The notes under the pieces: generated by a model
Seen by the model: the letters and a program-made list of their open reading frames with translations, nothing else
The model's database searches: none
Told to the model about the DNA's origin: nothing
Part shown: positions 1-64,000 of the stretch, piece by piece
Layout: the number at the start of each line of letters is the position of its first letter
Numbering within the stretch: the stretch's first letter is position 1
Made by a program: the position numbers and the translations under genes
DNA from: Octopus sinensis
Lineage: Eukaryota
Reading direction: 5' to 3'
NCBI RefSeq assembly: GCF_006345805.1
Contig: NC_043010.1
Span: 59,830,001-59,894,000 of the forward strand
Length of the DNA: 64,000 bases

Positions 1-826
1 TTAACAACTATCTCCAGCACTTCAAACCACATCAATTCTAAGACTCTGTGGAAATATGTGAGGTGCTATGACATTATCTTCATTACTAACCAGCCTTAAA
101 ACTCACAATTGCTGGAAACGGAATGTGCATTGCTCTTGCAACATCAGAAAGTAACAACATAGTCATCTGCCATTTCTCCTGTGAGACTTCTGACTTGGTG
201 AAAGTTTTTTGCATCAGAGAGGAACCAAAGTACACTGTATTTGTGAGGATTTTTAACCTCGTTAAATAACCTCTTGGCACAGGTCAAATGATTTTCTTGG
301 TTCTTTGGAGACAAGAATTAGCCTCTCCTCAGTACATAGGACAGGTGTCAAATGTGCTTGTGCACCTCAGTTCTGAGAGTCCATTCCAATGCTTGAATTT
401 CCTTTACCATGGCCTCCTTTACTGGTTTTCTGGGATCATAATCAATAATGTTCTGAATCCATTGGATGAACTGCAGTGTCTTTCTAAAGTCTAAACATTT
501 AGAAGAATTTAGTTCTCTTTAATACACTTCAAAAATTCTTGCTAGAGGCTTCCAATTCTACACAAACTTTGAGTACAAAAGATCTTGCAGCATTTTACAA
601 AGTTGGTAATATCTAAATTGCTGTGTTCCTCACTTATGTCAACAATAACTGCCTGTCTTTTTTTTTCATTTCTTTAGCATTTTATCTGACATAGTGTATC
701 TGAAAAAATATACATCTTTTAATTGCTTCAAGTAATATACGGATAATTCAATATACTCAAAATACTTAATTACTCAAATTTATTCTATAACATTACAGTA
801 TAACTGGTTGCTGTTTTATTTTACAG

Positions 827-1269
827 CAGAAATACAGTCAACCGATTGAGGTGACATCTTATGGAGACAACAGACCATCTTCTAACTATCCCACTGACAC
901 ATTGACCAGTCGTAAGAGCAGTGGACAGTGCTGGAGTGAGCGGTCAAGCAGACAGTATGAAGAAATACCAGCAATGTCAGGTAGGATAACAATCCATTCT
1001 CATTTAATATTACAGTAATTCATTACTAATTATTGTACTAATTATTGTTGTATACTCTGAGATGTAATTAGTTCTGTCTGTGTGTCCGTAGAGTATTTCT
1101 GATGATGGTGATTGTTTCAGACATTGCTACATTAAAACAATGTTTTGCAGGGATCTATGGTAGCCAACAGGATACACCAGTGAACCCCGAAAGGCAACAG
1201 TATCAAGACAGATATGTGAAACCTCCAGAGAGACAGTTACCTTCAACACCAGATGTCATTACTAACTGA
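827..1269 (+). CDS. Protocadherin copy 0, last two coding exons only (the rest lies upstream of the window)
   Basis: Exons 827-980 (ttacag|CAG...ATGTCAG|gtagg) and 1151-1269 (tttgcag|GG ATC...AAC TGA) join in frame: QKYSQPIEV...QYEEIPAMS-G-IYGSQQ...RQLPSTPDVITN*. The structure is the same as in the complete copies downstream. Confidence 0.9.
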
Positions 1270-1724
1270 CCACTGGTCATTTAACTAAATATTGACCCTT
1301 TACAATAATATTTCAAATAACCACCAACTCCCTTCACTCACACAAACTAATATAAATATAATAACTTCTCTCATTACCTCACAATTACAATATTATATTC
1401 CAACCTATGATAGAATATATGGACACTAACAGTGAAGTCAGCAACATTTCAAACCACACACTTAATGTTTTATATACGCTCCTCTTTTCTCTAATGTTCT
1501 CAGTTAGGTGATTTTTATATTTCCTAAATATCTCTGGAATTAAATTAGAATACGTTTAAAATATATTTCTTTATTTTTTACAGCAGTGTTATTAAAATCT
1601 AAGTCTTAGGAAATTATATTTAAAAATGATACCAAAATAAACCTGCCTGAAAATTAGAATATCCCTTCTCTATTTGTTCCTGCATCCTCCATTATAGGTT
1701 GGTTGTATATTTAGGTCAGACACA

Positions 1725-1842
1725 TCTTAACCAGAACTGTTCTATATTAACATCATTTGTTAGTAATATATTTACCAATATCAGTGATGTTTTGTTAATA
1801 TGAGATCCGTATGAAACACTGAATATATATATATATCTATGC

Positions 1843-1876
<34 letters not shown>

Positions 1877-2267
1877 ATCAGACATGTTGGTGTTATATGG
1901 ACTTCTTATGGCTGACTGTTAGTGGAGCTGATATTGTTTGTTCTCTTTCTTTCTTTCCCTCTTCTCTTTGAGGGAAACACAGCATCTTGTGTGTGTGAGG
2001 CTGGAGCAAGCATCACCCATCCCTCCTCTCTCTCTCTCTCTCTCTCTCTTACACGCATATGCACACACACACACTCACTAAACATCACACATCCACAAAG
2101 GAAGACTGAGAGGGAACTGCTGGTTCCCACTGACTCACCACCAACACTATTCCATCAACATGAAGCCATTGTCACACCATAGCAGCAGTGACACAGACAA
2201 CCATTAACAACAGAACATTGGGACCAAGTCACAGTTTATACAACAAAGGATTTTACACACAATGAAG
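1725..2267 (+). promoter_or_regulatory. Conserved promoter and non-coding leader exon of copy 1 (donor after 2267)
   Basis: This block recurs upstream of every unit. It contains (TA)n, (CT)n and (CA)n tracts, GGGAAC-N5-GTTCCC (2112-2128) and TGACTCA (2131-2137), and ends AATGAAG|gtaagt. The large exon has an acceptor just before its ATG, so an upstream exon is required. TSS not determined. Confidence 0.75.
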
Positions 2268-4129
2268 GTAAGTCTATGAATGTTTATTTGGTATTATTAA
2301 GATATTTGACTGATGATTGTTGTAGAAACTTTCTTCAGCCATCTTTTACTATAGAATATAACAAATAGAAATTATGTCAGTAGACATTTAAATATGGTCT
2401 TTGCCAGTTACACGCTTTCTCTTGATATTTATATGTTCATGATTGATATTTTGCTGTTAGGAAGTGTGAAATAATATTTAATTATGGTTATTTTCCAAGT
2501 GAAATATATTTAAATCCAGTCAGTTTGTTGTCTCTTATTTGCAGACATCTTCCTATTATTATCAGTATTGATAATGTATAATATATAACCAGAAGATGTT
2601 CTTTATTGTGTGTATTTAAAAAAAGAATCTGAGTGTTTCTTGTGAAGGATGTTTTGAGAGAGTCAAGTATCATTATTGTGTTTATATGTAAGAATGGGTT
2701 ATATTAATATAAAATATTAAAGTGAAACTGGGAGAAGAGTTGACAAGATGGTGGTTTAGTGTCAACATAAATAATCAATATTGTGTTGTGGTATTCTTTA
2801 AGTCTTTCTGAATTTAATATAAGATTTTATAGGTTTTAATCTGTTTGTTGTATTCATACTGAAACAGTGTCCAATTTTGGTCTTGTTTAATGAATATCTT
2901 TTAATTAAATGCCGTTTATATAGATTTCCAGTATTGAATGAGGAAATTTTTCTGTCATTCAATATTTCTTGGAAAAATGAAAGTAATTTCATTTTAATTT
3001 TTTGTAAAATATATTATTTCATTTAAAATGTAATAACTGTATTTTTGTAACTTAATTACTATTTGTATATGGAAGAGAATATATAATGTTGCTAGCTTTC
3101 TGTTTCAATATTTTTAATTAGAATTTCCAAAATTGATCCAATGCAACCATGAGAATCGTAGTAGATAAATGAATATTGACCAGTTTTAATTGTAAATTTT
3201 TTGTCTTTTCCTTAATTGCCAATTCTCTAAATTAATATGACCTCTTCATTGACAATCCTCTCTACCCTATTTCCCTAGTGATTTTAACTTTTCCCAAAAT
3301 TATTAGTCATTATTAAATAAGGTAAATGTTTAAAGTTATTGTGTGAAATATATATTCACCATTACACACAGACATATTTTTTACTAGAAAGACCTTGTTT
3401 AAATACTTTATAGAGAGAAATACACCTTTTATAGCAATTCCCAAGTTTTTTCCATTTATTTATGCTGTCTCTCAAATCTGTTTTATATCGTTTTAATGCC
3501 AGACTTTGAGGGGGGAACGTAACTCTGTGTCATCCTTTGAACCATTGGCATGCTTCAATCTTGTTGCTTGAACTGCTGATAATAGCAACTACCTTACCCT
3601 CTGTCTAAAGATAGCAATGGATATTATGAAGCTTTGTTAAAGATTTTACAAATATAATATCATCACCAACACCATCATCTTCAGTAAAATCTCAGATATT
3701 ATTGTGGTTAATAAAGGCAAAGCAGGAAGAAATAGAAAGACAATAAAAGATGTCTTTTTTGATGTGTGTTAGGGATAAGACGATCAAGAGTTTTTTTCAT
3801 CCAGTCACATCCTTCCTCGAATGTCAGTCTTTCTTCTGTGTGTGTTCTGGTTTGGGTTTTTATCTGATGGACAGTTCACTTTGTTTTGCTGATTGTTAAA
3901 CTATACGTCTGATCCAAGTAAAATGAGTTTTTCTCTTCTTGTTGGGATGTAGTGGATTATATTTTTATTGTCTACAACTCAACTCCCAAATTACAATTAA
4001 AATTACAACATTATTGTGAATGAAATTCACGAAATAACTATTATAAATCTGTTATTTGTTTCTGTAATGTGACTGACAGTTGTGTACCTTTATATTTTCA
4101 GATCAATTGACTGGTATTTAACTCAACAA

Positions 4130-7100
4130 ATGAAGATGGTCTTAATAGCGATATGGATATTACAGTCTCTGCTTCACTGTTCTGTCTCTAAAGACATTGT
4201 TTACCATGTGAAAGAAGAGAACAGTCCTGTTATCAACATAGGAGACATTACTGCTGATTCCCAGTTAAAGGACACTGCATTATTATCGTTCAGTCAGTTG
4301 CAACAGAAGGGAACACAGCTGTTTAATGTGACCACCACTGGGAAGATATACACCACACAAACACTGGATGCTGAGTCTCTGTGTACTTTTGAGAAAGAAT
4401 GCTTTCACACAATTAAGGTAGCCGTTCATAAAGCAGGTAAATTTATAAAGATATTGAAAATTAAGGTGATTATAGAAGACATCAATGACCATCAACCAGA
4501 GTTTCCTGTGGAAGAAATTCAATTAACATTTGGAGAAGGAGATGGAATAGGTATGAAAAAGTCCATCCCCAATGCCATTGACAAAGATGTTGGATTACAG
4601 AACAGATTAGTGAATTACGAATTAAAGGGAAATAATCAACAGTTTTCTTTGTCCACATTCAAAAGAGCAGACGGAGTATCTTTTCTTGAAATTATATTAC
4701 AAGGGAAGTTAGACAGAGAGACGAAAGACAGCTATAATATAGAAGTGATTGCTAAGGATGGAGGAACTCCACCCAAACAGGGTGTCTTAAATGTGCACAT
4801 AACTGTGAAAGATGAAAATGATAACAGACCAATTTTCTCTGAGAAAACATACAATGTCTCTATACAAAATAACCATCAAAGAAATATACCAGTTGTTGTA
4901 ATGATGGCAGAAGACTCTGATATTGAAGAAAATGGTAAAGTTTCATATTATATCAGCCCAACAACGTCAACAGAATCAAAAGATAATTTTATTATAAATG
5001 AGAAAACTGGAGAAATATTCTTAAACAAAGAATCACAATTTGACAAAATGAAATCATTTAAATTATATATTGAAGCCAGAGATGGGGGCAACCCTCCTCT
5101 CAGTTCCATAGCAACGGTTATGGTAAATGTTATCAGCCAACACAACAATGCTCCAAATATTGATGTGAACTTTATTTCTACACAGAATCACAACACAGCT
5201 ACCATTCTGGAAGACATCAAAGTTGGTAGTTTCATTGCTTATGTGATGGTCACTGACAATGATGTTGGACACAATGGAGAGGTGAACTGTCATATCAAAG
5301 ACGACACATTCAAACTACAGTCAATGGGATCGAAGGAATATAAAATCGTTCTAAAGAAAGCAGTAGACAGAGAGACACAGGAACATTATCACTTTACTGT
5401 GTCGTGTGAAGATAAAGGATTACCTGCTCTGAAAACTGATAAAGATCTGTCAATCCAAGTGTTGGATGTGAATGATGTAGAACCACACTTTACGAAAGAC
5501 ACATTCAAGTTCCTTACCTATGAGAATGACAAAGCTAATTTCCCTATTGGCTTTATCAATGCTACAGACCCAGATATTGGTAAGGGAGGTGAATTGTCTT
5601 ATTCTCTGAGAAATAAACAGCAATATCGTCTGCCATTCCAGATTATCAACTCTGGCTTTATTTCAACAAACCAGTCTTTAGACAGAGAACACAGAGATTT
5701 CTATGAGTTTGAGGTTTTTGTGAAAGACAATGGAAGCCCATCTCTGAATAACACAGTGAATGTTGAAGTGGAAGTATTGGATAGAAATGATAATGCTCCA
5801 TATTTTACATTTCCTAGTGTTGACCCTTTCACTCTTAATGTCCACTATCATCCGCAAAGTAAGAACGACATCACAGTTCTGAAAGCATCTGATATAGACA
5901 GTCACATGAATGCTTTTCTCAGGTACGAAATCGTTTCAGGTAACGAGAGACAGTTATTTAAACTGGACTCGTTCACTGGTGTGTTATCTTACTCTCGCAC
6001 AGTTTACCAAAATGATGCCGGATCATATGAGCTTGAGTTTGTTGTGAAAGACAGTGGTACTCCAGTTCTGTCAGCAACAACTAGTGTGTCTTTGACACTG
6101 ACTGTTAGTAACAAGACGTCACCAATGTTCACAGCTGTGCACCTACCAAGTGATAACACCATAGATGCGACATTGTTGATTATCATTGTAGTAGCAGCTG
6201 TGATAGTATCTATAGCTATTGTGGTTTCTATAACCCTGTGTATTGTGAGATGTAACAATGTGAGAAATAGCTCATCTGAAAGAACAGCAGAAGAGAAACA
6301 GGCATACCAATGTCGCAATGAGATGAGACAGTTGATCTATCAAGGTAACAACAGTGTACCTGTGATGTCAGGTAATCGAGGAGAGATGTCAGACAGATAT
6401 GGTCATTCGAGGAGCCATTACTATCCTGAAGACTGGAAGACATCGACAATGAACAGGACACTTCAGAAATCTACACGGGTAAGTATTATTTGGAATATAT
6501 ATATTGTAAGTTTGTCTTCGTGTTGTAATAATTTGACTGCTATAAATATTACTTGGTGACATATATCTGATAAAAATTTCCTTTCAGAATTGTGTATCAT
6601 GTGATTTACTTGAAGACACTTTGTATAACCCAACACCATAGGCAGTAAATTGGTCAGAATGTGGCCACAGATATAGCTAGGCGGTAGATTGGTGCAGTGG
6701 GGAATATGTATCTCTTAAATGGCTTGTGTCAATTACTTTCACCTTTTTATGTTAAAGCATAACTTTCTTTATTTGTTAGTGGATGACATAAGCATCCTAG
6801 AATTGCCAGAATCAGTAGATGAAATACCTTGTTGTATTTATTCTGACTTCTTACCTTTTTATTACCTTTTTCTCTTGAAAAACGCCGCCGCCGTGGTGAT
6901 CTCATTCTCGCTCACAACATCATAAGCGGAAAGTGTAACCTCTTGAAAGAGCTGTTCTTCACTCCTGCTCCAGAGCATCGGCTGCGGGGTCATTCCGAAA
7001 AGCTCTATCTGCGACGATTTCATCTCAATCGAAGGAGAGGAGCTTTCTCCGTCCGGGTTGCGGATCCGTGGAACAAGCTGCCAGACGAGATGGTGAAGAT

Positions 7101-8993
7101 GCCGACGAACGCTTTGTTCAAAGCCTCCCTTGACCTCAAGTGGCCTGAACTCTTTACATGAACACCACCCTGTACTTAACTCCATGTCCCCCTACATGGC
7201 CTTGCTATTTGCTTTTGAGCCAAATTAACTAACTAACTAACTAACTATCCTTTGAATCCACCTACATTTTTGGTGACCACTGCAGTGTGGGACCAGAACC
7301 ATTTACGTGCCTTCACTAAATTATCGTTATTCGCTTCAAGCAATATATGGGCAGTCATAAACGTTTGTGCATTTATATTTGGTATTGTGGAGATGTTGAT
7401 TAGTCTATCTTTCAACAATACACCAAACTTATCATATAATAATAATAATGAAATTATTGTATGCAGTGCTGAGGTGCACCACAACATGTCAAAAGTGCAT
7501 ATAAAACACTTAACCCATGGAATTTAAACCTGTCAGTCTGGAGGCCACATGTTTGTTATTACATAATTATAAAGGGTGTATGTAGGCCACATGTTTGTTA
7601 TTACGTAATTAGAAAGAGTGTATGACATCCATTCGTGGGTTACATGGTCTTTGCGAGAAGGTGTTGAGACGAGCTGAAACACACTTTCGTTCTTCCACTG
7701 CATACTTCATTCATCCAGAACTTAATAACTATCTCCAGCACTTCAAACCACATCAATTCTAAGACTCTGTGGAAATATGTGAGGTGCTATGACATTATCT
7801 TCATTACTAACCAGCCTTAAAACTCACAATTGCTGGAAACGGAATGTGCATTGCTCTTGCAACATCAGAAAGTAACAACATAGTCATCTGCCTTTTCTCC
7901 TGTGAGACTTCTGACTTGGTGAAAGTTTTTTGCATCAGAGAGGAACCAAAGTACAATGTATTTGTGAGGGTTTTTAACCTCGTTAAATAACCTCTTGGCA
8001 CAGGTCAAATGATTTTCTTGGTTCTTTGGAGACAGGAATTAGCCTCTCCTCAGTACATAGGACAGGTGTCAAATGTGCTTGTGCACCTCAGTTCTGAGAG
8101 TCCATTCCAATGCTTGAATTTCCTTTACCATGGCCTCCTTTACTGGTTTTCTGGGATCATAATCAATAATGTTCTGAATCCATTGGATGAACTGCAGTGT
8201 CTTTCTAAAGTCTAAACATTTAGAAGAATTTAGTTCTCTTTAATACACTTCAAAAATTCTTGCTAGAGGCTTCCAATTTTACCCAAACTTTGAGTACGAA
8301 AGATCTTGCAGCATTTTACAAAGTTGGTAATATCTAAATCGCTGTGTTCCTCACTTATGTCAACAATAACTGCCTGATTTTTTTTATTTCATTTCTTTAG
8401 CATTTTATCTGACATAGTGTATCTGAAAAAATATACATCTTTTAATTGCTTCAAGTAATATACGGATAATTCAATATACTCAAAATACTTAATTACTCAA
8501 ATTTATTCTATAACAACATTACAGTATAACTGGTTGCTGTTTTATTTTACAGCAGAAATACAGTCAACCGATTGAGGTGACATCTTATGGAGACAACAGA
8601 CCATCTTCTAACTATCCCACTGACACATTGACCAGTCGTAAGAGCAGTGGACAGTGCTGGAGTGAGCGGTCAAGTAGACAGTATGAAGAAATACCAGCAA
8701 TGTCAGGTAGGACAATAATCCATTCTCATTTAATATTACACTAATTCATTACTAATTATTGTACTAATTATTGTTGTAGACTGAGATGTAATTAGTTCTG
8801 TCTGTGTGTCCCTAGAGTATTTCTGATGATGGTGATTTTTTCAGACATTGCTACATTAAAACAATCTTTTGCAGGGATCTATGGTAGCCAACAGGATACA
8901 CCAGTGAACCCCGAAAGACAACAGTATCAAGACAGATATGTGAAACCGCCAGAGAGACAGTTACCTTCAACACCAGATGTCATTACTAACTGA
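4130..8993 (+). CDS. Protocadherin copy 1 (6 EC, TM, cytoplasmic tail), about 873 aa
   Basis: join(4130-6478, 8553-8706, 8875-8993). Acceptor ttttcag|ATC at 4102; signal peptide MKMVLIAIWILQSLLHCSVS; EC1 has the protocadherin C-X5-C motif (CTFEKEC); DxNDxxP, LDRE and DxG motifs; TM LLIIIVVAAVIVSIAIVVSITLCIV; GT-AG introns in phases 0 and 1. Confidence 0.95.
6864..7246 (+). mobile_element. 5'-truncated CR1-group LINE 3' end in intron 2 of copy 1
   Basis: Encodes LFSLEKRRRRGDLI...LRGHSEKL...FSVRVADPWNKLP, typical of the CR1 ORF2 C-terminus. Ends in a (TAAC)n tail, is CpG-rich relative to its flanks, and is absent from the homologous intron position in copies 3 and 4. Confidence 0.85.
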
Positions 8994-9461
8994 CCACTGG
9001 TCATTTACTAAATATTAACCCTTTACAATAGTATTTTAAATAACCACCAACCCCACTCACTCACTCAAACTAGCATAAATATAATAACTTCTCTCATTAC
9101 CTCACAATTACAATATTATATTCCAACCTATGATAGAATATATGGACACTAACAGTGAAGTCAGCAACATTTCAAACCACACACACACACACACACACTT
9201 AATGTTTTATATACGCTCCTCTTTTCTCTAATATTCTCAGTTAGGTGATTTTTATATTTCTCAAATATCTCTAAAATTAAATTAGAATATATCTAAAATA
9301 TATTTCTCTATTTTTTACAACAGTGTTATTAAAATCTAAGACTGAGGAAATTATATTTAAAAATGATACCAAAATAAACCTGCCTGAAAATTAGAATATC
9401 CCTTCTCTATTTGTTCCTGCATCCTCCATTATAGGTTGGGTGTATATTTAGGTCAGACACA

Positions 9462-9579
9462 TCTTAACCAGAACTGTTCTATATTAACATCATTTGTTAG
9501 TAATATATTTACCAATATCAGTGATGTTTTGTTAATATGAGATCCGTATGAAACACTGAATATATATATATATCTATGC

Positions 9580-9621
<42 letters not shown>

Positions 9622-10006
9622 ATCAGACATGTTGGTGTTATATGGACTTCTTATGGCTGACTGTTAGTGGAGCTGATATTGTTTGTTCTCTTTCTTTCTT
9701 TCCCTCTTCTCTTTGAGGGAAACACAGCATCTTGTGTGTGTGAGGCTGGAGCAAGCATCACCCATCCCTCCTCTCTCTCTCTCTCTCTTACACGCATATG
9801 CACACACACACACTCACTAAACATCACACATCCACAAAGGAAGACTGAGAGGGAACTGCTGGTTCCCACTGACTCACCACCAACACTATTCCATCAACAT
9901 GAAGCCATTGTCACACCATAGCAGCAGTGACACAGACAACCATTAACAACAGAACATTGGGACCAAGTCACAGTTTATACAACAAAGGATTTTACACACA
10001 ATGAAG
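9462..10006 (+). promoter_or_regulatory. Promoter and leader exon of copy 2
   Basis: Near-identical to 1725-2267; donor ATGAAG|gtaagt after 10006. Confidence 0.75.
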
Positions 10007-10890
10007 GTAAGTCTATCAATGTTTATTTGGTATTATTAAGATATTTGACTGATGATTGTTGTAGAAACTTTCTTCAGCCATCTTTTACTATAGAATATAA
10101 CAAATAGAAATTATGTCAGTAGACATTTAAATATGGTCTTTGCCAGTTACACGCTTTCTCTTGATATTTATATGTTCATGATTGATATTTTGCTGTTAGG
10201 AAGTGTGAAATAATATTTAATTATGGTTATTTTCCAAGTGAAATATATTTAAATCCAGTCAGTTTGTTGTCTCTTATTTGCAGACATCTTCCTATTATTA
10301 TCAGTATTGATAATGTATAATATATAACCAGAAGATGTTCTTTATTGTGTGTATTTAAAAAAGAATCTGAGTGTTTCTTGTGAAGGATGTTTTGAGAGAG
10401 TCAAGTATCATTATTGTGTTTATATGTAAGAATGGGTTATATTAATATAAAATATTAAAGTGAAACTGGGAGAAGAGTTGACAAGATGGTGGTTTAGTGT
10501 CAACATAAATAATCAATATTGTGTTGTGGTATTGTTTAAGTCTTTCTGAATTTAATTTAAGATTTTATTGGTTTTAATCTGTTTGTTGTATTCATACTGA
10601 AACATTGTTCTATTTTGGTCTTGTTTAATGAATATCTTTTAATTAAATCTGGTATTATTTAGATTTGCAGTGTTGCTAAAAGAGCTTTTCTGTTATTAGA
10701 TATTTCTGTGAAATTTTATTCATTCAGGGAATTATATTTATTGTAAAATGTATTATTTTATTTAAATAATATTGTAATTGTATTTTTATTCTCTTTTTGT
10801 CATTTGTTTATGAAAGAGAATATATTGCATTGCATATATATAATGAATACAATCTTGCTAGTTTTTACGTCTCAATAGTTTTTATAAGAA

Positions 10891-11406
10891 AGGCAATGAG
10901 CTGGCAGATACATTAGCACACCGGGCAAAATGCTTAGCAGTATTTCATGGCTTTACATTCTAAGTCTAAATTCCGCTGAGGTTGACCTTACTTTTCATGC
11001 TTTCGAGGAAGATAAATTAAGTACCAGTCACCTCTTGGGAGCAATCTAATCAACTGGCCCCCTCCCCAAAAATTTCGTGCCTTGTGCCTAGAGTAGAAAA
11101 GAATATTTTTAATAAGAATTTCCATAAGTGATGCTTTGAAATGATAAGAATATTTGCAAACAAATGAAGGTTAATGATCAGAATTTCCTGCAAAGAAGAT
11201 GGCAAACATGCAGAACCATTCGTGCAGCAGGTAAAATGCCTGACAGCATTTTGTCTGTTTTTACGTTCTGAGTTGAAATTCTACCAATGTCAACTTGGCT
11301 TTTTCTCCTTTCAGGATCGATAAAATAAGTACCAGTTGAGTACTTGGGTTGATGTAACTGACTCATCCCCCCCCCCTAAACTACTGGCCTTGTGCCAAAA
11401 TTTGAA
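10891..11406 (+). mobile_element. Two degenerate octopus-type tRNA-derived SINEs (about 10891-11106 and 11195-11406)
   Basis: Both share the skeleton gagctggcaga..ttagca..gggcaaaatgcttagc...ttctgagtt.aaattc...gtc.acttt...gataaa.taagtaccagt...ccttgtgcc. Related copies occur at 25610-25806, about 42050-42300, and reversed at about 49240-49410. Confidence 0.7.
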
Positions 11407-12195
11407 TTGAATATTGACTGAAAGTCTCTTCTTTTCTTTATTCTGGTCACTCTGTATTTTATCTTGCAGTTGTCCTTACTCTAACTTAATATGACCTCTT
11501 CATTGAAAACCCTTTTGATCATTGTTTCTCTGGTGATTTTAACTTTTTCCCAAAATTTTGTATCTCAGATAAATATGAAGTTATTGTGTGAAATATATAT
11601 ATATATATTCACCATGACCCACAGACGTTCTGCTTCTTATTTTACTTGAAAATCTTTGCTTTAATTCCTCCATGAGTTTTAACATTTATATGGTAATATG
11701 GAAACATTATTTATTATAGAGAGGAATACACCATTATTGTATTTCCTTTCCTGGTGATTCTCCAGGTTTTCAATATATAATGTCGTCCCTCAGTTAAATC
11801 TGTTTTAAATAGTTTTAATGCCAGACACTGTATCATCCTTTGATGTACTGGGGTGCTTGTCTCTAACTGAATGGTCTCCTCATACAGCAAGAAAGTCACA
11901 CTCCTTTGAAAAATGATAATGAATGCTAATAAGGGTTTATTAAAGATTTCACAATTATACTATCATCATTGTCATCTTCATCATCATCAATGATATAGTG
12001 AATATTATTGGAATACCTAGAGGTAAAGCAGGAAGAGATAGAAACATTTAATACAATAAAAAGATATTTATTTCAATGTGGTTAATAGAGTAAATAGAGT
12101 AAATATCATTGATCTCTTGATGTTTTCCATGATCTGAATGCCAGTGGTGTACCTTTTTTATTTTCAGATCAATTGACTGGTATTTTATTCAACAA

Positions 12196-15100
12196 ATGAA
12201 GATGGTCTTAATAGCGATTTGGATATTACAGTCTCTGCTTCACTGTTCTGTCTCTAAAGACATTGTTTACCATGTGAAAGAAGAGAACAGTCCTGTTATC
12301 AACATAGGAGACATTACTGCTGATTCCCAGTTAAAGGACACTGCATTATTATCGTTCAGTCAGTTGCAACAGAAGGGAACACAGCTGTTTAATGTGACCA
12401 ACACTGGGAAGATATACACCACACAAACACTGGATGCTGAGTCTCTGTGTACTTTTGAGAAAGAATGCTTTCACACAATTAAGGTAGCCGTTCATAAAGC
12501 AGGTAAATTTATAAAGATATTGAAAATTAAGGTGATTATAGAAGACATCAATGACCATCAACCAGAGTTTCCTGTCGAAGAAATTAAGATGGAATTTAGA
12601 GAAGCAGATGGGAAAGGGACAAAACAATCGATTCCCAATGCCATTGACAAAGATGTTGGATTACAGAATAGATTAGTGAATTACGAATTGAAGGGAAATA
12701 ACCAACAGTTTTCTTTGTCCACATTCAAAAGAGCAGACGGAGTATCATTTCTTGAAATTATATTACAAGGGAAGTTAGACAGAGAGACGAAAGACAGCTA
12801 TAATATAGAAGTGATTGCTAAGGATGGAGGAACTCCACCCAAACAGGGTGTCTTAAATGTGCACATAACTGTGGAAGATGAAAATGATAACAGACCAATT
12901 TTCTCTGAGAAAACATACAATGTCTCCATACAAAATAACCATCAAAGAAATAGACCAGTTGTTGTAATGATAGCAGAAGACTCTGATATTGGAGAAAATG
13001 GTAAAGTTTCATATTATATCAGCCCAACAACATCAACAGATTCAAAAGATAATTTTATTATAAATGAGAAAACTGGAGAAATATTCTTAGCCAAAGAATC
13101 GCAATTTGACAAAATGAAATCATTTAAATTATACATTGAAGCCAGAGATGGTGGTAACTCTCCTCTCAGTTCCATTGCAACTGTTATGGTAAATGTCATC
13201 AACCAGCAGAACAATCCTCCAAATATTGATGTGAACTTTATTTCTACACAGAATCACAACACAGCTACCATTCTGGAAGACATCAAAGTTGGTAGTTTCA
13301 TTGCTTATGTGATGGTCACTGACAATGATGTTGGACACAATGGAGAGGTGAACTGTCATATCAAAGACGACACATTCAAACTACAGTCAATGGGATCGAA
13401 GGAATATAAAATAGTTCTAAAGAAAGCAGTAGACAGAGAGACACAGGAACATTATCACTTTACTGTGTCGTGTGAAGATAAAGGATTACCTGCTCTGAAA
13501 ACTGATAAAGATCTGTCAATCCAAGTGTTGGATGTGAATGATGTAGAACCACACTTTACGAAAGACACATTCAAGTTCCTTACCTATGAGAATGACAAAG
13601 CTAATTTCCCTATTGGCTTTATCAATGCTACAGACCCAGATATTGGTAAGGGAGGTGAATTGTCTTATTCTCTGAGAAATAAACAGCAATATCGTCTGCC
13701 ATTCCAGATTATCAACTCTGGCTTTATTTCAACAAACCAGTCTTTAGACAGAGAACACAGAGATTTCTATGAGTTTGAGGTTTTTGTGAAAGACAATGGA
13801 AGCCCATCTCTGAATAACACAGTGAATGTTGAAGTGGAAGTATTGGATAGAAATGATAATGCTCCATATTTTACATTTCCTAGTGTTGACCCTTTCACTC
13901 TTAATGTCCACTATCATCCGCAAAGTAAGAACGACATCACAGTTCTGAAAGCATCTGATATAGACAGTCACATGAATGCTTTTCTCAGGTACGAAATCGT
14001 TTCAGGTAACGAGAGACAGTTATTTAAACTGGATTCGTTCACTGGTGTGTTATCTTACTCTCGCACAGTTTACCAAAATGATGCCGGATCATATGAGCTT
14101 GAGTTTGTTGTGAAAGACAGTGGTACTCCAGTTCTGTCGGCAACAACTAGTGTGTCTTTGACCCTGACTGTTAGTAACAAGACGTCACCAATGTTCACAG
14201 CTGTGCACCTACCAAGTGATAACACAATAGATGCGACATTGTTGATTATCATTGTAGTAGCAGCTGTGATAGTATCTATAGCTATTGTGGTTTCTATAAC
14301 CCTGTGTATTGTGAGATGTAACAATGTGAGAAATAGCTCATCTGAAAGAACAGCAGAAGAGAAACAGGCATACCAATGTCGCAATGAGATGAGACAGTTG
14401 ATCTATCAAGGTAACAACAGTGTACCTGTGATGTCAGGTAATCAAGGAGAGATGTCAGACAGATACGGTCATTCGAGGAGCCATTACTATCCAGATGACT
14501 GGAAGATGTCTACAATCAACAGAACACTCCAGAAATCCACAAAGGTAAGCTCTATTTCCAGTAAACATCTTCAAGTAAATAATCTCCAAATTAAATGCCT
14601 AATTTGTTTCATCTCTGGATAAATGTAATGTTGTATGAATTACAACTGCTAAATCATGTCATTTTTCAGAATTGTTATGAAAGAAGATCATTTCGTAGAA
14701 AAGATTGTCGATTAAAAGTTATAGTACACAATATGCAACGCATCGTAAACTACTAACTCTTTCTGAAACCATATTCTGATAGTGGAAGACAGTTGTTAAC
14801 CATTTGAATCTTGATAAAGGTCATTCTGCTAGATAAATGTAGACATTCATCTAATGTTCCATACATTGTATAGTTTGTGAACAAATTGAATGCTGATTTG
14901 CTTACAGGGTACACTTTGTAGGAAAGTGGGAAAAAAATCACACAGTAACGTCTGTATATATCCTGATTGAAAGATTCCCTCTTGAATTGAACAAGTTGTA
15001 AAGTTTTACCATTGATGAATATCAATAACAGTATTTCAGCCCTTCATTTTCTGTTGGTGTGGGTTCTGTCTGAATACCAAGAGCTCTTCCAAGAACTTGA

Positions 15101-16236
15101 GAAATTTAAGTTGACACATATTCTCAAACTGGATGACAGATCTGACTTCATGTTAGCTGCAATACTTGCTCATGTGTTAAATATTCCAAGCAACAACTGA
15201 CATTGACCACATAGTGTAGTTGGAAATCATATCTCTAATCTCGGGTAATAACAGCTGGTTCACCATACAAGTAACTGTGGACAGAGAATGAAAATGAATT
15301 GCTGTAAATGAATGTAAGATCAGCTAATAGATTCACTGTAATAATATTTAATAAGATATGAAAGATGCTATGTAGATACATGGCACTTTTAAGAACAGTC
15401 TAATATAGCATCATTTCAACTGCAGGTCACTGGCAATGTTGTTTCCTATTACAAAACATCCAAAGACTTCTGAAAGTATCTCACCAATAATTTTCTCTTT
15501 ATAAATTTCTATTAATATTTGATCAATATTTTATGAAAACACCTTCGTATATCCCTTCTCATGGTGTATGTGTGACGTTATTCGCATTCATTGTGGATTG
15601 TGGCAAAATGAGTTTCTGAATTGTTTCATAAACAATTGTTTAATAAAGAAACATGTAAAATATATTTAGATGATATAGTGATACTATTACCTATGTGACA
15701 GTTAAATCTGTTTTTTTTAGAATTTTGTACTAAGCATATTTTAGATTACAGAGGCACATCATTTTATTATAACTGGATACAATAATATTTTACAGCAGAA
15801 ATACAGTCAACCGATTGAGGTGACATCTTATGGAGACAACAGACCATCTTCTCACTATCCCACTGACACACTGACCAGTCGTAAGAGCAGTGGACAGTGC
15901 TGGAGTGAGCGGTCAAGTAGACAGTATGAAGAAATACCAGCAATGTCAGGTAGGATATCAATCCATTCTCATTTAATATTACAGTAATTCATTACTAATT
16001 ATCGTACTAATTATTGTTGTAGACTGAGATGTAATTAGTTCTGTCTGTGTGTCCCTAGAGTATTTCTGATGATGGTGATTGTTTCAGACATTGCTACATT
16101 AAAACAATGTTTTGCAGGGATCTATGGTAGCCAACAGGATACACCAGTGAACCCCGAAAGGCAACAGTATCAAGACAGATATGTGAAACCTCCAGAGAGA
16201 CAGTTACCTTCAACACCAGATGTCATTACTAACTGA
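12196..16236 (+). CDS. Protocadherin copy 2, about 873 aa
   Basis: join(12196-14544, 15796-15949, 16118-16236); acceptor at 12168; donor ACAAAG|gtaagc; same domain layout as copy 1. Confidence 0.95.
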
Positions 16237-16397
16237 CCACTGGTCATTTAACTAAATATTGACCCTTTACAATGACATTTCCATCAACACACACATACAA
16301 ATTTAAACAAATGCAGAAGTTTTCTCTTTACCTTACAGTTACAATATTATATACCAAACATATGATATAATACATACACACTAATAATGAAGTCAGC

Positions 16398-16439
<42 letters not shown>

Positions 16440-16675
16440 CACAGAGAGGAATTTTGCATAATATTTATGATATTTCCCAAATATCTCTAAAATTAAATTA
16501 GAATACATTTAAAATATATTTCTCTATTTTTTACAGCAGTGTTATTAAAATCTAAGACAGGAAATTATATTTAAAAATGATACCAAAATAAACCTGCCTG
16601 AAAATTAGAATATCCCTTCTCTATTTGTTCCTACATCCTCCATTATAGGTTGGGTGTATATTTAGGTCAGACACA

Positions 16676-17208
16676 TCTTAACCAGAACTGTTCTATATTA
16701 ACATCATTTGTTAGTAATATATTTACCAATATCAGTGATGTTTTGTTAATATGAGATCCGTATGAAACACTGAATATATATATATATCTATGCCAGTCTC
16801 TCTCTCTCTCTCTCTCTCTCTACATCAGACATGTTGGTGTTATATGGACTTCTTATGGCTGACTGTTAGTGGAGCTGATATTGTTTGTTCTCTTTCTTTC
16901 TTTCCCTCTTCTCTTTGAGGGAAACACAGCATCTTGTGTGTGTGAGGCTGGAGCAAGCATCACCCATCCCTCCTCTCTCTCTCTCTCTCTTACACGCATA
17001 TGCACACACACACACTCACTAAACACCACACATCCACAAAGGAAGACTGAGAGGGAACTGCTGGTTCCCACTGACTCACCACCAACACTATTCCATCAAC
17101 ATGAAGCCATTGTCACACCATAGCAGCAGTGACACAGACAACCATTAACAACAGAACATTGGGACCAAGTCACACTTTATACAACAAAGGATTTTACACA
17201 CAATGAAG
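16676..17208 (+). promoter_or_regulatory. Promoter and leader exon of copy 3
   Basis: Near-identical conserved block; donor after 17208. Confidence 0.75.
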
Positions 17209-17985
17209 GTAAGTTTATGAATGTTTATTTGGTATTATTAAGATATTTGACTGATGATTGTTGTAGAAACTTTCTTCAGCCATCTTTTACTATAGAATAT
17301 AACAAATAGAAATTATGTCAGTAGACATTTAAAGATGGTCTTTGCCAGTTACACGCTTTCTGTTGAGATTTATATGTTCATGATTGATATTTTGCTGTTA
17401 GGAAATGTGAAATAATATTTAATTATGGTTATTTTCCAAGTGAAATATATTTAAATCCAGTCAGTTTGTTGTCTCTTATTTGCAGACATCTTCCTATTAT
17501 TATCAGTATTGATAATGTATAATATATAACCAGAAGATGTTCTTTATTGTGTGTATTTAAAAAAGAATCTGAGTGTTTCTTGTGAAGGATGTTTTGAGAG
17601 AGTCAAGTATCATTATTGTGTTTATATGTAAGAATGGGTTATATTAATATAAAATATTAAAGTGAAACTGGGAGAAGAGTTGACAAGATGGTGGTTTAGT
17701 GTCAACATAAATAATCAATATTGTGTTGTGGTATTATTTAAGTCTTTCTAAATTTAATATTGTATCAGATTTTATTGGTTTTCATGTATTTGCTGCCTTT
17801 AAGGTGAACTAGTATCATATTGGTCTTGTTTATAAATATATATTTTAATTAAATATTGCTTTATAGATTTATGTGTATCTTATCCCAGTTGTATTTTCCT
17901 TCCTTCATTGACTTAAAAAATCTCTTGTTGAAGGCAATTTGTTTCTTAAAAACTATATACAAATGAATTATTATTAATATATTAT

Positions 17986-18041
17986 AGTCCAACCCATGCC
18001 AGCATGGAAAGCGGACGTTAAATGATGATGATGATGATGAT
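17986..18041 (+). mobile_element. Extreme 3' tip of an RTE-type LINE
   Basis: gtccaacccatgccagcatggaaagcggacgttaaa followed by a (TGA)n tail; it matches the reverse complement of the RTE end at 26311-26360. Confidence 0.7.
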
Positions 18042-18137
18042 AACTATTGGTAGCTTAAGAAATATAGCTACCCTTGATTCGTTTTTGTCTTTTGTCATAT
18101 AGGTCAGAGTATACTAAGATTGCATTAAATCACAATA

Positions 18138-18176
<39 letters not shown>

Positions 18177-19069
18177 TTTGATATAAATATACTGTAAATG
18201 TATTTTATCAATCCCTTTCATTTACATATCTTATTTTTTTTAATATTTATTCATAGTACTAATACTTCTGCTGAAATATCAATTCGTGTTTCTGCAGTAA
18301 TTTAACTTATTTCAATGTACAGAAAATTTCCTAGAATAATTTAACAGTCAACATTATCAAGAGAAGATAATGTTATTTTAATTTTGGTGTAAGAAATTAT
18401 CTTTAAAAGTATTTTATATAATATACTATTGGAACAGTACTAAGTGACGTTATTAGGTAAGTGTGGTATGGCTGAATTCAGTCATTTTAAAAGCATTTGA
18501 TGAAACTACATCGAAACATGGAGACATATCTGGACCATCACCACCACCACCATCATCACTTAATGTCTCTCTTCAATAGTTAAATTTTGACAATTGCCAA
18601 GGTAACATCTATAGTTGTTACTTATTGTGCTCCAGCATGGACACAACCATTAACACAATGGAACTGTTGCAGTAAATGACAGTGTAATTTAAATCATATC
18701 AGTGATATGAATCCAGATGTGATTCTGCTTCATAGATTCAGCCAGCTGTGCACCTCCTCCTCCCAAATCAAGCTATAATATTAACTAATATTCTTATTTG
18801 TTTCTCTACTAAACTCTGACGCATCCCACCGTTCTCCTGCCTTTGACCTGCATCAGACAAACTCATCTTGATGCTCTGCTAAGTTATGGGTGCAACCATT
18901 TCCCCTCCACCGATAAATTATTCCACATTACAGACCATTCTAAGTTTCTTTTAATGTTTTACATATTATATTTCCATGTTTTACCAACGATATTTTATTG
19001 TTTCTTCACATATGAAAGACACTTTTCTCTCATAATTTCAGATTAATTAACTCGTATTTAACTCAACAA

Positions 19070-22000
19070 ATGAAGATGGTCTTAATAGCGATATGGATAT
19101 TACAGTCTCTGCTTCACTGTTCTGTCTCTAAAGACATTGTTTACCATGTGAAAGAAGAGAACAGTCCTGTTATCAACATAGGAGACATTACTGCTGATTC
19201 CCAGTTAAAGGACACTGCATTATTATCGTTCAGTCAGTTGCAACAGAAGGGAACACAGCTGTTTAATGTGACCACCACTGGGAAGATATACACCACACAA
19301 ACACTGGATGCTGAGTCTCTGTGTACTTTTGAGAAAGAATGCTTTCACACAATTAAGGTAGCAGTTCATAAAGCAGGTAAATTTATAAAGATATTGAAAA
19401 TTAAGGTGATTATAGAAGACATCAATGACCATCAACCAGAGTTTCCTGTCGAAGAAATTAAATTAACATTTGAGGAAGGTGATGGAGTAGGTATGAAAAA
19501 GTCCATCCCCAATGCCATTGACAAAGATGTTGGATTACAGAACAGATTAGTGAATTACGAATTGAAGGGAAATAACCAACAGTTTTCTTTGTCCACATTT
19601 CAGATAGCTGATAGTTTGCTTTCATTAGAAATCGTTTTAGAAGGAAAGTTAGATAGGGAGACGAAAGACAGCTATAATATAGAAGTGATTGCTAAGGATG
19701 GAGGAAGTCCACCCAAACAGGGTGTCTTAAATGTGCACATAACTGTGAAAGATGAAAATGATAACAGACCAATTTTCTCTGATAAAACATACAATGTCTC
19801 TATACAAAATAACCATCAAAGGAATAGACCAGTTGTTGTAATGTTGGCAGAAGACGCTGATATTGGAGAAAATGGTAAAGTTTCATATTATATCAGTTCC
19901 TTAACATCTAAAGACTCAATGAACAACTTTAGGATAGAGCAGCAATCAGGGGAAATATTCCAGTCTAAACATTCTAATTTAGAAAAGAAGAAATCATTTA
20001 AATTATACATTGAAGCCAGAGATGGGGGCAACCCTCCTCTCAGTTCCATAGCAACTGTTATGGTAAATGTCATCAACCAGCAGAACAATCCTCCAAATAT
20101 TGATGTGAACTTTATTTCTACACAGAATCACAACACAGCTACTATTCTGGAAGACATCAAAGTTGGTAGTTTCATTGCTTATGTGATGGTCACTGACAAC
20201 GATGTTGGACACAATGGACAGGTGAACTGTCATATCAAAGATGACACATTCAAACTACAGTCAATGGGATCGAAGGAATATAAAATAGTTCTAAAGAAAG
20301 CAGTAGACAGAGAGACACAGGAACATTATCACTTTACTGTGTCGTGTGAAGATAAAGGATTACCTGCTCTGAAAATTGATAAAGATCTGTCAATCCAAGT
20401 GTTGGATGTGAATGATGTAGAGCCACACTTTACGAAAGACACATTCAAGTTCCTTACCTATGAGAATGACAAAGCTAATTTCCCTATTGGCTTTATCAAT
20501 GCTACAGACCCAGATATTGGTAAGGGAGGTGAATTGTCTTATTCTCTGAGAAATAAACAGCAATATCGTCTGCCATTCCAGATTATCAACTCTGGCTTTA
20601 TTTCAACAAACCAGTCTTTAGACAGAGAACACAGAGATTTCTATGAGTTTGAGGTTTTTGTGAAAGACAATGGAAGCCCATCTCTGAATAACACAGTGAA
20701 TGTTGAAGTGGAAGTATTGGATAGAAATGATAATGCTCCATATTTTACATTTCCTAGTGTTGACCATTTCACTCTTAATGTCCACTATCATCCGCAAAGT
20801 AAGAACGACATCACAGTTCTGAAAGCATCTGATATAGACAGTCACATGAATGCTTTTCTCAGGTACGAAATCGTTTCAGGTAACGAGAGACAGTTATTTA
20901 AACTGGATTCGTTCACTGGTGTGTTATCTTACTCTCGCACAGTTTACCAAAATGATGCCGGATCATATGAGCTTGAGTTTGTTGTGAAAGACAGTGGTAC
21001 TCCAGTTCTGTCAGCAACAACTAGTGTGTCTTTGACACTGACTGTTAGTAACAAGACGTCACCAATGTTCACAGCTGTGCACCTACCAAGTGATAACACA
21101 ATAGATGCGACATTGTTGATTATCATTGTAGTAGCAGCTGTGATAGTATCTATTGCTATTGTGGTTTCTATAACCCTGTGTATTGTGAGATGTAACAATG
21201 TGAGAAATAGCTCATCTGAAAGAACAGCAGAAGAGAAACAGGCATACCAATGTCGCAATGAGATGAGACAGTTGATCTATCAAGGTAACAACAGTGTACC
21301 TGTGATGTCAGGTAATCGAGGAGAGATGTCAGACAGATACGGTCATTCGAGGAGCCATTACTATCCAGATGACTGGAAGATGTCTACAATGAACAGAACA
21401 CTCCAGAAATCTACACGGGTAAGTATTATTTGGAATATATATATATTGTAAGTTTGTCTTCGTGTTGTAATAATTTGACTGCTATAAATATTACTTGGTG
21501 ACATATATCTGATAAAAATTTCCTTTCAGAATTGTGTATCATGTGATTAGTATGTGATTTACTTGAAGACACTTTGTATAAATAATCACCATAGGCAGTA
21601 AATTGGTCAGATTGTGGCCCTAGATATATAGCTTGGCAGTAGATTGGTGCAGTGGGGAATATGTATCTCTTAAATGACTTGTGTCAATTACTTTCACCTC
21701 TTTATGTTAAAGCATAAATTTCCTTATTCGTTAGTGGATGACATAAGCATCCTAGTATTGCCAGAATCAGTAGATGAAATACCCTGTTGTATCTGTTCTC
21801 AATTCTTACCTTTTTATTCCAAATTTTAGTAAGGACTACTCTACATTTTATCAGTGTTTGAGGGCCTGAATATGCTTATAGGTACTAGAGCTTTCTGTCT
21901 AAAATATATCCACATTCTGATATTTATATATGCAACTGTTACCTATTGTAGAATGTGTGGTATTATTCCTATGTTATATATATATATATATATGCACACA

Positions 22001-23670
22001 TATATATATAATGCAGCACCAGTAAATATTTCATAAATATTCAATTTTCTTTCGGGGACAATCAGAAAGCTGCACTTAGAATATTCTTAAAAGTTATTTG
22101 CCAATATTTACATCTAAAGTGAAATTGTCCTTTAGATTGTTCTGACAAGTGTGTCATGAAATGTGATTGTACCAAGATTTTACAATCAATGAATATTGAT
22201 TTCTGCTATAAGTTTGAAATGGTGGAAATGATTTTTGAAATTTGAGTAATGTTATGAAGTGTTGTTGGTTGCCCTGAGGATACTGAGACTCATCGAGGTG
22301 TGAGAATAAAGAACAAGAAAAAGGGCGTCATGTAATGTGTAATACTCAAGGAGACCCATGCATCATGGCAAAAGTCACTTCTGGATGCATTAAATGTGCA
22401 TATATTACATATATGTGTACAAATGGGCCCATCCAAATTCCTCATGTCACCGCTTCATGTCTCCCACTGTAATCCTCTCATCATTTTATGATTTTTCCTT
22501 CTACCATTCAGAGTGTTCTCTGCACCCATACGTAACAATGATAGTTCTTTCTCCTAGTATCCTTGACCCCTCACAAACCACCAGATTACATACGATCTCT
22601 GCTCTCACCTCTCCTGCAACACCCTTCAACTTAACCCAATCTTTACAGATGTTGGATTCCTTCCCTTACCGTCTTCCATTTTACCCATCTCTTTGAAACC
22701 CCCACCTCCTCATGCTCCTAATTTCTCTGTCCCCACCCACTTCCACTCCTCTCATACCCTGAACTACCTCCTGGACGCCTCATTACCTATCACTACGTTA
22801 ATTACCAAGTAGCTCCTTTACAATGAGAACCTTCTCTGTCCCACCTTTTCTCATACCTTAACCCTTATCTCCTGCCATAAAGGCCTCGTCCTTGGGTTTC
22901 CTAGTCTTGTAAGCCAAATGCTGAACTTGCTCGTACCAGTGGCACTAAAAACACACCCTGTGCATGGTGTAAAATGGTTGGTGTTAGGAAATGCATCCAG
23001 CGATAGAAAAGCTGAGGGCTGGAATACGATGCAGTCTTTTGCCCCATCAGATCCTGTTAAACCATTCAGTCCATGGCAGTCTTGGACATGGACATTAATT
23101 GATGATTATTATGGTTATTATGATGCCCTGCATCTTTCTATAGATGCAACATTATAACGAGTTACTCATTAACATTGTCAATCATGAATGATTTCTTTAA
23201 GTGTTTCTGGTTGCTGTTGTATTTTACAGCAGAAATACAGTCAACCGATCGAGGTGACATCTTATGGAGACAACAGACCATCCTCTAACTATCCCACTGA
23301 TACATTGACCAGTCGTAAGAGTAGTGGACAGTGCTGGAGTGAGCGGTCAAGTAGACAGTATGAAGAAATACCAGCAATGTCAGGTAGGATAACAATCCAT
23401 TCTCATTTAATATTACAGTAATTCATTACTAATTATTGTACTAATTATTGTTGTAGACTGAGATGTAATTAGTTCTGTCTGTGTGTCCGTAGAGTATTTC
23501 TGATGATGGTGATTGTTTCAGACATTGCTACATTAAAACAATCTTTTGCAGGGATCTATGGTAGCCAACAGGATACACCAGGGAACCCCGAAAGACAACA
23601 GTATCAAGACAGATATGTGAAACCTCCAGAGAGACAGTTACCTTCAACACCAGATGTCATTACTAACTGA
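19070..23670 (+). CDS. Protocadherin copy 3, about 873 aa
   Basis: join(19070-21418, 23230-23383, 23552-23670); acceptor at 19042; reading frame intact. Confidence 0.95.
22400..23110 (+). repeat. Degenerate pyrimidine-rich interspersed repeat with an RTE-like 3' end, shared with copy 4 (about 31720-32410)
   Basis: CT-rich body ending ggttggtgttaggaaatgcatccagc...ggacatggacattaa-(gat)n. Related minus-strand pieces lie at about 34690-35300, 35660-36400 and 48540-49030. Confidence 0.55.
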
Positions 23671-24111
23671 CCACTGGTCATTTACTAAATATTGACCCCT
23701 TGCAATACCATTTCAAATACGAACCTCTAACCACACACTCATACAATTTTTGAAAAATACAGACGTTTTATCTTTACCTCACAATTACAATATTATATAT
23801 CAGCATACTATACAATACATACACACTAACTGGAAGTCAGACAGATTTCAACTTGTATCCATAAATACACACACACACACAGGAATTTTGCATAATCTTT
23901 ATGAAATTTCTCAAATATCTCTAAAATTAAATTAGAATATATCTAAAATATATTTCTCTATTTTTTACAACAGTGTTATTAGAATCTAAGACTTAGGAAA
24001 TTATATTTAAAAATGGTACCAAAATAAACCTGCTTGAAAATTAGAATATCCCTTCTCTATTTGTTCCTGCATCCTCCATTATAGGTTGGGTGTATATTTA
24101 GGTCAGACAGA

Positions 24112-24634
24112 TCTTAACCAGAACTGTTCTATATTAACATCATTTGTTAGTAATATATTTACCAATATCAGTGATGTTTTGTTAATATGAGATCCGTATG
24201 AAACACTGAATATATATATATATCTATGCCAGTCTCTCTCTCTCTCTCTCTCTACATCAGACATGTTGGTGTTATATGGACTTCTTATGGCTGACTGTTA
24301 GTGGAGCTGATATTGTTTGTTCTCTTTCTTTCTTTCCCTCTTCTCTTTGAGGGAAACACAGCATCTTGTGTGTGTGAGGCTGGAGCAAGCATCACCCATC
24401 CCTCCTCTCTCTCTCTTACACGCATATGCACACACACACACTCACTAAACACCACACATCCACAAAGGAAGACTGAGAGGGAACTGCTGGTTCCCACTGA
24501 CTCACCACCAACACTATTCCATCAACATGAAGCCATTGTCACACCATAGCAGCAGTGACACAGACAACCATTAACAACAGAACATTGGGACCAAGTCACA
24601 CTTTATACAACAAAGGATTTTACACACAATGAAG
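24112..24634 (+). promoter_or_regulatory. Promoter and leader exon of copy 4
   Basis: Near-identical conserved block; donor after 24634. Confidence 0.75.
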
Positions 24635-26310
24635 GTAAGTTTATGAATGTTTATTTGGTATTATTAAGATATTTGACTGATGATTGTTGTAGAAACTTTC
24701 TTCAGCCATCTTTTACTATAGAATATAACAAATAGAAATTATGTCAGTAGACATTTAAATATGGTCTTTGCCAGTTACACGGTTTCTGTTGAGATTTATA
24801 TGTTCATGATTGATATTTTGCTGTTAGGAAGTGTGAAATAATATTTAATTGTGGTTATTTTCCAAGTGAAATATATTTAAATCCAGTCAGTTTGTTGTCT
24901 CTTATTTGCAGACATCTTCCTATTATTATCAGTATTGATAATGTATAATATATAACCAGAAGATGTTCTTTATTGTGTGTATTTAAAAAAGAATTTGAGT
25001 GTTTCTTGTGAAGGATGTTTTGAGAGAGTCAAGTATCATTATTGTGTTTATATGTAAGAATGGGTTATATTAATATAAAATATTAAAGTGAAACTGGGAG
25101 AAGAGTTGACAAGATGGTGGTTTAGTGTCAACATAAATAATCAATATTGTGTTGTGGTATTATTTAAGTCTTTCTGAATTTAATATAAGATTTTATTGGT
25201 CTTAATCTGTTTGTTGTATTCATACTGAAACAGTGTCCAATTTTGGTCTTGTTTAATGAATGTCTTTTAATTAAATCTGGTATTATTCAGATTTGCAGTG
25301 TTGCTAAAAGAGGTTTTCTGTCCTTAGATGTTTCTTTGAAAAACAAAAATGAATATGATTTTATTGAGCAAGGGAGCTGTGTAAAAATTAACACTTCCTT
25401 TCCTTTGGTTACTTGAAAGGCATACACATGCCCATCGCATTTATACACCTTTAAACAAAACATTTACCATTAACCACTGCAGTTGTATTTATTGTATAAT
25501 ATATCATACGTTTAATATGTATATATTTTTTATTATTTGTCATTTCTGTATATGAGAAATCACATAGTGTTTTATAGAAAACAAATCCAACCTCGCTAAT
25601 TTTTCAGCTATCTTGGCTGAATCATAAGCACACCAAGCAAAATGCTTCGTGGCAGTTTATCTGCCTTTATGTTCTGAGTTCAAATTCTGGTGAGGTAGAC
25701 TTTCTCTCCCATTCTTTTTGGGGTTGATAAATTAATTAACAGTTCAGTACCAGAATTGCCCCATCCCTTGAAATTGCTGTCTGTGTGCCAAAATTTGAAA
25801 GCAATATTTTTAATTAGAATTTCTAAAACTGATCCACTGAAACCATAAGAATCTTTGCAGAGAAATGAAGAATATTGATTAATATTTACTGTAAATCATT
25901 TGTGTTTTCTTTTCAATTTATATTTTATGTTGTTTCCCTCGCAATTTTAACTTTTCCTTAAATTCTGTCTCTCAATTAATTATAGAAAGTTACTGTGTGA
26001 AATAATATATTTACCATTACTCTCAGACTTGTTCCTTATAAGAAAATCTTTGCTTAATACCTCCTTAATGTTTAACATTTATTTATGTCTATACATTTTT
26101 CTGGTAGTTCTCTAGCTTTTCAATTTACTGTGTCATTTTCCCATTGTGTTTCATATATGAATGGTGCTGGACACAAAAGGAAAGTAACTCTGTGTCAACG
26201 TTTGAACCAGTAGGGGAATGTGTATCAGATTGTTTGATCTGCTCATATCACAACCAAACCAAATCCACTCCCATCCCCCATTTCCTCGCCCTGAAAAGGA
26301 CATCACTACC

Positions 26311-28300
26311 ATCATCATCATCGTTTAACATCTGCTTTCCATGCTAGCATGGGTTGGACGATTTGACTGAGGACTCGCAAACCAGATGGCTGCACCAGGC
26401 TCCAGTCTGATCTGGCAGAGTTTCTACAGCTTGATGCCCTTCCTAATGCCAATCTCTCTGAGAATGTAGTGGGTGCTTTTATGTGCCACTGGCACGAGGG
26501 TCAGTCAGGCGGTACTGGCAATGGCCACGGTCAAATGGTGTTTTTTACGTACCACTTGCACAGCAAGCAGTCCAGCAACACTGGCAACGACCTCGCTCAA
26601 ATGTTTTTTCACGTGTGCCAGTAAGGCGTCGCTGGTAATGATCATGCTCGAATAGTGCGTTTTATGTGCCACTGGCATGGAAGCCAGTTAGCTGTTCTGG
26701 CAACAAATACACTCAGATGGTGCTCTCAGCGCTCCACTAGCATGGATGCCAGTTATGCGGTGCTGTCATAGATTTCGATTTCACTTGCCTCAACAGGTCT
26801 TCGCAAGCACAGTTTAGTGTCCAATAAAGGAAAGGTTTGCATAATTGGGCTGGTTACACCCCTGGCATAGGCCACAAAGTTTAGGTCTCACTTGGCTTGC
26901 CGGATCTTCTGAAGCACAGCATATTTCCAGTGGTCACTAGTCATTGCCTCAGTGAGGCCTAACGTTCAAAGGTCGTGCTTCACCACTTCATCCCAGGTCT
27001 TCCTGGGTGTACCTCTTCCACAAGTTCCCTGAACGCTAGGGTGTGGCACTTTTTCTCACAGCTATCCTCATCCATTCTCACCACATCTGATGCTTCTTAG
27101 GTCCAACTTTTCTCTCAAGATACTTACACTCTGTCGAGTATGTACACTGACATTACACATCCATCGGAGCATACTGGCTTCATTCCTTGCGAGCTTATGC
27201 ATGTCCTCAGCAGTGATGGCTCATGTTTCACTGCCAAATAGCATGGCTGTTTGTACACAAGCGTCATACAGTCTACGTTTTACTCTGAGCGAGAAGCCTT
27301 TTGTCACCAGCAGAGTTAATAGCTCTCCGAACTTTGCCCAGGCTATTCTTTATTCTAGCAGCAACATTTTCAGCACACCCTCCCCCACTACTGACTTTGT
27401 CACCTAGGTAATGGAAGCTATCAACTACTTGTAATTTTTCTCCCTGGATTGTGGCAGAAGTTGTTCTCTGCACATTTTCAGTGTTTATTGCTCCTGAGTA
27501 TCTGCCACATACAAAAACTATCTTCCCAGTTAGCCTTCCTTTGATATTGCTGCACCTCTTATGTGTCCATAGCTTACACTGGGTACATCTTATGGAGTTT
27601 CTACCTACGCCTTTTCTACAGATCGAGCAGGGCCATCTACCTCAAAGGATTTGTGGTTTACCTGCCTTCCTACTTATTAAGACTTTGGTTTTAGCTAGGT
27701 AGACTCTAAGGACCTTCGATTCTAATCCTTGCTTCCACACCTGAAACTTCTCCTCGAGTTCTGATAGTGACTCAGCAATTAGAGCAAGGTTGTCAGCATA
27801 GAGGAGCTCCCAGGGGCATCCTGCTGACTTCAATTCGCCTGTTATTGCCTGGAAGACTATGATAAATAGGAGGGGGTTGAGGACTGAACCCTGGTGGACT
27901 CCTACCTCTACCTGGAATTTTTCTCTGTACTTGTTTCCAACCCTCACTTTACTGACACTGTTCCTGTACATGGCTTGCGCAGCTCTCACTGACCATTCAT
28001 CTATCCCTAGTTTCCTCATTGACCACCAGATAAGGGATCGTGGGACCCCGTCAAAGGCTTTCTCCATGTCAACGAAAGCCAGGTACAGAGGATTATCTTT
28101 GGCTAGGTATTTCTCCTGCAGCTGTCTTACTAGAAATATGGCATCAGTGGTGCTTTTCCCTGGCACGAACCCAAACTGCATCTCATCTCAACTGACTCTC
28201 TCCCTAATTAGTTGGGCTATGACTCTCTCCGTGACCTTCATTACCTGATCTAACAACTTGCTACCTCTGTCATTATTTGTATCTAAAGTGTCACCTTTAC
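26311..28300 (-). mobile_element. 5'-truncated RTE-clade LINE (reverse transcriptase remnant) in intron 1 of copy 4
   Basis: Minus-strand ORF 27642-28181: QFGFVPGKSTTDAIF...AFVDMEKAFD...GVHQGSVLNPLLF...LLYADNL (RT motifs, YADD mutated to YADN). A downstream fragment contains FHYLG; (GAT)n tail at 26311. Confidence 0.92.
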
Positions 28301-28594
28301 AATTACTTGTATCTAAAGTGTCATAGAATAATTATGCTCCTCAATACACTCTTTGAATACATGACAATTACAGAGAATGCTATATAGATAATATCTATCC
28401 AAGTCTATAGAGCAGACAGTTGTATATTCTATACTTCACACAGAATAACATTCTCAGTGACATTCCATTTAAAATATTACATATTACAGTTCAGTTAACA
28501 ATCTATCCTATGATGTAAACGGTTTCTATGATGTGACTGACAGTGGTGTACCTTTTCTATTTTCAGATCAATTGACTGGTATTTTATTCAACAA

Positions 28595-31500
28595 ATGAAG
28601 ATGGTCTTAATAGCGATATGGATATTACAGTCTCTGCTTCACTGTTCTGTCTCTAAAGACATTGTTTACCATGTGAAAGAAGAGAACAGTCCTGTTATCA
28701 ACATAGGAGACATTACTGCTGATTCCCAGTTAAAGGACACTGCATTATTATCGTTCAGTCAGTTGCAACAGAAGGGAACACAGCTGTTTAATGTGACCAC
28801 CACTGGGAAGATATACACCACACAAACACTGGATGCTGAGTCTCTGTGTACTTTTGAGAAAGAATGCTTTCACACAATTAAGGTAGCCGTTCATAAAGCA
28901 GGTAAATTTATAAAGATATTGAAAATTAAGGTGATTATAGAAGACATCAATGACCATCAACCAGAGTTTCCTGTCGAAGAAATTAAACTGGAGTTTAGAG
29001 AAGGAGATGGAAAAGGTAGGAAAAAGTCCATCCCCAATGCCATTGACAAAGATGTTGGATTGCAGAACAGATTAGTGAATTATGAATTGAAGGGAAATAA
29101 CCAACAGTTTTCATTGTCCACATTCCAAAGAGCTGATGGAGTATCATCTCTGGAAATTATATTACAAGGGAAGTTAGACAGAGAGACGAAAGACAGCTAT
29201 AATATAGAAGTGATTGCTAAGGATGGAGGAACTCCACCCAAACAGGGTGTCTTAAATGTGCACATAACTGTGAAAGATGAAAATGATAACAGACCAATTT
29301 TCTCTGAGAAAACATACAATGTCTCTATACAAAGTAACCATCAAAGAAATATGCCGGTTATTGTCATGTTGGCAAAAGACTCTGATATTGGAGAGAATGG
29401 TAAAGTTTTTTATCATTTCAGTCCAACAACATCAACAAATGCAAAACATCATTTCTTAATAGATTCAGATTCGGGAGAACTTTACTTGAACAAACATTCT
29501 GAGTTACAGAAGAAAAAATCATTTAAATTGTATATTGAAGCCATAGATGGGGGCAACCCTCCTCTCAGTTCCATAGCAACGGTTATGGTAAATGTCATCA
29601 ACCAGCAGAACAATCCTCCAAATATTGATGTGAACTTTATTTCTACACAGAATCACAACACAGCTACCATTCTGGAAGACATCAAAGTTGGTAGTTTCAT
29701 TGCTTATGTGATGGTCACTGACAATGATGTTGGACACAATGGACAGGTGAACTGTCATATCAAAGATAACACATTCAAACTACAGTCAATGGGATCGAAG
29801 GAATATAAAATAGTTCTAAAGAAAGCAGTAGACAGAGAGACACAGGAACATTATCACTTTACTGTGTCGTGTGAAGATAAAGGATTACCTGCTCTGAAAA
29901 CTGATAAAGATCTGTCAATCCAAGTGTTGGATGTGAATGATGTAGAACCACACTTTACGAAAGACACATTCAAGTTCCTTACCTATGAGAATGACAAAGC
30001 TAATTTCCCTATTGGCTTTATCAATGCTACAGACCCAGATATTGGTAAGGGAGGTGAATTGTCTTATTCTCTGAGGAATAAACAGCAATATCGTCTGCCA
30101 TTCCAGATTATCAACTCTGGCTTTATTTCAACAAACCAGTCTTTAGACAGAGAACACAGAGATTTCTATGAGTTTGAGGTTTTTGTGAAAGACAATGGAA
30201 GCCCATCTCTGAATAACACAGTGAATGTTGAAGTGGAAGTATTGGATAGAAATGATAATGCTCCATATTTTACATTTCCTAGCGTTGACCCTTTCACTCT
30301 TAATGTCCACTATCATCCGCAAAGTAAGAACGACATCACAGTTCTGAAAGCATCTGATATAGACAGTCACATGAATGCTTTTCTCAGGTATGAAATCGTT
30401 TCAGGTAACGAGAGACAGTTATTCAAACTGGATTCGTTCACTGGTGTGTTATCTTACTCTCGCACAGTTTACCAAAATGATGCCGGATCATATGAGCTTG
30501 AGTTTGTTGTGAAAGACAGTGGTACTCCAGTTCTGTCAGCAACAACTAGTGTGTCTTTGACACTGACTGTTAGTAACAAGACGTCACCAATGTTCACAGC
30601 TGTGCACCTACCAAGTGATAACACAATAGATGCGACATTGTTGATTATCATTGTAGTAGCAGCTGTGATAGTATCTATAGCCATTGTGGTTTCTATAACC
30701 CTGTGTATTGTGAGATGTAACAACGTGAGAAATAGCTCATCTGAAAGAACAGCAGAAGAGAAACAGGCATACCAATGTCGCAATGAGATGAGACAGTTGA
30801 TCTATCAAGGTAACAACAGTGTACCTGTGATGTCAGGTAATCGAGGAGAGATGTCAGACAGATATGGTCATTCGAGGCACCATTACTATCCCGAAGACTG
30901 GAAGATGTCTACTATGAACAGAACACTCCAGAAATCTACACGTGTAAGTATTATTTGGAATATATATATTGTAAGTTTGTCTTCATGTTGTAATAATTTC
31001 ACTGCTGTAAATATTACTTGGTGACATATATCTGATAAAAATTTCCTTTTAGAATTTTGTATCATGTGGTTAGTATGTGATTTACTTGAAGACACTTTGT
31101 ATAACCCAACACCATAGGCAGTAAATTGGTCAGAATGTGGCCATAGATATATAGCTTGGCAGTAGATTGGTGCAGTGGGGAATATGTATCTCTTAAATGA
31201 CTTGTGTTAATTACTTTCACCTCTTTATGTTAAAGCATGACTTACTTTATTTGTTAGTGGATGATATAAGCATCCTAGAATTGCTAGAATCAGCAGATAG
31301 AATACCCTGTTGTATCTATTCTCATTTCTTAACTTTTTATTCCAAATTTTAGTGAGGACTACTTTGCCTTCTATCTTTGTGGGATTGACAAAAGATGTAC
31401 AATTATGAGCATTGAACTGAGAGAAGCATTTGTGCATCATTTGTGGTTCCTTGCTATATTTGTTCTAACTATTTACCCTCTCACTTCATCTATGGGCTGC

Positions 31501-32971
31501 TTGGATAGAAGACTTAATCTGTTGCTCTGTTTAGCACCAGCAACTGGTCGTTGGGTGCTTTGAGCAGTGAAGGCCACTATTTGGCTCAGGTCTCTAATTT
31601 GAGGATAATCAACCCCGTTCTTCTCTCCTTCTTTTGTATCAGTCTTAAATCATAAATCCGCTCCTTTGATATTCTTAAGAGTATTTTGCAAATATTTACA
31701 TCTAAAACTTGTGTATATATTACATATATGCACACGAAGTGGCACTTCCAAATTCCACATATCACCCCCTTCGTCTCTCCCACTAATCCTCTCCTAATAC
31801 TGTTACATATTTTTCTTTCTACCATTCAGAGTGTTCTCTGCACCCATACGTAAGGATTATAGTTCTTTCTCCTATTATCCTTGTCCCCTCACAAACCAGA
31901 TTACATACGATCTCAGCTCTCACCTCTCCTGCAACACCCTTCAACTTAACCCAATCTTTACAGATGTTGGATTCCTTCCCTTAACCGTCTCCCATTTTAC
32001 CTATCTCTTTCAAACCCCCACCTCCTCATGCTCCTAATTTCTCTGTCCCCACCCACTTACACTCATCTCATACCCTGAACTACCTCCTGGACGCCTCATT
32101 ACCTACCAATGATTCCTTCCCATTCTCATCACTATGTTAATTACCAAGCAGCTCCTTTACAATGCCCCACGTTCTCTCATACCTTAACCCTTATCTCCTG
32201 CCATAAAGGCCTCGTCCTTGGGTTTGCCAATCTCATAAGACAAATACAGAACTTGCTCGTACCAATGGCACTAAAAACACACCCAGTGTATGATGTAAAA
32301 TGGTTGGTGTTAGGAAATGCATCCAGCGATAGAAAAGCTGAGGGCTGGAATACGATGCAGTCTTTTGCCCCATCAGTCCCTGGCAATGTGGAACATGGAC
32401 ATTAATTGATGGTTATTATGGTGCCCTGTAGCTTTCTATAGATGCAACAACATTACAATGAGTTATTCATTAACCTTGTCAATCATGAATGATTTCTTTA
32501 AGTGTTTCTGGTTGCTATTATATTTTACAGCAGAAATACAGTCAACCGATTGAGGTGACATCTTATGGAGACAACAGACCATCCTCTAACTATCCCACTG
32601 ACACACTGACCAGTCGTAAGAGCAGTGGACAGTGCTGGAGTGAGCGGTCAAGTAGACAGTATGAAGAAATACCAGCAATGTCAGGTAAGACAACAATCCA
32701 TTCTCATTTAATATTACAGTAATTCATTACTAATTATTGTACTAATTATTGCTGTAGACTGAGATGTAATTAGTTCTGTCTGTGTGTCCGTAGAGTATTT
32801 CTGATGATGGTGATTGTTTCAGACATTGCTACATTAAAACAATGTTTTGCAGGGATCTATGGTAGCCAACAGGATACACCAGTGAACCCCGAAAGACAAC
32901 AGTATCAAGACAGATATGTGAAACCTCCAGAGAGACAGTTACCTTCAACACCAGATGTCATTACTAACTGA
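28595..32971 (+). CDS. Protocadherin copy 4, about 873 aa
   Basis: join(28595-30943, 32531-32684, 32853-32971); acceptor at 28567; reading frame intact. Confidence 0.95.
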
Positions 32972-33411
32972 CCACTGGTCATTTACTAACATGATTTCAA
33001 ATATGACACTCTTCCTACACACATAAATATCATAACTTCTCACTTTACCTTACAGTTGCAATATCATATACCAACCTATTACAGAATATATAGACACTAA
33101 CAATGAAGTCAGCAACATTTTAATATTTATAAACACAAAGAATTTCACATATATTATTTCAGCCAATATTTTCTCTAATATTCTGAGTTATGTGCTCTTG
33201 ATGAATTTTCTCAAATATCTCTAAAATTAAATTAGAATATATTTAAAATATATTTCTCTATTTTTTACAACAGAGTTTTTTAAATCTAAGACTTAGGAAA
33301 TTATATTTAAAAATGATACCAAAATAAACCTGCCTGAAAATTAGAATATCCCTTCTCTATTTGTTCCTGCATCCTCCATTATAGGTTGGGTGTATATTTA
33401 GGTCAGACACA

Positions 33412-33906
33412 TCTTAACCAGAACTGTTCTATATTAACATCATTTGTTAGTAATATATTTACCAATATCAGTGATGTTTTGTTAATATGAGATCCGTATG
33501 AAACACTGAATATATATATATATCTATGCCAGTCTCTCTCTCTCTCTCTACATCAGACATGTTGGTGTTATATGGACTTCTTATGGCTGACTGTTAGTGG
33601 AGCTGATATTGTTTGTTCTCTCCCTTCCTTTCCCTCTTCTTTGTGATGCTGGAGCAAGCATCACCCATCTTTCTCTCTCACCCCCTCTCTCATTTACATG
33701 CACACACACACACACATTATACACCACACATCCACAAAGGAAGACTGAGAGGGAACTGCTGGTTCCCACTGACTCACCACCAACACTATTCCATCAACAT
33801 GAAGCCATTGTCACACCATAGCAGCAGTGACACAGACAACCATTAACAACAGAACATTGGGACCAAGTCACACTTTATACAACAAAGGATTTTACACACA
33901 ATGAAG
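33412..33906 (+). promoter_or_regulatory. Promoter and leader exon of copy 5
   Basis: Conserved block with a small internal deletion and shorter CT tracts; donor after 33906. Confidence 0.75.
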
Positions 33907-36589
33907 GTAAGTCTATCAATGTTCATTTTGTATTATTAAGATATTTGACTGATGATTGTTGTAGAAACTTTCTTCAGCCATCTTTTACTATAGAATATAA
34001 CAAATAGAAATTATGTCAGTAGACATTTAAATATGGTCTTTGCCAGTTACACGCTTTCTCTTGATATTTATATGTTCATGATTGATATTTTGCTGTTAGG
34101 AAGTGTTAAATAATATTTAATTATGGTTATTTTTCAAGTGAAATATATTTAAATCCAGTCAGTTTGTTGTCTCTTATTTGCAGACATCTTCATAATTATT
34201 ATCAGTATTGATAATGTATAATATATAACCAGAAGATGTTCTTTATTGTGTGTATTTAAACAAAATTTGAGTGTTTCTTGTGAAGGATGTTTTGAGAGAG
34301 TCAAGTATCATTATTGTGTTTATATGTAAGAATGGGTTATATTAATATAAAATATTAAAGTGAAACTGGGAGAAGAGTTGACAAGATGGTGGTTTAGTGT
34401 CAACATAAATAATCAATATTGTGTTGTGGTATTACTTAAGTCTTTCTAAATTCTAAGTTTATTGGTTTTAATCTATTTGTTGCATTGATACCAAAACATT
34501 GTCGTCTTTGGTCTTGTTTAATGAATGTCTTTTAATTAAATGTGGTGTTGATGGAGGAGGTTTTCTGTCACTAGATATTTCTGTAAAAATTTATTGACTA
34601 AGAGAACTGTATTTACTTTGAATTACACTATTGTCTTCATAATACAATAATTGTATTTTTATAACTCATTTGTGTATGAAAGAGAATTTCATCATCATCA
34701 TTGAATGTTCATTATCCATGCTGACATGGATTGGACCGTTTGATGGGAACCAGTGCCTCCAAGGATGACACGGAGCTCCAGTGTCCGCTTTGGTATGGTT
34801 TTTGCAGTTGGATGCCCTTCCTAACCCCCAACCACTTTATAGCATGGGCTGAGTGTGCTTTACATGCCACATGCACTGCTGGGGTCACAATGCAGTTTGC
34901 AGCTTGAAATGGAGGGAAGGGGAGAGAGAGAGAGAAGGATAAAGAAGGGAAAATGATGTGTAGGAGCTGTAAAACATAGTGGTGATAAGGGATTTGGGTT
35001 ACCCCACAAGGCACAAGCTGGTAGAAGTGTGTGTGTGTGTGTAGGTAATTTATAAGATCGTTTGGGAAGGTGAATGAAGGGTAGGGCAGACTGCCAAAAT
35101 GAGTAGGGCTGAAGGGAGGAGGAGACAAGAGTTGTGAGTTCAGGATGATTGGGGGATGCAGATGAGTGGGGAGAAAAGGGCGTAGCAAGTGTAGTAATGA
35201 TGCTACAGTTGCTGATGGTGGGGTGGACAAGGGGGTGGAGGAAGAGATAAATGTAGCATGTGAGGGGAGGGAATTTCTGAAACAGACTGAGTCTCCAAAA
35301 TATAGCACTTCAAGGACTCAGTCCCAGTGAGGAAGGTGAGTACTTTTGAGAACCTTATATTATGAGAGATCCCGGTCCTTTGTCATCTCATCCATGAGGT
35401 GCCAAGTGCTGAGGTCAGCTTCCACCACTTCATCCCATATCTTCCTGAGTGTTCCTCTTCTGAGGGTTCCACACCCCATTAAGCAAGCAGCTGTTCTCAT
35501 TCACTTGCATCCTGTGACCACACCTTGTGATGGACTCATCTGAATGGAGGTCTTGTGAGCTGGGTTTGGTATTCAGTAATCAAAATGATGAATAGTACAA
35601 GCTGTACTGTGGATCCCTACTGGTTGGGATTGGCTGTTTAACCACATTGAAGGTTCATGATGATGATGATGAGGATGCTGGTATGGGTTGGACACTTTGA
35701 TAGAGGCTGTCAAGTTAGTGGACTGTCATGTGTACACTGGAATGGTTCCTGTGGCTAGATACCCGTCCTAATGTCAACCACTGCACAGAGTGAACTGGGT
35801 GGACATTTTGTGGCACCAGCACTTGTGATGTCTGTCTGATTACTTGCGAAACTGGAGCCCCTAAGTGACGCCTGTAACTGAGAGAGAGTAGAAGAGAGAG
35901 TGGGAAAGGTAGATGAGGGATGGTAAGAGGAGAGAATGGGGAATGTAGCAAGGAACAGGAGAGGGGGAAAGGGTTGGTGACAAGGTCGAGAAAAATGGAG
36001 GGATTGAGTTGAAGAGCTGATCAGGTGGGTTGTGTGAGGAGGAGGAGGAGGAGTTGAAGGCTAGGGAACACAAGGGCTGAGGGAAAGGGAACAGTAGATT
36101 AGGGTGGAGTGGAATCCTGAGAGAATCATGGAAAGAAAGCGGGGTATGGTGGTGGGGTAGGTGAAGGGATTGGGGTGATGAGAAAGGTTGTTGCGGAGGC
36201 ATGAAGAAGGCCCTGGAGGAAGAGCTGGGTGTGGATGCTGCAAAAGTACAGTAGATGGAGAGATAGTGGAAAGGACAAGGGGAAGAGAGGGTACAGAAAG
36301 GGAAAGAAATGCTAGTGGGCATTATAGGGATACAGGGGTGGTTAATGAGACAACTATAAGTTTGGGGTAACAATAGAGGTAACTTGGGAAGGAGTGCTCT
36401 GTGAGCAATGAAGAGGTGGGAATCATGGAAGGGAAGTTTAAGGTCACATGGGGTAAGGCTGGCTTGACGGAGAGCACTATATACATGTCTTTGTTATTGG
36501 CTTTTAATCCTTATACTTGTGTTTGGGTACATTGTTCCATGGAGGGGTGGATCTTCTACATCATCACATCTTGCTCGTCATCTCTGTGA

Positions 36590-39160
36590 AGTTGAAGCTC
36601 CTGAGATCAACCTTCACTACTTCATCCTATCTTCTTAGGCTTCCCTCTTCCACAAGCTCCATCTACATTAAATGATCAATACTTCTTCAAACAGCTGTCC
36701 TCCTCCATATGCTGCACCAGAACAGTCTTCTTTCTGGCACACGACATTCAATTCCTCATATGCTCAGTCAACATTTTCGTATTATGTCACTCATGCACAC
36801 TTACATGCTGGTTCATTTCTTTCCACTTTTCTCAAGTCCTTTACATTCGAGGCCCAGGTCCCTCTGCCATGCAGTATCACAGTTCTAACACGAGTATCAA
36901 ACAATCTCCCCTTCCGTCTTAGGGAAAGCTTTTTATTGCCAGCAGCAGTAGTAATACCAATTTTCCAACCTGTACTTACTCTGGCTACCCTACTTTCAGT
37001 GCAACCATCTTCCCCGATAATTATGTCTCCTCTGTAACAAAAGCTATTCTCTACTTCCTGTGAATTGAAGAGAATCTATTTCTTGTGTTCTCATACTACA
37101 ACCGTTTCTGTGCTCGTGTCACATACACAGTCTGCTTTGTTAGTCTGCCTGTGATTCCACTGCACCACTTGTGCAGCTGTAAATTACATTGGACGCAGCA
37201 TATGGCATTTATGACTATTCTTTTTCTGCATTTTAACCAAGGCCATTTACAATGTCTGGATCCTGTCTTCTTTCTTTCTTACTAAAACCTTAGTCTTGAC
37301 TAAGTTTACCTTAATTTTTAGGTTTAGCTTCCATGCCTGGAATTTCTTCTCTAATTCCTCTGTAGATTCAACTATGAGAAATGGATTATCAACAAATGCA
37401 AATTTCCATGGATATCTAATCTTAAATTTCTTTGTGATGGCTTCATGTTCTGTGATGAATAGGAGAACACTGAGATTGAACCTTGATGGATTCCCACTGT
37501 TCCTCTAAATTCATTACTGAAATCGTTGTAGACTCTTATTTTACTGCATCTTTGTACATAGCTTGCACAGACTTCACAAGCCAATCATCAATGCTTAGTA
37601 ACCACCAAATTAGTGAACATGGTACCCTGTCAAATACCTTCTCTAAATCAGCAATTGTCAGGAAAAGCAGTTGACTCTTTGCAAAGTAGTTCTCCTACAG
37701 TTGCATCTCTTCTAGGTATATTCTGTTATGGCTCAATTATGTTATGACACACTGCAACCTTCATAGTCTTTTTTTATTCCCCTGTAATTTTCTCTCCCTA
37801 AGGCTGTGATTCCCAACGTGGCGCATGGTAATATTTTGGTGAGGCATGTGTAGGGTTATGTTGAACTTTATACCTTTTGTACTCAATGTTTAGCATCTCA
37901 ATAGAGAAAGAGGGACAATTTGAGAATGAATTATTTAAAAAAAAAAATCTTTACATCCCTTCTGTAGATAAGGTGTACTAAATTTTTGACACTTTAGAGA
38001 CATCAAGGTCATGTCATTTTCATCAGCTCTATTTATAAGAAATGATGTCTCTAAAGTGGGAATAAAATTGTTTCCTTCAACATAGTGGTATGTGAAAACA
38101 ACGTAGGTAAACTCGTATGTGTGTCTCCCAGACATTTTTTTACATCTGTTGCACTATTCTTTTTTTTTTTTGTTTCCAGGTAATATTGTAAACATTAACC
38201 AAATTTTGAATAACAAAAATTAAATATCACAAAGGGGGCATCAGGATTTTAGAAGCCAAAAATCAGTTGGGAACCACTGCTCTAAGGCATCTCCTTTGTT
38301 TTTCTATCAGTTCACTGTGATACCGTTATGTAAGTCATTGTATAACCTGATTTCCTATCCAAGTGGTAATCCTATCTAGCTTACTTTACCAGATCTCTTG
38401 AACATCTCTACATCTGTCCTTGATAAATCTACAACTTGCTTTCTCTTCGTGCTCTTTATTTCTTTACCATTGCTGTCAACTTGAATTGCTGGTCCTCTGT
38501 AGGCTGAACATGAAGTAGCCCCCCCCCCATTCTCCACATTCGACAACCTCTCCTAATAGCACTCCCTTGTCTCTTATCTTCCATGGCAATGGCTAGTGTG
38601 CCTTCATCATTCCAAATTTACTTCTCACCAATGGTATCTGAGTTCTCTTTCACTCACATTGTCTTACAATCCTGGACACTTAATGTTGCTGATCCCTTAT
38701 GTTGCAGAACATGTGCAAATTTCTTCTTTTCTGCCCTACCCTTAGCTGAGTACACCTGTTTGCCTAGCTACCCTTCATGCTGTTTGATAATGCTCCCTAC
38801 AACCACCTTCCTTCTGGGTTTTCCAAGCCTGTCTCTTTGTCTTTTATATCATTCTGCCTTCATGTCACCGTCAGTTTCACTGGGAGTCACTCAGATCCCA
38901 TGGCCCTTGCAGATTATTTTGCTGTAATTCTCAGTAGTCAATCTATGCTGCAGGTGTTTCAATCTTTCTCCCTACAGTCATGGATCTTTTAACTTCCATG
39001 CCTAGCTTCTCCATATCATCTCCTGTTTCTGTGTCTACTTAACTCTGATGTCTCTAGACACTCATCCTTTATCAGGAAAAGTTTGGATTATTTACAATGG
39101 TCCTTCTCTCTTATTTCCTGGTAAGAATGAAATCTAACTTGAGTGATTAATAGATTGTAC
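36590..39160 (-). mobile_element. Old, heavily mutated RTE-clade LINE in intron 1 of copy 5
   Basis: Fragmented minus-strand RT motifs (GIHQGS; a KGDAL..NYRG-like motif split by the MITE insertion), colinear with the younger RTE at 26311-28300. Confidence 0.7.
37804..38279. mobile_element. hAT (Charlie-like) MITE nested in the RTE remnant
   Basis: TIRs CTGTGATTCCCAAC and GTTGGGAACCACTG (12 of 14 match); 8-bp target duplication CCCTAAGG (37796-37803) and CTCTAAGG (38280-38287); the RTE sequence resumes across the insertion. Confidence 0.85.
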
Positions 39161-39631
39161 ATGATGAGGTGGTTGGCTGTGTTTTTTTTCACTCAGTTAC
39201 ATCACAGCACTCCAATATCTATCCAAATCAGTTAAAAAGACAAATACTTCATATTTCATATAAAACATTCTTACAAACAACAAGTATCGCTCCTTGGAAT
39301 TCTGTGACATTCTGCTTAAAATATTGCATTTTAAAGTTTAATTAATGAAGCAAAGATGGAAATAAGAAATCTCATCTTCCTGTAAATTATACAACGATAA
39401 TGAACTCAATACTGCTTCGTTACACATTTTATAAATATAATAATTGGGTATTATTGTGATTAATGAAGGTAAAGCAGGAAAGAATGAAAACATTTAATAT
39501 AATAAAAAGATGTTTATTTTGCTGTGGTTAATAGAATAAATATTATAAATCTGTTATTTGTTTCTGTAATGTGACTGGCAGTTGTGTACCTTTATATTTT
39601 CAGATCAATTGACTGGTATTAAACTCAACAA

Positions 39632-42600
39632 ATGAAGATGGTCTTAATAGCGATATGGATATTACAGTCTCTGCTTCACTGTTCTGTCTCTAAAGACATT
39701 GTTTACCATGTGAAAGAAGAGAACAGTCCTGTTATCAACATAGGAGACATTACTGCTGATTCCCAGTTAAAGGACACTGCATTATTATCGTTCAGTCAGT
39801 TGCAACAGAAGGGAACACAGCTGTTTAATGTGACCACCACTGGGAAGATATACACCACACAAACACTGGATGCTGAGTCTCTGTGTACTTTTGAGAAAGA
39901 ATGCTTTCACACAATTAAGGTAGCCGTTCATAAAGCAGGTAAATTTATAAAGATATTGAAAATTAAGGTGATTATAGAAGACATCAATGACCATCAACCA
40001 GAGTTTCCTGTGGAACAAATTAAGATGGAATTTGATGAAAGTCATGGAAAAGGTACAAAACAATCGATTCCCAATGCCATTGACAAAGATGTTGGATTAC
40101 AGAACAGATTAGTGAATTACGAATTGAAGGGAAATAACCAACAGTTTTCTTTGTCCACATTTCAGATAGCAGATAGTTTGCTGTCATTAGAAATCGTTTT
40201 AGAAGAAAAGTTAGATAGGGAGACGAAAGACAGATATGATATAGAAGTGATTGCTAAGGATGGAAGCAATCCACCCAAACAGGGTGTCTTAAATGTGCAC
40301 ATAACTGTGAAAGATGAAAACGATAACAGACCAATTTTCTCTGATAAAACATACAATGTCTCTATACAAAGTAACCATCAAAGGAATATACCGGTTATTG
40401 TCATGTTGGCAAAAGACTCTGATATTGGAGAAAATGGTAAAGTTTCATATTATATCAGTTCCTTAACATCTAAAGACTCAATGAACAACTTTAGGATAGA
40501 GCAGCAATCAGGGGAAATATTCCAGTCTAAACATTCTAATTTAGAAAAGAAGAAATCATTTAAATTATATATTGAAGCCAGAGATGGGGGCAGCCCTCCT
40601 CTCAGTTCCATTGCAACTGTTATGGTAAATGTCATCAACCAGCAGAACAATCCCCCAAATATTGATGTGAACTTTATTTCTACACAGAATCACAACACAG
40701 CTACCATTCTGGAAGACATCAAAGTTGGTAGTTTCATTGCTTATGTGATGGTCACTGACAATGATGTTGGACACAATGGACAGGTGAACTGTCATATCAA
40801 AGATGACACATTCAAACTACAGTCAATGGGATCGAAGGAATATAAAATAGTTCTAAAGAAAGCAGTAGACAGAGAGACACAGGAACATTATCACTTTACT
40901 GTGTCGTGTGAAGATAAAGGATTACCTGCTCTGAAACTGATAAAGATCTGTCAATCCAAGTGTTAGATGTGAATGATGTAGAACCACACTTTACGAAAGA
41001 CACATTCAAGTTCCTTACCTATGAGAATGACAAAGCTAATTTCCCTATTGGCTTTATCAATGCTACAGACCCAGATATTGGTAAGGGAGGTGAATTGTCT
41101 TATTCTCTGAGAAATAAACAGCAATATCGTCTGCCATTCCAGATTATCAACTCTGGCTTTATTTCAACAAACCAGTCTTTAGACAGAGAACACAGAGATT
41201 TCTATGAGTTTGAGGTTTTGTGAAAGACAATGGAAGCCCATCTCTGAATAACACAGTGAATGTTGAAGTGGAAGTATTGGATAGAAATGATAATACTCCA
41301 TATTTTACATTTCCTAGTGTTGACCCTTTCACTCTTAATGTCCACTATCATCCGCAAAGTAAGAACGACATCACAGTTCTGAAAGCATCTGATATAGACA
41401 GTCACATGAATGCTTTTCTCAGGTACGAAATCGTTTCAGGTAACGAGAGACAGTTATTTAAACTGGATTCGTTCACTGGTGTGTTATCTTACTCTCGCAC
41501 AGTTTACCAAAATGATGCCGGATCATATGAGCTTGAGTTTGTTGTGAAAGACAGTGGTACTCCAGTTCTGTCAGCAACAACTAGTGTGTCTTTGACACTG
41601 ACTGTTAGTAACAAGACGTCACCAATGTTCACAGCTGTGCACCTACCAAGTGATAACACAATAGATGCGACATTGTTGATTATCATTGTAGTAGCAGCTG
41701 TGATAGTATCTATAGCTATTGTGGTTTCTATAACCCTGTGTATTGTGAGATGTAACAATGTGAGAAATAGCTCATCTGAAAGAACAGCAGAAGAGAAACA
41801 GGCATACCAATGTCGCAATGAGATGAGACAGTTGATCTATCAAGGTAACAACAGTGTACCTGTGATGTCAGACAGATATGGTCATTCGAGGAGTCATTAC
41901 TATCCCGAAGACTGGAAGACGTCAACAATGAACAGAACACTCCAGAAGTCAACAAGGGTAAGTATTATTTTTAGAAAACTATGAGTGTATTTGACAAAAG
42001 TAAAATTAAGTACATGTCAATGGTCTATTAGAATGAGTAAATGATTGATGAGGATGGCTTGAAATATTTGTTACCAGCTCTTTATATTCTGAGTTCAAAT
42101 CTAGCCGTACCCTACTTGGGTTGTAGATCTGAATGTGTCACCAAGTTTAACATCAACTCTTTCCAGTTTAGAACAATTAGTGGAGGTGATCACTTCCTTT
42201 ATCCTCTTACTAATTGATAAGGAATCAATAAAAATCTAGGGTCAGTATATTTAAATATACCCTAAATTAGAGATTATAGCCATGTGTCTATAGTAGAAAT
42301 GAATATGATTTAACCCTTGTAAATATTTGATAATTAATTATTGCTATATGATAAGTAGGGCCTGGAGCTTGAAATGAGAAATCTCCCTGGAATTTAGCTG
42401 GATGATGTCAAGAAGAATGGCACTGCCATCATTTCTCTTCAAGTTACTCTTCACATCACTGCTGACATCTGACATAAATATTGCTGTCACATATGAACCA
42501 TTTCAACTTTATTCCTCTGTTTTCTCCGCAAGATTGCCTATATGAAGGGGGCCAATCTATATGAGCCCTATCAGATTTGAGGCATTCTGTTGTTTTTTTT

Positions 42601-43767
42601 TCTCATTTTAACGAGTGTCTTGTTGCAGGCAACTTACCCATTTAGCTGAAATCCCTTTAGCCAAACGAATACTCTTGTCACCAATATCTTCTCTTTGACA
42701 TCATCTTTTGCCATTTGCTGCTTCTTTTCTGACTGGGAATTACTGTCTTCTGGTTATGTTTTCAGTGTCTACCCCCTTCCGGGACAGACATGGTTGGTAT
42801 CTGCATCTCTGTTGGTGGTAGCAGCCTTCATACTGGGATGACAATGCAAAGTGAAATCCCTGTAGTGAACCTTCTCTACTTGGAGCAAAGGAAGGCATTG
42901 TAGGCAACAATCTGCAGGAAAGATAGGATGGGCTTAACAAAGATTCATCAATTTGAACATATTTAGCATTTTTTTTCCAATTTATGGTCACAAATTTGGA
43001 AACACAGAAGATATTCCAGAAATTTATTTAGTTAATGATGTTATCAAAACAATGACCTTAAACAAATATTTGGATATATAACATCTTAATAATCCTCAGC
43101 ACAAACCTGTTTTAAATATTTAAGATAATATTTGCAAAGATAAATGTGTATTTAGTTCAAAGGCTGACCAATTATAGAATCTCTCTCTCTCTCTCTCTCA
43201 CCTGTCTGCTACAGCACTGAAGTTATTTGACGGCAAAACTGTGATAAATTATTCAATATTAGATATAGCATTGATGGTCGCAAATGATATTTGTGCATTA
43301 TATCTTGTTACTATTGTATTTTACAGCAGAAATACAGTCAACCGATTGAGGTGACATCTTATGGAGACAACAGACCGTCTTCTAACTATCCCACTGACAC
43401 ATTGACCAGTCGTAAGAGCAGTGGACAGTACTGGAGTGAGCGGTCAAGTAGACAGTATGAAGAAATACCAGCAATGTCAGGTAGGATATCAATCCATTCT
43501 CATTTAATATTACAGTAATTCATTACTAATTATTGTATTAATTATTGTTGTAGACTGAGATGTAATTAGTTCTGTCTGTGTGTCCGTAGAGTATTTCTGA
43601 TGATGGTGATTGTTTCAGACATTGCTACATTAAAACAATGTTTTGCAGGGATCTATGGTAGCCAACAGGATACACCAGTGAACCCCGAAAGACAACAGTA
43701 TCAAGACAGATATGTGAAACCTCCAGAGAGACAGTTACCTTCAACACCAGATGTCATTACTAACTGA
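39632..43767 (+). pseudogene. Protocadherin copy 5, frameshifted as assembled (recent pseudogene or sequencing error)
   Basis: join(39632-41957, 43327-43480, 43649-43767). One A is missing from an A4 run (about 40934) and one T from a T5 run (about 41216), plus an in-frame 21-nt deletion at about 41870. Splice sites and the remaining sequence are intact. Confidence 0.8.
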
Positions 43768-44101
43768 CCACTGGTCATTTACTAAATATTGACAACTATA
43801 TTTCAGACGTGATGCTCCCTACACACTCATACAAACTAATATAAATATAACTTCTCTCTTTGCCAATTTTATACACCAACATATGATACAATATATAGAC
43901 ACTAACGGTGAAGTCAGCAATATTTCAGCCCGCATGTATACACACACACAGAATTTTGCATAATGTTATATATAAGCTAATATTTTCTTTATATTTCCCA
44001 AATATCCCTTGAATTAATCTAGAATATATTTCAAATATTGTTATGAAAATATTACATCCAAGAAATTATTGTTTAGAAAAATAAATACTAAAATGAACAT
44101 G

Positions 44102-44559
44102 TCTTAACCAGAACTGTTCTATATTAACATCATTTGTTAGTAATATATTTACCAATATCAGTGATGTTTTGTTAATATGAGATCCGTATGAAACACTGAA
44201 TATATATATATATCTATGCCAGTGTTATATAGTCTTATTATGGCTGACTGTTAGTGGGGCTGATATTCTGTATTCTTTCTTTCTTCTTCTGTGTGAGGGG
44301 AAATAGTCTGAGTGAAACTGGAATAAGCATCACCCATCTCTCATACACACACACATGTATATATACTTACACACACATTAAACACCACCCATCCACAAAG
44401 GAAGACTGAGAGGGAACTGCTGGTTCCCACTGACTCACCACCAACACTATTCCATCAACATGAAGCCATTGTCACACCATAGCAGCAGTGACACAGACAA
44501 CCATTAACAACAGAACATTGGGACCAAGTCACAGTTTATAACAAAGGATTTTACATGCT
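44102..44559 (+). promoter_or_regulatory. Orphan promoter and leader exon (ghost unit 6)
   Basis: The core 44390-44545 is essentially identical to the functional leaders and has a gtaagt donor at 44560. No cadherin exon follows. Confidence 0.75.
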
Positions 44560-44871
44560 GTAAGTATCAACATTTAGTTTTACTTACCTATTGCTGTTGT
44601 TGTTGTTTGTCCCCTTGGTCAGTTCTGGTCAAGTAATTCATGGAAATTTTTCTAATCATCATCACCTCTCTTTCACCAATTTTACCTTATTGTATAACAG
44701 TGTCCATCTGACCCTGTCCCCACCATGTGAGAATCCTGCAAAGAATTTCCCCTTGAATTTGAAATGTAGAAAACATTGTGTAGACTAGAAGAGTTATTTT
44801 CCTGTTGAAGTTTCTCTGTTTCAAAATATATTAAACTTATTTTAAATGCTTGAATATTGTTTCTATTTCAG

Positions 44872-44993
44872 GAGGTTCCAGTTCAAACTACCACTCCACC
44901 ATTTAACAATGTGAAACTCCATTATCAAGAAAACACACAAACCCCACCCCAGAAAGACAGTTTCTTTCAACACTTGATGCAAACTTAATCTGA
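44872..44993 (+). pseudogene. Degenerate protocadherin terminal exon
   Basis: tttcag| acceptor; 122 nt in the same phase as the 119-nt terminal exon; ends PERQFLSTLDANLI* versus PERQLPSTPDVITN*; internal in-frame TAA. Confidence 0.7.
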
Positions 44994-45486
44994 TAATCTT
45001 CAATATTAAAATGTTGAGAACTCCTTGCTTAAATTTTTACTGTGTTTTTTTATATGTATTTGTTCAGTTATAACAGATTATGTGATAATTATAATCAGTG
45101 TTTCTATGTTGAATATTTCCTTCGTATATTGAACAATCTAGAACAAAAACCAAAGAAAACTGTTTATGGACATTTTTAGAAAAGATTCAATTAGCAAACG
45201 ATGACAGTTTTTGAAAAATTTCATTTATAAAAAAGACAACAAAATTTGGTTTACGAAAATAAAATTTTAAAAAAATGAATGTTTAAAGTACCAAGACTTG
45301 TGGAGTTTGTTTCTATTTCACTTCATTTCTTATTCCATCGCAGAATTAGATCAGACACACGTGACATCTTTTGTCTTCCACTCTTTTTAACCGTTAGCTA
45401 GCAATTTATTAATATAGTAACAGCATGGGCTCTATTTTTATTGTAGAGATTAATTTTTGCTGAGCATTTTTGTGTCAGTGTCTTTG

Positions 45487-45829
45487 CATCAGATGTGTTG
45501 GTCTAATATGGATTTATTATGGCTGATATTGTGTGTTCTCCTCACTGATGAGGAACACAGCATCTAATCTGAATGAAGCTGGAGTAAGCATCACCCTTCT
45601 ATGTTACATCTTTATACGCACACACACACATACACACATTATACACCACCCATCCACAGAGGAAGACTTGAGAGGGAACTGCTGGTTTCCACTGACTCAC
45701 CACCAACACTATTCCATCAACATGAAGCCATTGTCACACCATAGCAGCAGTGACACAGACAACCATTAACAACAGAACATTGGGACCAAGTCACAGTTTA
45801 TACAACAAAGGATTTTACACACAATCAAT
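45487..45829 (+). promoter_or_regulatory. Orphan promoter and leader exon (ghost unit 7)
   Basis: The core 45650-45825 is near-identical to the functional leaders, with a gtaagt donor at 45830. The upstream part is diverged and no cadherin exon follows. Confidence 0.72.
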
Positions 45830-47025
45830 GTAAGTAGTTTTCATTTTAGTTTTACTTTGTGATTCTTTCTCACATCTTTGCTCAGTTTTGGTCTTGTTTC
45901 ATGTTGAATATTTCTCTGTTGTTTCTTAAATAATGCAAACAACAGAAGCTGGGAGAATCTGGGATGCTGAGACCAAAAAAAATAAATAATATTTTAAAAG
46001 ATAGAAAATACTGTTAGGACAATTCACAGGAAATTTCTGAGTTGCCAGGAGAAAGCATGCTGTGCTTTTATGTCTCCCTCTGGTGTAAATGAAGTAAGAT
46101 CATTGTACCAAACATCATTTTGTAAGATTTTGCATCTGATAGGTCTGTGTTGAATTGTTACATGGAGTCCTGCAATTGCTGTGTGTCTATACACACACAC
46201 ACACACAAATTGTGCAATATGTTTTGTTTTTGTAGTTTGTAATTTAACCCCAGCTCAGCCCTGAACCAAACCTGTAATCAGACACGGTCCAGTAGTATTC
46301 ATTCCATCTTTAGTTCAGCATAGTGTATCTAGGATCTTAATATTTCAATGTTGTCTTCTTGTTCTTAAGGTAGTGTGCAATGATTTGAGGTAAATTTAGC
46401 TGCTGTTTCTAACAAGTTGTGGTTCCCTCATTCACTCCATTATAATTATACAGTTATTGTAATAGGGGAAGAGAAATGTTGTAGGTGTCATTTGTAAAGG
46501 AGGAAACTGGTCATCAGACCTTCCAATGTTGCCCATCACACCACCACCATTACTTTGTTGTTGTATTCCACAGCCTGCATTTCAGGGTATACACGAGTGG
46601 TGGGAGGAGGTGAGATAGTTACCCTCAGGCAGGAGGCATCACCTAAATACTTGCAAAAGAGTGACCTCTGCAAAATGTACCCCAGGTTCGGGTGGTGCCT
46701 TTAGAGTAGAAGATGGATTTAGTCTGCAAACTGAAGGACACTAACAGTCCCTGCAAACTGAAGGACACTAACAGTCCCTCAGTCCACACGATTTCTCTCC
46801 ATCAGATTTCACTTGCAAGACTTTGGTTGACCTGAGACTGTAGTGAAAGACATTTGCTCAAGATATCAAAAAGTGTGAATTTGAAAAGCATCTGCTTCTG
46901 AAGAGAGAACTTCTTAATCGCAGTCATGCTTCGAGTTTTGCATTGATGTAGTTTCAGTTAACATCCAGGAGAATATTGCTACAGAATTCCTCAAAAATCT
47001 TGTTACTATTGCAATTTAACTTCAG

Positions 47026-47137
47026 ATCTAATTTTTATTTGACAACAGGACTTGCCATAATGGCAGAAATACATCAATCATTGACTTACCTATTACAAGA
47101 GAAACAAAACTGGGGCAGAAGACACGAAAAATGTCAG
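47026..47137 (+). pseudogene. Probable relic of the penultimate protocadherin exon
   Basis: The upstream atcttgttactattg is identical to the sequence before the copy 5 exon-3 acceptor. The exon is 112 nt (3n+1, same phases as exon 3), translates I*FLFDNR...GQ...MS versus DNR...GQ...MS, and ends ATGTCAG|gtaaga as in copy 4. Confidence 0.55.
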
Positions 47138-47394
47138 GTAAGAAGTCAAATTACTTCTCGGCGTAATCATTATGATATGATGATTAATTGATATGGAACT
47201 GAATGTTAACACCATAGCATCAATAACAACAAATGAGGAGCTTACTTTCAAAATCGGTATAAGTGCATATTTGGTTGATTTCATGATGATCATTAAAACA
47301 CAATCTGTAAGCTGCTGGCTTCATCATCATCATCATGAAATTTTTTTTCAGTCAAACTGTGATAGAAGCCAGTAGGCAAATCTTAGTCTTCCAA

Positions 47395-47617
47395 TGTGTA
47401 AACTGTGGGTATGGAGGTATGGTATCTCCTATGTATATTTCCTATTTAGTATTGGGGAGGTTTCATTTATAAGGATGTACTCCTGTATTTATCCAAGCAC
47501 CCAAAAGATCCAACACTCAGACAAAACAGGAGTACATCCTTATAAATGAAACCTCCCCAATACTAAATAGGAAATATACATAGGAGATACCATACCTCCA
47601 TACCCACAGTTTACACA
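47395..47617. repeat. Perfect 92-bp inverted repeat with a 39-nt spacer
   Basis: 47395-47486 is the exact reverse complement of 47526-47617. Confidence 0.92.
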
Positions 47618-50430
47618 GGTAGAGTAGAATGGTTAGGGGACTGTCAGGTAGATAAATGTATGTGTGTGTGTGTGTGTGTGTGTGTGCACCTTTTTTCTTT
47701 TTCTGCATGTAAGCATATAGACATGAAAATAAACAGATCAACAGACAGATATGTACATAGACTACAAGAACAGACACATATGGAGACAGAGATCCACACA
47801 TATAAAGATGCACATCCATGCATACAAACATGGTACATAGTTACATAACACATGCACACACACACACAAGGAGACAGAGGTGCATACATATACAAACACA
47901 TGCTCACACACACATACATAGAAAATATACTAACACGGACATGCAAGCACATAAATATGCAGGATACGACACACACATATACATACGTACACATGCATAC
48001 GTACATGCATGCATGCATGTATAGGCACACACATACGCTTGCGCACAAACAAACAAAAGGGAATGCAGTGTAACTAACAGACAGAGTCAAGACTATTGAA
48101 AAGGTTGAAAGATGCAACAAAAATTTTAGGAAAATAAAAATAAGAAACAAGTGGAAATTTTACCAGTGAATGTGTTACATTATAAGGCACAAAAAAAAAA
48201 TGACTCTCCCCAGACACAAGAGAGTAAAATAGTTTTGCCAGAGGCACAAATCAACCCATGTGATAGGTTATTGATTGATAGCTTTTTAAGATATTGATAC
48301 AAATGGACATACTTAGATCAGAGAGTTTTCTTTTTAATAATTTTCATATTGGCACAGCCATGCATTTTACTGCCTCAGCTTCTTATTCAAAAGCGATGAG
48401 CTTTTCCTATAAATGATGTGAAGTGATTAGTTGAGCTCCCAGCTTCCTTTGGTGGCCATCATCAAAATGAGTGAATTAGAGAATTAGTGTTTATTATTGT
48501 GAGGATGGATTCTTTGACTGTCCAGAAAATCATCATTTTATGACCTTCCATTCTGGCATGGATTGGGTGGTTTCACAGGAAATGGCACCAAGGTCTGCTG
48601 TCTGTTACAGCATCGCTTCTTTCTACAGAGTGTACTGGGTGCTTTTTATGTGAGGCCACCAAGTAATTTGCAGGACAAGACCCCTGAACTGGGTGTGAGG
48701 TGTGGGAGGGTAGTATTGAGGGACAGAAATGGTGTCTTGCATCAGAAGAGAAACATGGTTATCTCAGATGGAGAGAGGGGAAGGGGCAGGGGTCGTACTC
48801 CCCAAGTTAGAGGGTGGTGTATATAGTGAAGAGGACCAGGGATTGGAAAGGGCGAGATAAAAGGGTGAGTTCACAAGATTTCAAAAGGGGGTTGGGAGGT
48901 GGAAGAGATGTAATGAGTTGGCACTGGTAGAGGGAGGGGACAGTTGTAAGGAAGGGATTAACAGGGGCATTTTGAGTGCAGGTAGGTATGTGAGTTAAGA
49001 TGGATGGCAGAGGGAGGGGCATGGAGGTGGATTTTACGTAGCTGGGCAGGTCTGCTCAAAGCATAGCAATTTGTCTCAGTCGTTTGTCAATGAGTTTCCA
49101 ATTCTTTGAACACCTGAATTCTTATGAAATGAAGTGAATGTCGAAGTGGCTGAATATTCCACAGACATATGTACCCTTAAAGCTATTCTCAGACAGAATC
49201 AGAATGACACATTGTGGCTATGCTGGACCTTTGAATTACTGGTACATTCCAAAAAAAAAAAAAGGGGAGGAGGGAGAAGAATTGACTCCCCCCCCGTACT
49301 GAAAGGATGAAGATCAAAGTTGACTTCACTGACATTTGATCTCAAAGTGCAAAGAACCAGAATTGATCCTACACAGCATCATTCCATCTGGTGCTCCAGC
49401 GATTTTGCCAGTTCACCAATTTAGTCTTTATTATTATTATTGTTGTTTTGCTCTAAGTCAGTACCTGATTGAGCAGACCTTCGCTTCGATCAAAGGGATT
49501 CCAACTGCAACCATCTCATCTTTTTCTTGTATTCAGAGAACCCAGCATCATGTTGTCAAATGTGTTCTCTTGTAAGATGGTGGAGTTTGATTTGAGGGAG
49601 ATTTGCCTGCTTCTTCTAGCCAGTCAAGTAACTGTTTGTGTGTATTGATTGGATGTTGGGGTATTGTCACTGTTCAAAAACTAATTACTGTTGGATGGAG
49701 TGAGGGCCGGGTTCATTAACACTAAACACTGATTAATGTTATGGTTTACTTTATTGATTTCATTATTTGTTATCAAATAATAACAACGAATGAGTTTCGA
49801 GCACTAGGCTGGTCCTGGTTGGGCAGAAATTATGTTCAAAACCATCCTGTTCCTTTACAAGAGTGGAAGCCTACATTATCTTATGTACCTTTTCGTTATT
49901 TAAGACAGTAGAGTGTGACTTGAAGGTGATTTAGCTGTTATTTTAAGCACATTAAGTGACTACATAGATGCTCTTTTGTTGGCTCATTATTATCTGGGCA
50001 ATTCTGTCAAGTCCCAGATCAGCATTAGTTCAGCAGATCCAAAACATAGCAGCAATGACCATTATTTAGAACAGGGTTGAATGTATCTTTCTCATTTTTT
50101 TTTCCAATATATATTTTCATTTCAAAATTCTTGGTAAATGTGGAATCTGAGTGGATAGAAGAAGCCAGAAATATACTGGAAAGATCGGTATACTGTTCCT
50201 TTATTTAGTTTATCCTAGAAAATTGAAGACAAATTTGACTTTGTTAGGATTCAGCCTCAAAACAGAGGCTAAACCCCACAGTAGTCTCTGTCTGATGCTC
50301 TCCAACTTCTGCCGTCCATTGCTTCTATAAGAAACAATACACAATGTTTGTGGGGGTGGAGTCTATCTTCCATTGTTAGTGTTAACTGTTTCTAAACTAA
50401 ACCAGTTTACTAATTGCTTAAGTCTGACAT

Positions 50431-50593
50431 AGGCGCAGGAGTGGCTGTGTGGTAAGTAGCTTGTCTACCAACCACATGGTTCCGGGTTCAGTCCCACTGC
50501 GTGGCACCTTGGGCAAGTGTCTTCTACTATAGCCTTGGGCCGACCAAAGCCTTGTGAGTGGATTTGGTAGATAGAAACTGAAAGAGGCCCGTC

Positions 50594-50634
<41 letters not shown>

Positions 50635-50860
50635 TGTGTGTGTTTGTGTGTCTGTGTTTGTCCCCTAGCATTGCTTGACAACCGTGCTGGTGTGTTTATG
50701 TCCCCGTTATCTAGCGGTTCAGCAAAAGAGACCGATAGAATAAGTACTGGGCTTACAAAAGAATAAGTTCCGGGGTCGAGTTGCTCGATTAAAGGCGGTG
50801 CTCCAGCATGGCCGCAGTCAAATGACTGAAACAAGTAAAAGAGAGTAAAGAGTAAAAGAG
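50431..50860 (+). mobile_element. Full-length octopus-type tRNA-derived SINE
   Basis: 5' A-box-like TGGCTGTGTGG and B-box-like GGTTCAGTCCC, internal (TA)n(TG)n, 3' (AAAGAGT)n tail; CpGs retained. Confidence 0.85.
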
Positions 50861-52377
50861 TGTAGAGAGTACTCTGACATGTGCAAGCTTCAGTTGAAAT
50901 TAGGGAAAGCTTTGTGAAGAATTAACTGGATTGGAGGTACAAACAAACCCTAAGACCCAGTCTTCAGTGTGGCAATGTTAATAAGCCAGTTTCCTTCAAG
51001 CAGTTATTTCTATGAAGGTGATATTTGTTGGCCACAATAACACCACCACCACCACCACCACCACCACCCTGCCATTTGTGACCTTTGGTGAAGTCCAGAC
51101 ATTTAGGCAAGGTTTCTGGTCTGGAAATACCATACATCCTCCCTTTTTTTTCTTCCTTCCTCTCGTTAGTCTTTAAAACCCCTGAAAAGGGTCTCCTGAC
51201 TTACAAAATTAGAAACAAAACAAAAATACTATTACCATCTAATTAGTCAATTTGTCACCAGTAATTGAATAGTAATTTTTATAAACGTTATAAAGCTGCA
51301 AGTCACAGTAATTTATGAACTATTGTTTACATGCAAGCTGTTAATTAATTAGCTAAGATAATTAGCCAATCTGTTTCCTTGAAGGGCACAATCTGTTTTA
51401 CATTGATAATTGATCTTTCATTAATGTAAATGATTAGCATTCAGTAGCTCAATCAGCTGAACGTGGCTGGGTATTCCATAGACACATGCACCCTTGCCCT
51501 ACTTCTCGGGGCAAATCAGCAATGTGTGGCGTGGCTGGAGCTCCTCACAGTTCTCATCTAACCTGTTTCACCCACAAGGCTTAGGTTTAACCTTAAACTA
51601 TTTTTAAAATATTTGATCAAGATGCCATGCTCGGGGAATGAAATGACCAAATCCTTAAGAAAAGGAATCGGTCACTTCGACGCCCCCCACCCCCACCACA
51701 CACAAGTGCTTCTACCATTATCGTTCTTCGCTCTCCTCATCTCTATCCCCCGGGTTCGCGTGTTTCTGTCTTATTGTCTATCGCCTCCTTTCTCCTATCT
51801 CAAAATACCACAGATGTTTTAATTCGAGGAGAGAGAGAGTTGGCTGCCATTTCTAGCCGATCGGGCGACCATGTTGTCTTCCTCGTGTTGCCGCCATTAC
51901 TCCATCAACCGTGCATGTTGCACACGTGACTGACTGACAGCAGTTCAATGCAACTGGAATTCCGTTTTATTGCATTCCAAACACATTACCAATTCCATCA
52001 GATGAATGAAACACCATCACCTCCCCTCCTCCTCCTCTCTTTGCACGCACGCCATCGCACACACACACACACACACACACTGAGAACAGATGCTGCTATT
52101 TATATATGCACATATTAATTAATGAATGCTTGTATATGCAAATAAATACATTAAGCTACACATCTACTCTCTGCCCAACGTGCTTATATGCATTTGTGTG
52201 TCTATCTATCTATCTATCTATCTATCGATCCACACACACGCAAGCACACCGAGAAATAGACATTTCCTGTGTTGACAATGTGTAACAATATCGTATTTAT
52301 ACTCTACGACGGCAATTTAATAAACTAAATATGTGTATACATAGAGAGAGGGAAAGAGCGATAAATGTGCGTGTGTG

Positions 52378-52433
<56 letters not shown>

Positions 52434-52705
52434 ATTTGTGATATTTTACTGTTCTACCTCCATATCTTCGTGAGTTATTTTTGAGTAAACATTATCTGGG
52501 AGATTTTTCTTAAAGTAGTGGAAATGGCTAAAAAAACTTTTTGGCTGCTATTTCTAGAAAGTTTAGTATGTGGCAAAGTAATTTATTTTACTAAGCCCTA
52601 ATTATATAATGTAATATTTTGAATTCGCCTTAAATGGTCCTTTTACATACTGAACACTACTTTGGTGAAATTGATTAATAACTAATTAATTTTACCCTCA
52701 ATTAT

Positions 52706-52761
<56 letters not shown>

Positions 52762-54782
52762 CACACACAACCGGCCACCCCCATTATGATTATATATAAA
52801 AGATGGTCGAGCTGTTTATATATGTCGATATATTTTATATTGTTTATAGAATAACGGTTACACATACATACGTGTATATATATTCGCACACATGTTCTCT
52901 CACACGGACACAAAATATATGGAGAAGAATTGATGCAAAATGCATGTGAAAAAAGAAAAAAGCGGTAAAAATGTAGGCAGGAGAGAAAGTGCGTGAGAGA
53001 ATGAAGAAGCATTAATCTAGGATGTAGAAAAATTCTAGATGAAGATGCTATTTCCTTCCTTCCTTCCGTCTGCCATTCCCTCGTGATGATGCCATTCCGA
53101 TTTTGTCACCAATTATAATAGTCTCTTTCATTTCCAATCCAGCAATCAACCTCGCTAATCCCAAGTTTTATTTTTTTTTAGTTGTTTTAAGATATATTTT
53201 TTTTAGGGGAAATACCAGCCTCCCCACTTTGTGTAATTAAGGGAGTGTGTGTGTGTGCTTCTGTTTTATTTATTTACAAACCCCCCCCCCTCCTCTATTA
53301 TTACCATTTTCTTTCCTAAAGTGGTTTATTTCTCATTGGATTATCGCAACAGATTATTCGTCTCCAATTTCTGATTTAAAAGCGAAATTAATTATATCAA
53401 GTCATTAATTATTTATTATTATTAGATGATGATGATGATGATTATTGCTATATAAACATCAGCCGTTGATACCGTTCTGTCAACATCCAGTTTCTACGTC
53501 CGACATGCTAGAAATAGCAGCCAAGTACTCTCATTTTTAACCCGACTGTCTTAAAAGGTCATGTAGTCGAAGATATTTGTGGTGGGGGTTGTGACTGGAT
53601 TGTCTTGGATTTACGAGACGAGGCCAATTTCCAACCTGACACTAACAGGGATGATGGAGATAACCTAGATTAGTCCATGTCTTCCGCAGATCGCACTCGA
53701 CGATGTAGATATGCATAAAGACGTGACGGTCACTGTTGGAAGGCTTTTCATGGTCCCTGAGAGTCTAATAGAAGAAAGTAAAAATCGAATAGGAACTATT
53801 GTGGGAAGCCTTCTCAGTGGCCCCAGAAGGTTGTATTTTTGGATGTCATCTGTGCCAATCTCGATGCTAGAAACAGCAGCTAAATCTCTTTCAAATCAAA
53901 CCTTACCACTAAGAAAGTAAGGAGAGTGTAATATGTTGTCCAACATGTATAATATCTGACAAATATACGAACCGGAATCTGCTAAAACGTTGGGCTGCCC
54001 CCCATCCCCCCAAAGAAAGAAACATGAGTTTTATGTATTAATTATTTCATTGAGAATAAAGTCTTTAATTACAATCTAGTTAATATCTTTCAATGTGTTT
54101 GGCTTATACTACGATTGGCACAGCTTTTGTGTCTGACTTGAGAAAGAGAGAGAGAGAGAGACTGGTGTGCAACGATAGCATGTGCCTGTGTATATAATGA
54201 TGCGTGTTCTTCTTTAATTTGTCTCAGAAGCATCGTAAAATCGAGAGGTTAAAAGTAATAGAAATACAATGATAGATACCCGCCATTAACTAAATACTTG
54301 TATCTGGGGTAGTAGCACATTCGGAACGATCTTTTCTCCCCCCCCCCCGTTTTCCTCTTCTTTGTTATAATTTAGTGTTTAAATGATGCAGTTCGCCTGT
54401 TAACGCTCCCCACCAGCGGCCAACGGTACCTCTTTACATCCCGTATTAGACTTGTAGGACAGCATTCGTAAATGTAGAGACAATTGTCAATAGTAGGTGG
54501 ACATTGTGCTTGAGCAGAATAAGGCGAAGGCATAAACCATTACAACTCAACATTTACAGAGAAGAAAAAACATTTCCCCGAGAAAAGTATCAACTTCCGC
54601 AGAAAACGACTGATTCGCCGAAATCGGTTGCTCTGGGAAAAGATGACGCAAAAGCCCCAAATAAAGACATCTAAACCCTCAGACGAACGGAAGAATTTAT
54701 CACGTTTTTTAATTAAAGAAAAACAAAAGCTCAAACTGACAAATGGGGGACGATAAGGATGTGCCCCAAAATATAATAAAAA

Positions 54783-55212
54783 GGCAATCTTTCGTCTCTA
54801 GTAGACCTTTCCGTCGATTTCCGTAAATTTTTTTTTTTTTTTTTACATATGGGCTTGCGGGAACTTTTGAAGTAATGAGAGCGAAAGAGACTAAGAGAAA
54901 GCGATTGTATGACGAGGGAAGTTCTTTTGAAGTTACCGTGCATGGGAAGCATTGATGGACATGTGTGTGTGTGTGTGTTTGATGGGGTGTGGGAGACAGA
55001 CAGTATGTTGTGTAAGTGAAGTGCTTCTGTTAGTGTGTGGGAAGAGACAGACAGAGTAATGTGTGAAAGAGAGAGATAATTGAAATTTTTTACTCGGTGT
55101 ATGTGTATATGTATGTATATTACTTCAAAAGTTCCCGCAAGCCCATATGTAAAAAAAAAAAAAAATTTTTACGGAAATCGACGGAAAGGTCTACTAGAGA
55201 CGAAAGATTGCC
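54783..55212. repeat. Near-perfect inverted repeat with about 94-bp arms
   Basis: 54783-54876 and 55119-55212 differ only in homopolymer runs; the spacer of about 240 nt is GT/GA-rich. Confidence 0.88.
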
Positions 55213-55864
55213 ATAAAAAGATATTGGTGTACATTATCGAGGAAAACTTAGTTCATAAATATCTTCTGATCTTCATTTTAAAAACAAAGAATCCACCAAA
55301 AAGGCAAACACTAAGAATTCGTTTCACTTTATTCTTTATTTATACCCTTTGTTGTTGTCCAGCTCCAGGTTAGCCCTGATGAAGGAAATTTTATCAGGCA
55401 TTCTAACCATGGCCATCTTGTCTTTGCAGAGAAGACACTATGTTTTCCAATGTGTCATTTCTTTTGAATGACTGGTGGAGATTTGGCTGTTATTTCTAGC
55501 AAGATGAGAGCACAGAGTGAACCATTTAAGTACAGCACAATTGTAACAAGTTCTTCCTCTCATTTATCTGGAAAACGAGCAAGTTCCATGTCTGTGTAAA
55601 GAATCGATATTACACACACACACGCGCGCTTCCGAAGGAATATTTGGAGAAGTTTTTATAAAAATAAATAAAAGTAATTTACGAAAATTAGGTCAAGTAT
55701 TATTGAATTTATATTTAATTTGATTTGCCTTTTAAAGTGACGTAGCATCTGTTAGTCTAGAAAAAGTCTAATCAATTGGATGAAAGCGAAACTAAATTGG
55801 AGGTGTGGCTAGGTGATTTCAATTTCCCGTTCAGTCGTAAATGCTTGGCTGGATCTCAGGCTAA

Positions 55865-56050
55865 ACTGCTGGCTGTGTGTGTGTGTGTGTTTGTGTCTCT
55901 ATACGGCTGTGTGGGTTTATGTCCCACACTGACTGCTGGCTGTGTGGGTTTATGTCCCAGACTCACTGCTGTGTGTGTGTGTGTGTGACTGTGTCTCTGT
56001 ACGGCTGTGTGGGTTTATGTCCCACACTGCTGGCTGTGTGTGTGTGTGTC
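55865..56050. repeat. Minisatellite (ggctgtgtgggtttatgtcccacact interleaved with GT tracts)
   Basis: Three copies of the core and two of a longer unit. Confidence 0.8.
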
Positions 56051-56635
56051 CCCGTGTGTCACAAATTGACAGCTGTGTGAATATGTGTTTATGGAGTCTC
56101 CTACGACTATGGCTGGCAGGCAGGCGGAGAGAGAGAGAAAAGAGCTGTGAGACGAATGTTACAATACCTATCGCCATTGATAAAACATCTACGTAAGCTG
56201 GTGTCACACAACCAACTCAGCAGTCACACACGGCAGACAACGATTATTAATTCACTTAACTCACAACATAATAAATAAACTCGACAAGTCACAGAGAATA
56301 AACAGACACTCTTCTTTCTGTAACAAATGTTTGGCTTTCTTTTTGTTTACATAAATATTGTCGGTCAGGGTTGGTGATGGCGGCGGCGGTGACTGCCGTG
56401 GAATTTGCTTTAAAGATGGTGTTTTCGTTGCTAAACATTCTTCTCCTTTCTGCGACTTTATGTAGCAGGATTGCTTAGGGGGCTGCGTATATACACTCGC
56501 TGTATACATGACCTCCTACACGACATGCAGGGGTCATGCGAGTGTACAGCACATAGATGCACTTGTATTACATGTCTATACAGCAACTCAAGTCTATTCT
56601 CAGGACTACAAACACTCGCACGTGTGTGGGTGTCT

Positions 56636-57555
<920 letters not shown>

Positions 57556-58084
57556 TAATGATGCTCAACATCTGTGTGTCTGTATTGCATGAAAGGGAAT
57601 AGAAGATACATAAAATTTACTTTCCATTGTCGTTAGGGGGCTTAAAGTGGGGGGAACAGCCTCTCTGAAAGTCCAAATACCTCCGATTTCCATGAAAACA
57701 ACAACATAACTACCAGCTACTAAATAAAGATGATTTCCAAAATTTCACCATCTTACATTATTATATAAGTCCCCCCCCCCAATGGGGTTTATAACATGGG
57801 GCAGAGCCCCTTTACATCCGCTTGTCATGGAAGATACATAAAATTTAAGAGTGTGTTCTTGGAGTAAGTTTACTACAAAACTTCAACAATGCATATCTCA
57901 TGTGTATATATATGTATATATATATATATATATTTACATAGATATATATATATACACATGTATGTATGTATATGTGTATGTATATATATACATGTATGTG
58001 TATATATATATATACATGTGTGTATATGTGTATGTGTGTATATATATATATATATACATGTATGTATATGTGTATGTATATATA

Positions 58085-58282
58085 ACGGGAAAGTTTACGA
58101 AAATAAACAAAAGACGAAGGCAGGAGGAGTACAAACAAACAAATGTATTAGTATGGCGCTCAGGAATAGAAATAGAAAAAGTCTTTTACGTTTCAAGCCT
58201 ACGCTCTTCGACAGAAAGATACACAGAAAAGAACAAGGAGAGAGAAAGATGCATGTAGGAGCTAAATGTACGTATGTGTGTA

Positions 58283-58337
<55 letters not shown>

Positions 58338-58371
58338 GTGTATATATATACACACATGTGTATATATATTT

Positions 58372-58408
<37 letters not shown>

Positions 58409-58650
58409 CATATAGTTTTAAATATATATATATATATATATATAGATAGATATAGTTAATCCAAACATGAAAACACAACAACGCGAGGACGTGGAACAAG
58501 TATAGTGTTACTGGATGCTCAGGAAAGGAAAGAAAGAAGGAAGATTTAACGTTTCGAGCAGAGCTCTTCGTCAGAAACACAGAAAAGGGAAAGATCCAAG
58601 GAAGGGAAGACGGAGGGGAAAAAAATCGCCAATGATACACACGCGAAATA
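58085..58650 (-). mobile_element. Probable Penelope-like non-autonomous element with two hammerhead-like motifs
   Basis: Minus strand: TCTTT-CTGTCGA-A-GAGC-GTAG-GCTT-GAAA-CG-TA-AAAGA (58182-58219) and CTGACGA-A-GAGC-TCT-GCTC-GAAA-CGTTA (about 58544-58578), each followed by a pyrimidine tract and TTCCTGAGC. Confidence 0.6.
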
Positions 58651-59008
58651 TATATATACATATATATATAATACAAAATACACAGTTATGTCTTGAGTTA
58701 GCTAGTAATAACAATAGTGAAAATATAAAACAGACTGGAGTTGTGGGGCTCCAAATGAGCTATATTCCACTTGTTAGTTTGAAGGGAGGCAATGTGAGCA
58801 GGAACTAAAGGAACATTACGAAGATCCACACTCAAAGATCAAATACAAACACATATTCATTTATATCTACAGAACGGATACAAAATTCGACTTATATAAA
58901 TATAATAATATATATAGATAAAAATTATATAATATATATAGGAATCAGTGCTACATACAAAACAGTGAATTTACGCTTAAAGTTATAAAACATTGGTAAA
59001 TTAATAAT

Positions 59009-59141
59009 TTGGGATAATACAACATATAAAGGACATATTAAAACGACATATTAAAATTTGTATTTTTGTATGTTTTCTGTATTATTTCTGGAATTTTAAT
59101 ACGTCATTTTAATATGTCCTTTATATGTTTTATTATCCCAA
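59009..59141. repeat. Imperfect inverted repeat with about 50-bp arms
   Basis: tgggataata..catataaaggacatattaaaa.gac.tattaaaatt versus aattttaata.gtc.ttttaatatgtcctttatatg..tattatccca. Confidence 0.8.
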
Positions 59142-59599
59142 AATATACATGTATGTATGTATATATGTGTATGTATATATATTTATGTATTCACACTGGT
59201 ATGGTGTGCACTTCAGAGCATGTAATTTATAATTCAAGCATAATTGCAGAGTATTTATAGTAAATAAGGGATCAAGAAATTATATGTAAAGTTTCTTAGG
59301 GTTGTTTCTAGAATAGCTGAGCATAGGGATCATATGTCATTGAGCAAAGCTTTCCATGTGAGCCAACTGTTCCGTCTTTGGAAAGAAAGAATTAAGGAAT
59401 ATCTTTGATAAAGGATATTAGTGGTTACCAGTTCATCGAAGAATTAAAGAACATACTCAGTGAAAGATAAGGGTGGTTAGAGAATTAAAGAAATCCTTAG
59501 TGAAAGACAATAGCAGTTCGTAGTTCCCTATTTGAAGAATCAAGGAATATTCTTTGTAAAAGATGAAAGAAGTTCTTAGTTCCATCTTTGAAGAGAAAG

Positions 59600-60260
59600 T
59601 TGACACATATCACAGGAAACTATGTAAATCTCAGAAAAGAACTTGCTGAAGAATATGGTGCAGAAATAAGTCAGCAGCTTAAATGATGAGTTCATTTCCT
59701 ATCTGATACCCTGCATAATGGAATCCTTGAGGCACATGCTCATAACACCCCACATGAGGTGAGAAAAGAAGTTGAAGATTCCATGTTTATTGATGTTATA
59801 TGTGATTGCTCTGGCATGGAACAAGAATCAATTATTGTCGTTTTATTTCTGAAAACCAGGATGTCCACAAAGATTTCCTCAGCTTTGATGACCCTCCTGA
59901 CCACACCTTGGACACACTGACTAAGGCTATTCTGGATGTTTTTGGTTGCCTAAACATTTCTCTGGACTCAAAATTATGCTGCTTCTGTCTTTGATGGTGC
60001 AGGTACCATGAGCGGAAACCTTCCAGGCACACAAAAGAGATTAAAAGACATGTTTCCTGGTACATACTTTGTACACTGCAGAAACCACTCTCTGGGTTTT
60101 GTCCTCCAAGAAGCTGGATCTACAATTGTCCTGGCCACTGATGCATTGAGCTCTGTTCACCAAAACACCATTCTTCTGAAAGCGTTACAGACCAGTCTTT
60201 GTGATGAGAATGTCATCATGTTGCAAGCCTGTGTCTGTTGCACTAAGTGAGAGAATGTTC
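59600..60260 (+). mobile_element. Degenerate hAT-family transposase remnant (ZMYM1-like)
   Basis: Frameshifted translation VHKDFLSF...TLTKAILDVF...DGAGTMSG..GTQKRLK...YFVHCRNHSLGFVLQEA contains the hAT DGA and CxxH motifs. It is preceded by short direct repeats (gaagaattaaggaa, 59380-59600). Confidence 0.75.
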
Positions 60261-62413
60261 AGCACCTTTCACTGTTTGAAGACCTCACTCCATACCACAA
60301 TGACGCAACACCGTCTGACACACTGGGCTGTAATGCATGGACACAAAAACTTGTGCAATGGAAACACTTTGCACATCCTCTTGGAAAACTTCATCACCAA
60401 AACGAACCAGTTTGGAAAAATTTGGGGAATGATTTGAAGCATTGCTTTGCCATATATTTAAAAAAAAAAATATTACTAGACCTGTGTTTGTTTTGATATT
60501 ACGATCGAAAAAAATATTTGGGCCTGAGCTTTTATCCCGTAAGCAAATTTCATTCCTGGGCCACTGTCAGCAGTGTATACTGAATGTTTTAGTGTCAGAA
60601 ATAACACATACACAGAATCACACCACCCATACACGTTGCTATATGATGTGTTGAGGTATGTGTATTTGTATACATACCATAAACACTGGCACCATTAATA
60701 GTATCCCCACCACTACATCACTGTGGTTGTGTACACCATTGCTACACAACAGCATCACCTTGAACCAATGAAGCAGCTTCTTGGCAGATGGTCACACAGA
60801 CAGAAATAACAACCAAATTTCCCTTGACCCTTCAGCATTTGAACCAGCCAAATCTGGCCCAAATATTCTACCTTTTTTTCTGTTCAAAGCAGCCCTTCAA
60901 TGTCATTCTAATATTATAAACAATCACACCATTGAAATCTTGAAGCTATGAGATAATGTATGATTAACTGAAAACAGTGTGGATAAATAAGGATTACATT
61001 TGACAATAATCTGAATAATGCCAAGGGGTCAAGTCACACTTGAAAAAAACAAAAGAACGACACATTGGAAAAGCAATGTCTGAATAAAAGACTGGAGGGT
61101 CACTGCTTGAAAGTCTGATGATCGGTCTACTAGATCAGTGTTGACCTTGGGTTGAACAATACTCCAACACTAACACCACATTTTCATTATTACCACCTTC
61201 ACCACTAGGCTACCACCTCACCAAATTCCATACTGCACAGGTCCTGGATGCAGAATCTCTCAAGAGAGAATGTTTTGCACATTGTGAAGCTGGGAGTCCA
61301 TCAAGCAAAGTCAGTTCTTGTAATAATAATGAAGGTTTTCTGTATTTCCCTACACTCTTTCCATAGCCAGAACATTTAACTATTGACGACCAGGTCACTT
61401 TCTATACGTAGATACTACAGTGTGGTATAATTCATCCATAAAAAAGACATTTAAATATTAGCAACTCATTAATTAACATTAACAGACAGAAAAAAAAGTG
61501 ACTGATCAAAAAGCGTTGTGAGTGGATTTGGATGATGGAAACTGAAAGAAGCCTGTTGTGTGTTTGTGTCCGTGTCCATGTCTTGACATCATGTGATTGT
61601 TGTAAATGAATGTTACTAATTCCCCATGTTCTGTGAAAATATTTCCGGCATGAGGAAATATTACCTTCCTTAGGAACAAGTTTGGCAACAGGAAGAGCTT
61701 CAAATAAACTCTGTCCAACCCAGCAAAGCATGGAAAAGGGAACATTAAGAGGATGGTTGGCATTCACTGGAATGGTTTCTGCTCCAAGAATTTCAGGAAG
61801 AAATGAAGATCCTATGTGGGGAAACTTTTATAAGGTACTTCTCATTTTGAAGAAGTTGATGTTATCAAGTTCAGCAGGATAGCTTTTACTGAAACTTTTC
61901 AGTTGTGGCCATCATATTATTGGTCACTGATAAGGGAGAGAAATTCAGTGAAGCAAAGAAGATGTTTCCATTACATTTAAGATTGTTGAAGTGAAAGAGC
62001 AATGCTGTGGAAATAAATGACACAAAATTGTGTTGTCCAACCAACGTATACCAAATGTTTTAAGATAGAAACTATGTGACACGTCCATGTTTTTATAACA
62101 CAATACACCTTTCAAACCACTCCAAGAAGTGGAATTATTGGTGGAAGACATGGCTATTACACCAAATATCCATTTGTGAGAAGAATCTTGTATGAATGTA
62201 TTTAACAACTGAAGAAAACACCAATTCTCAACTAATTCCATCCCCAATAATGTTTCTTGTATTCTCTAAGCCATCAGCTTTAATCATCTCTCACTTCTTG
62301 CTAATATGCCAGCTAATCTTTCTCCCACTTTTTGCTGTCTAATCTTTATCTCTGCACTGAATTATATCAATTACTGTAGATGTTTATTAATTTAGTCTGT
62401 TCTTTCTATTTAG

Positions 62414-63224
62414 CAGAATCACAATCATCTTACAGAGGACCAGAAACAACACACCATTGGCCATGAGGAATCTCTGAGAATTCACAATGGCTTCCAACCA
62501 AATTGGAATTGAGCAGAGAGAAACAACATGAAGAAATCCTGGAAGAATTAGGTTTAAAATGTCTACTGCCTTTTCATAACATCTGTCAATGGGGGTCTAA
62601 CGAATAATCTGCAAATTATTAATCCTACATGATATATACTCACTACACCCATATAATAATAATAAAACATTGTGTACAGCGCTCAGGTGCACTACAACTC
62701 ATCTAAAGTGTATGTATAGTGCATAGGGTAATGTACAAGCGTCAGGAAAAGAACAGTGCATGAGTCATGACATACACATATGTGTATGAGTATGGAAGGG
62801 GGACAATCAGGTGTAGTTTTGGCGGATTTCAGAAAGCATGAGGGCCTTAAAGGATGCAGTGTCATGGCAGTCAACAACTGACGCAGGCAATTTGTTCCAT
62901 GCTTCAGCAACTCTGAGCATGAAAAAATGTTTCCGAAAGTCATGGGAGCTGTGCTGTTTTCTGACTTTGTAGGCATGTCCACGTGTGTTGGACACATGGA
63001 GATCAAAAAGGTGTTCAGTGTTGTTGTTGGTGAGGTGGTTGATAACCTTGTGGGTGTTTACCAAGTCCGTCGCCAGATGCCGGAGCTTCAGTGAATCCAT
63101 GCCCAGGGAAATATATTTATTTTAGGAGTGTATAGCAGTGAGAGAGAGAGACCATTACCAAGACAGACTTGTGAAAACTCCAAAGAGACAATTACCTTCA
63201 CCTCCAGGTGATGCTAGAAATTGA
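62414..63224 (+). pseudogene. Two diverged protocadherin tail exons (ghost unit 8): 62414-62551 and 63126-63224
   Basis: tttag|CAG acceptor, ending KQHEEILEEL-G|gt (compare RQYEEIPAMS-G). The second exon reads G-VYSS...HYQDRLVKTPKRQLPSPPGDARN* (compare G-IYGS...QYQDRYVKPPERQLPSTPDVITN*). Each exon carries one frameshift. Confidence 0.8.
62655..63108 (-). mobile_element. 5'-truncated CR1-group LINE 3' end inside the last intron of ghost unit 8
   Basis: Minus ORF 62807-63100: SLKLRHLATDL...NTRGHAYKV...FFMLRVAEAWNKLPASVV; (TTA)n tail at about 62655. Confidence 0.85.
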
Positions 63225-64000
63225 CTGTCAACGACCATGACGACCAATTGTAGGATAATTTTTCAAAGTGAACATAAAGACTTACACCAGTGGAGTTTAA
63301 GTCAGCTTCTTACAAATGTCTGCTCTTGGAGTTTGAGAAAAGAAACATCCCCTTATTGATATTCCAACAAGAAATTAATATTTTCAAAGTTGCCCTTAAT
63401 TAATCACCTCGTTATTTTATGGTTTAAGCTTTATCTTCACAGACTGGTTTTTTGTTTTTAGATGTATAACAAATATGACCAATATTTTAAACAATTTTAT
63501 GTATTTTGTTAGTTAAAAGTTTGATAAGAAAAATATTAATCATGTAGAAAAATTACTCAGATTATCACCAATCTCAAATTAAAAAGTGTAATTATTAGCA
63601 GCTGTGATTAAGTGTAACAGAACCCTCTGCTGGAATATGAACCCAGATGTCATATGAGTTGGGTGACTGCTCTATTCTTTCAAGCAGAAAATAAGGTCAC
63701 CTATTATTGATTTCTCATCAACAACATCATTTGTCGGCAATCATATGAACATTAAATTGTTCTTAATAAACTGTTTCCATCTGTTGTTTTATGTCACTGA
63801 GATATTAATTAGTGTACAAATTCTCATTCTTTACAATATATTTAAATGATACAGAAGTGGAGGGAAACCTTTAATCATGGGTTAATCCAATTAAAATAGG
63901 TTCCACTCACACACATATTCAAAAACTAAGATGGGAAAGTAGTTTGACTGGTCTGTCTGTCTGTCTGTCTCATATTCATCATCAACATAAACTTATTGCC

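Follow-up and report, generated by a model that had tools for sequence, protein, structure and literature searches.

A row of protocadherin genes

The 64,000-nucleotide window of the Octopus sinensis genome analysed here contains just the last five members of a protocadherin array of about 41 complete genes, which follow one another head-to-tail on a single strand. This array is very likely among the coleoid arrays already published, which lie on octopus chromosome 14 and squid chromosome 15 and which it resembles in its multi-exon genes and head-to-tail order. On the + strand, copy 1 opens with a large coding exon (4130..6478) that encodes the signal peptide, domains EC1-EC6, one transmembrane segment (TM) and the start of the tail, and is followed directly by a GT splice donor; its downstream coding exons occupy 8550..8990 (about 8550-8708 and 8865-8990). 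The large exons of copies 2 to 5, also +, lie at 12196..14544, 19070..21418, 28595..30943 and 39632..41956, with downstream exons at about 15793-15951 and 16108-16233, 23227-23385 and 23542-23667, 32528-32686 and 32843-32968, and 43324-43482 and 43639-43764, respectively. The downstream exons of a preceding gene of the same subfamily are found at 824..1266 (+), its large exon being just upstream of the window. Across the array, tblastn placed such exons, with approximate ends, behind 40 of 41 genes, in agreement with the prediction of complete tandem genes; each copy carries its own downstream exons.

Frameshifts occur in 8 of the 41 genes, often in homopolymers, and two genes carry many indels, so that base quality in the array is imperfect. 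In this assembly copy 5 has frameshifts near 40933 and 41215, both one-base losses in homopolymers, and a 21-base in-frame deletion near 41863. The base absent at each frameshift is present in all listed short-read contigs, where other copies swamp the region, and both are likely errors.

Pfam recognises Cadherin_2 at residues 23-100 and five Cadherin stretches, protocadherin identity is backed by PDB matches (best 6vg1, E 9e-91), and the nearest named proteins are annotated 'protocadherin beta-like' in Octopus sinensis. The best sequence and fold matches are delta-protocadherins (Pcdh8.1, 10, 17, 18, 19), which differ from the octopus array in being single dispersed genes with canonical calcium linkers and no concerted evolution. 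The vertebrate clustered protocadherins (Pcdh alpha, beta, gamma) are alike in carrying six EC domains and the TM in one large exon, in their tandem order, in combining homogenised outer domains with a diverse EC2-EC3, and in a fold whose solved EC1-4 fragments match the octopus copies. Unlike the vertebrate clusters, the octopus expansion is independent, and its genes have their own tail exons, as judged by exon positions and in line with passages of PMC9068888, whereas vertebrate alpha and gamma share constant exons. The linkers also differ: EC1-2 and EC2-3 retain canonical calcium motifs, but the canonical three-calcium motif is absent at the EC3-4 linker, which in 65 of 116 aligned homologues reads NQHNN or NQQNN. 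DRE is absent from the seven commonest EC3 motifs, and the geometry may differ from that of vertebrates.

A constant scaffold around a divergent EC2-EC3

Comparison of the five large exons bore out the near-identical scaffold that the original prediction described, with 0-3 pairwise differences per 375 in the signal peptide and EC1 and 0-2 per 315 in EC5. From EC4 through EC6, stalk and TM (5162..6247 in copy 1, +), amino-acid identity is 98.9-99.9% among 33 intact genes. Variable columns are concentrated at the four anticipated patches, given here for the + strand. Patch A (4508..4567 in copy 1, residues 127-146; 12574-12633, 19448-19507, 28973-29032 and 40010-40069 in copies 2-5), the candidate mobile cassette of about 20 codons, runs from the EC2 A strand through the A-B loop to the B strand and differs pairwise at 6-20 of 66 nucleotides. 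Patch B (4658..4708; 12724-12774, 19598-19648, 29123-29173 and 40160-40210), the EC2 D-E loop and E strand, differs at 1-24 of 65 and is inherited with patch D (4943..5050; 13009-13116, 19883-19990, 29408-29515 and 40445-40552), which covers the EC3 C strand, C-D loop, D and E strands and E-F loop and differs at 0-44 of 125. Patch C (4841..4927 in copy 1; EC3 A-B) is weak, with differences at 4-11 of 90; across the larger subfamily it has become homogenised, to a mean p-distance of 0.06 (24 genes). A further patch that had not been predicted covers the EC3 F strand, F-G loop and G strand (5066..5143 in copy 1), with 4-11 pairwise differences over 5056-5161.

The proposed groupings of copies were reproduced for B ({1,2,4} versus {3,5}), for D ({1,2}, {3,5}, {4}) and, on about six sites, for C ({4,5}), while the A grouping {1,3} versus {2,5} holds over part of the patch, copy 4 being intermediate. 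Because B and D group the copies nearly identically, they are not independent. The shared silent changes are genuine (4564/4567 in copies 2 and 5; 4714/4717 in copies 3 and 5). Copies 1 and 2 have 19 differences in EC1-EC4, 8 of them in A; copies 3 and 5, which share an identical 151-base run, have 20, with 9 in A and none in D. The array thus offers natural minimal pairs, and it yields predictions as to the swaps expected to alter, preserve or abolish binding.

Silent divergence is 0.003-0.05 from EC4 to the membrane and 0.25-0.9 in EC2-EC3 (dS in 33 intact genes: EC5 0.003, EC4 0.045 and EC6 0.051; EC2 0.87 and EC3 0.76). EC2-EC3 is distinct in 33 of 33 intact genes, as predicted. In no segment does dN/dS exceed 1. 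Ratios of pN to pS stay below 1 for all segments and residue classes (EC2 and EC3, 0.2-0.3), and dS climbs together with dN in all patches.

Homogenisation that spares EC2-EC3 is already known in vertebrate clusters, where conversion homogenises EC5-EC6 and spares EC2-EC3 (passages of PMC4978886, citing Noonan 2004), and the same source gives mouse alpha identities of 96% for EC1, 69% for EC2, 59% for EC3 and 98% for EC5. In the octopus, homogenisation extends across EC4, and whereas vertebrate EC2-EC3 is described as escaping conversion, the octopus region is patched together and contains a single segment that is mobile. We did not find this convergent octopod form, with a single mobile cassette, in the literature searched. 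The sparing of these same two domains in an expansion of independent origin is an argument that one pressure has acted on two occasions.

Recombination within EC2-EC3

Among the five copies, PHI-type permutation of EC2-EC3 on 88 informative sites gave p=0.0005; among 24 genes, on 274 sites, it gave p=0.001. Silent sites alone gave p=0.067 in the same kind of test (seven copies, 26 sites), and other silent-only tests gave p=0.14, or 0.06-0.47 at smaller windows, none of them reaching significance. Different segments have different histories: 9 of 9 segment pairs exceeded all 40 codon permutations, with an excess log-likelihood of 146-297 for pairs including A versus 47-90 for the others. AU tests rejected all 20 cross-trees, although they favour each segment's own tree, and for this reason we relied on the codon permutations. 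Identical runs at p<0.01 were found in 46 of 276 gene pairs, 10 of which remain after global correction. Silent distance in A tracks amino-acid distance in A (r=0.73) but not in D (-0.02), supporting the earlier proposal of DNA transfer rather than convergence. Together, domain-wise divergence and recombination tests confirm a constant scaffold in which EC2-EC3 is a recombinant patchwork, and pieces of EC2-EC3 were likely copied between genes.

Patch A varies largely on its own

Among 24 genes, nucleotide distances in A are uncorrelated with those in B and D1 (Mantel A-B 0.00, A-D1 -0.02) versus 0.42 for B-D1 and 0.52 for B-D2. The same holds for 16 Argonauta genes (A against all others 0.05-0.16; B-D1 0.41), a replicate consisting of proteins only, as 90%-cluster representatives. 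A is not wholly free, with an amino-acid Mantel A-B of 0.25 (p=0.003) and covariation of the B strand with C-D (p=0.005). In four recent duplicate pairs defined by their flanks, the core differs by 0.05-0.07 and A by 0.15-0.23. A counterpart here with D identity of at least 91% exists for 12 of the 17 genes compared from O. vulgaris and O. bimaculoides, and 9 of these 12 show A identity of at most 86%. No patch A is identical between any two of the 33 genes compared, the nearest alleles differing at 1-17 of 60 positions.

The layout is repeated in three other octopod protein sets. In Argonauta, EC4-6 is 97.5-98% alike within the species versus 94-95% to this genome (23 genes), and an Fst-like index is 0.82 for EC4-6 but 0.04 for A, whose allele types are common to both genomes; B (0.07) and B-C/C-D (0.10) are also low. 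EC4-6 appears young, whereas EC2-EC3 allele types are common to Argonauta. Published coleoid work, in the passages available, is without domain- or patch-level analysis; conversion has been proposed there as the cause of gene similarity (PMC6339937, PMC9068888), and a burst has been dated to 8-14 Ma from whole-gene distances (PMC9795677). In such arrays, dates and trees based on whole genes combine segments of very recent and very ancient origin and call for caution.

In a neighbouring second array, A shows more variation than any other segment (20 of 23 genes examined), and 19 of 20 A alleles are distinct. Among 18 genes without two outliers, A is 58% identical and the other EC2-EC3 segments 81-98%; B is flat while A is diverse, with a pN/pS of 0.49 for A.

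Variation and the predicted trans interface

Delta-protocadherins form the same antiparallel EC1-EC4 dimer as the vertebrate clusters (passages of PMC5115871 and PMC7082078). Variation in this array is enriched in the vertebrate interface as defined by published motif (p=0.012; shift null 0.005); the same enrichment was not seen in Argonauta (p=0.20) or the second array (p=0.77), nor was strand-face enrichment on the vertebrate trans face in either of two gene sets (p=0.12 and 0.65). Much variation sits outside the published interface, in EC2 B-C/C-D and in EC3 E-F, where the calcium motif has been lost too.

Two long-range couplings were found. In the second array, EC1 F-G type goes with EC4 A-loop type (8/9 versus 0/11, Fisher p=7e-5; Mantel 0.56), an association noticed after the fact among genes that are not independent, while EC1 F-G and the adjacent A are uncoupled (Mantel -0.04). 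The other joins the EC2 D-E loop and the EC3 C-D loop. Both match contact pairs of the vertebrate dimer, which include EC1 F-G/EC4 A loop and EC2 D-E/EC3 C-D loop (section 7 of PMC5001838). The A region itself contacts the EC3 C strand and F-G/G in vertebrate dimers; A-strand and F-G loop residues showed no covariation here (p=0.36), and the expected partner surface of A is 92% constant in the second array, which is hard to reconcile with A on its own providing a strict homophilic match. Two of the five interface residues that separate mouse beta6 from beta8 (117, 125) map into A within about 2 residues.

A monomer model (pLDDT 86.7, pTM 0.59) served for strand boundaries only and, at 6-13 Å rmsd from solved EC1-4 fragments, is no reliable guide to bend. 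An EC1-EC4 homodimer prediction (score 0.06), in which the alignment went unused and no contacts were output, was counted neither way. Self-contact of A at the two-fold axis was considered and dropped, as EC3 F-G loops occupy the centre (passage of PMC7082078).

A model for diversification and its alternatives

We favour a model, with a probability of roughly 55%, in which conversion homogenises the genes outside EC2-EC3, selection keeps EC2-EC3 distinct, and the A cassette gives duplicates a putative new binding identity. A whole-gene duplicate would be redundant at first and be retained once A, and later other surface patches, differ; germline gene conversion would start and end in the conserved motifs flanking A; and patches that touch across the putative antiparallel EC1-EC4 trans dimer would have to match and hence travel together. 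That an independently varying 20-residue piece gives new duplicates a new predicted recognition identity is likely. MHC is another recognition family with segmental gene conversion. In trypanosome mosaic VSG, too, short tracts carry old variants among paralogues on a common scaffold (passages of PMC8787164). VSG and MHC proteins are unrelated to protocadherins, and the parallel drawn here stops short of a donor pool of pseudogenes, an expression site and a somatic step.

A bolder version of this model is appreciably less probable. It would make the array an independent, vertebrate-like neuronal barcode, in which new duplicates would receive, by conversion, a 20-codon EC2 cassette from an old pool that Argonauta also has. 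Conversion would cross subfamily and haplotype boundaries, each swap would create a further specificity of strict self-binding, and repertoires would differ from one individual to another.

It is also rather unlikely that the patchwork is neutral, with weakly constrained segments having drifted and become conversion-resistant, A being a short island between conserved motifs, and no recognition role needed. The parallel rise of dS and dN with pN/pS below 1, the failure of interface enrichment in 2 of 3 gene sets and the lost calcium motif beside EC3 E-F variation are all compatible with it, and long-range linkage arises between any two conversion-resistant patches. Taken by itself, the linkage pattern emerged from a neutral conversion model in 417 of 1200 runs (this model replaced a first grid that matched in 0 of 360 runs and never reached the observed B-D linkage), but A was decoupled and also as diverse as the core in only 22 of those 417. 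The A allele types common to Argonauta, the second array's diverse A beside a flat B, and the sparing of the same region in vertebrate clusters (PMC4978886) likewise speak against it.

Selection of diversity for something other than neuronal homophilic identity, such as a heterophilic partner, a pathogen binding the exposed EC2 edge, or self recognition between tissues or individuals, seems improbable. Such selection would fit the variation of A without matching variation on its expected partner surface, and at 4 of 6 loci the EC2-EC3 of putative second-haplotype contigs is not the same, as for a polymorphic recognition locus. The two couplings fit homodimer contacts instead, and coleoid protocadherins are reported as neural in passages of PMC9068888 and PMC9795677, at the level of the family rather than of these genes; the former, in the parts available, makes no functional claim.

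The original prediction of four discrete, freely reassorting modules, each combination a new homophilic barcode, is slightly less probable still. Incongruence of every tested segment pair agrees with it, as does the finding that, scored over seven patches, 24 of 24 genes have a combination of classes of their own. Yet A alone comes close to free reassortment. In two genomes, B, D and the F-G patch remain correlated although the middle between them is homogenised, and the B-D pairing of copies 3 and 5 recurs in Argonauta P0003. The contribution of C is small, and switch points are found within patches too, at about 29 per gene over 774 bases.

That collapsed or chimeric reads made both identity and mosaics is very improbable despite the frameshifted genes and the run shared by copies 3 and 5, since A is never identical between genes and the same pattern in other octopod assemblies rules out assembly chimeras. 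Contigs from four runs of four studies cover EC4-EC6, in fragments 135-443 bases long that differ at 0-6 letters, although one run, X1, may be the source sample, and in such short-read contigs patches cannot be phased across shared stretches and depth does not equal copy number. The D allele of copies 3 and 5 also occurs, over 124 bases with 1 difference, in one run under another organism label.

Array organisation and scaffold homogenisation

The window holds five large open reading frames (copies 1 to 5, with large exons starting at 4130, 12196, 19070, 28595 and 39632). Each codes for a signal peptide, six cadherin repeats (EC1-EC6), a membrane helix and the first part of a tail, and the closest named proteins in a similarity search were octopus protocadherins. 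Scanning the window and 400 kb upstream, we located 41 head-to-tail genes, with the window's five at the array end. Downstream exons lie behind 40 of the 41, and array members are therefore complete genes, as first described. The large exon is intact in 33 genes and frameshifted in 8. The window copies belong to a seven-gene subfamily; a larger subfamily of 24 intact genes sits upstream, and four of the array's intact genes are divergent singletons. These gene counts and pseudogene calls are unreliable. Two single-base losses in homopolymers of copy 5 point to sequencing error, since the same T run has indels in two other genes. Two genes, from 59521303 and 59812317 onward on the sequence carrying the window (G000:C14), also contain numerous dispersed indels of the kind typical for long reads left uncorrected.

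Across the 33 genes, silent divergence was 0.003 in EC5 and 0.045-0.051 in EC4 and EC6, compared with 0.87 in EC2 and 0.76 in EC3. The proposed near-identity of the scaffold at silent sites thus holds for EC4-EC6, and for EC1 within subfamilies only. In Argonauta hians proteins of the same array type (23 of 26 examined), EC4-6 were 97.5-98% alike within the species and 94-95% alike when compared with this genome, a signature of concerted evolution. The EC2-EC3 patches are ancient and have stayed unconverted, with no visible acceleration: dN/dS is 0.2-0.3 in both domains.

A probable mobile patch A and co-inherited core

The variable patches, their groupings of the five copies and their shared silent changes were all as first described. 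In copy 1 we place the patches at 4508-4567 (A), 4658-4708 (B), 4841-4927 (C) and 4943-5050 (D), with a further variable F-G patch at 5066-5143. A PHI-type test was significant in five and seven copies alike (p=0.0005) and in 24 genes (p=0.001); on silent sites alone, with smaller windows also tried, it reached no significance (p=0.067, 0.14). The silent distances of A followed amino-acid distances in A (r 0.73) and not in D (-0.02), those of D followed D (0.41) and not A (-0.01), and those of B matched their own patch weakly (0.11). Differing trees for the patches were likewise supported, as separate trees exceeded all 40 codon permutations in 9/9 segment pairs, with the largest advantage in pairs including A. 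Very probably, these genes are a real conversion mosaic. Assembly chimerism is an unlikely source: the pattern recurs in independent assemblies, the tracts that genes share are not identical, and contigs of four runs also speak for genuine sequence.

The original prediction of four discrete, independently reassorted modules did not survive intact. The best-fitting copying model switches about once per 25 bases, in some cases within patches and least often in D, so the patches are not discrete modules; A does group the copies differently, while B and D group them almost alike. Copies 1 and 2 differ at 0 residues in B, 2 in D and 8 in A, and copies 3 and 5 at 1, 0 and 9, respectively: the window holds two core types, each in a pair differing at A, plus copy 4. 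At the nucleotide level A shows no correlation with B, D or the F-G patch, whereas these three intercorrelate at 0.33-0.52 across a homogenised middle; amino-acid distances retain a residual A-B link (0.25). The same pattern of a free A and a linked core was found in 16 Argonauta genes. In the four of 276 gene pairs that qualify by flanking DNA as recent duplicates, the A difference is three to four times the core difference. Of the 17 distinct genes compared from O. vulgaris and O. bimaculoides, D identifies a clear partner for 12, and 9 of these differ in A; in the cleanest cases, three singletons, A is 77% identical and nearly all else 93-100% (one segment 80%). We favour, with a probability of roughly 0.8, a single mobile cassette alongside a core inherited together.

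Two unplaced contigs (C10512 and C12667, genes L041-L046) match parts of the array in collinear order, and their flanking sequence mostly diverges by 0-4%. They are likely a second haplotype, segmental duplication being the alternative. Two of their six genes match the chromosome copy and four differ in EC2-EC3. At one place the contigs have a single gene against a pair of recent duplicates on the chromosome.

A second, neighbouring protocadherin array (G000:C14 59.098-59.334 Mb; 20 of 23 matches sampled, L055-L074) also varies most in A, which is 58% identical against 81-98% for other EC2-EC3 segments with two outliers omitted (57% and 77-93% with them kept). The start of EC4 in one of its genes, L071, resembles that of the first array, suggesting conversion between arrays.

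Possible selection and the predicted interface

Free exchange should flatten a segment, and EC1, EC2 F-G, EC3 A-B and EC4-6 are flattened so; A is decoupled yet fully diverse. A simple neutral model, which uses true times instead of saturating distances, gave the linkage pattern in 417/1200 runs, and in 22 of those 417 A stayed equal in age to the core (best cell 6/60). Allele types of A are common to this genome and Argonauta (Fst-like 0.04), to which convergence may contribute. Together, these results favour selection for difference, short of proof. In no segment did pN/pS exceed 1. We lean slightly towards EC2-EC3 diversity being kept by selection for trans recognition. Residue 233 (4826-4828), just past the EC2-EC3 linker motif, is highly variable (pN 0.53, pS 0.17), with heterozygosity of 0.82 both here and in Argonauta amid flat surroundings.

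With strand boundaries taken from a predicted structure, A covers the first two strands of EC2 (A and B) with the A-B loop between them; B is the EC2 D-E loop, and D runs from the C-D to the E-F loop of EC3. The interface motifs listed as common in PMC5115871 are the F-G loop of EC1; the A-B loop, B strand and D-E loop of EC2; the linker; the C-D and F-G loops of EC3; and the A loop of EC4. The published EC2-EC3 motifs are enriched in variation in this array, with no such enrichment in Argonauta or in the second array; a strand-face test of variation was negative. Residues were mapped to mouse proteins by alignment offsets, accurate to about 2 residues. B-D coupling matches a contact named in section 7 of PMC5001838, as does, in the second array, the coupling between the type of the dimorphic EC1 F-G loop and the EC4 A-loop type ~750 bases away. 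No covariation was found between A and the F-G loop, its contact in vertebrate dimers, which speaks against a simple code. Canonical calcium motifs are missing from the EC3-EC4 linker (5135-5155 and equivalents in all copies), in this array and most aligned cephalopod homologues, and this hinge may be flexible or bent. Searches of a largely open-access literature returned no study of cephalopod protocadherins that dealt with single domains or with binding; comparison drew on parts of PMC6339937, PMC9068888, PMC4978886, PMC8901172, bioRxiv 10.1101/493106, PMC9795677, PMC10084454, PMC8787164, PMC7082078 and PMC5106212 (sections 6, 8, 10).

Other features of the window

An isolated protocadherin last-exon match (63135-63206, 71% over 24 residues) is perhaps a decayed gene; a partial protocadherin match also occurs ~9 kb beyond the window end. 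Upstream of copy 4, a minus-strand reverse transcriptase fragment (27642-28187; RVT_1, E 6e-20) is likely a LINE remnant. The window also contains an imperfect palindrome of 223 bases (47395-47617) and long TA microsatellites (56797-58454).

Follow-up and report, generated by a model that had tools for sequence, protein, structure and literature searches.

Non-canonical calcium ligands at the EC3-EC4 junction of octopus protocadherins and a predicted antiparallel mode of pairing

The EC3-EC4 junction with non-canonical calcium ligands in the protocadherins, neuronal recognition proteins, of the present window (the whole 64,000-nucleotide stretch of Octopus sinensis DNA analysed) is real, as confirmed by sequence comparison. 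We consider it likely, with a probability of about 0.6, that the coleoid EC3-EC4 is a partial calcium junction, with one Ca2+ likely at site 3 and a looser joint, in proteins that retain a vertebrate-like antiparallel pairing. In each family member sampled, most Ca2+ ligands have been lost at this joint, which lies within the recognition unit and is canonical in the solved vertebrate structures. The loss is common to octopus and cuttlefish proteins. The convergence of cephalopod protocadherins with the neuronal barcodes of vertebrates is often cited, and the coleoid literature searched says nothing on their binding mode.

Results

Gene array
Five protocadherin copies were observed in the window, starting at 4130, 12196, 19070, 28595 and 39632. 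The large first coding exon of copy 1 encodes a six-repeat protocadherin (one Pfam Cadherin_2 and five Cadherin matches, and a transmembrane helix), the nearest solved six-repeat structures being Pcdh8.1, gammaB4 and PCDH10. The cysteine pair of the EC1 E-F loop (C65 and C71), as in clustered and delta protocadherins, is invariant (98/98). Two cytoplasmic exons of its own follow each of the five copies, in place of the shared constant exons of the vertebrate clustered loci. These genes are ordinary family members, and their closest named match in Octopus sinensis is 88-92% identical. In copy 5, single-base deletions at two homopolymer runs (~40,934 and ~41,217) shift the reading frame in EC4 and EC5. 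The copies differ at 63 residues of EC2-EC3 versus 3 residues of EC1 and EC4 combined (up to residue 434), so they are not five independent observations. Position 5136 reads A (Asn, as in copies 2-5) in all overlapping contigs of four public runs, and the linker Ser of copy 1 may therefore be private or an assembly error.

Table 1. Positions of the features discussed, in window coordinates (residues in mature numbering)
Feature	Positions	Strand	Remarks
Copy 1, large first coding exon	4130..6478	+	Signal peptide, EC1-EC6, transmembrane helix, start of cytoplasmic tail; donor GT at 6479
Copy 1, own two cytoplasmic exons	8553..8990	+	~8553-8708 and ~8870-8990
EC3 of copy 1	4832..5155	+	Includes the EC3-4 linker
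EC3 xE (E11) position	4868..4870	+	Asn in copy 1
EC3 LDRE equivalent	5033..5044	+	SQFD, in the hypervariable E-F loop
Copy 1 EC3-4 linker	5135..5149	+	SQHNN, replacing DxNDN
Copy 2 EC3-4 linker	13201..13215	+	NQQNN
Copy 3 EC3-4 linker	20075..20089	+	NQQNN
Copy 4 EC3-4 linker	29600..29614	+	NQQNN
Copy 5 EC3-4 linker	40637..40651	+	NQQNN; frameshift further on, in EC4 and EC5
EC4 of copy 1	5156..5485	+	Extended A strand; conserved cysteine pair (5288-5290, 5405-5407)
EC4 DxD motif	5255..5263	+	Site 3 ligands D134 and D136, kept
EC4 xDx aspartate	5411..5413	+	Site 3 ligand D195, kept
K76, EC1 F strand	4415..4417	+	Coupled to M/K353 (5246-5248, EC4 B strand)
I88, EC1, conserved hydrophobic	4451..4453	+	With F348 (5231-5233), aligns to Pcdh8.1 dimer core Leu86/Phe344
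K90, EC1 G strand	4457..4459	+	Charge swaps in step with E383
E383, EC4 E strand	5336..5338	+	Partner of K90
E295, EC3 F strand	5072..5074	+	Coupled to EC2 R159 (4664-4666) and F165 (4682-4684)

EC3-EC4 junction
At EC3-EC4, 3-4 of the nine canonical side-chain Ca2+ ligands are kept in all five copies, and the five junctions of the four intact copies keep, in order, 9, 9, 3-4, 9 and 9. This result upholds the initial annotation, which had reported the absence of canonical ligands in all five copies, although the copies are near-identical outside EC2-EC3 and one is frameshifted. Its observations that the xE motif of EC3 is lost (the glutamate position being N or S across copies) and that EC4 keeps DxD and xDxG were also borne out. 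The LDRE motif is degenerate, as had been stated, but the register given was off by two: the true equivalent is SQFD, SNLE or SELQ, before the FDKM, LEKK or LQKK named as its replacement, and with this alignment two residues earlier 4/5 copies retain an acidic residue (D or E) at E69. The freed loop does lie inside the variable patch, since mature residues 279-287 differ among copies. Misassigned repeat boundaries, named at the outset as the finding that would undo these observations, were checked for, and Pfam, alignments to solved protocadherins in the PDB and the AlphaFold strand pattern agree on the boundaries.

Homolog survey
The homologs compared were the best 120 of each search, a sample leaving out the more distant cephalopod clades, Nautilus, annelids, brachiopods and other spiralians, and cnidarians. 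The 214 cephalopod-type homologs show 45-92% identity and represent at least five named species; a search of 50% representatives gave mostly giant cadherins and yielded one bivalve lead (P0262) and vertebrate controls. Among the matches listed, EC3-EC4 is canonical in 0/214 cephalopod-type homologs and keeps 2-5 of nine ligands, and each other junction is canonical in 191-212/214, a contrast that chance does not explain. The site-1/2 residues at EC3-EC4 are present in few of these listed matches (E11 0/214, D67 13/214, E69 24/214, D100 5/214, D103 0/214), with no acidic residue at any of the five positions in 151/214, and the site 3 residues of EC4 are retained (D134 214/214, D136 209/214, D195 213/214). 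Asn stands at the D103 position in 213/214 and at the D100 position in 187/214 of the same matches, and the EC3 loop positions reach 2.0-3.7 bits across them. The conserved amides that replace acids at D103 and D100 fit a structured junction equally with a loose one.

This survey of the linker in molluscs, suggested by the initial annotation, also revealed a milder form in 73 bivalve/gastropod-type proteins among the matches listed, in which E11 and D100 are kept, D67 is lost and D103 is replaced by N (73/73); Glu at E11 was observed in 70/73 of them versus 0/214 cephalopod-type proteins. A DxND linker is present at EC3-EC4 in 17/18 vertebrate units examined. The milder state suggests that the ligands were probably lost in two steps, in an order for which vertebrate proteins are the sole outgroup. 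The molluscan pattern is common to the freshwater mussels Potamilus and Sinanodonta, and adaptation to salinity was rejected as its cause on this ground. The EC4 cysteine pair occurs in 122/124 rows (119 homologs and the five window copies) and in 73/73 other mollusc-type rows among the matches listed; a role for it as a specific compensation for Ca2+ loss was rejected, since it is found in 3/4 Mobula (ray) units with canonical linkers.

Inter-domain couplings
The charges of K90 in EC1 and E383 in EC4 are complementary in 211/215 rows (KE 109, EK 94, ER 6 and DK 2), with 0 like-charge rows. This pair ranked first (r = -0.99) of 14,573 inter-domain pairs in an analysis with an effective depth of ~130-140 that recovered few intra-domain contacts. 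On the EC5-6 tree, 16 flips of the pair were counted, and a sister-pair test gave 7/10 versus 4/59 (p = 3e-5). Coupling between EC2 and EC3 is less pronounced (p = 0.025 and 0.074), and in 73 bivalve/gastropod rows the charge swap was not found (best r -0.55, nothing outstanding). Folding back at EC3-EC4 was considered and rejected, as no strong coupling was observed for EC3:EC4, EC2:EC5 or EC1:EC6 (best charge r -0.36, -0.49 and -0.43, respectively).

The coupled EC1:EC4 and EC2:EC3 positions sit on the published interface faces of antiparallel dimers. K90 and E383 map by offset to Glu96-Lys398, an intermolecular salt bridge of the human PCDH1 antiparallel dimer, and M353 and E383 align to gammaB K338 and gammaB 369, both interface residues. 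At the level of coevolving residues, the signature of the antiparallel EC1:EC4/EC2:EC3 dimer of clustered and delta protocadherins is present, from which we infer that window-type proteins form antiparallel EC1-4 dimers in trans.

Structure models
The AlphaFold model of EC3-4 (pLDDT 90; pTM 0.57, with no pTM control and with Ca2+ outside the model) shows an rmsd of 3.5-5 A to straight protocadherin EC3-4 and of 14.7-15.7 A to the kinked PCDH15 EC9-10. In the EC1-6 model, EC3-6 superposes on straight gammaB2 EC3-6 at 4.2 A over 405 residues, and a large bend appears at the canonical EC2-3 junction (rmsd ~27 A to EC1-3 structures), so that inter-domain angles in these models are unreliable. A prediction of the EC1-4 homodimer scored 0.10 in two runs in which the alignment was unused and controls were not folded, and it is given no weight here. 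The initial annotation had proposed a hinge between rigid arms and a binding geometry unlike that of vertebrate protocadherins. The flanking junctions are indeed canonical and extra flexibility is plausible, but the modelled EC3-4 is extended and not kinked, and the proposed geometry is not supported, the strongest couplings, EC1:EC4 and EC2:EC3, falling on vertebrate dimer faces.

Discussion

Herein, we propose a partial calcium junction to describe the EC3-EC4 joint of coleoid protocadherins. The sequences show that E11, D67, D100 and D103, which serve only sites 1 and 2, are lost, along with E69 in most cases, that D134, D136 and D195 of site 3 are retained in EC4 and that the other four junctions are canonical. 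One Ca2+ is probably held at site 3, with EC4 still folded, and EC4-6 would gain freedom of tilt and twist relative to EC1-3 with no fixed kink. Coevolution points to an antiparallel EC1-4 dimer in trans, in which the F/G face of EC1 would pack against the B/E face of EC4 in one of two charge states (K76/K90 facing M353/E383, or the reverse, D/E76/E90 facing K353/K383), and EC2 against EC3, which bear most of the isoform variation. The loose joint would then lie between the two contact zones and likely allow EC4 to reach EC1 of the partner, a speculative step, and meanwhile the surfaces of EC2:EC3 might diversify together with the E-F loop freed in EC3.

A straight, rigid EC3-EC4 is possible, although we give it considerably less credence. 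Ca2+ at site 3 would be combined with an amide network (N100, Q101, N103 and N104) and possibly Na+ or a weak second Ca2+, the joint would be as stiff as a canonical one, the dimer would be vertebrate-like, and the change would mainly free the EC3 E-F loop. Asn at D103 in 213/214 and 73/73 of the matches listed, the extended AlphaFold EC3-4 and the conserved EC1:EC4 register are consistent with this rigidity, as is the high Ca2+ and Na+ content of marine haemolymph; however, freshwater mussels share the molluscan pattern, which salinity does not explain, and the two-domain AlphaFold pTM is just 0.57. The non-canonical PCDH24 EC2-3 is straight and rigid (PMC8691648), but it holds two ions, whereas the site-1/2 positions of cephalopods are non-acidic in 151/214 of the matches listed, and the one-ion precedent, PCDH15 EC5-6, is flexible even at high Ca2+ (PMC7547225). 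A Ca2+-free bent hinge between rigid arms, with binding that departs from the antiparallel EC1-4 dimer of vertebrates, is improbable. Every site-1/2 ligand is gone, as is the side chain of N102, and PCDH15 EC9-10 and Drosophila N-cadherin bend by ~80-90 degrees without Ca2+ (PMC5120219), yet the site 3 acids here are conserved like those of canonical junctions, the couplings join EC1:EC4 and EC2:EC3 with weak fold-back pairs, and the AlphaFold model fits a kinked linker poorly. The likeness that the initial annotation had drawn to these two Ca2+-free linkers is not supported: DXD and XDX are kept (214, 209 and 213/214 among the matches listed).

It is highly improbable that some tissues regain ligands through A-to-I RNA editing, with the Asn codons at D100, D103 and E11 recoded to Asp. 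These codons (AAC/AAT) are one edit from Asp, and editing has been reported in octopus protocadherins (10.1101/714394). Nevertheless, 0/42 Logan-assembled proteins have Asp at either D100 or D103, or an acidic residue (Asp/Glu) at E11, no A>G was seen at 4868, 5135 or 5144 among the rows listed from four runs of contigs, which drop minority variants, and D103 to N is fixed in the bivalve and gastropod proteins. We find scarcely any room for errors in the EC boundaries or for an artefact arising from a single homogenised or misassembled array. The near-identity of the copies outside EC2-3 and the homopolymer frameshifts of copy 5 would fit an artefact, but Pfam, PDB alignments and AlphaFold concur on the boundaries, and the 214 homologs among the matches listed, which come from at least five named species, show this pattern again.

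Beyond the partial calcium junction itself, a two-tier code is conceivable, though we rate it as rather unlikely. A binary EC1:EC4 charge class, flipped at least 16 times, would be combined with hypervariable EC2:EC3 surfaces and the newly freed E-F loop of EC3, EC1:EC4 would close through the one-calcium joint in a separate step after an EC2:EC3 match, and the stepwise loss of Ca2+ at this joint in molluscs would have been a structural precondition of the cephalopod expansion to hundreds of genes. Apart from the two-tier code, the family still bears the imprint of the antiparallel dimer of vertebrates, its two-state EC1:EC4 charge pair predicts which isoforms cannot pair, and the intermediate state of bivalves and gastropods offers a natural series for Ca2+ loss. 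No description of the EC3-EC4 junction or of the EC1:EC4 charge code was found in the literature searched, in which key coleoid papers are incompletely covered, and term searches of PMC9068888 and PMC6339937 found no mention of calcium. The coleoid expansions that these papers describe consist, like the window, of tandem whole-gene duplicates.

Comparison with known systems

Judged by analogy, EC3-EC4 most likely carries one Ca2+, as PCDH15 EC5-6 does, rather than forming a Ca2+-free kink. PCDH15 EC5-6 has a modified XEX, no DRE, the linker PPNNQ and largely kept DXD/XDX, and binds one Ca2+ at site 3 in several orientations (PMC7547225). The octopus junction shares the modified XEX, the missing DRE, Asn at D103 in a degenerate DXNDN and the kept DXD/XDX, and this site-3-only pattern prevails across the 214 homologs among the matches listed. 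The N102 position is Q/H in octopus versus N in PCDH15 EC5-6, and that linker belongs to a tip-link cadherin and lies outside the binding tips, whereas the octopus linker is part of the EC1-4 recognition unit itself, in a family hundreds strong. In PCDH24 (CDHR2) EC2-3 and PCDH15 EC3-4, site 1 is lost and sites 2 and 3 are kept, the state closest to that of bivalves and gastropods (PMC8691648, PMC7547225); in cephalopod proteins E11 and D100 are also gone. These two-calcium precedents are split, PCDH15 EC3-4 being flexible (PMC7547225) and PCDH24 EC2-3 straight and rigid, with site 3 still occupied despite loss of the N102 side chain (PMC8691648).

The Ca2+-free kinked linkers of PCDH15 EC9-10 and Drosophila N-cadherin EC2-3 resemble the octopus junction in the loss of XEX, DRE and DXNDN (PMC5120219). 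In contrast, the second repeat of PCDH15 EC9-10 lacks DXD and XDX as well (PMC5120219), and this linker has a dedicated bend interface, whereas octopus keeps both motifs and its model is extended; loss of all five motifs was found in none of the 214 homologs among the matches listed. The vertebrate clustered and delta protocadherins share with octopus six repeats on one exon, the EC1 E-F cysteine pair and the extended EC4 A strand (PMC5115871, PMC5106212, PMC5001838, PMC7082078), together with EC2-EC3 variation, the I88/F348 core and the EC1:EC4 and EC2:EC3 couplings. Octopus genes have cytoplasmic exons of their own, unlike the vertebrate clusters with their shared constant exons, and the vertebrate delta EC1-4 structures hold three Ca2+ in every linker, whereas the octopus EC3-EC4, judging from its residues, lacks the canonical motifs.

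Results

The junctions from EC1-2 to EC5-6 of the four intact copies carry, in order, 9, 9, 3-4, 9 and 9 of the nine side-chain Ca2+ ligands, named here as E11, D67, E69, D100, N102, D103, D134, D136 and D195 in the usual E-cadherin numbering, with its allotment to sites 1-3. Pfam, alignments to solved protocadherins and predicted strands concur on the repeat boundaries of the initial annotation. In copy 1 the EC3-4 linker reads SQHNN and in the other four it reads NQQNN; N or S occupies the xE glutamate position of EC3, and EC4 retains DxD and xDxG. The cadherin Ca2+ motifs are listed in the available text of PMC5115871 and PMC5120219. The Ser at D100 of copy 1 is Asn in all contigs covering it from four public runs. 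The earlier description, in which EC3-4 is non-canonical in all five copies, the remaining linkers are canonical, the EC3 xE motif is gone and the EC4 motifs are kept, was therefore borne out. LDRE is indeed replaced, with SQFD, SNLE or SELQ there instead, but the quoted register was two residues too late, and realignment two residues earlier leaves the E69 position still acidic in four of the five copies. An N-glycosylation sequon lies in EC3 strand A, five residues ahead of the lost E11, and is kept in 209 of 215 rows. A cysteine pair in EC4 adjoins a site 3 aspartate; it is conserved in molluscs and also found in ray clustered protocadherins.

This EC3-4 pattern is real and common to every cephalopod-type protein sampled. 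The 214 homologs scored (119 of the best 120 matches, leaving out P0059, the window's own protein, plus 3 and 92 new rows from further searches) show 45-92% identity to copy 1, and those with a species name belong to three Octopus species, Argonauta and the cuttlefish Acanthosepion (Sepia) pharaonis; a cuttlefish protein was also present in three of seven unnamed cephalopod-type clusters looked up. Among the matches listed, none of the 214 has a canonical EC3-4 junction and 2-5 of nine ligands are retained, whereas at the remaining four, in order, 197, 191, 205 and 212 of the proteins are fully canonical. Canonical residues at EC3-4 were counted as 0 for E11, 13 for D67, 24 for E69, 5 for D100, 1 for N102 and 0 for D103; the EC4 ligands of site 3 are retained in 214 (D134), 209 (D136) and 213 (D195). 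The substitute linker is itself conserved, with N at D100 in 187/214, Q at 101 in 165/214, Q or H at N102 in 177/214 and N at D103 in 213/214.

For non-cephalopod molluscs, the search query was P0262, a protein of the bivalve Tegillarca. The complete-EC1-4 filter was passed by 74 of the best 120 rows; the 46 left out were truncated rows and, for the most part, vertebrate proteins and fragments of multi-repeat cadherins. Removing 3 vertebrate rows (71 remaining) and adding two Tegillarca units gave 73 rows, of which 33 are named (29 bivalve, 4 gastropod) and 40 unnamed. At EC3-4, among the matches listed, E11 is kept in 70 and D100 in 72, D103 is N in 73/73, and E69 and N102 are kept in 26 and 12. 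D134, D136 and D195 are retained in 73, 72 and 73, and EC2-3 is fully canonical in 62. The state is thus graded, with E11 and D100 mostly retained in these molluscs and gone, or nearly so, in the cephalopod proteins sampled. The three vertebrate rows have a canonical EC3-4, and 17 of 18 vertebrate units carry a DxND linker there. The coelacanth protocadherin alpha-C1-like protein P0271 has an EC3-4 linker without both aspartates, indicating that isolated vertebrate losses occur.

On its + strand the window contains octopus protocadherin genes in tandem. Each first exon codes for a signal peptide followed by six cadherin repeats and a transmembrane helix, and each of the five is followed by two cytoplasmic exons of its own. 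An isolated last-exon-like fragment lies near the window end, and no first exon was found between 44 and 63 kb; a long AT/AC dinucleotide-rich simple repeat is a source of spurious open frames. Among the matches listed, the closest ones with a species name belong to Octopus sinensis, Argonauta hians, O. vulgaris and O. bimaculoides. In X5, one public sequencing run whose RNA label is a guess, contig ends at 6475 run on into the second-exon start, so spliced transcripts of this protocadherin family exist. Variable residues among the five copies number 1/103 in EC1, 24/111 in EC2, 39/108 in EC3 and 2/92 in EC4 up to residue 434; since variation is almost confined to EC2-EC3, the copies are not independent observations. 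Across 4130-41984, up to 51 bases differ in EC2 and up to 59 in EC3, with many of the changes synonymous. The copies appear mosaic, with an EC3 common to copies 3 and 5, and together with the near-identical EC1 and EC4-6 this looks like what domain-restricted gene conversion would produce. In copy 5, two homopolymer runs have each lost one base and the reading frame is shifted, which reflects either a pseudogene or an assembly error; for the corresponding sites of copy 1, no such deletion was listed from four runs.

Coordinates of features in the window
Feature	Position	Strand
Sixth gene, tail (cytoplasmic exons) upstream of copy 1	824-1266	
Copy 1, large first exon start	4130	+
Copy 2, large first exon start	12196	+
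Copy 3, large first exon start	19070	+
Copy 4, large first exon start	28595	+
Copy 5, large first exon start	39632	+
K76 codon	4415-4417	
K90 codon	4457-4459	
N-glycosylation sequon, EC3	4853-4861	
M353 codon	5246-5248	
EC4 cysteine pair	5288-5290, 5405-5407	
E383 codon	5336-5338	
Copy 5 deletions	~40,934, ~41,217	
AT/AC-rich simple repeat	~56,700-57,630	
Last-exon-like fragment	63132-63206	

Couplings were analyzed in 215 aligned rows (the 214 homologs and copy 1; effective depth ~130-140; mature numbering). The top inter-domain couplings join EC1 to EC4 (K90-E383, K76-M353, K76-E383 and K90-M353), EC2 to EC3 (F165-E295 and R159-E295) and EC1 to EC3 (F67-T258). K90/E383 (r = -0.99) ranks at the top of 14,573 inter-domain pairs, its states being KE in 109 rows, EK in 94, ER in 6, DK in 2 and other in 4, with no like-charge row among the 215. 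The pair flips 16 times on the EC5-6 tree, and among 69 sister pairs residue 383 changed in 7 of the 10 with a change at 90 and in 4 of the 59 without one (p = 3e-5). Both charge states are present in cuttlefish and within each of three Octopus species; no such swap was seen in the 73 other mollusc-type rows. An EC5:EC6 charge anticorrelation was also observed between R499 and D560 (r = -0.77, 215 rows), which could be intramolecular or tied to a cis interface like that of vertebrate clustered protocadherins.

Discussion

The initial annotation proposed a binding geometry unlike that of vertebrate clustered protocadherins, which is probably wrong because the EC1:EC4 and EC2:EC3 couplings fall on the vertebrate dimer faces. 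The coupled residues sit on strands F and G of EC1, strands B and E of EC4, the D-E region of EC2 and strand F of EC3, the same faces as are named for the vertebrate protocadherin dimer in the available text of PMC7082078. I88 and F348, hydrophobic in 215/215 and 209/215 rows, occupy the aligned positions of Pcdh8.1 Leu86 and Phe344, which lie in the middle of its EC1:EC4 interface; M353 aligns to gammaB K338 and E383 to gammaB 369. By offset, without direct alignment, K90/383 corresponds to PCDH1 Glu96/Lys398, two residues that form a salt bridge between the partner molecules, with the charges the other way round in PCDH20; in position, again without direct alignment, R159-E295 is similar to the R158-E290 bridge of Pcdh19. 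An intramolecular EC1:EC4 contact would require a U-turn at EC2-3, yet that junction is canonical. Folding back at EC3-4 was rejected, as it would couple EC3:EC4, EC2:EC5 and EC1:EC6, where couplings are weak. Against the antiparallel reading, however, the EC2:EC3 pairs are marginal (p = 0.025 and 0.074), few intra-domain contacts were recovered, and the 73 other mollusc-type rows lack the charge swap. The LDRE-equivalent E-F loop ranks with the most variable segments of EC3 in the 214 homologs, in agreement with its earlier placement inside a variable patch. The EC1 E-F loop contacts the partner's EC3 E-F loop in PCDH1, 18 and 19 dimers (PMC7082078, available text), and K69-M287 and K69-K291 are weakly coupled in the 215 rows, suggesting a possible role of the EC3 loop in recognition. 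Relaxed constraint accounts for its variability just as well, and the five copies hardly differ in EC1.

RNA editing of the EC3-4 Asn codons to Asp was also considered, but Asp occurs at these positions in 0/42 Logan-assembled proteins, and the rows shown for four runs include no editing-type row at the Asn codons, although contigs can miss minority editing. In the simplest reading of the cephalopod, bivalve, gastropod and vertebrate proteins sampled, the ligands were lost in two steps, site 1 in a molluscan ancestor or earlier and then site 2 in coleoids.

Herein, we propose that one Ca2+ would occupy site 3 of EC3-4, that EC4-6 would gain moderate freedom of tilt and twist relative to EC1-3, and that an antiparallel EC1-4 trans dimer would form with two charge classes unable to pair with each other. 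More speculatively, the loose joint might permit EC1:EC4 closure apart from EC2:EC3; that such states exist in vertebrates is shown by crystal forms of gammaA in which EC1:EC4 is disengaged (PMC5106212, available text). A two-state EC1:EC4 charge code in cephalopod protocadherins predicts two mutually non-pairing classes.

In the literature covered, with supplements and most subscription journals outside its scope, no paper was found that deals with the structure of protocadherins from cephalopods or other molluscs, or with their calcium sites. The available text has no mention of calcium, Ca2+, EC3 or DXNDN in PMC6339937, of calcium in PMC9068888, or of calcium, Ca2+, domain or motif in PMC9795677; PMC10084454, PMC5001838 and 10.1101/714394 were also covered.

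The Ca2+-free kink proposed earlier, like that of PCDH15 EC9-10, is probably wrong, since the site-3 motifs are retained and the pattern of PCDH15 EC5-6 fits. PCDH15 EC9-10 has lost both DXD and XDX from its second repeat as well (PMC5120219, available text), whereas both are present in octopus. The AlphaFold model of EC3-4 (143 sequences; pLDDT 90.4, pTM 0.57) superposes at ~3.5-5 A on straight protocadherin EC3-4 and at 14.7-15.7 A on the kinked PCDH15 EC9-10; this extended shape is weak evidence, as the EC1-6 model is bent at the canonical EC2-3, AlphaFold works without ions and the fold had no control. PCDH15 EC5-6 has a modified XEX, no DRE, the linker PPNNQ and mostly unchanged site-3 motifs; each of its three observed conformations holds one Ca2+ at site 3, and their orientations differ substantially (PMC7547225, available text). 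It matches the motif pattern of the octopus junction. In PCDH24 EC2-3, where the N102 side chain is absent, site 3 is still filled, and the junction holds two ions and is straight and rigid (PMC8691648, available text). Because of these precedents, octopus EC3-4 likely binds one Ca2+ at site 3 and is probably, but not assuredly, flexible. It would represent a kind of cadherin linker already known, with site 3 only, here within a protocadherin recognition unit, a setting apparently undescribed.

Follow-up and report, generated by a model that had tools for sequence, protein, structure and literature searches.

Transcribed unprocessed pseudogenes with islands of gene conversion are the class to which the protocadherin (PCDH) relics described here, the ghost units, compare. 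The likeness lies in a tandem origin, retained introns, a disabled coding sequence, residual transcription and patches of identity; the ghost units differ in that the island is a leader exon, recurs in two independent relics and has less than the usual length of a converted tract. The genomic setting has been described as well. According to the available parts of two papers on coleoids (PMC9068888, PMC9795677), PCDH sub-arrays consist, as here, of head-to-tail multi-exonic duplicates that are homogenised by conversion and include pseudogene-like frames in squid, but an invariant non-coding leader, orphan leaders and spliced units devoid of an ectodomain do not feature in these parts. Octopus PCDH read-through is mentioned in the available text of PMC9712504, where it is noted and corrected away as gene fusions. 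RNA crosses one unit into the next at the present locus too, but the downstream partner is a decayed unit joined through a defined GT..AG junction. In vertebrates, a conserved element, the CSE, is found at the start of every Pcdh member (PMC7811963, in part), as the leader core is in octopus. The CSE precedes the start and consists of a short CTCF site with a CGCT box, whereas the octopus core is 168 nt long and exonic. Of the enhancers HS5-1 and HS7, HS5-1 lies 30 kb past the last exon, is flanked by CTCF sites and is not described as a gene relic in the same part of that source. Among the titles and abstract openings retrieved, nothing concerns an invariant octopus PCDH leader or ghost units, and the literature found holds no account of how cephalopods choose among 150-290 protocadherins; Albertin 2015 and the supplement of PMC9712504 may bear on these subjects.

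The window, the whole 64,000-nucleotide stretch of Octopus sinensis DNA that was analysed, contains a PCDH tandem array with five ectodomain exons, all on the + strand (Table 1). Each unit begins with a non-coding leader exon, followed by the large exon, exon 3 (154 nt) and the terminal exon 4. The intact copies have six cadherin repeats (one Pfam Cadherin_2 and five Cadherin stretches), a transmembrane segment (TM) and a tail. Four of the reading frames are full and one is frameshifted, and the tandem order in a single orientation is that of clustered protocadherins. Identity to the 120 homologues listed is 80-93%, and copy 1 is closest among them to an O. sinensis protocadherin (93%). A convincing translation of the leader is absent from all 120. 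The distance from a stop codon to the donor of the next leader is only 935-1013 nt (0.8-1.0 kb in another statement).

The large exons are 90-96% alike. The number of variable columns per 150 is 1-5 in EC1, EC4-6 and TM versus 10-56 in EC2-3, the variation being concentrated in EC2-EC3 and at the exon end (alignment columns 301-1050 and 2101 to the end). Low variation in EC1, EC4-6 and TM together with high variation in EC2-3 resembles the vertebrate conversion pattern. In copy 5, one nucleotide is missing from each of two homopolymer runs (40934 and 41216), which may reflect errors of the consensus; a further deletion, of 21 nt and in frame, lies at 41864 between short direct repeats. A reverse-transcriptase fragment is located in the first intron of copy 4 (27645-28187, - strand). 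Four public gene models (P0127, P0138, P0156 and P0158) are fusions of up to five adjacent PCDH genes, and the O. bimaculoides model P0121 consists of tail exons only, through either an annotation artefact or read-through.

Table 1. Features of the PCDH array and of its ghost units (window positions)
Feature	Position	Strand	Remarks
Ectodomain exon ATGs	4130, 12196, 19070, 28595, 39632	+	Five PCDH copies
Copy-5 exon 3	43327-43480	+	GT..AG intron joint to exon 4 in both RNA runs
Copy-5 terminal exon 4, coding part	43649-43767	+	Same GT..AG joint; joint absent from both DNA runs
Copy-5 3'UTR	43768-44101	+	AATAAA 313 nt past stop; RNA contigs continue into the 44102 block
AT-rich 121-nt block	44102-44222	+	Candidate 3'UTR or promoter element
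O1 proximal promoter/leader 5' part	44259-44389	+	Diverged, 76-78% to L1-L5; RNA contigs 44240-44312, 44283-44419
O1 leader	44390-44559 (core 44390-44555)	+	Donor 44559 used in RNA run X9
O1 intron, 312 nt	44560-44871	+	Replaces ectodomain exon and exon 3; bridged by X4 DNA contig 44515-45610
Spliced exon	44872-45610	+	X9 contig; decayed terminal exon and former 3'UTR, into O2 promoter; possible 3' end at O2 donor
O2 leader	45651-45829 (core 45651-45819)	+	Two substitutions and one insertion vs L1/L2; donor 45829
O2 intron, no ectodomain exon	45830-47048	+	Bridged by organism D DNA contig
Decayed exon 3	47049-47137	+	89-nt RNA piece from AG to old donor; homology z 5.4
Third ghost, EC1 relic, frameshifted	61223-61328	+	nhmmer E 0.001; tblastn E 5e-5 to Argonauta P0032
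Third ghost, exon-3 relic	62414-62551	+	P0032 ranks first among 120 tails: 48% over 29 aa, E 5e-7
Third ghost, terminal-exon relic	63126-63224	+	nhmmer E 4e-12; 71-81% over 21 aa

Seven leader cores are present. Five of them (L1-L5) precede full ectodomain exons, and the remaining two, O1 and O2 (anchors 44410 and 45672), are orphans. The orphan cores are 166-168 nt long and 98-100% identical to the functional ones: in either orphan 165-166 positions agree with L1-L5, out of 166 in O1 and 168 in O2, with one indel each (2 nt in O1). The flanks, by contrast, are 57-79% alike overall (76-79% in the proximal upstream segment), while the initial 150 bases of the intron and the 200 preceding the upstream AT-rich block (59-67%) are near unalignable. 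The borders of the core are sharp, and identity between paralogs above that of the flanks, ending sharply, is the mark of a gene-conversion island. The original observation of a near-identical core within strongly diverged flanks, with both donors persisting, thus holds, the donors at 44559 and 45829 both being GTAAGT. The core is the most uniform part among the intact copies also; L5 is 85-87% identical to the other intact copies upstream and 99-100% in the core. At 22% neutral divergence and with no conversion, cores with so few changes would occur with a probability of about 1e-18 (O1) and 1e-15 (O2). Cores like these cannot arise by drift alone at the level of divergence seen in the flanks. 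Of the marks of a structured ncRNA or miRNA, an Rfam match at E<=1 is missing from both cores and the fold of the core is not unusual (z 0.30); the region around the core contains one CpG. An upstream ORF of 15 codons and a single AP-1-like site are present in all seven cores. The leaders L1-L5 have, right before the donor, an ATG codon pair that O1 and O2 lack, and the O. vulgaris model P0027 appears to begin from a leader-end ATG of this kind.

A second invariant element, the AT-rich 121-nt block, occurs at 1725, 9462, 16676, 24112, 33412 and 44102. The copies belonging to L1-L5 and O1 are identical at 121/121 positions, the (AT)n run included, and in O2 the block is unrecognisable (64/111). 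It follows all six intact tails, and local alignment of the 3' region of the O1 relic is at the level of shuffled sequence. In O1 the block sits between unalignable flanks. It shows 0/122 differences in organism D, a sampled octopus about 3% diverged in introns, and its fold is not unusual (z 0.74). The block may belong to the 3'UTR of copy 5 and not to the ghost promoter; an alternative reading is that of a conversion patch.

The tails of the two orphan units have decayed to 65-72% similarity. The terminal-exon relic, aligned over 44848-45025, is 65% identical to copy-5 exon 4 (z 7.0, 0/300 shuffles reaching the score), in agreement with the decayed terminal exon that had been placed at 44872-44993. 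It contains a stop, and its homologous peptides lie in different frames. The exon-3 relic, aligned over 46990-47150, is 72% identical with large gaps (z 5.4, 0/300 shuffles) and falls short of the 154-nt family exon by 42-65 nt. Its homology bears out the proposed relic at 47026-47137, but the RNA starts at 47049, directly after an AG, and not at 47026. A metagenome scan with exon 3 confirmed none of 592 stretches. No cadherin-repeat match was found within 44041-47137 by tblastn, nhmmer or protein HMM, just as had been claimed for the space between leaders and relics; over the wider 44-62 kb proposed for a tblastn of EC repeats the result is mixed, given the EC1 relic of a third ghost. O1 and O2 thus lack the ectodomain exon of a clustered protocadherin, and the deletions are bridged in DNA. 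The longest ORF of the ghost RNA is 59-73 aa in five assumed exon chains. Homology in place to an intron-bearing parent, combined with stops, frameshifts and deletions, is characteristic of a transcribed unprocessed pseudogene.

The possibility that the large exons were dropped by misassembly was considered, as copy 5 carries homopolymer-type deletions and the copies are closely alike. Contigs of 4 of the 24 listed sequencing runs were aligned, two of DNA (X4 from organism B and X8 from organism D) and two of RNA (X9 and X11). X4 contigs cover 43764-44131, 44515-45610, 45806-46176 and 46217-47285, and X8 has a single contig from 45806 to 47318 as well as pieces across O1. Seven of the 24 listed runs contain 50% or more of the words of 44545-47300, and when the possible source study is excluded, five runs from three studies and two organisms remain with at least 70% of the words. 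Misassembly is therefore rejected as hardly credible, the deletions being bridged by DNA contigs from two other organisms. The loss of the ectodomain exons is real and common to the sampled octopus lineages, and since the contigs of organism D bridge the deletion sites, the deletions predate the split from it.

No run that contains the stretch is on record as RNA; X9 and X11 were classed as such because the intron between the functional exons 3 and 4, used as a control, is spliced out there at a GT..AG joint that is missing from X4 and X8. The predicted 44559>44872 joint was found exactly, with GT..AG ends, in one X9 contig, whose shorter arm measures 29 letters, and transcription as judged by a spliced joint in one of the two RNA runs is shown for O1 only. 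X11 has neither the joint nor cover at 44670-45221, an absence that carries no weight as the records are filtered. By a rough depth comparison within X9, the contig with the joint is deeper than that of the intron (181.7 versus 12.4). The other predicted joint, 45829>47026, was not seen in the two RNA runs, where cover begins at 47049; the O2 donor shows no joint of any kind in either run and the O2 intron has little or no RNA cover, which in filtered records again carries no weight. The first 89 letters of a 375-nt X9 record correspond to 47049-47137, starting after an AG and leaving the stretch at the old donor, and the other 286 letters come from elsewhere; X11 does not show this exon.

RNA contigs of the copy-5 3'UTR extend over 43741-44131 in X9 and 43756-44113 in X11, and in both runs the cover passes from this unique sequence to the block at 44102 and to promoter sequence of the O1 type. 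Such cover fits read-through from copy 5, although the contigs are unstranded and do not represent single molecules. In X11 an O2-like leader end runs, after 45821, into at least 255 letters absent from the window (3 mismatches allowed). This loose end was not assigned to O2 because the contig start points suggest a sister leader elsewhere; it is probably that of another gene. In organism B, the joints 43481/43483>45554, 45594>44383 and 43484>45716 combine the exon-3 end and O2-like promoter or core in one contig, and one such joint is also found in X9. They possibly represent further ghost or compact units elsewhere in the cluster.

The orphans had been thought to mark the cluster end, in loose analogy to the downstream control elements of vertebrate Pcdh clusters. 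This idea is not supported, given the third ghost at 61-63 kb and the further Argonauta PCDH genes that come after. Argonauta P0032 is the best match of the EC1 and exon-3 relics of the third ghost among the 120 proteins listed; the frame of its terminal exon has shifted in a (GA)n run. P0032 is intact in Argonauta, and the third ghost looks like a lineage-specific gene loss. The Argonauta order, inferred from accessions, which follow the locus tags in the three of three cases that could be checked, is P0023, P0003 and P0002 (the closest to copies 1-5), then P0032, then P0034, the last of which resembles the intact O. vulgaris P0028. No annotated Argonauta gene has an accession between P0002 and P0032, the position of O1 and O2. 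The presence of the third ghost downstream and the Argonauta order suggest that the orphans probably mark the boundary of a sub-array, not a cluster end. The array probably continues downstream of the window, with an order beyond 64 kb taken from other species. The intervening DNA contains a long hairpin-forming inverted repeat at 47420-47592, whose Rfam miRNA matches are far below the gathering score, and a 94-nt inverted pair, 98% identical, at 54783-54876 and 55119-55212; both are probably transposon-derived. There are also a 760-nt (TA)n array at 56797-57557 and, by eye, a putative decayed hAT transposase at about 59.6-60.4 kb.

The account to which we assign a probability of roughly 0.55 is that the ghosts are transcribed, spliced, non-coding relics, whose core is kept identical mainly by conversion from leaders that are themselves under selection. 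O1 and O2 are what is left of a pair of older PCDH paralogs, whose ectodomain exons were deleted before the octopus lineages sampled diverged. In one RNA run the O1 donor splices to the next available acceptor, that of the decayed terminal exon, which continues through the O2 promoter. Some of the RNA would reach the ghosts as read-through of the copy-5 3'UTR and some would start at the leaders that were kept, and the product, having no cadherin frame, is most likely non-coding. The core would be an invariant leader of the whole family, which purifying selection preserves in the functional genes, and conversion from the many identical donors would copy it onto the orphans, with no function of the ghost itself being required. 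Both homogenisation of coleoid PCDH arrays by conversion and PCDH pseudogene fragments are reported in the available part of PMC9068888. At this locus, too, the patchwork of variation in the large exons suggests that conversion is visibly active. In organism D the core contig has 0/111 differences and is 24-38 times as deep as unique contigs. Depth measures copy number poorly, so this hints only roughly at many identical copies; the contigs collapse the copies of the core into one. Core and block together have 0/233 differences in this organism, whereas introns have 49/1635 (p=0.003; p=0.07 for the core by itself), a contrast indicative of selection on the sequence of the family. Several observations speak against conversion as the whole explanation. 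The donor tails are equally uniform (exon 3 98%, intron 97%, exon 4 99%), yet 0/4 tail relics have been kept identical versus 2/2 cores. Conversion typically needs a few hundred matching bases, according to the part of PMC3924837 available, and an island of 168 nt is therefore short for it.

Selection on the ghosts themselves for a regulatory job is a serious, though less probable, reading. The ghost might act as a spliced 3' extension tuning copy 5, where introns past the stop could trigger decay, as an ncRNA or promoter competitor at the sub-array boundary, or as a source of extra first exons for a downstream gene. Both cores and their GTAAGT donors are intact while the coding tails have decayed, the exon-3 relic exits at its old donor, and the rough depths in X9 favour the spliced form. 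The ghost exon, which has no donors in the window, differs in organism D at 10/745 positions versus 49/1635 in introns (p=0.015, post hoc), and its first 304 nt contain a single difference (p=0.003). Against this, the segments were chosen post hoc, the same exon in organism B (2/739) does not differ from the O2 intron (4/1413, p=1.0), which contains repeats, and the core has neither an unusual fold nor an Rfam match; conversion, moreover, is evidently active at the locus. As regards the neutral evolution expected of a pseudogene, organism D thus hints at constraint, and organism B, compared with the O2 intron, does not. The choice between selection and very local conversion, as originally posed, thus leaves both viable and probably acting together. 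A more speculative proposal, which we regard as rather improbable, treats the sub-array as a series of overlapping units. Each 3'UTR would enter the next 168-nt leader, whose donor splices read-through RNA onward, making the leader both a shared start and the point of coupling between neighbours, and the ghost leaders would be selected as splice sinks or competing promoters tuning expression at the boundary.

Recent loss would explain the identity in another way, by old, divergent parents that already had the invariant core and too little time for it to decay. PCDH genes with divergent tails flank the group in Argonauta (P0033, P0032, P0034), and at 3% divergence the two changes of O2 in 168 positions would be unremarkable (P=0.12). 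The absence of change in the 166 positions of O1 is unlikely even then (P=0.006), the deletion is common to organism D, and the gap between the P0002 and P0032 accessions offers no annotated Argonauta counterpart. The stop, the frameshifts and the 42-65-nt shortening of the relics make this reading less likely still, and we consider it unlikely. A tail-only micropeptide of 58 aa is very improbable. It would be encoded from an ATG at 47060 by the 89-nt exon spliced to the far terminal exon at 63126. The frame is open, the ATG has A at -3 and G at +4, the 47137-63126 join would bring the conserved PCDH C-terminal motif into frame, and the X9 record does continue for 286 letters beyond the donor. 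But 17-26% of nearby 30-codon windows are open by chance, the downstream exon is not seen in RNA, and among the proteins of 22-72 aa in the collection none has three 5-residue words in common with the frame.

Taken as relics maintained mainly by conversion, the spliced ghost PCDH units would be a variant on the known pseudogene theme, with a regulatory role, such as that of an enhancer or decoy promoter, as a candidate only. If they are neutral, they offer a clean example of a short island of conversion and call for caution in read mapping, because leader and read-through reads are not assignable to single genes. The overlapping-unit arrangement, if true, would represent a cephalopod route to PCDH choice unlike the CTCF-enhancer system of vertebrates. 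The invariant leader is a candidate promoter or 5'UTR element of the family, for which the leader-only units may serve as a natural deletion series.
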